64,000 nt of DNA from Scyliorhinus canicula (GCF_902713615.1 NC_052162.1:126132653-126196652); one strand, 5' to 3'. Shown: positions 1 through 64,000, numbered from the stretch's first letter. The notes: generated by a model not told the origin, from the letters alone. Program-made: numbers and translations.

Positions 1-790
1 CCCTACAACACTCTCTATCTCTGTAGCTTCCTCCAGCCCCTACAACACTCTCTATCTCTGTAACATCCTCCAGCCCCTACAACACTCTCTATCTCTGTAA
101 CATCCACCAGCCCCTACAACACTCTCTATCTCTGTAACATCCTCCAGCTCCTACAACACACTCTATCTCTGTAACATCTTCCAGACCCTACAACACTCTC
201 AATCTCTGTAACATCCTCCAGCCCCTACAACACTCTCTATCTCTGTAGCTTCCTCCCATCCCTACAGCGCTTCCTATCTTTGAAACCTCCTATCGATGTT
301 ACACCCCACCTGAACATTCATACATCCTCCAGCCCCAACAACCTTCCCTATCTCTATAATAGTTACCTCCCCTACAGTAAAGTAAGTAAGTTGCAATAGT
401 TGCAGATGACCATAGGCTGCTTTCCCCTTTGAGGGGGAGAGATAACTTGTGGTGATTTAACCTGAGGATCACCATACCTCAGGTGAGGGGCAACATTGAG
501 AAGGAGGGACCTTCATGCATAACCCTACACCCCCCACAGCCTCCCTCTGTCTCCGGCATCCTGCTATCCATAAAAGTTTCCCTCTCTGTGTAAAAATTAT
601 TTTAGCCCCGACGACCCTCTCTATCTCTGTAACATTGTCTACCCCGACAACACTCCTGAATTCTGCAACCTCCTTCAGCACCTGTGACCCTCTCTATCTC
701 TGTAACATTGTCTACCCCTGCTACACTCCTGAATTCTATAACATCCTTCAGCACCTGTGACCCTTCCTATCTCTGTAACCTCTGCTGTTC
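1..790. repeat. 37-bp minisatellite (CCCTACAACACTCTCTATCTCTGTAACATCCTCCAGC), degenerating rightwards and interrupted at ~378-520
   Basis: Unit recurs at 1, 38, 75 etc. with 37-bp period; degenerate copies continue to ~790. Confidence 0.9.
378..520 (-). mobile_element. SINE 3' fragment, possibly with a Meta-type central domain
   Basis: (TTAC)n tail on minus strand; GACCATAGGCTGC...TTTAACCTGAGG-N9-CCTCAGG core also present at 63895-64000; family assignment from memory. Confidence 0.5.
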
Positions 791-969
791 TCCTGCTGTG
801 TTCTTCCCCTTTGTAGTTAATATAAACTCCGTATCCTTAAATCTGTCTCATCTGGTTCTGGTAACTTACCAATTTTCAGTAAATTCAGCCTATCAAATAC
901 CTCACTGTCAACGTTGAACCCATGAGTGTCTTGACTACCTCCTTTTTCACTCTGGCTTGGACACCAAGT

Positions 970-1157
970 TCTTTTTAAAAATAAATTTAGAGTAGCCAAT
1001 TATTTTTTTTACAATTAAGGGACAATTTAGCACGGCCAATCCAACTATCCTGCACATCTGTTTTTGGGTTGTGGGGGTGGGACCCACACAGTCACTGCGA
1101 GAATGTGCAAACTCCACATGGACAGGGGGCCGGGATCGAACCAGGGTCCTCGGTGCC
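970..1157 (-). mobile_element. HE1-like tRNA-derived SINE (A-tailed short form), 5'-truncated
   Basis: B-box complement GATCGAACC, GAGAATGTGCAAACTCCACA core, T-rich tail; many copies in window. Confidence 0.85.
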
Positions 1158-1193
1158 ATTGTCATATTCAATATTTTCCCCGCTTCTGGACTG

Positions 1194-1760
1194 TGATAGA
1201 AAGATTCAACAAGGTTCGTTAGGTAAGCAAAACTAAACTTTATTTACGAACTAAAACTGCTAGCAGTATTGCTGAGACTTGAAGTCGGAAGGCAGTCAAG
1301 TACAAACTGCTGGTTCCCTTCCAAGTCTGCAATATCACAAAAGAATAAGACGATTTATATACATTATAGGATCAAGATAACATGAATACAGCTTGGTCAG
1401 GAATTTGATCAAAAGTAAAACATAAGTAATAATCATTACAATGGCGTCACCTTGCTGACCTTTAGAGGACTCGGGGTCTCGTATCATTATCTTGTCTTTT
1501 GGTGAATGTTTAAGAAATGGAGCAAACTTGTTTAAGTACCGAAAGAGACAAGTTTTTAGCTTATCGTATGTATTTAGACTGCTCTGGTCTTATGACGAAT
1601 GAGCTTTATCCGAGTTTAGAGTCAGCCAGTTCTCGGGTCAAGTTGACCTTGGCTGCTTGTATTTGTGCCTTAGGTTATGCGAAGTCAGTTTAAATTTAAT
1701 TGTACCAAGAAAACTTGACTAGTTTTCCCATCATGCCATTGTTTGCTTCGCACAATACCA
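1194..1760 (-). mobile_element. Probable solo LTR
   Basis: TGATAG...ATACCA termini, imperfect 5-bp TSD GACTG/CACTG, AATAAA on minus strand near 1240. Confidence 0.5.
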
Positions 1761-1899
1761 CACTGTGAGTCAGCAATGCCTTGGACACCAGGTTCTGTGG
1801 TAAAGGCAGATACTCATTCGGTACCAGTCTGCCTCCCTTCATGTCCAAATCCCCTTTCAGTTCCAGATTCAGCTCCATGCTCCTTTTACAGCTTTGGCA

Positions 1900-2672
1900 G
1901 CAAAAATAGTCAAGCAAATTATTATTTGAATGGGTGTAAATTGTGAGAGGTGGATACTCAGCGAGAACTTGGTGTTCTCGTGCATCAGTCGCTGAAAGAA
2001 AGCGCACAGGTACAGAAGGCAGTAAAGAAGGCAAATAGTATGTTGGCCTTCATAGCGAGAGGATTGAAGTATTGGAATAGAGATGTTTTACTGCAGTTGT
2101 ATAGGGCATTGCTGAGGCCACACCTGGAATATTGTGAGCAGTTTTGGTGTCCTTATCTGAGGAAAGATGTTCTTGCTGTGGAGAGAGTGCGGCGAAGATT
2201 TACCAGGCCGAATCCAGGGATGGCGGGACGGTCATATGAGGAGAGACTAAATCGGTTGGGATTAAATTAATTGGCGTTTAAAAGAGTGAGAGAGGATCCC
2301 ATAGAAATTACAGAATTCTAACAGGATTAGACAGGGTAGATTCAGGAAAAATGTTCTCAATGGTGGGCGAGTCCAGAACTAGGGGTCAGAGTTTGAGGAT
2401 AAGGGGTAAACCTTTTAGGACTGAGGTGAGGAGAAATTTCTTCACCCAGAGAGCGGTGAATCTGTGGAATTCGCTGCCACAAAAATTAGTTGAGGCCAAA
2501 AGGTAGTTGTGTAATTTCAAGAGGAATTAGATACAGCTCTTGGGACTAAAGGGATAAAGGGATATGGGGAAGGCGGGATCAGAGTATTGAACTTGCTGAT
2601 CAGCCATGATCATAATAAATGGTGGAGCAGGCTCGAAGGGCTGAATGGCCTCCTCCTGCTTCTATTTTCTAT
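1900..2672 (+). mobile_element. CR1 (HER1-like) LINE 3' end
   Basis: ORF 1950-2270 with LYRALLRPHLEYC..FWCP; typical CR1 3'UTR GGTGGAGCAGGCTCGAAGGGCTGAATGGCC. Confidence 0.95.
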
Positions 2673-2719
2673 GCTCCAGTCGCCAGGCAGACGTAGCCAG
2701 AGAGTCCTGCCCTTAGGGG

Positions 2720-2930
2720 GTGGGATTCTCCGTTGCAAGGATTCTCCGTTACGCTGGAAGCGCTCCCGTGCCCGGGCAGTTCCCGACGGCGTGGGGTTGC
2801 CCACACTAGGAAACCCCATTGGCTGGCTGGCGGACGGAGAATCCTGTGCAGAATGTTTTTAGTGCTGGGGAGCTGAACTCCGAGATCGGGCTGCCATTTT
2901 AAAGGGGTGCCCTGATCTCTCAGAGAGCTG
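2720..2930. mobile_element. GC-rich non-autonomous DNA transposon (MITE-like) fragment
   Basis: Inverted GGATTCTCCG / CGGAGAATCC motifs, CpG-rich. Confidence 0.5.
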
Positions 2931-3898
2931 TGGGTCCTCCACACCCCCCACTCATGGGCAATGTCAACCCCACACACATGGACAGTACTCCAAACCCCCC
3001 CAAGTGAAAACACCCCACTCTGGGGTGCTGGGGGTCTCCCCTGCTCAGGTCCCCCCAAGCCCCCTTACAACATATATGTATATAACAGACGCGCAAATAT
3101 CAAGGGCAGCAGTTGACATGGTTAAATCCAAGGCTCACACAATCACAAGTCAAATTGTGTAAAATAATTGCTAAAAATATTTGTCTAAGAAAAATACAGA
3201 TCACTTTTTAAATGAAATAGGATCGACAAACCCTTTAAAATGTTTTTGTACCCGAATAAAAATCCCGTCATGCTGCTGACAGCTCCCAATTCAATTAAAA
3301 AGCCGTTTGATTTCTTGTGTCCTCCATCTAGTCCAGTGCAGTGCTCGACTCATTGCCACCATACAACTTTTTAACCCTTTCCAGTTCGAGCGACAGCTTT
3401 CAGCAGACCAGCGACCACGTTCTCTTCCTTTGCCACATGCACTCTCTTCCCTGGCTACATTTCAAACCTTATTTTTTCTTCTCAGTGATAATTTTTGCAG
3501 CAAGGTATTATTTAAAAAAAGAGAAAGAGAAACTTGCTCTCCGAAGCTGGTTTCCTTATATTTCTTCCCGACTCCGTCCGCTTCTCCTTATTCCTTCCTC
3601 AGGTTTTGTTTGGCACCATAGCTCGTCAGCAACCTCCTTTATTTTTTTACCAAAAAAAAAATATTCCCCCCTCTCGCCCAGAGAGAGAGGAAAAAAATCA
3701 CCTCACTGTTCATTTTTGTTTTTCCTTTTTAGTTGCTTATTGTTGCGGCTGCCACTGGCCAAGTTGTCTGTTCCTCCTGCCTCCTCAACCGGCTCATAGT
3801 GAAGATCCCAGCTGCTTGACCTGAAAGCAACAGCTGATTTGTGTGCTTTGATACCAGAAAAATAATTAATTTATATAGTTCACAGTGCCTCCATTTTG

Positions 3899-4487
3899 TT
3901 AGGTGCCCAGAGGAAGATTTGAAATGCTCCCTTCATCTTCTACAAGACTTTGTGCTGTGAGTTGCCTGGATTTGTCCGAAGTGTCCTCTGGGATTTGACT
4001 GGTTTCACCCTGTGCAGCTGTGGGCTTCGGCGGCGAGCCCGGGTATGGGTATAGAGGCTGATAGCTACCATCTGGTATACTGCTCTCCGAATCCCTGGTG
4101 CTGTCGTCTTCGGCCAAGGATTTGTCCACCTCGCTTTTGGACGTTTTGAGTGGCATCGGCTGGCTGGCGTCTATGGTCTCCGAAAAGTCAGTGTTTGCGG
4201 TCTCCCAGCTGCTCAAGCTGTACATCTCTTCGTCAGAGCTGTCAGTGGTACTCTGGGTGACCAACCCGTCCTTGTTTGTCGTGATGTTGAGCAGGAGGTT
4301 ATCGTGGCCCATTGTAGAGCTCTTCCCCCAAATCCAGGGAGCCCGGGGAGGGTGGGCTGCGAGGGATCATGCTCTAAAGCCATTTGCGGTTGACCTCCAG
4401 GTTGACCAACATCTCTTTGGCATCAGGATAAACCAGTTCAGCCCAGGTCTCCCAGAGAGGATGCACAATTAAATCGATAAACACAAC
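3899..4487 (-). pseudogene. PDE4-family cAMP phosphodiesterase terminal exon, disrupted
   Basis: [44 protein letters not shown] matches the PDE4 last-exon motif [23 protein letters not shown]...WYQSMIPQSP; pyrimidine tract + AG at 4488-4489; TAG at 4374-4376 replaces Gln; the acidic tail (3899-4312) is in another frame. Confidence 0.8.
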
Positions 4488-7349
4488 CTCACGGGAGGAA
4501 AAAGAACATCTAATCAGGAAACTTAACACCTTTTCCTTCATTTCTCCTCGTCCTCCTCTCAGTAATTTGACATGGGCCATTCAGCCTCTCTGTTCCATCA
4601 ATCATGGCTAATCATAGGAGCAGAAGTAGGCCATTCAGCCCTTTGAGCTTATGACTGATCCAGTTGTGGTCTTTTTTTTTTCGATAGAACCTTTATTATT
4701 GTTGTGTACACATTTTGAATTTATTTTCCCCACAGTCCATTTAAAAGACTTACACAAATCTATTCGTACATCAAAAATAAGTTTCTTTTTAACATGTTTC
4801 GTACTACTGTTACACAATCACATGCGTGCTACAACGGTCACAGAAGCGACGGGAGGCATAATACTGTCAGTAAAAAACAAAGCAGGAAGGCAGCTACCAG
4901 ATATACAGACACAAGGTCAGAATCCGCTCCACACTCACTATCAGAGGTCACCTAGAGTTCAACTGCATGTTTGTTCAGTCAAAAAGTGATTTCAATTTAT
5001 TATTTCAGCGCTTACTGAGTTCTCCAGTGGACAACAGACTGAAAAGAACAAATCGGAATTGCACACCCTTGGAATGTAACTAAAAAAAACCCAACATTTT
5101 TAAATGCAGAAACGCATTAGGATACTGACCAATTTGTCCGTTTCCACCCAGGGCTTTTTCCCTCCCTCAGGATAGCGTCAACCTTTTCCCCCTACTGTGC
5201 ACGTCAGCCGCCGTGTTAACAGAGAACGATCAAACCACTCAGCCCACATACAGAACCGACTGTTCAGCTTGCCAGCTGAGAGTCAGTTCATCATTTGGGA
5301 CAACAGTGGGAAACGTTAAGTCAATTAGTGATTTTGCCAAATTCACATTTGGACGCAGGTATTATTTTGATCGGGGACGAAATCAACTAGGACTGCATCA
5401 TTAAAACCGGCGCACTTTCTTCATGTCCATGGTTCTAATTTTGGGAAACCATAGAACTCCAGGGGAACTGTGAACTGAAACATCATCATGCAGCTACCCC
5501 CACTCACCCAAGATAGTCTTGGTATCAGGAGCAGAAAGCTGGAGGGAAAGGTCCACGTTTGTGTGACAGGTCTGAAGAAATTCAATAGTATCAATATACC
5601 AAAAGCATTTATTCAAATAGTGATTAGAATCAGAACGAGATGGGGGGTGGATAGGGTTGTTGAAGGTATCAGTTATTACAACACGTGATTGAGATTTGTG
5701 CAAGAAAAAAAAACCTAAAGAAGAATAACACAAGTTGCTGCAATGGTGCAAAGTGTTATAGAGTCCCCATTTTGCTCTGGGGATGGTGTGGTGTGGGGGA
5801 AAAGAGCAAAAGAGGAGAGCATAGGGAACCCAGAGCAGAGTGAACAGAGACAGCAGAGCTAGCCGAGCACAACGATCAATCTCCAGACACCAGGAACAGA
5901 ACATAAAACACAGTCAGAACTCGGAAAGTGGCAGGCGTGCCCCAATGACTTATGTGGGAGGAGGAGAAAGTGTGTGCGGAAGGGGAGGGGGGGTGAGCCT
6001 GCTTTGTCAGAACTTCACCAACACCTGAAGGTCAAACATCAGCACAATCAGAATTCCGACTGGGTAAAGGCTCCAGCATGAAGGCCACCAGCATTCCCTT
6101 CCCTATAGATTCCCATGATTACGAGATAAGAACCCTGTGGCCACAGCAGAACTGGGGCAGTCCCTTAGTCATCGACATGGACGCAACTCCAGGGGAGCGT
6201 GCTCGCTGAGCAGGGCAGGAGGGGGGAGAAAATACTGCTTGCCAGTTGGAGTGCGCACATGGGCAATAGGACTGAGGGAATGAAAACCCCGCGTTTATTT
6301 AAGAGGGGCAAGTCACAAAGGTACAATCAAGGAAGCCCTCTACCTTCCATAGTTGATTAACAAGCAGCATATCCCTCACCAAACGGTGCAAATAGTATAC
6401 AGTTCTTTCACATTCCCCTCTCGCCTCCCCCTATTTTCTCCCTCTCCCCCCAGACCAGGCGAGCTGCCCGAACAAATTCTGAACCTTTTGTCACTTGGTT
6501 TCACACCATGATACCCAGCCAGATTAAGACCCAGTTGTGGTCTTAACTCCACTTTGCCATACACCCCCCACCCCATTACCTTTGACTGCCTTGTCTATCA
6601 ACAATCTGACCAACAACACACCCGCAAATTCACTGTTTGCCTTCATTCCCAGAACATGAATATCACTGGCAAAGTCAATATGTATTGCCCATCTCGGTTT
6701 GCCCTTCAGAAGTTGGTGTTGAGCCACCTTTGCTTGCTTGGCCATTTCAGAGGGCAGTTAAAAGTCAAGCACTTTACTGTTGCTTTGAAGTCACACGCAG
6801 GCCAGACCAGGTAAGGATGGTAGATTTCCTTCCTCAGAGGACCACGAGTGAACCAGGTGTGTTTGTTTAACAAAGCAGGAGTTTCCTTTGCACCATTACT
6901 GATACAAGCTTTTTATACCAGAATTTATAACAAATTAATGGAGTGTAATTTTCACAACTGGAGCCGTCAATGGTGGAATGTGGACTCATGCCTCATAAAT
7001 TTGTGCTTTCCAAATTACTGTCCCAGCAACATAACCTTTGGCAACCCAAACCTTCAGTGACTGAATGGCGAAACATTGAGGAACTGGCCAGTAGAAGGCA
7101 CTGAAGGTACAGAATTAGACTCGTTATTCAGATCGAATTTGCTTCTAAATCGGAATAGATTATTGGAATTGTTCAATTTTTCAACTCTTTTACTTTCAAT
7201 ATATTTTTTAAAGTTGTGACTGCTGATGCCCTAATTGGAGAAACTGGTTTGTGGAAGGGAACAAATCCAGCAGTATGGGGCAATGGGGCGAAAATTAGTC
7301 CCATTAAAATTAGGCATGCTGAGTAACACAGTACACTGTAGGAGAGGGG

Positions 7350-7960
7350 TTCCTGAGTGACGGTGTGAGGGAGCTCCATTAATATCAGTATAGATAGTCA
7401 GTAACACAGGGTGCTGGGGGGGTGGGGTTACTCAGTGACGGTGTGAGGGAACTCCATTAATATCAGTATAGATACAGTCAGTAACACAGGGTGCTGGGGG
7501 GGTGGGGTTACTGAGTGACGGTGTGAGGGAGCTCCATTAATATCAGTAGAGATACAGTCAGTAACACAGGGTCCTGGGGGGTGGGGTTACTCAGTGACGG
7601 TGTGAGGGAGCTCCATTAATATCAGTAGAGATACAGTCAGTAACACTGGGGGGTGGGGTTACTGAGTGACGGTGTGAGGGAACTCCATTAATATCAGTAT
7701 AGATACAGTCAGTAACACAGGGTGCTGGGGGGTGGGGTTACTGAGTGACGGTGTGAGGGAGCTCCATTAATATCAGTAGAGATACAGTCAGTAACACGGT
7801 GCTGGGAGGTGGGGTTACTCAGTGACGGTGTGAGGGAGCTCCATTAATATCAGTAGAGATACAGTCAGTAACACGGTGCTGGGGGGTGGGTTACTCAGTG
7901 ACGGTATGAGGGAGCTTAAATAACATTTAATATCAGTATATATACAGTCAGTAACACAGG
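7350..7960. repeat. ~78-80-bp minisatellite, about 8 copies
   Basis: GTGACGGTGTGAGGGAGCTCCATTAATATCAGTA...GGGGTTACT unit at 7357, 7435, 7515 etc. Confidence 0.95.
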
Positions 7961-8822
7961 TATTGTCCATTACGGCTCCCTCAGTGTTGCTCAACAGTGA
8001 GTCATTCTCACTGCTGCTCGGGAATTGCACGAATAAAAATCCAGTGGACCTGAAGCTCCCAGTGTCCGACGAGGATTCTTGATCGATACTGTCCATTTCT
8101 TCATCATCTGTGAAATTTGCAACGGCTCCAGCTGGGGTATTGTCCACAGTGGCTCCCTCAGTGTTGCTGAGCAGTGAGGCTTGGTCCTCTGGATGATGAC
8201 CGATGGCAACAGAGGAGACCTCACCGGCAGATCTGTCTTCCACATCACTACTGCCATTGACGCTATTTTCCTGCAGTTCAATGTGGCATTCAATGTCATC
8301 AAGATTAACAGCTGGAGTCAGAGATTCAACCATTGGTTCAGATGAGCTGCTTGTCCACTCGATCATCTGACAGTCTCTCACACCTTCGCTGATCTCCAGG
8401 GAAACTCCCAGATCCTGCTGGTCATTCTGGCCGCTCGGTACCAGGATCAGCCTCCTCCACAACAGCTGACCTTTGATCTCTGACACGAGGGCCTGGAGGT
8501 TCAGCTCCTCTTCTGGCTGCTTGGTTCCAACTTCGATCTCTGCAGACACAACAGCAGCTGAGGTATTTTGACCGTTGACACGTTGTGCCTAATCTCCACC
8601 GGAGATAATTTCTTCAATTTCTCCAGTAGTCACTTCATCAATCTTTGCGACAGAAACAGAACGAACTGCTCTGTGAATTTTACCATTTGCCCAACAATAT
8701 ATAATCCACGTAATCACGATCATTGTTCTGAATGCCTGGATATAATGTTCACTCTTAGCAATCGTTTTCTGTCTGAGCAATTGGCAGGTAGAACACCAAA
8801 TCAATGGGAAAGATTCTGTCAA
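7961..8822 (-). pseudogene. Large acidic/Ser-rich pseudo-exon of unknown product, possibly the 5' exon of the PDE4-like gene
   Basis: ORFs 8589-8822 and 7815-8549 are in one frame separated by a single TAG (8589-8591); internal duplication SLLSNTEGA(T/V)(V/M)DNT; frame runs into the minisatellite at ~7960. Confidence 0.45.
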
Positions 8823-8997
8823 CAGCGAGTTAAACTGGGTAACTATGGAAACGGGTGATGTGGGATGATGTAAACAAACATGGTGGGTACCGTGACAACA
8901 CGGAACTCTGTCACAATAGCATCATACCCGACAGTGTGATGTCACAGGGACCACAATTCCCCAATTTAGAGAATCAAGTCAGGAAGCAAAGAACAAG

Positions 8998-9300
8998 GGG
9001 CAGAATTCTCTGTTTGAGAGGCTAAGTGTAGACACCAGGACTGAATGGGAGGTGTTCCCCGGTCCTGATGGGGGCGTAACTGCCGGAGCCATTTAGGACA
9101 TGCTAATGTGGCAGCACTCACACCACGTGGCACTAGTGCAATTCCAAAGCAGGCCCTGAGATTCACGGATACAGAGCTCGAGCTTTTACTGGATGCCATG
9201 GAGGAGAGGTGGGGCACGCTGTTCCCCGAGGTGGGAAGGAGGTTGTCACCCACAGATGTCAACCGGGCCTGGGCGGAGGTGGCAGAGGCCATGATCGGAT
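8998..9300 (+). mobile_element. PIF/Harbinger remnant with Myb/SANT-like ORF2 fragment
   Basis: RFTDTELELLLDAMEERWGTLFP..GRR...RAWAEVAEA resembles the Harbinger/NAIF1 Myb-SANT domain; GGGCAGAATTCTC end motif. Confidence 0.75.
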
Positions 9301-9809
9301 CATGGTCAGCAACTCGGGACTGAGTGGTCAGTGTCTATCTATATTTTCCAGCTATGGACACAGTGGGTGGGATTTTCTGCTCCCCCCACGGGTGTTTTGC
9401 GGTGGCAGAGGCAGCCCACCATTGGCCTTCCAATCCCTTCCAATGTTAATTATGTACAGCATACTGTTAGTCGAGATCACTGGTACAGGAAATAATTGAC
9501 TGTTACAGCTTTTAAAGACTGTAGTTAGTATTTAAGGGGAGTTCCTATCTCTTGGTGGGATTAGAACTAGACATGCCTCATCACAATGCAGAGCACCTTC
9601 ATTGTCTGATGATGAATTAGAGATGTTTCTGTAAAACGATCATCAAGGAGGGTTCCCTATTTTGGGACTGTAAAAACCCTCCCACAAGAGGTAATGGACA
9701 AAGCAGCATATGGTTGCTGAGGAAGAAAGAGTTTGTTGGATGTGAAAAACACCTGGAATGCAACATCAGACAATAAGGTTCTCTGCATTGTGATGAGGGA
9801 TGTCTTGCG

Positions 9810-10145
9810 ATATAGTTCCAAGTCAGGATGGTGTGTGGCTTGGAGTGGAACTTGCAGGCAGTGGTGCCCCCATGCATTTACTGCCCTTTTCCTTCCAAGT
9901 GGCAGAGGTTGGGGGTTTGGAATGCTGTTGAAGAAACCTGGCCGAGTTGCTGCAGTGCATCTTTTTAAGTGGTACACACTGCTCCCACTGTATGTCGATT
10001 GTAGAGGGAGTGAATATTCAAGGTGGTGAATGAGGTGCCCATCAAGTGGACTACTTTGTCCTAGATGGTGTCAAGCTTTTTGAGTGTTGTTGGAGCAGCA
10101 CTCATCCAGGCAAGTGGAGAGTATTCCATCGCACTCCGGGCTGAT
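9810..10145 (-). mobile_element. Old LINE 3' remnant (CR1/L2 group)
   Basis: Decayed C-terminal ORF-like text (HCSNS..FFNSIPNPQPLP). Confidence 0.55.
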
Positions 10146-10289
10146 GTGTCAGGTGAATATTTTGCATCTCATTCTTCTGTGCTTTTCAAATATCCAATAC
10201 CTCAGCTTTATGACTCAGACTCCACAAAAGATGACGCATTGCAGGATGAAAAAAGGTAAGCCTGGAAACAACCCTGTATGAATCCATTC

Positions 10290-10600
10290 TTTTAAAAAAA
10301 ATCTTTTTATTGGCATTTCTCATATTTATAAAGAGTTGTATATATACATCACATTTTTCTTTCTCGCGCTAATTTACTTTATTATACAGAGAGGTTTATT
10401 TTGTCCTTTGTTTAGCTGACCCTATGTACATTTCGCTGTCCTCTGGATCGGTCTATAGTTCCTCCCCCTTCCCCGTTGTCCACCCCCCTTTGGTTCAGCT
10501 GTGTTCTTCATTTATTTTACCTCCCTCCTCTTCTCTTGTGGTTTCCCCACCTTCCTTCCGTCTCCCCTCCTCCCCCATTTTGACAAACTTCCCCTTTGAC
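10290..10600 (-). mobile_element. Probable L1 3'UTR fragment
   Basis: AATAAA plus A-tail on minus strand and purine-rich tract, like the L1 ends at 16280 and 59105. Confidence 0.5.
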
Positions 10601-13543
10601 TTAAACCTGACAACAATAGAGGCAGTTGGCCAGGGTGAAGCTTAACGTCTTCCCCACGTTGCTGGTCAGAATCATCCTATTCCTATTCTCCTTGTTCCAC
10701 TCACTATCCCGTCTGAAGGTGTTTGGGAAAAGAATCAGAGGTGACGGATTGGCTGAAAGAGCGGTGGAAGCATATTTAATAATAAATCTCAGGAGGGGGG
10801 AATGGGATAAATACTTGTGGTGGAAAGAAATGACTGTGGGGAAAGATCAGGGCAGTCGGACATGAGTCGGTCTTTCAAGGAGTCTGCCCAGGCACAATGG
10901 GCCGAATGGCCTCCTTCCTGGTGCATCAGAGACACACAAGTACACACACACACACCTGTTGCCATGTCATTAGCTGTGGAGCATTAGTTTGAAAGTGTTT
11001 TGTTGCAGTTATCATGCAAACATGTGTTCCTCTATTACAGTGAACCCCAAAATTCATGATCGCACCTCACAGCACCCTGTATCATTCACTCCTTCTCTAT
11101 CACCAGCGGATTTACATCCATCCCCAAAGTTAGCTTGAGGATGATGGACTGGGCTTTGCACGGAACATTAATGATAGAACTAGGTGGTGGTGGTGGCAGA
11201 GAATAAGTAGGAGCCTGGACTCAGCTGCAGAGTGCAAATAATGTTTCCCAAAGTCATTAGATTATGTGCCAAACAGTCTGCTGGATCTTGTGGGTGGTGC
11301 GAGAGTCCATTACCTATATTTGTGTACTTTACAGAGCTGACCTACAATGAAGCGTACGGTTACTTCAGGATATCTCTATAGAACTCTTGGTGTCAGAAGT
11401 CTGAGTTATACTAAAAGTCGTGAGTGTTTAGACTGCTGCTTATTGGGTCCTGGGCTCCAGCATGACACAGTCTCTTCTGTCTGGTTTCGACATGCAAGAG
11501 CCATTAGTAGTTGTTTATTGCCCTTCTGGCCACCCAGAAGACAACCCTTGCACATCAGTAAATAGGAATAACTGTGGTCGGCATTCCCCAGAGAATACAC
11601 ATCTGGCCCACCCAACTCTACCCTCCCCCAGAATGACATAACATGTGCCGGAAATTTAGATATTGTACCATCGGGCAGAGCATCACTAGTTTCAGAGCTA
11701 TCCCTTGACCTGGCACGTTGAGGTACAAGGCTGCCATCCCCGGAACCATTCCCTTGTACCCAACAGCCAAACATCATCGATGAGAAACATGGTTACTTGT
11801 AAATGGGTTTTATGCAGGCGTGGGACAACGAGAGCATCAAACCTTCCAATGTTTGACACCCGGCTATTTAAAATGCCTGACCTCATTAACAACCCGGTGA
11901 AACACTATTCAAATATTAGTGCTCAGCATGTTTAACCAAAATTTGAAAGAGCAAATGGAATTTGCCTCCTTGTGATAAATGCTTTTGGAAAAACCATTCG
12001 CCAAGTGCCTTTTAAAACCAAATTGAAAAAGGTGATAACCCATTGAAAATCTCCAAGCATTCAGATGTGACAAACTCAAAGTGTTGCCATTTTCAGTTTT
12101 ACAACCAGCAGCAGCAACATTTGTAGCAGTTGGAGTCTTACTGGCATAACTTTGAGCTCTTAGCAATGTTATCAAGCAAGAAGCTGCACTAGCATATAAC
12201 TGTGATCACAACAGCAATGCTTTTTGTCAGTCTCAAGGAGATACCCATAATCTTATTGGATCCGACAATGAGGAACCAATGCAGGCTGATGAAGGCACCA
12301 ACAGCAACGATTCACAACTGCATGGAAAAGAGAGCATTTAAGTCAGGGAAGTCAACAAACAAGCTCGATCTTATCAGATTTTGTATATTGTGACCTAACT
12401 TGAAAGTTTGTATTTCAAATCCCTAATGTACGTCTGTCAAGAAATGAAAAGACAATCATTGAGTCTGATGTCCATGTCTTGTGTAATCATTACAACCTCA
12501 ACGTTTCTATGATTGCTCAAGAGCTATACATCTTCAATGATGTGCTCACAAAGTAGGTCACAAAAGTTGAAGATTGTCCATCTAATTGTGCAAAATGGAT
12601 AATGTGCTGCAGATATTGATGTATCAGGCTAAAGATAGATTGAATCAGAGCTTATCAAGCTTTTCAGGCAGATCAGTTAACTCAAGGTTTTAAACTCATT
12701 GATGTCCTATGTTTGATTTTATGTTTAATTGCAACAACTACCGTTGCAGAAGGCACTATTAGCAATGCCATTGTGAAAAAGAAGTTAAGGTTAGCCATAG
12801 CAGACAAATGGCAATCAAATCTTTTGAAGCATATTTTATCTAAAAAAACAAATGGATGGGTCTGGGTTGAGTGGAATGTGGAAATTTAAAATATCTCAAA
12901 CCCGAACCAAACCACCTCGAATACACCCATTTTCAGTTTTATTAGATGCATCCTCTGTTCTCACGCCGTTTTGGACATCAAAATTCTGCCCTTAGGGCAA
13001 AATCTATCAGCCGGGGGGGGGGGGGGGGGGGGAGGGGGGGGAGAACTTTTTTCCACAACGAGTCATAATGACCTGGAACTCTCTGCTCAGCAATGCGGCA
13101 GAAGTGGAAACAACAAATAACTTCAACAGGATTTTGGATCAGTATTTAAGGGAAATAAACTTGCAGGGCTATGGGAATAGAACAGGTACATTGGGACTTA
13201 TTGGATTGTTCCACAAAGACCCAGCAAGGGTTTAATGGGCTGAAGAACTTCTTGCTGTGCGATTGTGACTCTATAACTCGGTGAAAGTTAACCAATCTGT
13301 TCTCGAAGGTGAGTTACTCATTTTAATTTATTAATGAGGCTGCAGACTCATATTCTGGCTCCATTTAAAATTTAAACTTGGCCAAATAAGTTTCTCAGGC
13401 CTTGAAAAGCCACCAGCTAAAAGTAGGCGAGGACTGCTTTGCCCTTCCAGTCCTCCTCATGGGCCTTGAGGAGCCGGAGTGCTTTCTCCCAAACCCCCAG
13501 ATAACCTGTTTCTCTCACCTTGTGACTGGGCTCCTGCTGTAAC

Positions 13544-13802
13544 CAGGGCTGGCTCAAGGCACCGGCAACTCGGGCAGTCGCCCGGGGCGCCATGTGCTGG
13601 GGGCGCCATCAAGGAATGCGTGACTGGCGTCAGAGACCCGGCGCATGTGCAGTTGGGCCGGTGCCAACCAGCGCATGTGCGGTGACCGCCCCGCACAAAC
13701 ATGGCGGATGGATCCAGGCTCGCCGGTGGAAGAAAGGAGGCCTGCCGACAGAGAGACCGGCCCGCCGATTGGTGGGTCCCGATCATGTACCAGGTCACTC
13801 CG

Positions 13803-13837
<35 letters not shown>

Positions 13838-14026
13838 GCGAACGGAGCCCCCCCCCCCCCCGGTGAACGGAGCCTCCCCTGGTGAACGGAGCCCCCCCCC
13901 CCAGTGAACGGAGCCCCCCCCCCCCCCCAGTGAACGGAGCCCCCCCCGGTGAACGGAGCCCCCCCCCCCCGAAGGGCACCGAAGTTCAGCTTGCCCGGGG
14001 CGCCAGCAACCCTAGGGCCGTTTCTG
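13544..14026. mobile_element. hAT-type MITE with internal GTGAACGGAGC(C)n tandem repeat
   Basis: TIR-like ends CAGGGCTGGCTCAAGG / CCTAGGGCCGTTTCTG; 8-bp TSD GCTGTAAC (13536-13543) / GCCGTAAC (14027-14034). Confidence 0.85.
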
Positions 14027-14321
14027 GCCGTAACAGAACCCAGAACCTCCTTAGCAGGAAGCTCCCATGGTATGACCACCCCTACCTACATGATGACTGA
14101 CCCTCCTTTCTCAATCACTGACCCCTTTTTAATGATCACCACCACACATCCACACCACCTTCCCATCTCTGTCTCCAATCTGTCTTTAACCCTCTGCAAT
14201 CACCCCAACTCCCAAAGTTATGCCCCAGACACCCCTATCATACCCCTCACAATCTCTACCCCAGCAGTACAAACCCTACCTGCTCCTGGGACACAATGTC
14301 TGCTGAAGCCATCCCTGCCCA

Positions 14322-14428
14322 ACAGGGTTCGATTCCCGCTTGGGTCACTGTCTGTGCGGAGTTTGCATATTCTCCCAGAGTCTGTGTAGGTTTCCTCCGG
14401 ACGCTCCCGTTTCCTCCCACAAGTCCCG
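14322..14428 (+). mobile_element. HE1-like SINE fragment abutting the L1 5' truncation point
   Basis: GGTTCGATTCCC B box and GGTCACTGTCTGTGCGGAGTTTGCA core. Confidence 0.8.
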
Positions 14429-14429
14429 G

Positions 14430-16278
14430 AAGGCAGGGAAGTTGAAGTGGTGGTTGCAATGGACGCGGAAAAAGCCTTCGACTGGGTCGAGTGGGATTAC
14501 TTATGGGAGGTGCTGGAGCGGTTCGGGTTTGGAAGGGGCTTTGTTGTCTGGGTTAGGTTGCTGTACCGGGCTACGGTAGCTAGTGTACGGACAAACAGGA
14601 CGACTTCAGAATATTTCAGGCTACACCGGGGGACGAGACCGGGATGTCCCCTCTCCCCACTGCTGTTTGCGCTGGCGATAGAGCCGCTGGCAATTGCTCA
14701 GTGGGCCTCAAGGTGCTGGATGGGGTTGGTCTTGGGGGGGGGGGGGGGGGGGTGGAGCACAGAGTCTCGCTGTATGTGGATGACCTACTGATGTATGTCT
14801 CAGACCCAATGGAGGGGATGGGGGAAATTATGGGAACCTTAGGGGAATTCGGCTGGTTTTCGGGGCCCAAGCTTAATATGGGCAAGAGCGAGTTGTTTGT
14901 GGTTCAGGCGAGAGGTCAGGAGAGTAGACTGGGGGAACTGCTGTTTAGAGTGGTAGGGGACAGTTTTAGGTACTTGGGTATTCAGGTGGTGAGGGATTGG
15001 GACAGGCTACACAAATTGAACCTGACCCGGTTGGTGGACCAGATGAAGGAGGATTTCTGGAGGTGGGACACGCTCCCGTTGTCTCTGGCGGATAGGGTGG
15101 TCGGTAAAAATGATGGTCCTCCCGCGGTTCCTTTTCGTTTTCCAGTGCCTCTCATCTTCATCCCGCTGTCCTTTTTTAAGCAGATCAATAAGATTATCGT
15201 GGGCTTTGTGTGGGAGGGCAAGCCCCCGCGGGTGAAGAGGGCAATGTTCGAGCGGAGTCGGGAGGATGGTGGGCTGACGCTGCTGAATTTCAGCAATTAC
15301 TACTGGGGGGCTAACATAGCCATGGTGAGGAGGTGGGTGGTGGCGGTGAGCCGGCGTGGGTGCGCATGGAGGTGGCTTCATTTAAGGGCACAAGTCTGGG
15401 GGCGCTAGTAATGGCGCCCCTGCTGTTCCCTCCGGCGCGGTACTCCACCAGTCCAGTGGTGGTGGCAGCCCTGTGAGTCTGGGGGCAGTGGAGGAGACAT
15501 GTGGGAGCAGAGGGGGCATTGGTGTGGTCCCCAATCTGCGACAATCATAGGTTTGCCCCTGAGAGGGTGGATAGGGTGGGCTGGGGATTCCGTATTTGGT
15601 GGAGACCGGGGTATTGAGAGGATCAGGGACTTGTTCTTGGAAGGTAGTTTCCCGAGTATGAATGCGTTGGAGAAGTTTTCAATGGCTGGGGGAAGTGAAT
15701 TCCGATATTTACAGGTCTGGGACTTTTTGCGGAAGCAGGTACCAAACTTCCCACTCCTGCCACTAAGGGGGATTCAGGATAGGGTGGTTTCTAGAGGATG
15801 GATCGGGGAGGGGAGGGTCTTGGACATATACAGAGAGCTTATGGGTTTGGAGGAGTCGCAAACCGAGGAGGATCTGGGAATTCAGGAGGAGAGAGAGGCG
15901 GATGTTCTGGCCTTTGCTTCCCTGGTAGCCCGGAAGTGTGTCTTGTTGGGATGGAAGCCTTCAAAGCCCCCAAAATCGGAGACCTGGCTTTCAGACATGG
16001 CTGGCTTCCTCTGCCTGGAGAAAATTAAGTTCAGAGGTGGCAACCATTCATCAACTTCCTCGCAGAGAACTAATCATCAGCCGAGAGTGGGGGGGGGGGG
16101 GGGGGGGGGAGAGGAGGAGGGAGGGAGTTCATGTAGGTTTGGGGGTAAGTAATGGCAAGACCTGTGGGAGAGGAAGGTGGAATTTGCACTATGTTTATAT
16201 TTTTCTTGTTATGTTTATTGTTGATTTTGTTGTTGAAATGCCAAAGAAATACCTCAATAAAACATTTATTTAAAAAAA
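14430..16278 (+). mobile_element. 5'-truncated L1-clade LINE (RT to 3' end), frameshifted, with internal deletion near 15870
   Basis: DAEKAFD, RGTRPGCPLSPLLFALAIEPLA, SLYVDDLL, FRYLGI motifs; AATAAA and A-tail. Confidence 0.95.
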
Positions 16279-16289
16279 GTTTTTTAAAA

Positions 16290-18771
16290 ACTTTGTATTC
16301 AATATGAGTTGTCAAGTCTTTGACATCTTTTGGATTATGCACAAAAGCTTGTTGAAAGGGTTAATGTTCCTGCAGAAACAAAAATGGGTGTATAGTGGGT
16401 GGGTAACTTGGAATGATGCCATTTGCATCTCTAATCGTTTTTCATATATGTCACTGAAATGGACTGGGAGTAAAAGTTGGATTGCTGCCAAATTTCTATT
16501 ATCAAATGTCTTAGAATGATGTGTTCTCTCCATGGATTTGCTTTTAATCAGAGTTACTTTCCTCAAAAACAGCTTCCACATTGTCTGACGTTTAATTTTC
16601 AAGCTAATTTAAAACATTTATTTTAAAATATCAAACACAAAACCCATTGAATATATGACTGAACCAATCTTGCGATGAATGAACTTGGTTTTCTGTAGAT
16701 AAATTTTTTTTTTTTTCTTTTTTTTTAATAAATTTAGAGTACCCAATTATTTTTTCCAATTAAGGGGCAATTTAGTGTGGCCAATTCACCTAACCTGCAC
16801 ATCTTTTGGGTTGTGGGGGCGAAACCCACGCAGACACGGGGAGAATGTGCAAACTCCACACGAACAGTGACCCAGGGCCGGGATTCGAACCCGGGTCCTC
16901 AGCGCCGTAGGCAGAAATGCTAACCACTGTGCCACCGTGCTGCCCTTCTGTAGATAAATTTATCGATTCTGTTGAAGGAACAGCTGACAAGATTTGTTAA
17001 TTTCTTAAAATTAATAAAGCAACATTCAAATTAATGACAGTTTTCCCAAGTTAACAGTTCTTGGCAACTTTTAGCGATACGTGACTTGGGGCGTATCCAT
17101 GTAGCCAGGAGGCAGGCCTTCATCGGAGGAGACCAGTTTGTAATCGTGAAATCTGAAACTCGCAAAATGGCCGTCTTCAACACGAGAAAGGAATTTCATA
17201 TCTCTTCTGGACAGATTTGTCGGTAACGGAGGAGGAGAAACGGTTTCGGACTGAGGTTTGGGTAGGATCAAGTTTAAAGCTGCAGACAGTTCTGGTTTTA
17301 AACCAGTGACAAAATGGGTTTTTGATAGATCTTTCAAATGGTTTAAAACCCAGGCTTTTTTCTTCATCACTTCAACTTCAAGCTGTTTGGTGCTTAATGG
17401 GTTAAGTTGTATTACACTTTGTTTACCATGAGGCTCGTTGCTTAACCGAACAGGCTTTTCTTGTTTAAAAATCTCACAGTCTATTAAAGCTGCCATGAGA
17501 GGCTTTTGGATCGGGTCCAGCAGCATTTCGTGGTCGGTCTCAGAGTAAGAAAACGGTTTGTTCTGGGGTAAAAGTGTCCTTGGCAGATAGTTCATTTTGC
17601 CAGACTCCGCCTGTGAAACTTCAATCAGTGTATTCATTGTTTTCATGTCAGTAGCAGCTTGCAATAATGTAGGATTTGGTTTAGATATCACTGGTATATC
17701 TTGGGCCTTAGTTAAAATCATTTCAACTCTTCCCGTTGGTGGCGCTGTTTGCTTTGGAGAGTTCAGCTGATTTATTAAAGACAGATTTGAAGGCTTTTGA
17801 GCTGTTAATTTGTCTGTCAGTAATTTGTTATGACATTTCATGGTGTCCATGTCACTTTTCAAAATACATTTTTCCTCAAGTAACTGGCAATTTTGACTTT
17901 TCAGACCATCATTTTCCGATATTAACTGTTGAAGTTTGGATTCTGAGTCAGTATCTTTCTTTTGGAGTTCATCAATTTGAAATGATTGTTATTGAACTTT
18001 AAAGGTTTCATTTTCCAATAATGTTTTAATCTGATCACATTGTTCAAGTTTAGATTTTGCATCTCATAATTCTTCAACAACTGCTGCTAGTTGGTCTTTA
18101 GTGAACTTAACGTCATGATCGAATTTAGTTTTTGCGATTGTCTCTTGATGTTTGTGGAAATGTGCCATTGCTGCAAAAGACCATTTCATACGGTTCCCTC
18201 TATTTAAGCGTGTGGTTTTCACCCCCTGCCTTCTTGATATTATCAAGGCACCACTATCCTTTGGGGATATCATATTTTGATTCAATCTTTCTTGCAACTT
18301 CAGACAGTCCAAATTATCTACAAATCAAAGATCTAAGATCACCCAATATATCAATAGAGACATCCGGTACAGCATGACCTCCCTTGGGTGTTGTGGGAAG
18401 TAGTTCTCTATCATTTGAAGGTCCTGAATCTATTTTAGGAGTCATGTCCACCATAAACTCAGCCTTACACCCAATATTTTTGGTTGCCAACTATGTTTGT
18501 GTATCTGTGTACACTAGCGCGACTATTCTTTCAGTCCCGTTTTATTTTAGTTTCAACGACCAGCACCCGATTGAATTAACACAGTCTGTAAAAAGGTCCT
18601 TTCTAGGGGTCGAAGCACTGCTTGAGGCGGCTTTAAGACATTTAATGGGTGAAAAAGATATTTCTTACAACAGTCTAGCCGTTTTTCTTTGGGTATTCCG
18701 ACCTTCTGGTCTTTCTTCAGTCTTCTGATTTCTTCCTGGCTGGCTCCCCCCTTTTGCCGAACTACGCCAGT
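16290..18771 (-). mobile_element. LTR-retroelement internal region: tRNA-Ser PBS and decayed coiled-coil/Gag-like ORF (18454 to 17071)
   Basis: TGGCGTAGTTCGGCA (minus, 18755-18769) two bases from the LTR end; long interrupted frame with heptad-rich segment. Confidence 0.7.
16707..16945 (-). mobile_element. Full-length young A-tailed HE1-like SINE
   Basis: 16-bp TSD TTCTGTAGATAAATTT (16691-16706 / 16946-16961); A and B boxes. Confidence 0.95.
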
Positions 18772-19694
18772 TGTAGAGATCTACCATGCGGATTTAGTGG
18801 CACTTGCGACACTAAAACTCAGTCAAAATTTGAGTTTAAACTTCTGAGGTGCAAACAAGAATCGTTTATTGCCTCTATTTTTTTACAATTGAGAATCACT
18901 TAAATCTTATTCTCTAATAAATCCAGCTAGCAAAAAGGACTTAAAGAGATGCAACTTGTACACAATTTAACTTTCAAATAATACAGAAATGGTTTCTTGC
19001 TTACAGCAAAACAGCTTGCATTTACTTCAAGAGTTAGAGTGGAAAAGTGAAAGTATAGAGACAGAGACTAGTTTAGATCAAAGTATCGATGATTCATGAA
19101 TAAAGATGGCCGTATGGACACTCACGGTTAGACGAAATCATATCAGTCTTTAGCCATCTATCTATACCCCTATGTTATCCCAATTGGTTTAGGTTAGAAT
19201 CAAATGAGTTTGATTTGACAGTTAGCTGTCAATCTTCAATGTGCAACATTAGCTTTAAATGTTTCATATCTGAATACTTGTGTATGTTATGGAATGCGAT
19301 TCTGTGCTATTATCACAACCAGTTTAAACTAGACTTCTGCTGACTTTGCTATTTTCCACATTGTGGACATTAGCGCCTTAATGTTGCTATGGTGCCTGCC
19401 CTGTCCTTGGAATGATATCTAGTCCAGCTTGTGTTTTAATGTCAGACTGTCTTGCAAATGTATTTGTTAGAACAATGGAGCTCAGTAAGACTGCTGTTTT
19501 AATCTATAATGGAATTACGTTGTGTCATGCTGTTTTGTTTCTGTTCTGTTGAAGCTATATGTTTTGAGATGACCTGAGGTTATAAGTGTTGAAATCCTTA
19601 ATTTAAAATGGGTATTTAAAACTGGGGTTTAATATTTACGCTAAATAGCTATCTTTTACCTGTCAGCTGTATTAGAAAATAGTTGGTTTCTAGA
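18772..19694 (-). mobile_element. 5' LTR (~920 bp) of the tRNA-Ser element
   Basis: TGTAGAG / TTTCTAGA terminal inverted ends; AATAAA on minus strand near 18866; host sequence resumes at ~19695 (matches reverse complement of ~39980-40003). Confidence 0.7.
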
Positions 19695-20109
19695 GAAGCC
19701 ATGTTAAACTCTAACATGTGACAAGATCTTTTTCAGAAATTAATACTGTATAAACGTAAATGCTTCGACGCTGCTGAGTGAGCATTAATTGTTGAAACAA
19801 ATAAATTCTTCAATCATTTTGACAAGAAAGAGAACATTAAATTGTGCCAATGTCTGGCTCAACCACAAGGCTGTTTGTTCAATCCAATCAAGATGAGTAA
19901 GAAATAAAGTTATTGTCTTTCACAAACTGTCTTTTTGAACCCGTTTACCTTGGAGTGACCAAATATATTAATTAAAGAATACTGTTTTATTTAGCCACCA
20001 ATCAGTAACAAATGATTGATTCTTAATTCAGTTACAATGAATCAATCAATAATGAATCAGTAGTTCTCGTAAAAGACTGATTTTTATTTGCTGTAAAAAT
20101 GTAAAAGCA

Positions 20110-20597
20110 GGGCAGCAGAGCGGCACAGTGGTTAGCACTGCTGCCTCACGTGCCAAGGTTCCAGGTTCGATCTCAGCTCTGGGTCACTGTCCGTGTGGAG
20201 TTTGCACATTCTCCCTGTGTTCACGTGGGTTTCACCCCCACAACCCAAAGATGTGCAGGGTAGGTGGATTGGCCATGCTAAATTGCCCCTTTATTGGAAA
20301 AAATGAATTGGGTACTCTAAATTTCTTAAAAAGCTTAATTGCTGTATATGTAAAGAATGTTTTGGGCTGCATGGTGGTGCAGTGGTTAGCACTGCTGCCT
20401 CACGGCGCCGAGAACCCGGGTTAGATCCCGGTCCAGGGTTACTGTCCATATGGAATTTACACATTCTACCCCTGTCTGCGTGGGTCATACCCCTACAGTC
20501 CAAAAAGATTGTGCAGGATAGGTGGATTGGCCACGCAAAATTGCCCTCAATTGGAGAAAAATAGTTGGGTAGTCCAAATTTATCAATTTTTAAAAAA
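20110..20597 (+). mobile_element. Two tandem HE1-like SINE copies (20110-20331, 20363-20597)
   Basis: GTGGTTAGCACTGCTGCCTCAC heads; both absent from the paralogous module at ~59420. Confidence 0.9.
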
Positions 20598-20599
20598 GG

Positions 20600-21200
20600 A
20601 CTGTGTAATGACGCTAAATGCACTGGCAAGAGAGACCTTCAAGGTCAGATTAACCTCATCATTTGATGTTGTAAAATAAGGGATTCTATAAAGCAGATAA
20701 AAGGATAGTATGAAACAGTTCTATTGTATTCCTGCCTATGCCAATGAGAGAAGGTGGTGTCAGTAATTGGGGATCCAATTCAATTAATCTAGTGACCAAA
20801 TTGACCAATTGTCATGTTACAACATCCTCAACTCTGATGTGAGGTAATGGTCACTTTGGGGATAAAAGTAGAGGTTCTGAAGGTCTTCCTTGCTGGCCAA
20901 GTACTGAAGACTCCTGAGGCCGAGTTCCAAGGAAATTACTGTCAAAGAAGGAGCCAGACTCCCGAGGCTGAATTCCACAAGAATTACTGTCAAAGGAGCC
21001 AGAGAGGGTTACGCTTCCATAGACTGATCACCCACATGAAGTTGTAAAAGTCAATGCCTTAAAGTTCAGTAAACATTTTTCTTTTCATAAACTTATTTTT
21101 GAATTTACTATCCAGAGAATTCTGCCTTTGTCTTAATTTATTCAAGTGCTGTCCAACCTAAAATGAATTCATTAAATGGTAAGTCGGGGGTGACTGAAAT
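20600..21200 (+). repeat. Upstream segmental-duplication module, copy 1 (others at 38690-39640 minus and 59405-59990 plus)
   Basis: Shared GGCAAGAGAGACCTTCAAG...GTAATGGTCACTTTGGGGATAAAAG...GAGGCCGAGTTCCAAGGAAATTACTGTCAAAG. Confidence 0.9.
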
Positions 21201-21239
21201 CATTTATGTTCTCGATAACAAGATCAGTATCTTCAATTG

Positions 21240-21650
21240 AAAACCTTGCATTTCTATCGCACCTTTCACAACCACAGGGCGTCCCAAAGTGCTTCACAGC
21301 TAATTAAGTACTTTTGAAGTGTCATCACTTTTGTAATGTAGGAAATGCGGCAATCAGTTTACACACAGCAATGTGATAACGAACAGATGATGTGTTTTTA
21401 GTGATGTTGACTGAGGGATAAATATTGACCAGGACACAGGGGTAACTCCCCTGCTCTTCTTCAAAATAGTGGCTGTGGGATCTTCAACATCCACATGATA
21501 GGGACAGACAGAGCCTCAGTTTAACATCTTATTTGAAAGAAGGCTGTTCTGACAGTGCAGCACTCCCTCAGTGCTGCGAGGAGGACTGGGACTTGAACCC
21601 ATAATTTTCTGATTCAGAGGTGAGAGAACTGCCCACTGAGCCACAGCTAA
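21240..21650 (-). mobile_element. Deu-domain SINE (SacSINE1/AmnSINE1-like)
   Basis: TCCCAAAGTGCTT...GACAGTGCAGCACTCCCTCAGT Deu-like core; paralogous copy at 60035-60490. Confidence 0.8.
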
Positions 21651-22199
21651 CACTACAGACAATACAAAGTTAGAAAGTGAAAGTAACCCTTTAAAAGCCC
21701 CACCCTTTGCCTCCAGTGCCTAAATTTAATAATAAAAACCCCAGTATAAATAACATGGATTTGACTGACAAATGTTGAGATGTTGGTTTCGAGTCACAAG
21801 TTTTGACTTCCCATTTGAGCCTCGGGCACCTTTCTGTGTCTCTATTGCTCATGTCAATGACAGGCAGCGACGGAGCTGGGGGCTGCATTTAACTGAGAAT
21901 AAAGCTCCAGTTGGCAAACTTCCATGAATGTCACACAATTTATGTAAAGGGCAAAATCCAGATTTATAGAAGACAGATGTTTAATTGGTAATGGGTTGAA
22001 GGGTTGAAGAACTGTCAGTACGGTGGAATTAAATTCCAAGTACAGCCATGACAAAATGGCAGAGCAGACTCGATGGGCCAAATGGCCTAATTCTGCTCCT
22101 ATATCTGATGACCTTCTGAAAAGGGGAGACATTGATTTGCTCCCAGATGTTGCCCAGAGGAGGAAGTTTTAGTCTGAAACTCATTGTTCAACCTCCACA

Positions 22200-22634
22200 T
22201 TGTGACATCACAAAGGAGCACGTCCTCTAAATCAGCCAAAAGGAATGAATCCGTTGCGCGGTGACGTCAGTGCATTTGTGTGTGAGTACACGGGATACAC
22301 GCCCCCACCCTTTGTTCCCTCTCCCCCAGCATACAGTATCGTCATGACGGTTTCCAGGCAACCGGCTGACAGCTCCGGCCACAGCGAGAAGCCCCAACCC
22401 AGGACTGCGCATGTCTCAGGAAGAGGGGAATCTGCGCATGTGCAGGGTGAGCTCAATCCCGCGGTGCGCAATGGGAAGATTGGAGGACCGGAAGGACTTT
22501 GCTTCTCTGCCAATCAGAGCCCCCCCATTGTCTCAATGCGGAAGCTGGACATGGAGGTTTGTGCTGAGCAAAGCTGTTGTTCCCCCAACCCTGAATGAGC
22601 TTGAGCTGTACACAGACTCCTGTCTTCAACATCT
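22200..22634 (+). promoter_or_regulatory. CpG promoter and exon 1 of ZNF locus A
   Basis: CRE TGACGTCA 22262-22269, X-box GTTTCCAGGCAAC 22350-22362, TGCGCATG (NRF1-like), CCAATCA; donor CATCT|GTGAGT at 22634/22635. Confidence 0.8.
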
Positions 22635-22747
22635 GTGAGTAAAACACTTTCTTATTGCCCATCCCTAGTTACCCTTCCGAAGTAGTGGTGAGTTGCCTTC
22701 TTGAACTGCTGCAGTCTTTGAGGTGTAGGTGCATCCCCTGTGCTGTT

Positions 22748-22986
22748 TTTTTTTAAATTTGTTTTTTTCTAAATTTAAAGTACCCAATTAATTTTTCCCA
22801 ATAAAGAGGCAATTTAGCATGGCCAATCCACCTACCCTGCACATCTTTGGGGTGTTCGGGCGAAACCCACGCAAACACGGGGAGAATGTGCAAACTACAC
22901 ACGAACAGTGACCCAGAGCCGGGATCGAACCTGAGACCTCGGCACCGTGAGGGAGCAGCGCTAACCACTGCTCCACCATGCTGCCC
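22748..22986 (-). mobile_element. A-tailed HE1-like SINE in intron 1 of A
   Basis: Flanked by CATCC(C/T)CTGTGCTGTT duplication. Confidence 0.9.
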
Positions 22987-23689
22987 TACATCCTCTGTGC
23001 TGTTAGGGAGGGAATTCCAGGATGTTGCCCCAGGGACAGTGAAGGAACGGCAAGATAAATGCTGGCCTAACCAGCATTGTCCACATCCCGTAAATTAATT
23101 TTTAAAAATTTAATATCGGACAGAGATATGTCTAGTGTTATATGGTATGTAATATATATATTATTGATGGTTCTGTAATAAAATACATGTATTATTAGTT
23201 CTAGTTTTGTAATATAGTACTGTACCCACATTATGTATTTCCAGTCATACAGTCATTGCAGCACTGACAGAATCCATTTGGTATCTCAAGTCAATGCTGA
23301 CTCTCTGTACAGTAATCCAGTCAGTCCCATTCCCCCTCGATATCCCTGTTCCCCTGCAAGTTTATTTTCTTCAAGTGACCATCCTATTTAATTTTAAATT
23401 ATTGATCATCTCGACTTCCACAACCCTTGTGGGCAGTGAGTTCCCTGTCCAGTCCACTCCATGACTAAATAAAATTCTTCCTCAGATTTCCCCATCTCTA
23501 ATCAGTAAATGTTCTTATATGGAGATTCTCTCCTCTTGTACAGGTTTAAGTGAGTTTAGATTTGTTGATCAGCAGCTTCAGGAAAATTGGGAAGGAAAGT
23601 AAGTGAATAAAGTCTGTATATTACACACATTTTTCATCCAGTAATATAGACATATATCTGTCTGGCAGCCTGCATGAAGATTTTCAGGT

Positions 23690-23934
23690 CTCTGTGTCCA
23701 GGACAGGAAGCAGTGAGCATGGATCTGTTAATCAGCCTGAATCAGCACCTTCAGGAGAATTGGGAGGGTGAATATTAGATACAGCAGAGTGAGAATGGAG
23801 GGAGAGTGTGTGGGATGGAGATTTAGTGTTTTGGGGAATGAGAGAGGAAAGAATGTTCGATAGAAACTAGAATTGTCTGTTCTGTGTTTCTATCCTGTAC
23901 TGACAATGATTACTGTTGTAAAATCTGTTTGCAG
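23690..23934 (+). other. Conserved cassette of A: 66-nt micro-exon 23702-23767 plus short intron to acceptor 23934
   Basis: TGTGTCCAG|G ... GGAGG|GTGAAT ... TTTGCAG|G; near-identical copies in B, C, D (partial) and E. Confidence 0.7.
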
Positions 23935-24290
23935 GAAGTTCGAACGAGAGGAGTTTGAGGCCGATATCTCAAACTAAATATCACGTCAAGAACTGACTGA
24001 GTCACTCAATTCTTGGGATCATCGGCCTTTGAATCTGGAAGGAGAAAAGTTTGTCTATTCTGTCTGCTTCAAGAGATTTTAAACATCGGTGTGTCTGGAA
24101 AAGCACTGAGACACACACACCCCTTTGTAGACTGTTACAGAGCACTGACTGTGGAAAGAGCTTTAACCAGTTACACAGGCTGACAAAATACTACACCATT
24201 CACAGCAGGGAGAGACTGTATCGGTGATCTGTCTGTGGACGAGGCTTCAATTGATCGTCCAACGTGGTGAGACACAAGATCACCCGGACC

Positions 24291-25718
24291 ATGGAGAAAC
24301 CATGGAAATGTGAGGAGTGTGGGAAGGGATTCAGAGCCCCGCACGAGCTGGAAAGGCATCAACGCAGTCACACTGGAGAGAGGCCGTTCACCTGCTCTGA
24401 CTGTGGGAAGGGATTCACTCGGTTATCCCACCTGCAGAACCACCAGAGAGTTCACACCAGGGAGAAGCCGTTCATCTGCACTGTGTGTGATAAGGGATTC
24501 ACTCGGTTATCCAGCCTGCAGACACACCAGCGACTTCACACTGGAGAGAGGCCTTTCACCTGCTCTCAGTGTGAAAAGGGATTCACTGACATTGGAAGCC
24601 TGCGGAAACACGAACGAGTTCACACTGGAGAGAGGCCTTTCACCTGCTCTCAGTGTGAAAAGGGATTCACTGACATTGGCAGCCTGCAGAGACACAAACG
24701 AGTTCACACTGGAGAGAGGCCGTTTACCTGCTCTGACTGTGGGAAGGGATTCACTCGGTTATTCCACCTGCAGAACCACCAGAGAGTTCACACCGGGGAG
24801 AAGCCGTTCATCTGCACTGTGTGTGATAAGGGATTCACTCGGTTATCCAGCCTGCAGACACACCAGCGACTTCACACTGGAGAGAGGCCTTTCACCTGCT
24901 CTCAGTGTGAAAAGGGATTCATTCACATTGGCAGCTTGCGGAAACACGAACAAGTTCACACTGAAGAGAGGCTTTTCACCTGCTCTCAGTGTGAAAAGGG
25001 ATTCACTGACATTGGCAGCCTGCGGAGACATGAACGTGTTCACACTGGAGAGAGGCCTTTCACCTGCTCTCAGTGTGAAAAGGGATTCACTGACATTGGC
25101 CACCTGCGGAGACACGAACGAATTCACACCGGAGAGAGGCCTTTCACCTGCTCTCAGTGTGAAAAGGGATTCACTGACATTGGCAGCCTGCGGAGACATG
25201 AACAAGTTCACACTGGAGAGAGGCCTTTCACCTGCTCTCAGTGTGAAAAGGAATTCACTGACATTAGCAGCCTACGGAGACACGAACGCGTTCACACCGG
25301 GGAGAGGCCATTCATCTGCTCTCAGTGTGATAAGGGATTCACTCGGTTATCCAACCTGCAGACACACCAGCGAGTTCACACTGGGGAGAAGCCGTTCATC
25401 TGCACTGTGTGTGATAAGGGATTCACTCAATTATCCAGCCTGCTGAAACACAATGTCACTCACACTGCGAGCAGGCCCTTCAAATGCTCTGACTGCAGGA
25501 GGGGTTTCAAAAGCTCTCAGCTACTGATGTCCCACCAGCGCATTCACTCTGAGGAGAGACCGTTCAGCTGCTCTCACTGCACAAAGAGCTTTAGAACCTC
25601 ATCTAACCTGATGAGACACGAGCGAGGTCACACTGGGAAGAGCCCGTTCACCTCTCCGACTGGGAAAAGATTCACTCGGTCATCACTTGCTGAGCCACAA
25701 TGTCACTCACAGCAATGA
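24291..25718 (+). CDS. C2H2 zinc-finger protein A, 16 intact fingers, no effector domain seen; about 4 frameshifted fingers follow to 25968
   Basis: MEKPW start, CxxC-x12-HxxxH repeats with TGE(R/K)PF linkers. Confidence 0.9.
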
Positions 25719-26019
25719 GAGACCCTTTAAATGCTCCGACTGTGGGAGTGGGTTTAAAAGCTCTCAGGTACTGATGTCCCACCAGCGCATTCACACTGAG
25801 GAGAGACTGTTCAACTGCTCTCACTGCACAAAGAGGTTTCAAACATCATCCACACTGCGGAGACACCAGCGAGTTCACACTGGGGAGAGTTGATTCACCT
25901 ACTCTCACTGTGGGAAGGGATTCACTCAGTCATCCAACATGCTGAGACATCAAAGGGTTCACAAGTGATGATGAGTTGGATTCTGTTGCTATTCCTGCTG
26001 TTAATCACAACCAGGATTG

Positions 26020-27545
26020 AACCTGGAGTGGATGGAGGGGTTTGTCTCCTATTCAACTCCTCCTGGTGCTCGGTCATGGCGACCCTGGCGAACTACTGCT
26101 CCCCAGACCCGGAATACCCGACTGTGAAGTACCGTCCAAACTACCTTCCACAGAATTCACTTCTACATCATCACAGCGGTCTACATCCCACCCCAGGCGG
26201 AAGTGAAGAAGGTGCTTGATGAATTATAACCACTATAAATAACAATGAAGCAGAATACCCGGAGGCCTTGTTCATCGTGGCCGGGGACTTTAACCAGGCC
26301 AACCTCGAGTGTACTGCCAAAATTCCACCAACACATCTCCTGCCCCAACAGGGGCCCCGACATCCTTGACCACTGCTACATAAACATCAAGGGCGTCTCT
26401 CAACCCATCTCCTGACTGCACTTCGGAAAACCGGACCACAAGATGGCGCTCCTTCTCCCGGCATACAAGCAGAAACTTAAGCGGGAGAATCCGGTTAAGA
26501 AGGTTGTGCAATGCTGGTCCGAGGCAATAGAAGAGCAGCACGGTAGCATGGTGGTTAGCATAAATGCTTCACAGCTCCAGGGTCCCAGGTTCGATTCCCG
26601 GCTGGGTCACTGTCTGTGTGGAGTCTGCACGTCCTCCCCCTGTGTGCGTGGGTTTCCTCCGGGTGCTCCGGTTTCCTCCCACAGTCCAAAGATGTGCGGG
26701 TTAGGTGGCTTGGCCATGCTAAATTGCCCGTAGTGTCCTAATAAAAGTAAGGTTAAGGGGGGGTGGGGGTTGTTGGGTTATGGGTATAGGGTGGATACGT
26801 GGGTTTGAGTAGGGTGATCATGGCTCGGCACAACATTGAGGGCCGAAGGGCCTGTTCTGTGCTGTACTGTTCTATGTTCTATGTTCTAAGAGCTCCTACG
26901 CGACTGCTTGGAGTCAGTGGACTGGTCCATATTCAAGAACTCAGCAGCCAACCTAAACGAGTTTGCCAGCACCATCACAGACTTCATCAGTAAATGTGCA
27001 GAAGATTGTATGTCAAAGAAGGTAGTACGTACGTTACCCAACCAGAAACCATGGTTTATTCGGGAAATTCACTCCCTACGGAAGGCCATGTCTGACCTCC
27101 GCAAAGCCATCATGGACTCCCAAGAGACAATACCAGACTAAGCTAGAATCACAGATTAACGACATGGACTCTCGTCGGTTGTGGCAAGGCTTAAATAACA
27201 TAATGGGCTACAAAGTAAAGCCGAGTAGAGTCTTCAACAACAGCACAGCCCTCCCCGACAAACTCAATGCATTCGATGCTTATTTCGAGCAGGAAACCAA
27301 CAAACTGCTCCAGGAGCCTTGGACACATCCATACCCAACGTCACAGCCTCCAAAGTCAGATTGGCCTTCTTGAAAGTGAACCCTCAGAAAGCTACAGGTC
27401 CTGACGGAGTCCCTGGTTGTGCACCCAGATCCTCCGCGGACCAACTGGCAGGTGTGTTCGCGGACATCCTCAACCTCTCCCTACTCCGTTCCGAGGTTCC
27501 CACCTGCTTCAAGAAGACCACGATCATACCGGGGTCAAAGAAGAA
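26020..27545 (+). mobile_element. Rex1/Babar-like LINE fragment (endonuclease to start of RT) in the 3'UTR of A
   Basis: GGVCL..NSSWC, AGDFNQA, LDHCY, KATGPDGVPG, VPTCFKKTTIIP. Confidence 0.8.
26534..26888 (+). mobile_element. Full-length HE1 SINE with CR1-type (TGTTCTA)n tail nested in the Rex1 fragment
   Basis: tRNA head, GGCCGAAGGGCCTGTTCTGTGCTG tail, AAGAGC duplication. Confidence 0.9.
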
Positions 27546-27663
27546 CCACAAGACACGAGGAGATAGTGCAAACTCCAAACGGACAGTGACCCGGGGCCAG
27601 GATCGAACCCAGGTTCTTGGTGCCGTGAGGCAGCCGTGCTAACCACTGGGCCACCGTGCCACC

Positions 27664-29312
27664 CAACTGACAGATTTCTAAATCCCAATAACACAAAGGG
27701 AGATGGGGATAGTGTGGGGGAAAAGGCATTGAAATGGATGATCAGCCATGATCGTATTGAATGGTGGAGCAGGCTCGACGGGCTGAATGGCCAACTCCTG
27801 CTCCGATGATAGAAAGATGTGTAGGAAAGTAAATTGTGAAGAGGACATAAGGAGGTTACAAAATGATATAGTTTGGTTGAGTGGGAAAAGATCTGGGAAA
27901 TGGAAAATAACGTGGGAAAATGTGACATTGTCCATGTTGGCCAGGAGAATAAAAAAGCTTATTATCTAAATGGTGAGAGATTGCAGAGCTCTGAGATTCA
28001 GAGGTATCTGGGTGTCCAAGAGCATGAATCACAAAAGGCTAGTATACAGGTACAGCAAGTAATTAGGAAAGCTAATAGAATGTTATTGTTTATTGTGGGG
28101 GAATTGAATACAAAAGTAGGGAGGTTATGCTTCAGTTATACAGGACATTGGTGAGACCACATCTGGAGCACTGTGTACAGTATTGGTCTCATTTAAGGAA
28201 TGATGTCAATGTGTTGGAAGCAGTTCAGAGAAGGTTTACTGGACTCATACCTGGAATTGGAGGCTGGTCTTATGAGGAATGATTGGACAGTCTGGGCTTG
28301 TGTCTTATGGAGTTTAGGTACTTGATTGGACCGTGCAAGACCTTGAGAGGCCTTGGCAGGGTGGATGTGGAAAGGATCTTTCCTCTTGTGGGAGAATCTA
28401 GAAATTGGAGTCACTTTAAAAGTAAAACTTGCCCATTTAAGGCAGAGGATAACTTTTTTCTCTGAGGGTTGAGTCTTTGGAACTCCCTTCCTCAAAGGGC
28501 GGTGGAAGCAGAGTCTTTGAATATTTTGAAGGCAGAGCTGCAAAGAATCTTGATAGGCAAGCGGGTGAAAGGTTATCGGGGTTTAGCGGGAAGGTGGAGT
28601 TGAGGTTACAATCAGATTAGCCGTGAACGTATTGAATGGTGGAGCAGGCTCGAGGGGCCGAGTGGCCTACTCCTGCTCCTAATTCGTATGTTATCACATC
28701 CTTTATAATTGATGTAGCATTTTCCCTCCTACTGATGTCAGGCTAATGGGTCTGTGGCTCCCCATTTTCTCTCTCTCCCTCCTTAAATAGTGGGGTTACA
28801 TTTACCACCTTCCAATCTGCAGGAAGCATTCCAGAATCTATAGAATTTTGAAAAATGATCACCAATGTATCCACTATCTCTACAGCCGCCTCTTTCAACA
28901 CTCTGGGATGTAGAGCAGCAGCTTTTGGGGATTTATTAACTTTCAACCACATTAATTTCTCCAGTGCTACTTTTTCACTAATACTAATCTCTTTCAGTTC
29001 CTCGTGCTCACTAGTCCCTTGGTTCTCTTGCGTATTTGGGCCGATTTCATGTCCTCCATGAAGACAGACACACATTGTTTAGTTTCTCTGCCATTTCCTT
29101 ATTCCCCATTATAAACTCTCCTGTCTCTGCCTGGAATGGACGCACATTGGTCTTTGCTAATCTTTTCCTTTTCACATTCCTATAGGAGCTTTTCCAGTCC
29201 TCCCCAGTTTGCTCTCATATTCTATTTTCTCATTTTGAGTTTCTTGATCCTCCTTTGCTGAATTCGGAAACAAGTTCCCAATCCTCAGGGTTACACTTAT
29301 TTTGGCCATTTT
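27664..29312. mobile_element. Mosaic block of CR1 fragments in both orientations, segmentally duplicated
   Basis: Same fragment junctions recur at ~62150-63810 (direct), in part at 41600-44400, and inverted at 54290-58030. Confidence 0.9.
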
Positions 29313-29317
29313 ATGAG

Positions 29318-30096
29318 TGATAAGAACTCTTATTTTATCTTCAAATAAGAGCCCAAGATCTGATTGGAGGTGTCCAAACATACAACTTTATTGCTAATTA
29401 TCCACCTTGATTTTCTTACATTAAAATAAATCAAAATTCAAATCAAATAATACATCAAAACATAATAAAGAGAGTTAAAAACATAAAATATTAGGAAATC
29501 AATAGATGGTTCAGCATTTCTTAAAGCATGAATAAAGAACAAACTTTAATCTTGAAACTTTATTCTTAAAGAAATTCTTATCAATGGTCTTATTGGTTTC
29601 AAATTCTCAGCTGAGGTTCCTGATTTATTCAAAAAACTCTGCCACTTGGAGCATGATTTGTTATCCAGGCATTGGTCATTACTTAAGATTCATTAATGTC
29701 TGTCAAGTTAATTAAATGTCTACATGCTCCTACCACGTCTACCAATCCTCTGAAGATAAGGTGTTCTGCATTAACCTTGCTTGTTGCTAAGGCTTTGCTA
29801 CTATTTGTAAATGTTTCTGTTGCTAAGGCTGCGATACTTTGTCATTATGAGATGTATTTGTAGAGCAGTGGTTTATTCATTATGTGGGCTTTTATGCAAC
29901 TTTTCTTGAAACAGTGTTAGATTCTGACACATGTTAAGTTGCTGTACAGCAATTCTCATATTTTTATCTGAAACAATGACTTTGCCTTGTGGTTTTTCCA
30001 TTTTCTGTCTGTATGTATACTGAGTTTAAGAATTATACTGCATCGATTCTTCAAGGTACCAATAAATCAGTGAAGCAATAAATCTGTAATCTATCA
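29318..30096 (-). mobile_element. Solo LTR (779 bp)
   Basis: TGATA...TATCA ends, perfect 5-bp TSD ATGAG (29313-29317 / 30097-30101); empty site TTTATGAGCCTCTTCC at ~44310. Confidence 0.9.
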
Positions 30097-30639
30097 ATGA
30101 GCCTCTTCCTTTGACCTAATGGAATCTTTAATTTTTCTTGTTAGCCACAGTTGTGTCACATTTCCTGTTGGATTTTTGTTTCTTAAAGGAATCTATATTT
30201 TATGTAAATATGTAACAAAGCCTTAAATGCTAGCGATTGCCTGTATGTCATTACACATTTTATTGTAAGTTTCCAATCAACTGCAGACAACTTTCCCCTC
30301 ATAGCTTGACAGTTTCCTTCTGAGTCAGTACTATGTAACCACCACAGCCTCTCTTCATCTAAACCTGCATTCTTTAAGGGTTTCAAACAGAAATAGGAAC
30401 GATATGTCATCTACCTGCCAAACACCCTTTCACTCTGTGATCCTTGTGAAATTTGAAGCCAAGTATTTGCCACAAGGCTCAAGAGTATCAGCCCACTGGA
30501 AGCAAAGTCGTGAGACCGGCCAGTCCAGCAGAAATAAACCCTCCGACCCTCCCCATTGACCAACTGACAGAATGAACACAATGCTGTTCCAGGTGTAATT
30601 GAGAGTAGCAACAATAACAGCAGAATCCAATCCCTGTAA

Positions 30640-31060
30640 TCACTTGTGACCTTGTTGATGTCTCAGCAGGTACGAGGAAACACTGAATCCCTTCCCAGAC
30701 CGAGAGCAGATGAATGGCCTCTCCCAGTATGAACTCGCCGGTGTGTTTGCAGGGTGAATGACTGACTGAATCCTTTCCCACACTGAGAGCAGCTGAATGG
30801 CCTCTTCCCAGTGTGAACCCTCTGGTGTGTTTGCAGAGTGAATGACTGACTGAATCCTTTCCCACACTGAGAGCAGCTGAATGGCCTCTCCCCAGTGTGA
30901 ACCCTCTGGTGTGTTTGCAGGGTGAATGACTGACTGAATCCTTTCCCACACTGAGAGCAGCTGAATGGCCTCTCCCAGTGTGAATGCGCCGATGAGCTTC
31001 CAGTACAGATGGGTCTTTGAATCCCTTCCCACAGTCCCGGCATTTCCACTGTTTCTCCAT
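30640..31060 (-). pseudogene. C2H2 ZNF locus B, 5 fingers with two -1 frameshifts
   Basis: MEKQWKC start; three near-identical SQSFTLQTH fingers; both shifts at ACTGGG(G)AGAGG linkers. Confidence 0.8.
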
Positions 31061-31194
31061 GTTTTGGGTCTCCTTGTGTCTCTCCAGGTTAGACAATTGA
31101 AGCCTTATTCATGCAGAGAACACGTGTACAGTTCCTCCCCGCTGTGAATCTCTGTAACTGGTTAAAGCTCTTTCCACAGTCGGGTGCTCTAGAA

Positions 31195-31331
31195 CAGTGC
31201 CAGGGACCGGCAGTCTCCCGTGACGTTGAATATCACTACTGTCTCTTTCTTTTCTGGAAACACTCCACGTACCGGCAGACGATGGCTCGCGTACTGGCAC
31301 CGGTACGCGTACCACACTATGAGGAGCACTG
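31195..31331. mobile_element. hAT-Charlie-type MITE (137 bp)
   Basis: CAGTG...CACTG ends, perfect 8-bp TSD CTCTAGAA (31187-31194 / 31332-31339). Confidence 0.9.
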
Positions 31332-31441
31332 CTCTAGAACACTCTCACTCGGGGGTGTCCCCCCCAAAGAATCAAGTGACTCTGTCAGATCAAGAGGTGA
31401 TGTTTGGGATTTCTGTCTGTAATTCCTCCTTTTCTAATATC

Positions 31442-31678
31442 CTGGAAAAACAATTTACAAAATACATCGCTGTCAGAACAGGATAGAAACTCAGAACAGA
31501 CAGTTCTAGTTTCTCTGGAACATTCTTTCCCCTCTCATTCCCCAAAAGCTGTAAATCTCCATCCCACACACTCTCCCTCCATTCTCACTCTGCTGTATCT
31601 AATATTCACCCTCCCAATTCTCCTGAAGGTGCTGATTCAGGCTGGTTGACAGATCACTGCTCCCTGTCCTGGACACAC
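31442..31678 (-). other. Conserved micro-exon/acceptor cassette of B
   Basis: Reverse complement of the 23690-23934 cassette; acceptor TTTTCCAG|GATATTAG. Confidence 0.8.
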
Positions 31679-31744
31679 AGTTCATAACAAATAGGAGCTG
31701 CAGTCGGCCATTCGGCCCATTAAACTTGCTCAACCCTTTATTTG

Positions 31745-32270
31745 TTGTATGAGGAACGGTTGAGGACTCTGGGTCTGTACTCGTTGGAGTTTAGAAGGAT
31801 CGGGGGTGGGGGGTAACTTATTGAAACTTACAGGATATTCCGAGGCCGGGACAGAATGGACACGGAGAGGATGTTTTCACTTGTAGGAAAAACTAGAACC
31901 AGAGGACTCTATCTCAGACTAAAGGGACGATCCTTTCAAACAAATGTGAGGAGGAATTTCTTCAGCCAGAGTGTGGTGAATTTGTGGAACTCTTTGCCCC
32001 ATTTGAGTTTTCCTCCTTTGGGAAGGCCCTCGGACACCAACGACATGGCCGGTCGGGACAAGCCACGCCATCAAGGTAGCGGATTTAATTGGACATTACC
32101 GATCAAGGCCAAATCACTGAGTGTCTTTCAGACAGAGATAGATAGGTTCTTGATTAATCAGGGGTTATGGGGAGAAGGCAGGAGAATGGGGATGAGAAAA
32201 TATCAGCCATGATTGAATGGCGGCGCAGACTCGATGGGCCGAGTGGCCTAATTTGGCTCCTATGTCTTAT
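31745..32270 (+). mobile_element. CR1 3' fragment
   Basis: ERMFSLVGKTRTRG..RRNFFSQSVVNLWNSLP and CR1 3'UTR. Confidence 0.85.
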
Positions 32271-32905
32271 TAGTGTCACAAGTAGGCTGACATTAACGCT
32301 GCAATGAAGTTACTGTGAAAATTAAGACTGAACCTATCCAACCTTGGCTCCCTGACACAATTGAAATCCGCACCACCCCTCCCATAATCAGCTGGTGAGA
32401 ATCCAAATCCGAGATTTGATCATTTTGAAGGCAGTGCTGGATAGATTCTTGATAAGCAAGGGGGTGAAAGGTTATCGGGGAGTCGGTGGGAATGTGGAGT
32501 TGAGGTTACAATCAGATCAGCTGTGAACCTTGAGGGGAGCCTGCTGCACAGTTTGGTTGTGGGATGCAGAAAGTATTTATTCCATAACCCACCTCATTCC
32601 ACTTCCCTTTCTCTTTCCTTTTTTTCGGTGGTCATGTTTGGCTGATCCCACATGCTATTTACACTTATGAACCTTTTGGTGTTTCCTGCTACACAAAATT
32701 GGGCTGCCCTAAAATTCGGCCCCTTCAGTGAACCTCTGAGCACCCGGGGCAAAACTGAATAGAACCGACCCCCCTAAAATTCGACCGGTTAGGAAAGCCT
32801 CAATCACTGTATTAAGTTGATCTTTTCTCTACACCTTGCTGCAATGTAACATTATATTCTGCAGTCTCTCCTTCCTTCCCTATTTACGGTCTGCATTGTT
32901 TGTAC

Positions 32906-33310
32906 TGATGGGTTAGGCGGGTTGGTTTGACGTTGACTGCAACTGGATGCAGGGAAGCTAGAAACAAATGTCTAACACTGGAGATGATCCAACACGGTTT
33001 TATTTAAACTACCAACTACTGTACATGTTCAGCTGTGGGTTGACACTCTACTAATCCTACTGACGACCTCTTACTGGCTCGACCAGATCTACTAGCTACC
33101 ACATGGCAGTAATGTCCACTGACTTGTGCACTCTGACTGTCTCAGTGTCTGGGACTCGAAAAGAGCGGGAGTCTTAATGCCCTGTGGGCTTTATAGTGGT
33201 GGTGTCCTGTCTGGTGATTGGTTGTTCTGTGTTGTGTGTTCATTGGTCATCCTATGTGTCAATCATTGCCTGTCTGCATCTCATTATATACATGAGTGCA
33301 TATTATGACA
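32906..33310 (-). mobile_element. Solo LTR (405 bp) inserted in a Rex1-type 3' tail
   Basis: TG...CA ends, perfect TSD TGTAC (32901-32905 / 33311-33315); (AAATC)n tail resumes at ~33368. Confidence 0.9.
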
Positions 33311-33399
33311 TGTACTGCATGCAAGAAACATTACTTTTCACTGAATCCTAATACATGTGACAATAATAAATCAAATCAAATCAAAAATAGTACATTTAC

Positions 33400-35184
33400 A
33401 TCATCAAAACATATACACAAGGGCAGGCAATGAATTATTACACAGTAATTATACAGTCAATAGGAAAGATGATCTGGCGGGTGTCTATTCTGCACTGGTT
33501 GCCGGCTCACTTAAGGGATTTGGTTCTTCTTGACCTTGGATGTCCTCTCCGGGTCTTCAGAAGATGTCTCTCCCCTGGAAGGTGTTATAGTCTCTTTTGC
33601 AGACAGAAGATTAGGAGCAGCAAGGGGTTCTTCAACAATCTCGGTTTCCGCGGATTGACCAGAAGTTGCAGTCACATGATCGGGTAGTATGGATGGCGGT
33701 TTATCCTGAGGTAGTTCTAGCACACACGGTACTGGCACATTGATGGGTGTCACTAACAACTGATCTGTGTCGTCTCCACACTCGCTCATCTTCAGTTTGC
33801 ACAGTGTAGGAGACGGCCAGTTTCAGACAGCACAGTTACAGGGACCCTCTTACTGGTGGTGCTCTCCTTGTCCAAAAAAGCATCTTTTGGGATTCCCTTC
33901 TCTTATCCAGGTGTGTGACTGCTGATTGTGGTACACTATCTCAGACGTCTCCAGGGGTAATGTTGATCAGATGTAGTTCTCAGCTTCCTCTTCAGTAGTA
34001 GTAAAGCTGAGAAACTCTGAGTAGTTGTGTGTGGTGTTGCGAGACGTCGCCAAGAAACTATTTGGACGGCAATTTAATGAACCCTGGTCCTTGAAGGCTT
34101 TCCGAGCATCTTCAAGGACTGGACAAACCTTTCAGCTGAACCATTTGTGGATGGGTGGTAAGGTGCTGATTTTATGTGTTGGATACCACTCATCTTTATA
34201 TAGTTCTTAAACTCCTGAGCTCTGAATTGTGGACCGTTATCACTTACAATTTGTTCTGGTTTCCCAAATCTGGCAGGAAAATCACATCGAGATTTTCGAT
34301 GGTTTGTTCTGCAGTTGTTGATTTCATTAGGACCACCTCAGGCTATTTGGAGTGTGTATCTATGACAATCATCAACATGTGCCCCTCGTATGGCCCTGCA
34401 AAGTCAATGTGTAACACCATGGTTGAAGTCTCCCTGCTGCCAATGAAGGAAACCTTCTGTGGCCCAAAATAGTTAAGGGCCTGTGTGCCGTTAGCAATAT
34501 GAAGTGATGACCACAGAGATATTGGTGAAATCTCGCACCATAAATAATACTCAGTGCTCCTTCTCCAACTGGACGTAATCTGATTCAGCATTTGTTAAGG
34601 TCTGTGACGAAAGCTCTTGGTCTTTCTTCCCCTGAAGGTGGTATGTGTGACACCACCATCCCAACACCATACGGCGAGACATCATTGGTAAGTTGTGATG
34701 GTAACTTTGGGTTGAAATGGACCAACACTCCTGAATTCTTCAGTGTTTCTTTAACTGACTGATGTGCTTTTTCACACTCTGGTTTCCATTGCTCGGCTTG
34801 TTTTATGCACAACAAATTAGGTCATTGTTTAAGCAGGGTTTTGAATCAAATTTCTCATATTGGTTAATTAACCTGAGGAATGATCTTAACTGAGTTACAT
34901 TCATTGGTCATGGGTCCTCCGTGAAAGCCTCCATCTTCTTAGCTGCCTTCTGTTAGAATGGTGAGCAAATGTGGAGATTCAGCCTCAACATTCATTTGCA
35001 GGTAAGCCTGTGATAGGTCAATTTTCCTGAATTTCTGTCCTCCTGCTCGGAGGTGAAGAAAACCTCAATGAACAGCAGCAGGTATTGATCCGCACATAAA
35101 ACCAGATTGATGGTTGTTTTAAAATCTCCGTAAATGCGTCTAGTCCCGTCCTGCTTCATTACAGGCACAATAGAGGCTGCACTG
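33400..35184 (-). mobile_element. Gypsy pol remnant (RT-RNaseH-integrase)
   Basis: IVPVMKQDGTRRIYGDFK, IDLSQAYLQM, LTNDVSPYGVG, LHIDFAGP..IVIDTHSK. Confidence 0.9.
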
Positions 35185-36277
35185 TCACGAGCGGTGATGA
35201 GTTGACTGGTAGTTAATTAATACACTAATCTTCAATTAATACATTTTGGTTAATATAAGATCCGATGGTTCAAAAAGACAATTTGTGGAAAACAAAAGCT
35301 TCCTTTGTTACTAATCTTGAGTGGATTCAGCAATGAGCCTTATTCTTGATGCAGACTTTGACAGAATATGATGTCATGCAGTTTATTAAAATTAGGAAAT
35401 ATTCTTAGTTTAAATAATGTCTGGTGGCTCTGCTGTTTCTCGGAACATTTAGGTACAATGTTATTTTTTAAAATACATACATCTATGTTAGCTTCCTTGA
35501 CCTTGTTATTTATGACAGTGAATACGTTATTAAAGTGATTACCGAAGCCTACATACAGTTTGCTAAATTACAACGGTGATTACACTTCATTGGCTGTGAA
35601 ACATTTTAGGATGTGTGCAAAATTTTAAATTGTCCAGGAAATTAGATATATTAAATTCAATTCCTTCATCAAGATGATTAATAAAAATTCAATCTTCACT
35701 TTTGGTAATACCCATATATTTGACACCATTTTGAAAACTTGTGAAAATCCAAACACGCTGTGTCCTGAATGATTTGATTAAAAACACAACGAGTTGTTGT
35801 GATTTGGAATGTGCGCCTGAAAACAGTGCAAGAAGCAGTTTCAACTGTTGTCTTTCAAAAGGGAACTGTACAGATTCTTGACAGGACAGGAAAATTGCAG
35901 GGTGATGGTTTTAATTGGATAGCTCAGCCAAAGCATGAGCCGGTTGGGCAGAATGGCCTCCTGTGCACTCTGAGCTTCGTGTGCATTTAAACCGAGTGGT
36001 AATGAGCTGGAACCCATTTCCTGTGAGGCCGGTAGAAGCCGAGATGACAGGATGACATGGAATTTGGATCAATACTTTAGGGACATAATCCTGCGGAGAT
36101 ATAGGGATAGAACGGGGAAATAGAACTGACTGGTTTGCTCTACACAGAGCCAGCATAGCCTGGTTCCGAGTGGCTCCATTCTCTACCCGCATAAACCTAC
36201 ATACTAAAGAGAGAAATTTCATCAGCTCCAGCCTCTCCAATTGAAAGCAGAAGGCCATCTGAATCCAACCATTGTCA

Positions 36278-37111
36278 TCACTTATGAACTCGCTGGTGTC
36301 TCAGCAGGTGGCGTGAGTGAGTGAATCCCTTCCCACACTCAGTGCAGGTGACCAGGTTCTCCCCAGTGTGAACTCGCTGATGTCTCAGAATGCCAGACAA
36401 CATTTTAAATCTCTTTGCACAGTGAGAGCAGCTAAAACGGTTTGTCCTCGGTGTGAATATGCTGGTGGACCCTCAGAACCGCAGCATTTTCGAAGCCCTT
36501 CCCACATTCCGAGCATTTAAAGGGGCATTGATTAGTGTGAGTGACCTGGTGTACAGGCAGGCTGGATGACTGAGTGAATCACTGCCCACACATGGAGCAG
36601 GTGAATGGCCCCTCCCCAGTGTGAACTCGCTGGTGTCCGCATGGCCGGTGTATCACTGAATCGATTCCCACACTCAGAGCAGACGGATGGCCTCCCCCAG
36701 TGTGTACCTGCTGATGTGTCACTTAGAAGAATTCCTGAAACTCATCCCACAACTGGAGCAGGTGAATGGCCTCTCACCGGTGTGAACTTGCTTGTGTATC
36801 TGTAGATAAATTGACCGAGTGAATTCATTTCCACACTCAATGCAGGTGAAGAGCCTCTCCCCAGTATGAACTCGTCAGTGTGTTGGTAAGTTGGATGAAT
36901 GACTGATCCCTTCCCACATTCAGGACAGGTGAACGGCCTTTCCCCAGTGTGACTGCGGCAAAGACTCTCCAGCTTAGATTGGGAACTGAATCCCTTCCCA
37001 CATAGAGAGCAGGTGAACGGCCTCTCTCCGGTGTGAATGCGACGATGCGTTTCCAGCACAGATGGAAATCTGAATCCCTTCCCAGCCACCACATTACTGC
37101 GGTTTCTTCAT
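36278..37111 (-). pseudogene. C2H2 ZNF locus C, heavily degraded (about 10 finger units)
   Basis: HTGERPFTC linkers with many frameshifts and stops, ending LRHQRVHK*. Confidence 0.85.
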
Positions 37112-37470
37112 AGTTCGGATGCATTTGTGACTCTGCAGGCTGGACAATCAGTTCAAACGTCATCCACACACAGAACACATGTACGGTCTCTCCTCGCTGT
37201 GAAGGATGTGATAACTTTCATCTGCTTTTTAATTAGTTACAGCTCTTTCCACAGTCAGTGCTCTGGAACACTCTCACTCGGGTGTGTGTGTCTCGGTGCT
37301 TTTCCAGTCACACTGATGATTAAAATCTTTTGAAGCAGACAGAACAGAAAACATTTCTCCTTCCAGCTTCAAAGGCCGATGATATTCCGGTCCCATGGAA
37401 ACGAGTGAATCTATCAGATCGAGATATGACATTTGAGATTTCTGTGTGTAATTCCTCCTCTTCTAATATC

Positions 37471-37712
37471 CTGGAAAAACAATATACAAAAGGTATCACT
37501 TTTAATACAGGGTAGAGATTCAGAACAGACAATTCTAGTTTCTCTGGAACATTTTTTCCCCTCTCATTCCACAAAAGCTGTAAATCCCCATCCCACACAC
37601 TCTCCCTCCATTCTCACTCTGTTGTATCTAATATTCACCCTCCCAATTCTCCTGAAGGTGCTGATTCAGGCTGATTGACAGATCCAAGCTCAATGCTTCC
37701 TGTCCTGGACTC
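37471..37712 (-). other. Conserved micro-exon/acceptor cassette of C
   Basis: Near-identical to the B and E cassettes. Confidence 0.8.
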
Positions 37713-37776
37713 AGAAACATCACAATTTAAATGCAGGCTGCCAGACAGATATGTGTCTATATTACTGGACTAAAAG

Positions 37777-38116
37777 TCATAGAATCTACCTTGCAGAAGG
37801 AGGCCATTCAGCCCATCGGGTCTGCACCAGCCCTTACCAAGAGAACCCTACTCAAGCCCATATCTGTACCCTATCCCCGTAACCGATTAACCCCCACTTA
37901 AGCTTTTTGGACACTGAGGGTAATTTAGCATGGGCAATCCACCTAACCCACACATCTTTGAACTGTGGGAGGAAACAGGAGCACCCGGAGGAAACCCACG
38001 CAGACATGGGGAGAACGTGCAGCCTCCGCACAGACAACGACCCAAGCCAGGAATCAAACCTGGGACCCTGGAGCTGTGAAGAAACTGTGCTAACCACTAT
38101 GCTATGGTGCTGCCCC
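37777..38116 (-). mobile_element. Full-length HE1 SINE in intron 1 of C
   Basis: tRNA head and CR1-type tail. Confidence 0.9.
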
Positions 38117-38257
38117 TAAAAAATGTGTTCTGCCCCTAAAAATGTGTTTGACAAAGACTTGATTCCCTTTATTTTCCTTCAATTGGTGCAAATCACCAAT
38201 TGAAGGTCAGAATAAGAAAATAAATGGAAAGGGCGGAAAATAAAGTCTTTTACTCAC

Positions 38258-38620
38258 AGATGTTGGAGACAGAATGAGGTTGCAGTCTGTGTGAAGGTCA
38301 ATCTTCATTCAAACAAAGCCCGCGCTCTGATTGGCTGGAGGACCAGAGTCCTTCCAGTCCTCCAATAGTTTCCATTGGTTGCCGGCTGCCTGAAAGGGGA
38401 TATCACGTGTCGCTGGGAGAACTTTTGACTCGTGGAACGCAGACAATTTGGGAAATGGGATTAGCACTATCCTGCAAATGCGCTGCTGCCGCTCTCCCTT
38501 GGACATGCAGTCCCGGGGCTGCCCGTCCATGCGGCGGATAGAGCGGGTTACCCAGAATGGGGCATTGTGGGAGGCGCGGTCGTCATTGCTCACCTGGGGC
38601 CCAGTTTCCTGGGACTGGAA
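38258..38620 (-). promoter_or_regulatory. CpG promoter and exon 1 of locus C
   Basis: Donor CCAACATCT|GTGAGTA (minus, intron starts 38257); CCAATCAGAGCGCGGG shared with 49225-49242. Confidence 0.75.
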
Positions 38621-38689
38621 TGAGAAGCGTCACTCTGACACAAATTACATGTGGGTGGTCACTGTATTTGATTTATTTCAGCAATCCCA

Positions 38690-40026
38690 ACTTACCATTT
38701 AATAAATTCACTTTGGTTCAGACAAAACTAGAACCAATTAAGACAAAGGCAAAATTCTCTGCATAGTAAATTTTAAAAGAAGTTTATTAAATCAAAATGG
38801 TTTACTGATCAACTTTGACATTGACTATTTACAGCTTCATGCGGTGAAGCTGATGCGGTCATGATCAGTCTGTAGCAGCGTAACCCTCTCTGGCTCCTTC
38901 TTTGACAGTAATTCTTGTGGAATTCAGCCTCGGGAGTCTGGCTTCTTTGACAGAAATTTCCTGGGAACTCGGCCTCAGGAATCTTCAGTACTTGGCCAAC
39001 AATGAAGACCTTCAGAACGTCGACTTTTATCCCCAAAGTGACCATTACCTCACGTCAGAGTTGGGCCTGTTGTAACATGACCATTGGTCAATTTGGCCAT
39101 TAGATTAATTTAATTGGGATCCCCAATTGCTTACACCAGCTTATTTCAGTATCGTAGACAGGGGCGGCACAGTGGTTAGCACTGCTGCCTCACAGCGTCA
39201 GGGACCCAAGTTCAATTCCATCCTTGGGTGACTGTGTGGAGTTCTTTCTCCACATGTCTGCGTGTGTTTCCTCAGGTGCTCTGGTTTCCTCCCACAGTCC
39301 AAATATGAACAGGTTAAGTGGGGTAAAGGGGTAATGAGGATAGGTTGGGAGAGTGGGCTAAGGCAGGGTGCTCATTCAGTGGATCGGTGCAGACTCAATG
39401 GAATGAATCGCCTCCTTCTGCACTGTAGGAATTCTATGATCCTATGAATACATTGGAACTGTTTCATACTATCCCTTTATCTGATTCAAAAAATCCCTTA
39501 TTCAGACAGTTTCAAATGTTGCGGCTAATCAGAGCTTGAAGGTCTCTCTTGCCAGTGCATTTATCTTCATTGCACATTCTTTACAGACACAACAATTAAG
39601 CTTTTACATTTTTACAGCAAATAAAACCCAGTCTTTCACGATAACTACTAATTCATTATTGATTCATTAATCCTAACTCAATTAGCTCATTACTTATTCA
39701 GTCATTTGTTACTGACTGGTAGCTGATCAATATTGTTGATTAACACAAGATACATTGGTTCAAAGAGCTTGTTTTGTAGAAGGCTATTCCTTTCTTTCTT
39801 ATGAACCTTGATTGGATTGAACAATGGGACTTAGACTTGAGCCAGACTTTAGCAACATATTATGTCCTGTAGGTTTACAAAATTCTGGAACAATGTTAGT
39901 TTGAACAATTTCTATGAGTTCAATCATTTATAGAAAAATTTTGGTTGAAAAACTATTCATTTAAAAAATAATGGTCGTCTCATGCTGGAGTTTAACATGG
40001 CTTCCTTGACCTTGTTACACATAACA
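38690..40026 (-). repeat. Upstream module, copy 2 (inverted relative to 19695-21200), with a SINE at 39161-39448
   Basis: Reverse-complement match including the ~47-bp internal tandem duplication. Confidence 0.9.
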
Positions 40027-40394
40027 ATGATGCAGACGGACGATAATATATTAACAATAATCGCTTATTCTCAAAAGTAGGCTTCAATGAAGTTACTGTG
40101 AAAAGCCCTTAGTTGCCACATTCCGGCGCCTGTTCGGGGAGGCTGGTACGGGAATTGAACCCGCGCTGCTGGCACTGTTCTGCATTACAAGCCAGCTGTT
40201 CAGCCCACTGGGCTAAACCAGCCCCTATAGTGATTGATTTGAACAAAATATCATTTTTAAAATATGTTCATGGGTTGTGGGCATTGCAGGTTGTGCCAGG
40301 ATTTATTGCCCATCCCTAATTTCCCTTGAGGGGGCAGTTAAGAGTCATCCACATTGCTATGGGTCTGAAATCACATGTAGGCCAGACCAGATAA

Positions 40395-41570
40395 GGAGAA
40401 CAAAGAAAATTACAGCACAGGAACAGGCCCTTCGGCCCTCCCAGCCTGCGCCGATCCAGATCCTTTATCTAAACCTGTCTCCTATTTTCCAAGGTCTACT
40501 TCCCTCTGTTCCCGCCCGTTCATATACCTGTCCAGATGCATCTTAAATGATGCTATCGTGCCCGCCTCTACCACCTCCGCTGGTAAAGCGTTCCAGGCAC
40601 CCACCACCCTCTGCGTAAAAAACTTTCCACGCACATCTCCCTTACACTTTCCCCCTCTCACCTTGAAATCGTGACCCCTTGTAACTGACACCCCCACTCT
40701 TGGAAAAAGCTTGTTGCTATCCACCCTGTCCATACCTCTCATAATTTTGTAGACCTCAATCAGGTCCCCCCTCAACCTCGGTCTTTCCAACGAAAACAAT
40801 CCTAATCTACTCAACCTTTCTTCATAGCTAGCACCCTCCATACCAGGCAACATCCTGGTGAACCTCCTCTGCACCCTCTCCAAGGCATCCACATCCTTCT
40901 GGCAATGTGGCGACCAGAACTGCATGCAGTATTCCAAATGTGGCCTAACCAAAGTCCTATACAACTGTAACATGACCTGCCAACTCTTGTACTCAATACT
41001 CCTTCTGATGAAGGCAAGTATGCTGTATGCCTTCTTGACCACTCTATCCACCTGTGTTGCCACCTTCAGGGTACAATGGACCTGGACTCCCAGATCTCTC
41101 TGCACATCAATTTTCCCCAAGACCCTTCCACTGACCATATAGTCCGCTCTTGAATTTGATCTTCCAAAATGCATCACCTCGCATTTGCCTGGATTGAACT
41201 CCATCTGCCATTTCTCTGCCCAACTCTCCAATCTATCTATATTTTGTTATATTCTCTGACAGTCCTCCTCGCTATCTGCAACTCCACCAATCTTAGTATC
41301 ATCTGCAAACTTGGTAATCACACCACCTATACCTTCCTCCAGGTCATTTATGTAGATCACAAACAACAGTGGTCCGAGCACGGATCCCTGTGGAACACCA
41401 CTAGTCACCCGTCTCCATTTTGAGACACTCCCTTCCACCACTACTCTCTGTCTCCTGTTGCCTCGCCAGTTCTTTATCCATCTAGCTAGTACACCCTGAA
41501 CCCCATACGACGTCACTTTTTCCATCAACCTGCCATGGGAAACCTTATCAAACGCCTTACTAAAGTCCAG
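40395..41570 (-). mobile_element. Young CR1/HER1 LINE, 5'-truncated
   Basis: [24 protein letters not shown]; 249-aa C-terminal ORF; intact 3'UTR. Confidence 0.95.
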
Positions 41571-41589
41571 ATGTTATTATGAAATTATG

Positions 41590-44400
41590 AATGCTAATAG
41601 AATAATGTAACTTTTTATTGTGAGGGGAATTGAATACAAAAGTAGGGAGGTTATGCTTCAGTTATACAGGACATTGGTGAGACCACATCTGGAGCACTGT
41701 GTACAGTATTGCTCTCATTTAAGGCTGGACTTGTGTCCGATGAAATTTCGGTAACTTGATTGAACCGTATAAGATCCTGAGGGGCCTTGACAGGGTGGAT
41801 GTGGAAAGGGTGTTTCCTCTTGTGGGAGAATCTAGAAATTGGAGTCACTTTAAAAGTAATATGTTGCCCATTTAAGGCAGAGGAGAACTTTTTTCTCTCC
41901 GAGGGTTGTGAGTCTTTGGAACTCTCTTCCTCAAAGGGCAGTGGAAGCAGAGTCTTTGAATATTTTCAAGGCAGATCTGGATAGATTCCTGTTCAAGGGG
42001 GTGAAATGTTACCGGATGGGGGTGGGGTCGGCAGGAATACCACAAGAAATGGGAACAGGAGTTGACCATTCGGCCCTTCGAGCCTGCCCCGCCATTCAAT
42101 CACAGCTGATCCAACATTCCTCTTGTCCACTTTCCTGCCCTTTCCCTGTAATGCTTGATTCTCTCGCTGATCAAGAATCTATCTCAGCCTGAAATATAGA
42201 CAAGGGATCTGTCCCCACAGCTCTCAGTTCCAAAGACTCACAACCCTCAGTGAAGAAATTTCTCCGTATCTCAGTCTTAATTGGCACCTCTTTATTCTGA
42301 GACGGGTCCCTCTGGTCCTCAGCTGCAGCAAAACTTCCCGATTCTTATACTCCAACCCCCTTGGAATCAGGGCCAACATTCCATTAGCTTCCTGATTACC
42401 TGCTGCACCTGTCTGCTAGCTTCCTGTGTTTCCTGCATAAGTTCCCCCGAGTCCCTTTGTGTTGCAGCTTTCTGCAGCTTTTCTCCATTTAAATAATACT
42501 GTTCTTTTGTTTTCCCTTCCAAAATGAAATTCACATTTTCCCACATTATATTCCATTTACCAACTTTCTGCCCAGTTACATAACCTATCTCATTGCAAAT
42601 TGTTTGTAAACCCCCCCCCTTGCAACTTGTCTTTGCACATTCTCCCCGTGTCTGCGTGGGTTAGGTGGACTGGCTATGCTAAATTGCCCTTAGTGTTCAA
42701 AATGGTTAGGAGGGGTTATTGGGTAACGGGGATAGGGTGGAAGTGAGGACTTAAGTGGGTCAGTTCAGACTTGATATGCCGAATGGCCTCCTTCTGCACT
42801 GTATGTTCTATTGCACCTAGTACATTCGCTTCGACCTCCAAGTCATTATCAGATGTTATAAACAGTTGATGTCCCAGAACTGATCCCTGTGTAACCCCAC
42901 TGGTTACAGTTCGCTGTTTCCTGTCCATCAACCAATTCTCTTCCATCCCAATATTCGAGCTCCATAACTATGAGCTCTTATCTTATAACTTAACCCTTTT
43001 ATGAAGTACCTTGTCGAACGCCTTCCAAAAGTCCAAATACTTCACATCTACTGGTTCCCCTCTATCCTGGTTGTGATAAATTAACCAGACACCGTTTCCC
43101 TTTCATGAAGCCATGCTGACTCTGCTTATTATGATTTTCCAAATATGTTGGTATTACTTCCTTAATAATTGATTCCAAAATGTTTCCAACAATAAAGTTA
43201 GACAAATTGGTCTACATTTACCAGCTTTTTGCTTCAATCCCTTTTTTGTATCGGGGTATCACATTGGCAGTTTTCCAATCCTCCGATACTTCTCCAGAAT
43301 CCAAGGATTTTTGGAAAATTATAACCAATGCATCCACTGTCTCTGTCGCCATTTCTTTAGGATCCTAAGATGCAAGCATCAGGGCCGGGAACATAGCTGC
43401 CTTTAGCCCCATTAGTTTGTCTAACGTGATTTGTCCAGTGATTTAATTCCTCCCCCCTATTCTTTAGCATTAATGGGATGTTCAAAGCCTCTTCAACCAT
43501 AAAGACTGATGCAAAATATCTGTTTAACTCCTCTGCCATTTCCTTGTTCCCCATAACTATCTCCCAGATTAATTTTCTAAGGGGCCTCTGTGAAGTTGAG
43601 ATTACAATCAGATCAGCTGGGAACTTATTGAATGGTGGAGCAGGCTCGAGGGGCCGAGTGGCCTACTCCTGCTCCTAATTCATATGTTATCACATCCATT
43701 ATAATAGATTGTCGCATTTTCCCTCCTACTGATGTCAGGCTAATGGGTCTGTGGTTGCCCATTTTCTCGCTCCCTCCTTAAATAGTGGGGATACATTTAC
43801 CACCTTCCAATCTGCAGGAAACATTCCAGAATTTGCAGAATTTTGAAAGATGATCACCAATGTATCCATTATCTCTACAGCCGCCTCTTTCAACACTCTG
43901 GGATGTAGAGCATCAGCTTTTGGGGATTTATTAATTTTTCATCCAAAAAATTCTCCAGTGCTACTTTTCACTCATGCTCACAATTGTGAGAAGCCCTTGG
44001 TTCTCTCTCGCGTTTTTGGGACAAATTCTGTATCTTCCTCCGTGAAGACAGACACACATTGTTTAGTTTCTCTGCCATTTCCTTATTCCCCATTATAAAC
44101 TCTCCTGTCTCTGCCTGGAATGGACCCACATTGGTCTTTGCTAATCTTTCCCTTTTCACATTCCTATAGGAGCTTTTCCAGTCGTTTTTTATGTTTCTCC
44201 CCAGTTTGCTCTCATATTCTATTTTCTCTTGATCAGTTTCTTGGTCCTCCTTTGCTGAATTCTAAATCAAGTTCCCAATCCTCAGGGTTACCACTATTTT
44301 TGCCACTTTATGAGCCTCTTCCTTGGATCTAATGGAATCTGTAACTTTTCTTGTTAGCTACGGTTGCATCACCTTTCCTGTTGGATTTTTGTTTCTTAAA
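41590..44400. mobile_element. Mosaic CR1 block downstream of D (mirror of 54250-57560)
   Basis: Fragment order and junctions are mirrored on the other side of the D/E promoter. Confidence 0.85.
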
Positions 44401-45169
44401 GGAATCAACATCTGAGCAGCTGTGAAAATGAACGAAATGCAGTGCTGGATATAATTGAGAGTAGAAACAATAACAGAAACCAACTCCTGCAATCAATTGT
44501 GAACCTGTTGGTGTCTCAGTGGGTGGGAAGAATTACTGCATCACTTTTCCTGTGGATTTTTGTTCCTGAAAGGAATGTGTATTTGTTGCAAATATGTAAT
44601 AAATCCTTAAATGCTCGCAGATGTCTGTTCATTGACTAATCTTTTGTTGCAATTTCCAAATCTCCAACAGACAACCTGTCTCTCATACCTCAACAGTTTC
44701 CTTCTTTGAGAAACACCCAGAAAAATTAAACAAAGAACCATGTAACCACTATAGCCCATCTTCATGGCAACGTGGCATGCTTTAGGGGGTTCCAAACAGA
44801 AATGGGAACTAAATATCTTCCAACTTCCAACATGCTTCCATTCTGTGACCCTTGTGAAATTGGAAACCACATATTCGCAACAAAGCTGAAAGAGCATCAG
44901 CCCACTGGAGGAAACGTTGCGAGACCAGTCGTTCCAGCAGAAAGAAACCCCGACCATCCATATTGACCAATTGACAGGATGAATAAATTGCAGTTCCGAA
45001 TGTAATTGAGAACAGAAACAATAACAGCAGAATCCAATCCCTGCAATCATTTGTGAACTTGTTGGTGTCTCAGTAGTTGCGATGAAACACAAAATGTGTT
45101 CCCACATTGAGAGCAGATGAACGGCCTCTGCCCTCTGGGAACTCGCCGATGTCTCCGCAGGTAGATGGA

Positions 45170-46222
45170 TCACTCAATGCCTCCGCTAATCGGAGCAGGT
45201 GAATGGCCTCTCCCCGTGTGAACTCGCTGATGTCTCTGCAGGCTGGATGAATGTCGGAATCCTTTCCCACAATGAGAGCAGGTGAATGGCTTCTGCCCAG
45301 TGTGAATTCGCTGGTGACTCTTCAAATGGGATAACTGAGTGAATCCATTACCACACTGAGAGCAGATGAACGGCTTCTCCCCAGTGTGAAATCGCTCATG
45401 TCTCCACAGGGTGGATGAATGTCTGAATCCCTTCCCACACTGAGAACAGATGAACGGCCTCTCCCCTGTGTGAACCCGCTGGTGAATTTTCAGGCTGGAT
45501 AACTGAGCGAATCCCTTCCCACACTGAGAGCAGGTGAACGGCCTCTCCCCAGTGTGAATTCGCTGGTGTGTCCGCAGGGTGGATAAATCTCTGAATTCCT
45601 TCCCACAGTGAGAGCAGGTGAACGGTCTCTCCCCAGTGTGAACTCGCTGGTGTGCCTGCAGGTGGGGTGACTGAGTAAATCCTTTCCCACACTGAGAGCA
45701 GGTGAATGGCTTCTCCCCAGTGTGAATTCGCTGATGTGACTTCAGGCTAAATAACGCAGTGAATTCCTTCCCACACTGAGAGCAGGTGAATGGCTTCTCC
45801 CCAGTGTGAACCCGCTGGTGTGTCTTCAGGTTGGATACCTGAGTGAATCCCTTCCCACACTGAGAGCAGGTGAATGGCTTTTTCCCAGTGTGAACCCGTT
45901 GGTGTGACTTCAGGCTAGATAACGCAGTGAATCCCTTCTCACACTGAGAGCAGGTGAACGGTCTCTCCCCAGTATGAATTCGCTGATGTGACTTCAGGGT
46001 GGATGAATGTCTGAATCCCTTCTTACACTGAGAGCAGGTAAACGGCTTCTCCACAGTGTGAACTCTTTCATGTGACTTCAGGCTGGATAATTCAGTGAAT
46101 CCCTTCCCACACACAGAGCAGGTAAATGGCCTCTCCCCAGTGTGACTGCGTCGATGAATCTCCAGCTTAGATCGGACTCTGAATCTCTTACCACAGACTT
46201 CACATTTCCACGGTTTCTCCAT
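45170..46222 (-). CDS. C2H2 zinc-finger protein D, 12 intact fingers, no effector domain seen; about 2 decayed fingers follow to ~45050
   Basis: [10 protein letters not shown] start; canonical fingers; frameshift after finger 12. Confidence 0.9.
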
Positions 46223-46829
46223 GTTTTGGGTCTCGTCGTAACTCTCCAGATCAGACAATCAGTCGAAGCCTCGACCACACACAGTACACGTGTACGGTCT
46301 CTCCCCGCTGTGAATGGTGTGATGTTTTTTCAGGCTGTGTAACTGGTTAAAGCTCTTTCCACAGTCAGTGCTCTGGAACACTCTCACTCGGGTGTGTGTG
46401 TCTTGGTGCTTTTTCAGCCACACTGATGTTTAAAATCGTCTGAAGCGAACAGAACAGACAAACATTTTTCCTCCCTTCTCGATTCAAAGGCCGATAATAT
46501 TCAGGCCCCGATGAACCGAGCGACTCTGGCAGATCGAGATGTGACTTTTGAGATTTCTGTCTGTAATTCCTCCTCTTCTAATATCTTGTAAAAACAATTT
46601 ACAAAAGACATCATTGTCAGTAAAGGATAGAAACTCAGAACAGACAATTTTAATTCCTCTGGAACATTTTATCCTCTCTCACTCCGCAAAGGCTGTAAAT
46701 CTCCATCCCACACACTCTCCCTCCATTCTCACCCTGCTCCACAACAAGTGAAGAACTCCCTCCTCATCTCAGCTTTGTCTCCATTTTCCTGCCTGTTTTC
46801 CATAACCCTCGACTCCCTGGTCATCAGAA

Positions 46830-47600
46830 ATCGGTCTGGGTGGGAACCATGTGATGCGGCGCAGGAGTAGCTGCTTTCCCGCAGGTTCTGATGCCACTCA
46901 CCTAGAATCCGTCATTTATCCTGATTGCTCGGCACTCGTTTACCTGATCCTTGAATTAATATTTGTTGTCATGTCTCTGGAAGACATCGGGATTAGGAAA
47001 GGTAAGATTAAGAAATCCGTTGATAACAGAGCGGAGGCAGATTCAGTGGGGGTGGAGCCGCCTTTTCAACATGGCGGCCTGACCCTTGGGAGGTCTCTCG
47101 ACCCCGCGCTCTCCGGGGCTCTCTCGGAGGTGGCGAAGATGGTGACTGCCGACATTCTCCGTGTTATTGACCAGAGGCTGAGTGAGCTGACTCAATATCT
47201 CTGAGCTCATGAGGCCGAGCTGCAAAATACCATGAAGAGGCTCATTGATCCCGAGGCTGCGAGGGAGACCGGGAAAGCGAAGGATGCGGGAGGGAATATG
47301 GTCTTGGACCCGACGGGTGAGAATGGGGTGTTTCGGGACTTCTATAGCAAGCTGTACGAGTCGGAACCCCGAGCCGGGGCGGAGGCGATGAGGCGGATTT
47401 TAGAGGGGATGGAGTTTCCGAAGGTGGAAGAGGAGCTGGTGGAGGCCCTGGGGGCCCCAATGGGCTGGTAGAAGCATCATTCACTTTCCTGGTCTCCCTT
47501 GCAGTCCCCTGCTTCCTCAATTGCTGCACTAGCATCCTGCTCGCCTTCTCCCTGTACTCATTCACCACCCCCCTTACCCTTCTCCACTCCCCCACCACCT
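46830..47600. mobile_element. L1 fragments: ORF1 5' part (+), ORF2 piece (+) and inverted ORF2 piece (-)
   Basis: FRDFYSKLYESE; EYREKASRML.QQLRKQ. Confidence 0.75.
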
Positions 47601-47816
47601 TTCCTGCAGATAGACCCCTGTTGGATTTCTGTGTCTATTCGGAACCCTGGATATCCGTTATCCCTACTTAGTTCCCAAATAACAGAGGTCAAGTCTGTGC
47701 TTTTTGGCAAAGTTCAGTTCAACTTTATTTGTCAGCTTGAGTCACTGGTAAACTTTATTTGTCAACACAAGATTAGGTCAGATTGATTGTCTTTAGCGAA
47801 TACAGTAGTTGAGTTT

Positions 47817-48136
47817 AGAACATACAGGGCAGAAGGAGGCCATTCGGCCCATCGAGTCTGCACTGACCCATTTAAGCCCTCACTTCCACCATATCCCCGT
47901 AACCCAATAACCTCTCATAACCTTTTTTGGTCACTAAGGGCAATTTACCATGGCCAATCCACTGAACCTGCACATCTTTGGACTGTGGGAGGAAACCGGA
48001 GCACCCAGTGGGAACCCATGCAGACATGGGGAGAACGTGCAGACTCCGAACAGACAGTGACCCAGCAGGGAATCGAACCTGGAACTCTGGCGCTGTGAAG
48101 CCACACTACTAATCACTTGTGCTACTGTGCTTCCCA
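47817..48136 (-). mobile_element. HE1 SINE
   Basis: tRNA head and CR1-type tail. Confidence 0.9.
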
Positions 48137-48269
48137 ATTTCATTCAATTACATATTGTGGTAATTCTTCAAATTATAATACACAGAATAAAATGACTGAG
48201 TGATTTAAAAAAAGAAAGATGGTGATTTAGCAAAAACAAGTAAAGGAAATAGGTTTCAGAAAGAGATAG

Positions 48270-48925
48270 ATAGAGGGACTGAAGGTGATGCAATCGGGCA
48301 AGGCCCCTGGTCTGGAGGGGGAGCGGTGAAATTTTATAAGAAATTCTCAGGGGTATTGGGGCCGGTGCTGGTAAGGGATTTTAACGAGGCAAGGAAGCTG
48401 GGTGTGCTCCCCAAAGTTGTCACAGGCTTCGATATCCCTCATTTTGAAGCAGGAAAAGGACCCAGAATAATGCGAGTCATACAGACCGATCTCCCTGCTA
48501 AATGTAGATGCTATTGCCTTAGATCTTGGCCTGGAGAATAGAGGATTGTGTCCCGGGAGTGATAAGGGATGTCTAGAGGGGGTTGTGAAGGTGAGGCATC
48601 TGGCAGTCAACATCAGGAGGCTCCTCAATGTGATCACGATACCTCCAGAGGGACGAGAGGTAGAGCTGGTGGTCGCCATGGATACAGAGATCGAGATGGT
48701 GTGGGACTATTTGTGGGAGGTTCTGGGGCGGTTTGGATTTGGACAGTGTTTTGTGGACTGGGTCCGGTTGTCATACCAGACACCAGTATCGTGTGGACAG
48801 ACAAACTGGGTGAGTTCAGATTATTTCAGGCTGCACCGGGGGACGAAGCAGGGGCGCCCACTCTCCATACTGCTGTTTGCCCTGGCTTTAGAACTGTTGG
48901 TGATGGCACTGAGAGCGTCAGGGGC
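48270..48925 (+). mobile_element. L1 ORF2 RT fragment
   Basis: WDYLWEVLGRFGFG, RGTKQGRPLS. Confidence 0.9.
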
Positions 48926-49202
48926 TAGTAGGATTGTGGACATTATGAAAGAGACCATCCTTTTAGCCAGACAAATAAATGTGTCAAGCTGAGGGAACAA
49001 AGGATGTCAACGTCTTTAAGAGAGAGAGAGACCTGGGACAAGCTTTCCAGAGTCTGCACCCTCCCTGGATTCACTTCCTTTCCCTTCAGTTGCCGCAAGT
49101 GACCAATTGAAGGTGAGAATGAGAAAAGAAATGGAAAGGGGGAGAAAAGAAAGTGTTTTACTCACAGATGTTGGAGACAGGAGGAAGTTTCAGTCTGTGT
49201 GA

Positions 49203-49664
49203 ACTTCAACCTTCAATTACACAAAGCCCGCGCTCTGATTGGCTGCTGGGCCAGAATCCTTCCGCTACTCTTCTCTTCCCATTGGTCAACACCTCAGCAG
49301 AGAGGTCAGGGGGTGGGCTTTCCCTCGCACATGCGCAGCCTCTTCGCTCTCTTGGACATGCGCAGTCCCGGGCCGGGGGGAGGGGAAATCACCGAGCGAC
49401 TTCTCGCTCTGGCCGGAGCTGTCAGCCGGTTGCCTGGAAACCTTGTCTGGAGGAGGGGGAACAAAGAGTGGGGCGGAGCTGCTGGGTCCGCGCGCCGGGC
49501 CTGCGCACTGGAATCCTGAGACGTCGCCGCGGATTCCTCTGCGTGCGCAGGAAGGTTGTTGACCAATGGGAAGAGTTGATGAACCGGAAGGACTCTCTTC
49601 TACCATCCAATCAGCTCCCCCGTTGTCTGAATGCGGAAGCTGGACAATGAGGAAAACTGGGACC
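49203..49664. promoter_or_regulatory. Bidirectional CpG promoter for D and E
   Basis: CpG-rich; X-box GTTGCCTGGAAAC 49429-49441; CATGCGCA x2; CCAAT boxes facing outward on both sides; GC box. Confidence 0.85.
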
Positions 49665-49827
49665 TCACACAGACTGAAACCTCCTCCTGTCTCCAACATC
49701 TGTGAGTAAAACACTTTCTTTTCTCCCCCTTTCCATTTCTTTTCTCATTCTCACCTTCAATTGGTCACTTGCAGCAACTGAAGGGAAAGGAAGTGAATCC
49801 AGGGAGGGTGCAGACTCTGGAAAGCTT

Positions 49828-50057
49828 TGATGTGGAGATGCCGGCGTTGGACTGGGGTGAGCACAGTAAGAAGTCTTACAACACCAGGTTAAAGTCCAAC
49901 AGGTTTGTTTCAAACACGAGCTTTCGGAGCACGGCTCCTTCTTCAGGTGAATGGAGAGGTATGTACCTCTCCATTCACCTGAAGAAGGAGCCGTGCTCCG
50001 AAAGCTCGTGTTTGAAACAAACCTGTTGGACTTTAACCTGGTGCTGTAAGACTTCTT
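49828..50057 (-). mobile_element. Penelope-like element: inverted pLTR pair forming a hairpin
   Basis: 97-bp arms (49865-49961 / 49964-50060) with 1 mismatch; 14-bp TSD ACTCTGGAAAGCTT; empty site at 49040-49053. Confidence 0.9.
49976..50010 (+). ncRNA. Minimal type I hammerhead ribozyme motif (mirror copy at 49915-49949 on minus strand)
   Basis: CAC-CUGAAGA-A-GGAGC(CGU)GCUCC-GAAA-GC-UC-GUG. Confidence 0.7.
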
Positions 50058-50259
50058 ACTCTGGAAAGCTTGGCCCAGGTCTCTCTCTCTCTCTCTCTCT
50101 CTCTTAAAGACATTGACATCCTTTGCTCCCTCAGCTTGACACATTTATTTGTCTGGCTCAAAGGGATGGTCTCTTTCCTAATGTTCACAATTAGAAGGGC
50201 TGGTTTCTCCAGGAGATGGCTGACATTTAAGGGGACAGTGAATTAATATCAGATAGACA

Positions 50260-50442
50260 TGAAATGAAATGAAAATCGCTTATTGTCACGAGTAGGCTTC
50301 AAATGAAGTTACTGTGAAAAGCCCCGAGTCGCCACATTCCGGCTCCTGTTCGGGGAGGCTGGGACAGGAATTGAACTGTGCTGCTGGCCTACCTTGGTCT
50401 GTTTTCAAAGCCAGCGGTTTAGCCCTGTGCTAAACCAACCCC
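50260..50442 (-). mobile_element. Short tRNA-derived SINE with (TTTCA)n tail; relative at 40060-40226
   Basis: GGAATTGAAC B-box complement, GAAGTTACTGTGAAAAGCCC core. Confidence 0.75.
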
Positions 50443-50831
50443 TAATGGGACACCAGACATGCCTTGTGTTGTTATCTGGTACAGATTAGATATATTATTT
50501 ATGCTTCTGTAATGAAGTACATTTATTATTATTTCCTGTTTTGAAATATTCTACTGTATTTATGTTATATATTTCCAGTCATCTCTTCCCTCAGAGGGTT
50601 AGTAGTCTGGATTTCTCTTCCACAGGGACCAGTGGGATGTGGGGGTCATTGAATATATTCACGGATGAGGTGGACAGATTTTTAATAAGTTATTATTTTT
50701 TAAATCATTTTTTAAACAATGAGTACAACAGAGTAACAGAAAAACTGGTGGGAAATGGGTACAGAGCGGAACAAGACATATTGCCAACATAAATACAAGC
50801 AACACATTGCAGAATTAATTTGGAACAGGAT

Positions 50832-51130
50832 AGGCAACACGGTAGCACTATGGCTTCACAGCGCCAGGGTCCCAGGTTCGATTCCCAGCTGGATCACTGT
50901 CTGTGCGGAGTCTGCACGTTCTCCCCATGTCTGCATGGGTTTCCTCCGGGTGCTCCAGTTTCCTCTCACAGTCCAAAGACGTGCAGGTTAGATGGATTGG
51001 CTATGATAAATTGCCTTCAGTGACCAAAAAAGGGTTAGGAGGGCTTATTGGATTACGGGGATAGGGATTAAGTGGGTTGGTGCAGACTCGATGGGCCCAA
51101 TGGTCTCCTTCTGCACTGTATGTTCTATGT
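50832..51130 (+). mobile_element. HE1 SINE
   Basis: GGTTCGATTCCC; CR1-type tail. Confidence 0.9.
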
Positions 51131-51139
51131 ATGATATTT

Positions 51140-51650
51140 GAGGGACCAGAGCCTCGGGGTGAAATGCCAGATCAATTGAACAACCAGTTAACTGGTTAAA
51201 ATAGTGAGTGGGGAAAGAGGGTAAGAGCTGTGAATGATTACAGGCCTGGGATGAAAACTATCCCTCGGCCTCAAAGACAGGATCCGATGCCCTTTCTAAT
51301 TTGAATTGCCCAGGCTTCACATCCAGCTGGAGAAAACGTGGCAGCAGGTCCTTGAAGAACCTAACGGGAGCCTTACCCTCCACATCTTCTGGCAGGCCGA
51401 CAACTCGAATGTTCTTTCTCTGACCCTCGGTTTTCCATGTTCTCCAGGAGTCCACCACCCCACTCAGCCGGTTTTCCACGGATTAAATTCTTGCCTTTGC
51501 CGAGGAGGCATCTTACTCAACATTCGGGATTCTCTCCTCGGGATCATCGAATCTCTTCATGGTGTTTTGCAGCTCGGCTTCATGGGCTCACAGATATTGA
51601 GTCAGCACACTGGTCAATAACACAGAGAATGTCGCTGACATCGATCGGCC
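51140..51650 (-). mobile_element. L1 ORF1 fragment
   Basis: RKNIRVVGLPEDVEGK..FFKDLLP..LERA. Confidence 0.85.
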
Positions 51651-51720
51651 AATGATCCCACAGAATAAACGAGCAGGCTCGATGGGATTAATGGTCAACT
51701 ACAGCTCGTATTTGTTATGA

Positions 51721-51960
51721 TCTCTGTGTCCAGGACACAAAGCAGGCATCTGTCAATCAGCCTGAATCAGCACCTTCAGGAGAATTGGGAGGGTGAATAT
51801 TAGATACAGTAGAGTGAGAATGGAGGGAGAATGTGTGGGATGGAGATTTACAGCTTTTGGGGAATGAGAGGGGAAAGAATATTCTCCTGGAACTAGAATT
51901 GTCTGTTCTGAATTTCTATCCTGTACTGACAGTGATGTCTTTTGTAAATTGTTTTTACAG
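51721..51960 (+). other. Conserved cassette of E (59-nt micro-exon 51734-51792; acceptor 51960)
   Basis: TGTGTCCAG|G...GG|GTGAAT...TTTTACAG|GATATTAG. Confidence 0.75.
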
Positions 51961-52289
51961 GATATTAGAAGAGGAGGAATTACAGACAGAAATCTCAAAC
52001 GTCACGTCTCAATCTGACTGAGTCTCTCAATTACTTGGAACTGAATATCACCGGACATTGAAACGAGAAGGAGAAATGTTTGTCTGTTCTGTCGGCTTCA
52101 AAACATCAGTGTGACTGGAAAAGCACCGAGACACACACACCCGAGTGAGAGTGTTCCAGAGCACTAACTGTGGAAAGCCTGAAAAAACATCACAGCATTC
52201 ACAGCGGGGAGAGACCATACACGTGTTCTGTGTGTGGACGAGGTTTCAACTGATTGTCTAAATTGGAGACACACGAGGAGACCCAAAAC

Positions 52290-52820
52290 ATGGAGAAACC
52301 GTGGCAATGTGGGGATTGTGGGAAGAGATTCAGAGTTCCATCTGCACTGGAATCTCATCGGCGCAGTCACACTGGGGAGAGGCCATTCACCTGCTCCCGG
52401 TGTGAGAAGGGATTCTCTGAGTTATCCAGCCTGAAGAGACACCAGCGAGTTCACACTGGGGAGAGGCCGTTCAACTGCTCTCAGTGTGGGAAGGGTTTTG
52501 CTCACTTATCCCGCCTGCGGATACACCAGCGAGTTCACACTGGGGAGAGGCCGTTCACCTGCTCTCAGTGTGGGAAGGGATTCTGTCAGTTATCCAGCCT
52601 GCGGGTACATCAGCGACTTCAAACTGGGGAGAGGCCGTTCACCTGCTCTCAGTGTGAGAAGGGATTCAATACCTCATCGAGCCTTCTGATACACCAGCGA
52701 ATTCACACTGGGGAGAGGCCGTTCACCTGCTCTCAGTGTGGGAAGGGATTCACTCAGTTATCCAGCCTGCAGAGACACCAGCGAGTTCACACTGGGGAGA
52801 AGCCATTAACCTGCTCTTAG
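52290..52820 (+). CDS. C2H2 zinc-finger protein E, 6 fingers (4th has H to Q), premature TAG, about 3 decayed fingers to ~53050
   Basis: MEKPWQC start; TGERPF linkers. Confidence 0.8.
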
Positions 52821-53429
52821 TGAGAGAAGGGATTCAGATATCCCGACACCCTGCGGGAACACTAGCGAGTTCACACCTGGAAGAAGCCATTCAGCTACTC
52901 TGAGCAGGGGAGACATTCAATGATCCGTCCCAACTACGGAGACACTAGCGAGTTAATTCTGGGGAGAGACCATTCATCTGCTCTCAATGTGGGGGGAGGG
53001 GGGTTTGTGATTCATCGCACCTGTTGTGACTCCAACAAGTTCACAATAAATTCCAGATGTTGGCTCCGTTGTTATTGTTTCTGCTCTCACTGACATCCAG
53101 GACTGCATTTTGTTCATTCTGACATCTGGTGAATGCTGATGATTGGAGGGTTTCTTTCTGCTGGACTGGCCGGTCTAACACCTCTGCCTCCGGTGGGCTG
53201 ACCATTTCTGAGCCTCGTTGCGATTACCTGGCTCCAAGTTTGACGAGGAGCACAGAATGAAAAGGTGTTTGCATGTTGGGAGATATTTAGTTCCCAAAGC
53301 AGCCATGTTGCCATGAAGATGGGCTATGGTGGTTACATGGTTCTTTTGCCTAATTTTTTTGGGTGTTTCTCACAGAAGAAACTGCCATGGAATGAGCGGC
53401 AAGTTGTCTGGTAGATTGGGAAATTACAA

Positions 53430-54105
53430 TAAACATATCACTGAAAGTGGCAATGCAGGTGGATAAGGTCGCTAAGAAGGCAGACGGCATGCTTGTCTTC
53501 ATTGGTCGGGGCATTGAGTATAAAAATTGGCAAGTCATGCTGCAGCTGTACAGAACCTTAGTTAGGCCACACTTGGAATATTGTCGACAATTCTGGTCAC
53601 CACATTACCGAAAGGATGTGGAGGCTTTGGAGAGAGTACAGAGGAGGTTTACCAGGATGTTACCTGGCCTGGAGGGTATTAGCTATGAGAAGTTGAATAA
53701 ACTCGGATTGTTTTCTCAGAAGCGACAGAGGTTGATGGACGACCTGATAAAAGTTTACAAAATTATGAGTGGCGTGGACAGAGTGGATAGTCAGAAGCTT
53801 TTTCCCAGGTTGGACATGTTAATTATCAGGTGACATAGGTTTAAGGATCGAGGGGCAAAGTTTAGAGGAGATATGTGAGGGAGGTTTTTTACACAGAGGG
53901 TGTTGAGTGCCTGGAAGACGCTGCAGGAGGAGGTGGTGGAAGCAGGTACGATAGCGACGTTTAAGAGGCATCTTGACGAATACATGAATCGGATGGGAAT
54001 AGACGGATACAGACCCTGGAAGCACAGAATGTTTTAGTTTAGACAGACATCATGATCCGAGCAGGCTTGGTGGGCCGAAGGGCCTGTTCCTGTGCTGTAC
54101 TGTCC
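53430..54105 (+). mobile_element. CR1 3' fragment
   Basis: LYRTLVRPHLEYC..FWSPHY; 3'UTR. Confidence 0.95.
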
Positions 54106-54109
54106 TTTG

Positions 54110-57100
54110 TTATTTGTTGTTCTTGGTATGACGATAGACAGACAGGCAACCACAAGCATTTTATTGACATAAAATAGAGATTCCTTTAAGAAGCAAAAAT
54201 TAAACAGCAAAGTGAAGCTATTGTGGCTGACACGAAAAATTAAAGATTCCATTCAATCAATGGAGGAGACTCATAAAGTGGCCCAAATAGTAGTGAGCCT
54301 GAGGATTGGGAACTTGTTTTAGAATTCAGCAAAGGAGGACCAAGAAACTGATCAAGAGAAAATAGAATGAGAGCAAACTGGGGAGAAACATAAAAACCGA
54401 CTGGAAAAGCTCCTATAGGAATGTGAAAAGGAAAAGATTAGCAAAGACCAATGTGGGTCCATTCCAGGCAGAGACAGGAGAGTTTATAATGGGGAATAAG
54501 GAAATGGCAGAGAAACTAAACAATGTGTGTCTGTCTTCACGGAGGAAGATACAGAAATTGTCCCCAAAACACTAGAGAACCAAGGGACCAGTGAGCACGA
54601 GGAACTGAAGGAGATTAGTATTAGTGAAAAAGTAGCACTGGAGAAATTAATGGGATTGAAAGTTAATAAATCCCCAAAAGCTGATGCTCTACATCCTAGA
54701 GTGTTGAAAGAGGCGGCTGTAGAGATAGTGGATACATTGGTGATCATCTTTCAAAATTCTATAGATTCTGGAATGGTTCCTGCAGATTGGAAGGTGGTAA
54801 ATGTAACCCCACTATTTAAGGAGGGAGAGAGAAAACGGGGAACCACAGACCCATTAGCCTGACATCAGTAGGAGGGAAAATGCTACAAGCAATTATAAAG
54901 GATGTGATAACATATGAATTAGGAGCAGGGGTAGGCCACTCGGCCCCTCGAGCCTGCTCCACCGTTCAATAAGTTCACGGCTGATCTGATTGTAACCTCA
55001 ACTCCACACAGGCCCCTCAGAAAATAAATCTTGGGAGATAGTGATAATATTTTTTATTATAATAATCTTTATTATTGTCACAAGTAGGCTTACATTAACA
55101 CTGCAATTAAGTTACTGTGAAAATCCCCTAGTTCCCACACTCCGGCACCTGTTTGGGTACACAGGGAGAATTCAGAATGTCCAATTCGCCTAACAAGCCC
55201 GACTTTTGGAACTTGTGGGAGGAAACCGGATCACCCGGAGGAAACCCACCCAGTTTTGTGGAGAATATGCAGACTCCGCACAGACAGTGACCCAAGCCGG
55301 AAATTAAACCCGGGTCCCTGGAGCTGTGAAGCAACAGTGATAACCACTGTGCCTCCATGCCACTGTGTCAGTTATGGGGAACAAGGAAATGGCAGAGGAG
55401 TTAAACAGATATTTTGCATCAGTCTTTACGGTGGAAGATACTTTGAATATTCCATTAATACTAAAGAATATGGAGGGAGCAATTAAATACCATCACTGGA
55501 GAAGTTGTATTGGACAAACTAATGAGGATAAGATAAGACCCCTGGATGGCTGCATCCTAGGATCCTAAAAGAAATGGCGACAGAGATAGTGGATGCATTG
55601 ATTGTAATATTCCAAAAATCCTTGGATTCTGGAGAAGTGCCAGAGGATTGGAAAACTGCCAATGTGACAACCCCCCCCCCCCCCCCCCCCCCCCCCCGAT
55701 TCAGAATGGGAGGGAGGAAAACAACGAGACGCTATAGGATGATTAGTCTAACATTTATTGTTGAAAAAAATGTTGGAATCAATTATTAGAAAGGAATAGG
55801 AGCACATTGAGAAAATTATAATCTAATCAAGCAGAGTCAGCATGGCTTTGTGAAAGGGAAACCGTGTCTGACTAATTTATCAGAGTGTTTCCAGGAAGTC
55901 TCGACCAGAGTGGATAGAGGGGGACCAGTAGATGTGTTGTATTTAAACTTCCAGAAGTCCTTTGACAAGGTACCTCACAAAACGTTAAGTCATGAGATAA
56001 GAACCCATGGTTTTGGCATGGATAGAGAATTGGCCAATGAGCAGGAAACAGCGAGTGCGGTTCCACAGGGATCAGTGCTGGGACCACAACTGTGTAAAAT
56101 TTATAGTAATGACTTGGAGGAAGGAAGCCCAAATTTGCAGACAGCACAAAAATAGGTGGAAAGGCAAGTTGTAAGGGGGATACAAACAGTTTGTAAAGAG
56201 ATATTGAGAGGTTAAGCAAGTGGACAGAACGTTGCCACATGGAGCATAATGTGGGAAAATGTGAAATTCATTTTGAAGGGAGAACAAAAGAACAGTATTA
56301 TTTAAATGGAGAAAAACTGCAGAAAGCTGCAACACAAAGGGACTCGGGGGAACTTGTGCAGGAAACACAGGAAGCTAGCAGACAGGTGCAGCAGGTAATC
56401 AGGAAGCTAATGGAATGTTGGCCCTGATTCCAAGGGGGTTGGAGTATAAGAATCGGGAAGTCTTGCTGCAGCTGGACAAGGTGCTGGTGACACCACATCT
56501 GGAGAACTGAGAGCAGTTTTGATCCCCTTATGTAAGGAAAAATATTATTTCATTGGAGGCTGTTTAGAGAAGGTTCACTGTGTCGATCCCAGGTATGGAG
56601 GGATTGTCTTCGGGGCAAAGGTTAAACAGGTTGGGACTCTACTCATTGAAATTTAGAACAATGAGAGGTGATCTCATTGAAACAGACAGGATTCTTCAGG
56701 AGCTTCACAGGGTAAATGCTGAGAGGATGTTTCCCCTCATGGGAGAGTCTAGCACCGCAGGGCATCGTCTCGGAATAAAGAGGAGCCTAATTAAGACTGA
56801 GATGAGGAGGAAATTCTTCTGAGAGTCTTTGGAACAGTGAGAGTTGAGGGGACAGAATCCTTGTGTATATTTAAGGCTGAGATAGATTCTTAATCAGTAA
56901 GGGAACCGAGGATTATAGGGAAAGGGCAGGAAAGTGAACGAGAGAAATATCAGATCAGCTGTGATCCTATTGAAAGATGGGCTAGGCTGGAAGGGCCAAA
57001 TGGCCTACTCCTGCTCCTATTACGTCTGGACTTAGTATAGTTTTATTCCCACCTACCCCCCTGATAATCTTTCACCCCATTGCTTTTCAAGAATCTATCC

Positions 57101-58040
57101 AGCTCTGCCTTCAAAATATTCAAAGACTTTGTTTCCACTGCCCTTTGAGGAAGAGAGTTCCAAAGACTCACAACACTCTGCCTTAAATGGGCAAGTTATT
57201 ACTTTTAAAGTGACTCCAATTTCTAGATTCTCCCACAAGTGGAAACATCCTTCCCACATCCACCCTGTCAAGGCCCCTCAGGATCTTATACGGTTCAATC
57301 AAGTCACCTAAACTCCATCGGAGACAAGCCCAGCCTGTCCAATCATTCCTCATAAGGCCAGCCTCCAATTCCAGGTATGAGTCCAGTAAACCTTCTCTGA
57401 ACTGCTTCCAACACATTGACATCATTCCTTAAATGAGAGCAATACTGTACACAGTGCTCCAGATGTGGTCTCACTAATGTCCTGTATAACTGAAGCATAA
57501 CCTCCCTACTTTTGTATTCAATTCCCCTCACAGTAAACAATAACATTCTATTAGCTTTCCTAATTACTTGCTGTACCTGTATACTCGCCTTTTGTGACTC
57601 ATGCTCTTGGACACACAGATCCCTCTGAGTCTCAGAGCTCTGCAATCTCTCACCATTTAGATAATAAGCTTTTTTATTCTTCTGGCCAACATGGACAATC
57701 GCACATTTTCCCATGTTCTCCATTTGACAGATCTTATTCCACTCATTTAAAATATACATTTTTCACTTCCTTATGTCCTCTTCACAATTTAGTTTCCTTC
57801 CTATCTTTGTATCATTGGAACATAGGAGCAGGAGTTGGCCATTCAGCCCGTCAAGCCTGCTCCACCATTCAATACGATCATGGCTGATCATCCACTTTAA
57901 TGCCTTTTCCCCCACACTATCCCCATCTCCCTTTGTGTTATTGGGATTTAGAAATTTGTCAGTCTCTGCTTTAAACACACTCAATGACTGAGCTCCCACA
58001 GCCCTCTGGGGTAGAGAATTCCAAAGATTCACAACTTGAA
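54110..58040. mobile_element. Mosaic CR1 block downstream of E, with a SINE at ~55050-55360
   Basis: [40 protein letters not shown]; mirrors 41590-44400. Confidence 0.9.
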
Positions 58041-58301
58041 GATTTCTGTTGATCAAATGATTGCCCTGTTCTATTCCCGTATCCCTGTCAGTTTATTTCC
58101 CTCAAAAGCCCATCCAATTTCCTTTGGGACACCGTTGTCAGGCAGTGAATCCCAAGAACTTGTTCTGTTTTTAAATCTAATAATTTCACAATATACTGTG
58201 TTTGGATTTTCACTGGGGATTTGAAATGGAGAGAAAGACATGGTTGTTGCACAAAATCAAGACTCAGTCTTTATGAGTGATCTTCATGAATGGGCAGAGT
58301 G

Positions 58302-59105
58302 AGTTGGGGGAGGAGATTGAGGAGGGGACGTGGGAAGATACCCTCAGGAGGGTGAACTCTTGCTCTTCGTGCACGAGGCTCAGCCTCATACAGTTTAAGG
58401 TACTGCATAGGGCACACATGACCGGGACCAGGATGAGCCGGTTTTTTGGGGGCGAGGACAGGTGTGTTAGGTGTTCGGGGAGCCCAGCAAACCACACCCA
58501 TATGTTCTGGGCATGCCCAGCGCTGGAGGAATTTTGGATGGGCGTAGCGAGGACGGTGTCGAACGTGGTAGGATCCAGAGTTAATCCAGGCTGGGGGTTC
58601 GCAATATTTGGGGTTGTGGAGGAGCCGGGAGTGCAGGAGGCGAAAGAGGCCGGTGTTCTGGCCTTTGCGTCCCTGGTAGCCCGGCAGAGGATTCTTCTTC
58701 AGTGGAAGGATGCGAGGCCCCCGGGCGTGGAGGCCTGGATCAACGACAATGCGGGGTTTATTACATTGGAAAGGGTGAAATTTGCTTTGAGGGGGTCGGT
58801 GCAAGGGATTTTTAGGTGGTGTCAACCGTTCCTAAACTTCCTGGCAGAACGGTAGACAATGGTCATCAGCAGCAGCAACCGCGGGGGGGGGGGGGGGGGT
58901 TCTATTTTAGTTTTGTTCTATACTGGGGGATCTGAGGGGGTGTATATATTTGCTATGTTTGCTTTGTGTTTTGACGGGTGTTAATTTATTATTTATGTAT
59001 GGGGAGGGGGTACTGGGGTGTTTTGTATTTAATTCTATGGGGTATCTTTTTCCATTCTGTTGCTGATATTTTGTGAAAACTTTAATAAAAATTATTTTTT
59101 AAAAA
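58302..59105 (+). mobile_element. 5'-truncated L1 3' end
   Basis: QFKVLHRAH..CVRC..HMFWACP C-terminal motif; AATAAA; 16-bp TSD ATGAATGGGCAGAGTG (58286-58301 / 59106-59121). Confidence 0.95.
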
Positions 59106-59404
59106 ATGAATGGGCAGAGTGTGAAATACCCAGGTTTGCGGTGCCAGTGCCAAGGTGCACACGTTCCAGGGGCTGGGGGACCACCCTGCCCTAACCACTC
59201 AGGGGCCTCCAATGACGCGGGAACCCCTCAGGTACCGTGACGCCTGGCCCATGTCTGTGTGGGCCAATACTAATCGGCATCCATGTGACCAACTGGGGAG
59301 TCAATGAAATCATGGGAGGCCGATTTTGAACTCCCCTGTGATCTAACTGCCGCAGTTGGATTCGCGCCTTGCGCATCGTGGCCATTAGATCGTGCCCCGA
59401 TTCT

Positions 59405-60770
59405 CATTTGCTGTAAAAATGTAAAAGCTTAATTGCTGTGTCTTGCTGTGTCTGTAAAGAATGTGCAATGAGGATAAATGTACTGGCAAGAGAGACCTTC
59501 AAGCTCTGATTAGCCTCAAGTTTACTGTTTGAATAAAGGATTGTATAGAATCAGATAAAGGGATAGTATGAAACAGTTCTATTGTATTCCTGTTTGAGAT
59601 AATGAGAGACGGTGGTGCCAGTAATTGGGGATCCAATTAAATTAATCCAGTGACCAAATTGACCAATTGTCATGTTACAACAGGCCCAACTCTGACGGGA
59701 GGTAATGGTCACTTTGGGGATAAAAGTAGAGGTTCCGAAGGTGTTCCTTGCTGGCCAAGTACTGAAGATTCCGAGGCCGAGTTCCAAGGAAATTACTGTC
59801 AAAGGAGCCAGAGGGTTACGCTGCTACAGACTGATCACCCGCATGAAGTTGGAAAAGTCAATGTCTTAAAGTTGTTCAGTAAACCTTTTTCATTTCATAA
59901 ACTTATTTTTAAATTATCCAGAGAATTCAACCTTTGTCTTAATTGGGTAATTTATTAAATGGTAAGTGGGGGGTGGCTGAGAACAATTAAGTTCCATAAA
60001 ACAAGATCAGATAACATAAACCTTCAATTTAAAAACTTAAATTTCTACAGCACCTTTCACAACCACAGGACGTCCCAAAGTGCTTTACAGCCAATGAAGT
60101 ACTTTTGAAGTGTAGTCATTGTTGCAATGTAGGAAATGCAGCAGCCAATTTACACACAGCAAGATCCCACACACAGCAATGTGTTAATGAGCAGATGATC
60201 TGTTTTTAGTGATGTTGACTGAGGGATAAATATTGACCAGGACACCGGGGATAACTCCACTGCTCTTCTTCAAAATAGTGGCTGTGGGAACTTTTATACC
60301 CACCTGAGAGGGGCAGACAGGGCCTCAGTTTAACATCTTATTTGAAAGAAGGCTGTTCTGACAGTGCAGCACTTCCTCAGTGCTGGGACCAGGAATGGTG
60401 GAACTGGTTTTTGTCCACAGGTCCCTGACTGGGTCTTAACTTTCTGATTCAGAGGTGAGAGAGCTGCCCACTGAGCCATGACTGACACTAGCTAGAAAGG
60501 AAAAGTTATACTATAAAACCCTCTATCCTTTGCCTCCGATGCCTAAATCTAATAATTAAAAAAACAGTATAAATAACATATTTGACTGACAAATGTTGAA
60601 GCGTTGATTTAGAGCCACAAGTTTTGACTCTCCACTTGCTCCTTGAGCATCTTTCTGTCTCTATTGCTCATGTCAATGACAGCCAGACGATGAAGCTGAG
60701 GTTGTATTTAGCTGAGAATAACAGGGCCTGGGCCCCAGTTGAGAAACTGCCATGGGCGTCGCACTAATAG
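59405..60770 (+). repeat. Upstream module, copy 3, including a Deu SINE (60035-60490); no promoter or ZNF follows
   Basis: Colinear with 20085-21935 minus the two young SINEs. Confidence 0.9.
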
Positions 60771-60829
60771 AGAGACAGGAAGGTGCTGGAGGACTGACTG
60801 GGAAATGGGCCTCCAACCAATTGATACAT

Positions 60830-61960
60830 CGGTCACTATTCCGATTCCAGACCAGAGGCTGGGATACTGGACCAAACCCCCAATGTTTCGGCTTATTTGT
60901 CAGACTGCGGATAGAATGATTCGCTCCAGGAGTGATCGCATGAAGAAATAGAGCTTGGTTATTTTAAAAATAAAACTTTATTGTGGCTACAATATTAAAC
61001 ATTTTAACTTCAGCCCCAAAAACAACAGCTTACAATCACCCATTTAAACATCACTACTCAATCTCCCATTAAACAGGAAAAGAAAGATACAGCTCTCAAT
61101 CTATCTTACTGTAGGAGAATTGTGGACCCAGAATTCAACTCCTCTCCAAATCTTTCTCCAAAAACTGCTTTCTAAAGATTTTTAATCTGTCTTTCTGCCT
61201 TCCTTGGTTGCACCCAGCAATGACCTCATCTCCCCAAGCTGGAAAACAAATGATCTCTGCCGGCTGCAAAGAACATTCATTCCACAAGTACTTTCCCAGT
61301 CAAACCACAGTCCATTAGCCCAGACTGAAAAACACATCCCTTTGACAATTTCACCTTCTGCTACTTAAAAACACCCAGGTCCTGCAAAACAGGATCCTTC
61401 TGTAAAATAAAAAAAGGACCACTGCAGTGAATCACACTCTAACCCCACGCTTTTAACCTTTACATTGCCCAATACATTTATAATTGAATTTTCCTAAAAT
61501 CTTCCAATCATCACAACCCCCCCCCCCCCCCCTTAAAAGAAAATAAACCAGCTATTTACGCAGGTGGCTTTGTTTTTCTAAAAACATTTTTCATTTGAAA
61601 CATTTCTTATGATTACATACAACTTGTACTGTGCCATATAATTTTACATGTTTCAACAGTCAAACATACATGCGAGTGTAGTGAGTATAGTCCATTTTAG
61701 TCTTCTCACAAGTCACAGTCACAAGCATAAATTTACCAACTCCTGGAATGCCAAAGACCGGGGCGGCCTCCAAGATTACACAAGAAAAGCTTCAACAATT
61801 CAGTGATATGTAGTTGCCTGGCTCTGACAGCAGAATTCTTCACTTGATGGTAAGAAAGGTTGCCATCGATGCTGCAACATTCATCATCTGTTCTTCACAT
61901 TCATCAGCTGCTTTGTATTCTGTGTCTGTTGAGGAGAGCTAAAAATAATTGGCAACAGAT
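60830..61960 (-). mobile_element. LTR element 3' end: LTR ~60830-61515, PPT 61517-61532, short internal piece
   Basis: Poly-G tract directly before TGTGATG on minus strand; AATAAA on minus strand near 60978. Confidence 0.65.
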
Positions 61961-63885
61961 GCAGATGAGATGTTTCCCCTGGTTGGAGAGTCTGGAACCA
62001 GGGGACACAATTTCAAAATAAGGGAGAAGCCACTTAGGGCCGGTCTCCGAGGAGACATTTCTTTACTCAGAGGATTGTGAATCTTTGGAATTCTCTACCC
62101 CAGAGGGCTGTGGAAGCTCAGTCACTGAGTGTGTTTAAAGTAGCGACTGACAGATTTCTAAATACCAATAATATAATGGGATATGGGGATAGTGTGGGGA
62201 AAAAGCATTGAAGTGGATAATCAGCCATGATCGTATTGAATGGTGGAGCAGGCTCGACGGGCTGAATGGCTAAGTCCTGCTCCTATGTTCCAATGATACA
62301 AAGATAGGAAGGAAAGTAAATTGTGAAGAGGACATAAGGAGACTAAAGTGATATCAGTAGGTTAAGTGAGTGGGAAAAAAATCTGTCAAACGGAGAACCA
62401 TGTGGGAAAAGGTGAAATTGTCCATCTGGGTAGAAAGAATAAAAAAAGCTTATTATCTAAATGGTGGGAGATTGCAGAGCTCTGAGACAGAGGGATCTAG
62501 GTGTCCAAGAGCATGAATCACAAAAGGCGAGTATACAGGTACAGCAAGTAATTAGGAAAGGTAATAGAATGTTATTGTTTATTGTGGGGGAATTGAATAC
62601 AAAAGTCGGGAGGTTATGCTTCAGTTATACAGGACATTGGTGAGACCACATCTGGAGCACCGTGTACAGTATTGCTCTCATTTAAGGAATGAAGTCAATG
62701 TGTTGGAAGCAGTTCAGAGAAGGTTTACTGGACTCATACCTGGAATTGGAGGCTGGCTTTATGAGGAATGATTGGACAGGCTGGGCTTGCGTCCGATGGA
62801 GTTTAGGTGACTTGATTGAACTCTATAAGATCCTGAGGGGCCTTGACAGGGGGGATGTGGAAAGGATGTTTCCTCTTGTGGGAGAATCTAGAAATTGGAG
62901 TCACTTTAAAAGTAACAACTTGCCCATTTAAGGCAGAGAACTTTTTTCTCTGAGGGTTGTGAGTCTTTGGAACTCTCTTCCTCAAAGGGCAGTAGAAGCA
63001 GAGTCTTTGAATATTTTGAAGGCAGAGCTGATAGATTTTTGGTAAGCAAGGGGGTGAAAGGTTATCGCGGGTCAGCGGGAGTGTGGAGTTGAGGTTACAA
63101 TCAGATCAGGCTGGAACCTATTGAATGGTGGAGGAGGCTTGAGGGGCCGAGTGGCCTACTCCAGCTCCTAATTCATATGTTGTCACATCCTTTATAATAG
63201 ATTGTAGCATTTTCCCTCCTACTGATGTCAGGGTAATGAATCTGTGGTTCCCTGTTTTCTCTCTCCCTCCTTAAATAGTGGGGTTACATTTACCACCTTC
63301 CAATCTGCAGGAACCATTCCAGAATCTATAGAATTTTGAAAGATGATCACCAATGTATCCACTATCTCTACAGCCGCCTCTTTCAACACTCTGGGATGTA
63401 GAGCATCAGCTTTTGGGGATTTATTAACTTTCAACCCATATTAATTTCTCCAGTACTACTTTGTTACTAATATGAATCTCTTTCGGTCCCTGTTGCTCAC
63501 TAGTCCCTTGGTTCCCTTGAGTTTTTGAGAGATTTTCTGTATCTTCCTCCGTGAAGACAGACACACATTGTTTAGTTTCTCTGCCATTTCCTTATTCCCC
63601 ATTATAAACTCTCCTGTCTCTGTCTGGAATGGACCCACATTGGTCTTTGCTAATCTTTTCCTTTTCACATTCCTATCAGAGCTTTTCCAGTCGGTTTTTA
63701 TGTTTCTCCCCAGTTTGCTCCCATTTCCTATTTTTTAGTTTCTTGGTTCTCCTTTGCTGAATTCCAAACAAGTTCCCAATCCTCAGGCTTATTTCTATTT
63801 TGGCCACTTCAAGAGCTGCTTCCTTTGATCTAATGGGATTTTTAACTTTGATTTCTGTTCCTTAAAGGAATCTATATTTGTTGTC
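61960..63885. mobile_element. Mosaic CR1 block, direct copy of 27664-29312 / 30100-30200
   Basis: Same junctions; lacks the solo LTR seen at 29318. Confidence 0.9.
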
Positions 63886-63894
63886 TTCTGTAAA

Positions 63895-64000
63895 ATGAAA
63901 GTCATCAAAGGACCATAGGCTGCTCTCCCCTTTGAGAGAGAGAGAGCTTACTGGTGATGATTTAACCTGAGGGTCACCACACTTCAGGTGAGGGGCAATG
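63895..64000 (-). mobile_element. SINE 3' fragment of the same family as 378-520, runs off the window
   Basis: GACCATAGGCTGC...TTTAACCTGAGGGTCACCACACTTCAGG. Confidence 0.55.

Follow-up and report, generated by a model that had tools for sequence, protein, structure and literature searches.

The window analysed here, a stretch of 64,000 nucleotides from Scyliorhinus canicula (GCF_902713615.1, NC_052162.1:126132653-126196652), contained five zinc-finger loci, A to E (Table 1; positions are counted from its first letter). Altogether, 47 finger motifs with 84-nt periodicity were identified in the five arrays. The first-pass annotation had described five loci with a shared cassette, and all five were recovered, with four full cassettes and one partial cassette (D). 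A 65-nt cassette core was located at 23740 (+), 31573 (-), 37602 (-), and 51765 (+) with zero or one mismatch (chance expectation 0); as had been remarked, it was nearly unchanged even in the wrecked locus C (37602). In addition, a 32-nt intron core was found at all five loci with zero to two mismatches, including D (46693-46724).

Table 1. Features of the five zinc-finger loci in the window.
Feature	Position	Strand	Remarks
Locus A promoter and exon 1	22349..22634	+	Donor after 22634
Locus A X-box-like element, 43 bp	22349-22391	+	Promoter region
Locus A CCAAT box	22510	+	
Locus A ATG (MRKLD...)	22536	+	Exon 1 start codon
Locus A exon-1 insertion carrying stop	22596-22598	+	
Locus A putative micro-exon (exon 2), 66 nt	23702..23767	+	Predicted from splice signals, phase, conservation
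Locus A intron 2, 167 nt	23768..23934	+	5' half G-run-rich; TACTGAC branch point and pyrimidine tract at 3' end
Locus A exon-3 leader	23935..24290	+	Acidic pre-finger motif, then three relic fingers
Locus A array ORF, 16 fingers from the MEKPW Met	24291..25718	+	
Locus A two extra fingers, out of frame	25732-25878	+	
Locus B cassette	31442..31668	-	Micro-exon 31610-31668 (59 nt); intron 2 31442-31609
Locus B leader and array	30488..31441	-	Array frameshifted past finger 1 (1+3 fingers)
Locus C promoter and exon 1	38258..38378	-	Two CCAAT boxes; invariant donor; in-frame ATG lost
Locus C cassette	37471..37704	-	Micro-exon 37639-37704 (66 nt); intron 2 37471-37638
Locus C leader and wrecked array	36284..37470	-	One frame of the motif readable; stops in relic fingers
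D/E head-to-head promoter island, common to both	49040..49827	.	CCAAT boxes on both sides
Locus D partial cassette	46586..46738	-	Limited to the 3' part of intron 2
Locus D leader (motif, relic fingers, TGA) and 12-finger ORF	45170..46585	-	ORF Met at 46222
Locus E cassette	51734..51960	+	Micro-exon 51734-51792 (59 nt); intron 2 51793-51960
Locus E leader and array	51961..53433	+	Motif with 5-nt deletion and stops; relic fingers; TGA

The arrays varied among loci in finger number, as claimed earlier, and the numbers given for A to E (16, 5, about 10, 12, and 6) agreed roughly with our counts: 16 in frame and 2 out of frame in A, 1 and a further 3 frameshifted in B, about 6 recognisable fingers with stops in C, 12 plus 1 in D, and 5 plus one with a lost His in E. 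Open arrays counted from the Met extended over 474 codons in A and 351 codons in D. The array of A contained a young internal duplication of a four-finger block, and that of D ran on out of frame to about 45053. In E, the ORF from the Met at 52290 to 52820 encoded six fingers, one of them without its last His, followed by decayed fingers to about 53433. A constant "WKC" finger (..KPWKC.DCGK.F..PS.LE.HRRSH) opened the working array in A, B, D, and E, and was present as a relic in C; non-contact positions of finger 1 had a pN/pS of 0.17-0.30 between loci. At the framework positions of the fingers, pN/pS was 0.3-0.5 (D vs. E, p=3e-4; fingers 1-2, p=0.002), and at the contact positions it was about 1 or higher, suggesting that constraint at the protein level acted on the finger frameworks until recently. 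Given the long open arrays of A and D together with a framework pN/pS below 1, some copies may still make fingers-only proteins.

The stretch between cassette and MEKPW consisted of an acidic motif followed by three decayed fingers. An in-frame TGA was found in relic finger 3, 12 codons before the MEKPW methionine. It occupied the identical codon in A, C, D, and E, and in two (L001 and L002) of four small host-DNA contigs from metagenomes (L001 to L004). One catshark copy had TGG at this codon, and a white-shark RefSeq model (P0135) comprised an intact 114-residue upstream ORF ending at the TGA position. Of eight readable copies, which came from at least three sources, seven shared the TGA, in each case 12 codons before the Met, and in L001 and L002 this layout stood ahead of long intact arrays. 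The MEKPW methionine is an inter-finger linker residue exposed by the in-frame TGA, and the longest ORFs start at MEKPW because the TGA lies 12 codons before this linker Met. The pN/pS of the relic fingers was about 1, and there is therefore no protein-level constraint on them.

The fixed position of the TGA and the upstream ORF of P0135 would also be expected if the TGA divided an upstream ORF (exon 1, motif, and relic fingers) from the array ORF by design, with readthrough, reinitiation, or alternative splicing giving a module-bearing or a fingers-only protein and the leader conserved for the switch; the relic-finger DNA (about 90%) was indeed better conserved than the synonymous sites of the neighbouring translated finger. 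We consider such a two-product arrangement highly improbable, because the upstream ORF had other stops or frameshifts in all five window copies, the relic fingers had the neutral-like ratio given above, and the TGA stood in no known readthrough context. A search for SECIS-like elements found none, only a weak tRNA-Sec-like match elsewhere. Further, one transition suffices to turn TGG into TGA, and simple inheritance could account for the layout.

Several conserved islands of the leader, relic fingers included (pS about equal to pN, approximately 0.1), hint at a nucleotide-level function. The leader also contained several upstream ATGs and short ORFs before MEKPW.

A promoter and exon 1 were conserved in A, C, D, and E, with zero or one mismatch in a 25-mer around the donor. 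Exon 1 bore the family start codon (MRKLDNE...) and an invariant donor, located in the D/E island at 49166 (-) for D and 49701 (+) for E. In the palindrome formed by D and E, the inner arms at the centre were 98.8% identical, compared with 80-86% in the arms. The exon 1 ORF was intact in E (49631-49701), and the ATG was lost in D. The E exon 1 (ATG 49631 to 49701) was 83% identical to residues 1-24 of a RefSeq model from Scyliorhinus torazame (P0133), residues 25-64 of which resumed exactly at the E exon-3 acceptor. P0133, the sole mapped RefSeq model, skipped the micro-exon. The description of these genes as having ORFs that begin directly at MEKPW was not borne out, as a coding exon 1 lies upstream in E and is matched by P0133. 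An upstream coding exon with a known effector domain in frame had been named as evidence against a fingers-only family; the coding exon was found, and the known effector domain was not.

The micro-exon was 66 nt long in A and C and 59 nt in B and E. The 66-nt form of A was phase-compatible with exon 1 and exon 3, and the 59-nt form was not frame-neutral. From splice signals, phase, and conservation, the micro-exon is predicted to be an optional exon 2. Intron 2 was 167-168 nt long. The copies kept the AG/GT boundaries, the TACTGAC branch point, and the pyrimidine tract, and three to four G runs were present in the first 100 nt of intron 2, compared with a background of 1.2 per 100 nt. The cassette would correspond to exon 2 plus intron 2 of a three-exon zinc-finger gene. 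A reading of the micro-exon as ..SLNQHLQENWEG, with an ATG only in A, was abandoned when the RefSeq model settled the phases of exons 1 and 3. A coding role for intron 2, which two models (P0151 and P0158) read through, was judged unlikely, since the open frames differ among copies and the splice landmarks are conserved.

No KRAB or SCAN sequence was detected in the window by six-frame searches (best E 1.3-1.6), in agreement with the first-pass annotation. For KRAB, the criterion was an A box (Pfam PF01352) upstream of the array; a profile built from 24 KRAB N-termini and compared with all six-frame window segments had its best match at E 1.6, against 1e-11 to 1e-31 for the held-out controls. 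For SCAN (PF02023), a SCAN N-terminus used as phmmer query reached at best E 1.3 in the six-frame translation, which is a weak test owing to the single query. BTB was absent from Pfam scans of the N-terminal parts of the shark relatives.

The acidic motif of about 40 residues that opens the large exon (consensus DLTESLDSSGPEYHRPLN.EG) followed the pattern ..E.E.LQT..SNQTS.QDLTESLDSSGPEYH.PLN.EG and was located directly 5' of the first finger. A profile search with the motif, whose alignment (A4) had 15 members, returned 26 matches at E<1e-3. Five shark genera (Pristiophorus, Heterodontus, Carcharodon, Cetorhinus, and Scyliorhinus) had RefSeq proteins in which the motif stood in frame ahead of intact fingers, and in P0133, P0145, and P0147 it occurred as two tandem copies. 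Within the window, the profile matched the five loci and nothing else (E 2e-15 to 6e-7), in matches broken into pieces across reading frames by indels. The exon-3 start of A was of a different, old paralogue type present in P0133; the A cassette was 92-100% identical to the others. The motif matched no Pfam family, nor did the N-termini of the relatives. An AlphaFold prediction from the 15-sequence alignment gave one long helix (pLDDT 77.5, pTM 0.31), too weak to build on. A word-indexed search with the P0125 motif returned only P0125 itself, and one confined to the 45 N-terminal residues yielded 10 candidates, of which three were from sharks. A whole-array protein search was dominated by generic ZNFs and held no family information, and an Atlas feature search with the motif region gave only generic ZNF clusters (score 0.71). 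Literature searches found no description of a shark ZNF family with this motif.

None of the five window copies had an open frame from a start codon via the motif into the array, owing to stops or frameshifts in the motif and the relic fingers. In A, a TAA was present at the Gln codon of the motif, and TAA and TGA stops occurred in the relic fingers. A deletion and an insertion of about 130 bp interrupted the motif of B, a 4-nt deletion was present at the TGA site, and no exon 1 was found upstream of the B cassette. In D, the micro-exon and donor were replaced by about 410 bp of unrelated DNA (46739-47150), and the exon-3 acceptor was mutated from CAG to CAA. The five loci belong to the shark pre-finger-motif ZNF family by descent, not as intact members.

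With CpG columns masked, 14 of 120 cassette sites were variable among A, B, C, and E. In the flanks of the same loci, variable sites amounted to 26/101 in the 3' intron, 39/89 in the linker, 55/135 in the relic fingers, and 15/28 upstream. The cassette differed from the pooled downstream flanks (120/325; Fisher p=1e-7) and from the upstream flank (Fisher p=5e-6), being approximately threefold less variable than its co-duplicated flanks; its description as the slow-evolving constant part was upheld, and the equal divergence of cassette and flanks that had been named as contrary evidence was not what was found. Homology was, however, not confined to the cassette, but continuous among the five units, beginning immediately 5' of the micro-exon and reaching the arrays. 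Nor was the cassette the sole conserved island, as the exon-1 donor block, the branch-point block, and the junction of relic fingers 1 and 2 were equally conserved. The host-DNA contig L004, from another sample, had the same cassette conservation profile as the window, and the divergent copy L003 kept 29 of 31 positions of the intron core. The micro-exon was absent altogether from L001, L003, and D. Metagenome scans with the intron core and with the branch-point block gave no matches, although L002 stems from a JGI sample. An Rfam search with the cassette found no family, and a structured RNA was rejected, as its fold was no better than those of shuffled sequences (z=+0.76).

The low variability relative to both flanks, its recurrence in L004, and the persistence of the intron core in D and L003 could indicate that purifying selection acts at present on the cassette as a non-coding cis element, either a 5'UTR exon with splicing or transcription control or a recombination anchor, in genes that encode working fingers-only repressors from MEKPW. 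The TGA-then-Met layout is old and precedes long intact arrays in L001 and L002, and purifying selection on the frameworks postdates the shared TGA, which is consistent with such repressors. This explanation is nevertheless rather unlikely: D has neither the micro-exon nor the exon-3 acceptor, B has no exon 1, and the arrays of B, C, and E are broken, while the missing micro-exon in L001, L003, and D marks it as dispensable in relatives. Moreover, the cassette has neither an Rfam match nor a stable fold, upstream ATGs and short ORFs precede MEKPW, and the relatives bear an N-terminal module.

Informative sites supported many mutually incompatible splits, indicating probable gene conversion among the paralogues. 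Carried to its extreme, concerted evolution alone would leave the cassette functionless in all copies, either as the most recently homogenised segment or because the flanks were repeatedly overwritten from distant paralogues, unlike the subfamily-specific cassette. Site patterns that fit no single tree, the homogenised palindrome centre, and the different paralogue types of the A cassette and the A exon-3 start agree with this, and distant paralogues without the micro-exon (L001 and L003) cannot convert it. Even so, we hold it to be quite improbable, as the conserved block coincides with splice landmarks (exon 2, donor, and G-run region), the 3' island with the branch point, and L004 from another sample repeats the profile.

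In our interpretation, the loci are probably five paralogous copies of one shark-specific C2H2 gene with a decayed front part, and the low divergence of the cassette may reflect splice constraint and conversion. The ancestral gene would have comprised exon 1 with the ATG, an optional 66-nt exon 2 of symmetric phase, a short intron, and a large exon leading from the motif into the fingers. D and E would form an inverted pair around a common CCAAT-box promoter island. The copies would represent a subfamily in which the first three fingers are relics and an old in-frame TGA lies in relic finger 3. Every copy has further lesions: ATGs have been lost, the motif carries frameshifts or stops, D is without exon 2 and acceptor, B is without exon 1, and the arrays of B, C, and E are broken. 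To judge from these lesions, the cluster evolves by birth and death, and most or all of its five copies are probably dead or dying. The loci look fingers-only because the front coding part is broken in all copies.

The cassette conservation may result jointly from splice-signal constraint and sequence exchange among paralogues. The constraint, inherited from working progenitors, would have concerned the signals for exon definition and 5' splicing at an exon that is short and weakly defined. Inherited constraint alone is unable to preserve copies with shared old lesions, and the explanation therefore leans on gene conversion. The first-pass interpretation of an effector-less family with a non-coding constant cassette stands in part: no KRAB or SCAN was found, the arrays vary, and the cassette evolves slowly, but the family is not fingers-only by build and has the motif upstream. 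As the motif and relic fingers precede MEKPW and exon 1 lies upstream, the cassette is best read as a relic of the 5' coding and splicing region of the family instead of a free-standing non-coding anchor.

Among the large, fast-evolving zinc-finger families that police transposons, those of tetrapods carry a KRAB module and those of carp-like fish a FiNZ module. To our knowledge, cartilaginous fish have so far been treated as having no equivalent. Like KRAB-ZNF genes (tetrapods, lungfish, and coelacanth), the shark genes occur in clustered TE-rich loci with birth and death and many pseudogenes, and combine a constant 5' part with a variable tandem C2H2 array in a single large 3' exon. Fast contact residues, constrained framework residues, and relic fingers before the working array are further likenesses, the last of which is reportedly known from KZNFs. 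Unlike KRAB-ZNF genes, they have no KRAB box in the window or in the relatives, and their motif of about 40 residues, without Pfam match or known cofactor, occupies the 5' end of the finger exon and not an exon of its own.

The FiNZ domain, which is restricted to cyprinids, has 28 residues, is acidic and glutamate-rich, is encoded by one exon located upstream of the finger exon, and resembles no known domain (Wells et al., 2023; PMC10547256). The shark family resembles FiNZ-ZNF genes in being lineage-specific and very large, with a short acidic N-terminal sequence before a variable array, but its motif is located in the finger exon and can be tandem, the taxon differs, and the five window copies have no intact motif frame. 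Membership in the FiNZ-ZNF family is unlikely, as the FiNZ description sets the shark family apart, and the likeness appears to be one of architecture and composition only.

As a candidate ZNF partner module, the shark motif would be the third of its kind and independent of the other two. It is a long shot that it forms a counterpart of KRAB and FiNZ, as an acidic, possibly helical module before a very large ZNF family, in an old subfamily of which a fixed in-frame UGA before an internal Met decides the product and the leader islands, cassette included, serve the switch. The effector-less look of the catshark loci is partly an artefact of decay; the family possesses a start exon, a small exon that is optional, and an acidic pre-finger motif that is conserved and common to shark orders. 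The five loci are mostly dead copies, which is ordinary for such clusters. ORF-based annotation misreads clusters of this kind as MEKPW-start proteins or as "uncharacterized proteins" of 78-139 residues.

The cassette formed by a micro-exon (exon 2) and intron 2 was found across the five paralogous zinc-finger loci (A to E), as the first-pass annotation had claimed. In a search of the window, the 65-nt core matched A, B, C, and E (23740(+), 31573(-), 37602(-), and 51765(+), respectively) with 0-1 mismatch, where none was expected by chance, and a 32-nt intron piece was present in 5/5 loci, including D. Intron 2 was 167-168 nt long, and the 59-nt micro-exons of B and E had a 7-nt deletion in common. 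In D, only the 3' part of intron 2 was left, with ~410 bp of unrelated DNA in place of the micro-exon, and the exon-3 acceptor was CAA. When the five gene-oriented upstream regions were aligned, homology ran unbroken, beginning 15-60 nt 5' of the micro-exon, crossing the intron, and reaching the first finger of each array; thus, homology among A-E does not stop at the cassette. In B, C, and E, the micro-exon was immediately preceded by SINE-like tails (..GATGGGCCGAATGGCC..).

Coordinates of the micro-exons and exon-3 starts, and sequences of two relic fingers
Feature	Locus	Position	Strand	Length or sequence
Micro-exon	A	23702-23767	+	66 nt
Micro-exon	B	31610-31668	-	59 nt
Micro-exon	C	37639-37704	-	66 nt
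Micro-exon	E	51734-51792	+	59 nt
Exon 3 start	A	23935	+	
Exon 3 start	B	31441	-	
Exon 3 start	C	37470	-	
Exon 3 start	D	46585	-	
Exon 3 start	E	51961	+	
Relic finger 1				MFVCSVC.KRF.TSV.LEKH
Relic finger 2				VFQ(S)TDCGKSFNQLHSLKKH

The near-invariance ascribed to the cassette also held on comparison with its co-duplicated flanks. With all CpG columns masked, 14/120 sites varied among A, B, C, and E across the micro-exon and the adjoining 60 nt of intron 2. The proportions elsewhere were higher: 3' intron, 26/101; linker, 39/89; relic fingers, 55/135; and the stretch immediately upstream, 15/28 (Fisher p 1e-7 downstream, 5e-6 upstream). The same profile was seen against L004, a shark host contig in an ENA metagenome (identity to window copies 90-97% in the cassette, 75-85% downstream). 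Further, an exon-1 donor 25-mer had 0-1 mismatch across four loci, a branch-point block was 90-97% identical even in the distant host-DNA contigs L001 and L002, and the relic finger 1/2 junction was 87-94% identical. The cassette is one of several conserved islands, not the sole one.

Splice-landmark constraint and sequence exchange among copies are indicated as probable joint causes of cassette conservation. The conserved blocks coincided with the short exon, its donor (GGGAGG|GTGAAT, judged non-optimal by eye), a G-run region, and the branch point. The 100 nt after this donor contained 3-4 G runs (background, 1.2); in short vertebrate introns, G triplets close to the 5' end enhance splicing, as McCullough and Berget reportedly showed in 1997. 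Informative sites among the copies gave many incompatible splits, and the D/E palindrome centre was homogenised. In A, the cassette was 92-100% identical to the others, but the exon-3 start belonged to another, old paralogue type (RKFE.EEFE.DISN). This type corresponded to the second motif unit of P0133, a Scyliorhinus torazame RefSeq model (XP_072360167), whose stop after DISN was the exact site of the TAA in A. The micro-exon was missing from D, L001, and another host-DNA contig (L003), with a different boundary in each, which means that it is dispensable and that distant paralogues are unable to overwrite it. An Rfam search of the cassette identified no known RNA family, and its predicted RNA fold was not stable.

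Upstream, A, C, D, and E had in common a promoter-like block ~1.1-2 kb 5' of the cassette, containing two CCAAT boxes and a short exon with an invariant donor (..CAACATCT|GTGAGT). In D and E the block was shared in a head-to-head arrangement; the inner arms (49040-49202 and 49665-49827) were 98.8% identical, and identity farther out was 80-86%. Exon 1 of E had an ATG at 49631, read MRKLDNEENWDLTQTETSSCLQH, and ended in phase 2. Residues 1-24 of P0133 matched it at 83%, and residues 25-64 resumed at the exon-3 acceptor of E, so that an independent, though computational, gene model links exons 1 and 3. With one base at its start and two at its end, the 66-nt micro-exon would be frame-neutral between them. 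Splice signals, phase, and conservation make this predicted micro-exon most likely an optional coding exon, with the reading frame given in the first-pass annotation.

A 43-bp element in the A promoter (22349-22391) was 97.7% identical, in opposite orientation, to the symmetry centre of the D/E palindrome (49400-49442); it included GTTGCCTGGAAAC and resembled an RFX X-box with one good half-site. Directly past the shared promoter, E intron 1 contained a near-perfect 202-bp hairpin palindrome (49862-50063; two 100-nt arms, 98% complementary, 2-nt spacer), possibly a foldback or MITE-like insertion. Both strands of the palindrome carried mirror-image ORFs, and Rfam matched it to mir-4660 weakly, below threshold.

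The translated exon-3 start contained, in segments distributed among reading frames, an acidic motif (..ILEEEELQTEISN..S..DLTESLDSSGPEYHRPLKLEGE) followed by three decayed fingers; the methionine of MEKPW, where the longest array ORFs begin, was a linker residue 3' of relic finger 3. A motif profile matched the five loci and no other place in the window, and gave 26 matches at E<1e-3 among 1.84 billion representative proteins. The matches included RefSeq proteins of Pristiophorus japonicus, Heterodontus francisci, Carcharodon carcharias, Cetorhinus maximus, Scyliorhinus canicula, and S. torazame, with the motif in frame directly 5' of intact fingers. A tandem double motif occurred in some Scyliorhinus and Cetorhinus RefSeq models (P0133, P0145, and P0147). 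A Pfam scan of the relatives' N-terminal parts gave no match, and the AlphaFold prediction for the motif, a single helix (pTM 0.31), was too weak to rely on. The absence of visible KRAB or SCAN was borne out: neither a KRAB profile nor a SCAN query gave a match in the six-frame window translation, held-out KRAB controls scoring 1e-11 to 1e-31. The proposal of effector-less ORFs starting at MEKPW stood in that respect but not in full, since the motif and three relic fingers precede MEKPW and relatives carry the motif in frame. Overall, the earlier observation was confirmed and its interpretation supported in part, given the upstream exon, motif, and relic fingers.

The window loci are mostly dead copies. 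A had an ATG, a stop carried by an exon-1 insertion, the TAA at a motif Gln codon, and stops in the relic fingers; its array was a 16-finger ORF with two further fingers out of frame. In B, exon 1 was not found, a deletion and an insert broke the motif, and the array was frameshifted 3' of finger 1. C had lost its ATG and its array was wrecked; D had lost its ATG, exon 2, and acceptor, leaving a 12-finger ORF. In E, exon 1 was intact, the 59-nt exon 2 shifted the frame, the motif had a 5-nt deletion common to B, C, and D, and six fingers were left, one without its last His, with decayed fingers downstream. The B leader (about 31150-31360(-)) held a ~130-bp insert between repeated GTGTTCTAGAGCA-like stretches, an arrangement that suggests either a small insertion that duplicated its target site or a duplication of local sequence. 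In A, fingers 2-5 and 6-9 formed a repeated 4-finger block (24393-25043; pairs 2/6 and 3/7 98-100% identical), and the last two fingers recurred downstream in a further, out-of-frame copy (25485-25878); the array expanded through recent internal duplication.

In A, C, D, E, L001, and L002, an in-frame TGA occupied helix position -1 of relic finger 3. The white-shark model P0135 terminates at this site, and one catshark copy (P0136 locus) has TGG there. This distribution marks the stop as old and the order TGA, 12 codons, Met, array as a trait of the subfamily. L001 (1311-2360) and L002 (444-1706), shark host DNA within ENA and JGI metagenome assemblies, respectively, had the same TGA and relic-finger leader, followed by intact arrays of 349 and 420 residues. 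Public metagenomes can supply additional family copies.

Framework (non-contact) finger codons had pN/pS of 0.3-0.5, with 27/98 synonymous vs 39/334 non-synonymous differences in the collinear fingers of D and E (p=3e-4; fingers 1-2 alone, p=0.002), and contact positions had pN/pS of about 1 or higher. For finger 1 against L001 and L002, pN/pS was 0.27-0.54 (pS 0.3-0.5). These values indicate that protein-level constraint acted on the arrays after the TGA arose. Relic fingers had pN/pS of about 1 yet were little diverged (pS and pN each about 0.1), pointing to a leader kept at the nucleotide rather than the codon level.

Like KRAB-ZNF and FiNZ-ZNF clusters, the shark loci show a constant front, a variable array, and a TE-rich birth-and-death setting; the likeness is one of architecture, and the family is not KRAB-ZNF and is unlikely to belong to FiNZ-ZNF. 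In cyprinids, FiNZ is described as an acidic stretch of 28 residues encoded by an exon of its own (PMC10547256); compared with that description, the shark motif is longer, lies within the finger exon, and occurs in another taxon. Our literature search found no paper describing the shark family. Its interest may lie at the family level, as a candidate shark-specific ZNF partner module with a fixed TGA-Met layout. Between the ZNF loci, LINE-type reverse-transcriptase fragments were present at 40482-41231(-), 53447-53833(+), and 55850-56155(+), the last being the sole one with a Pfam RVT_1 match (E 9e-7).
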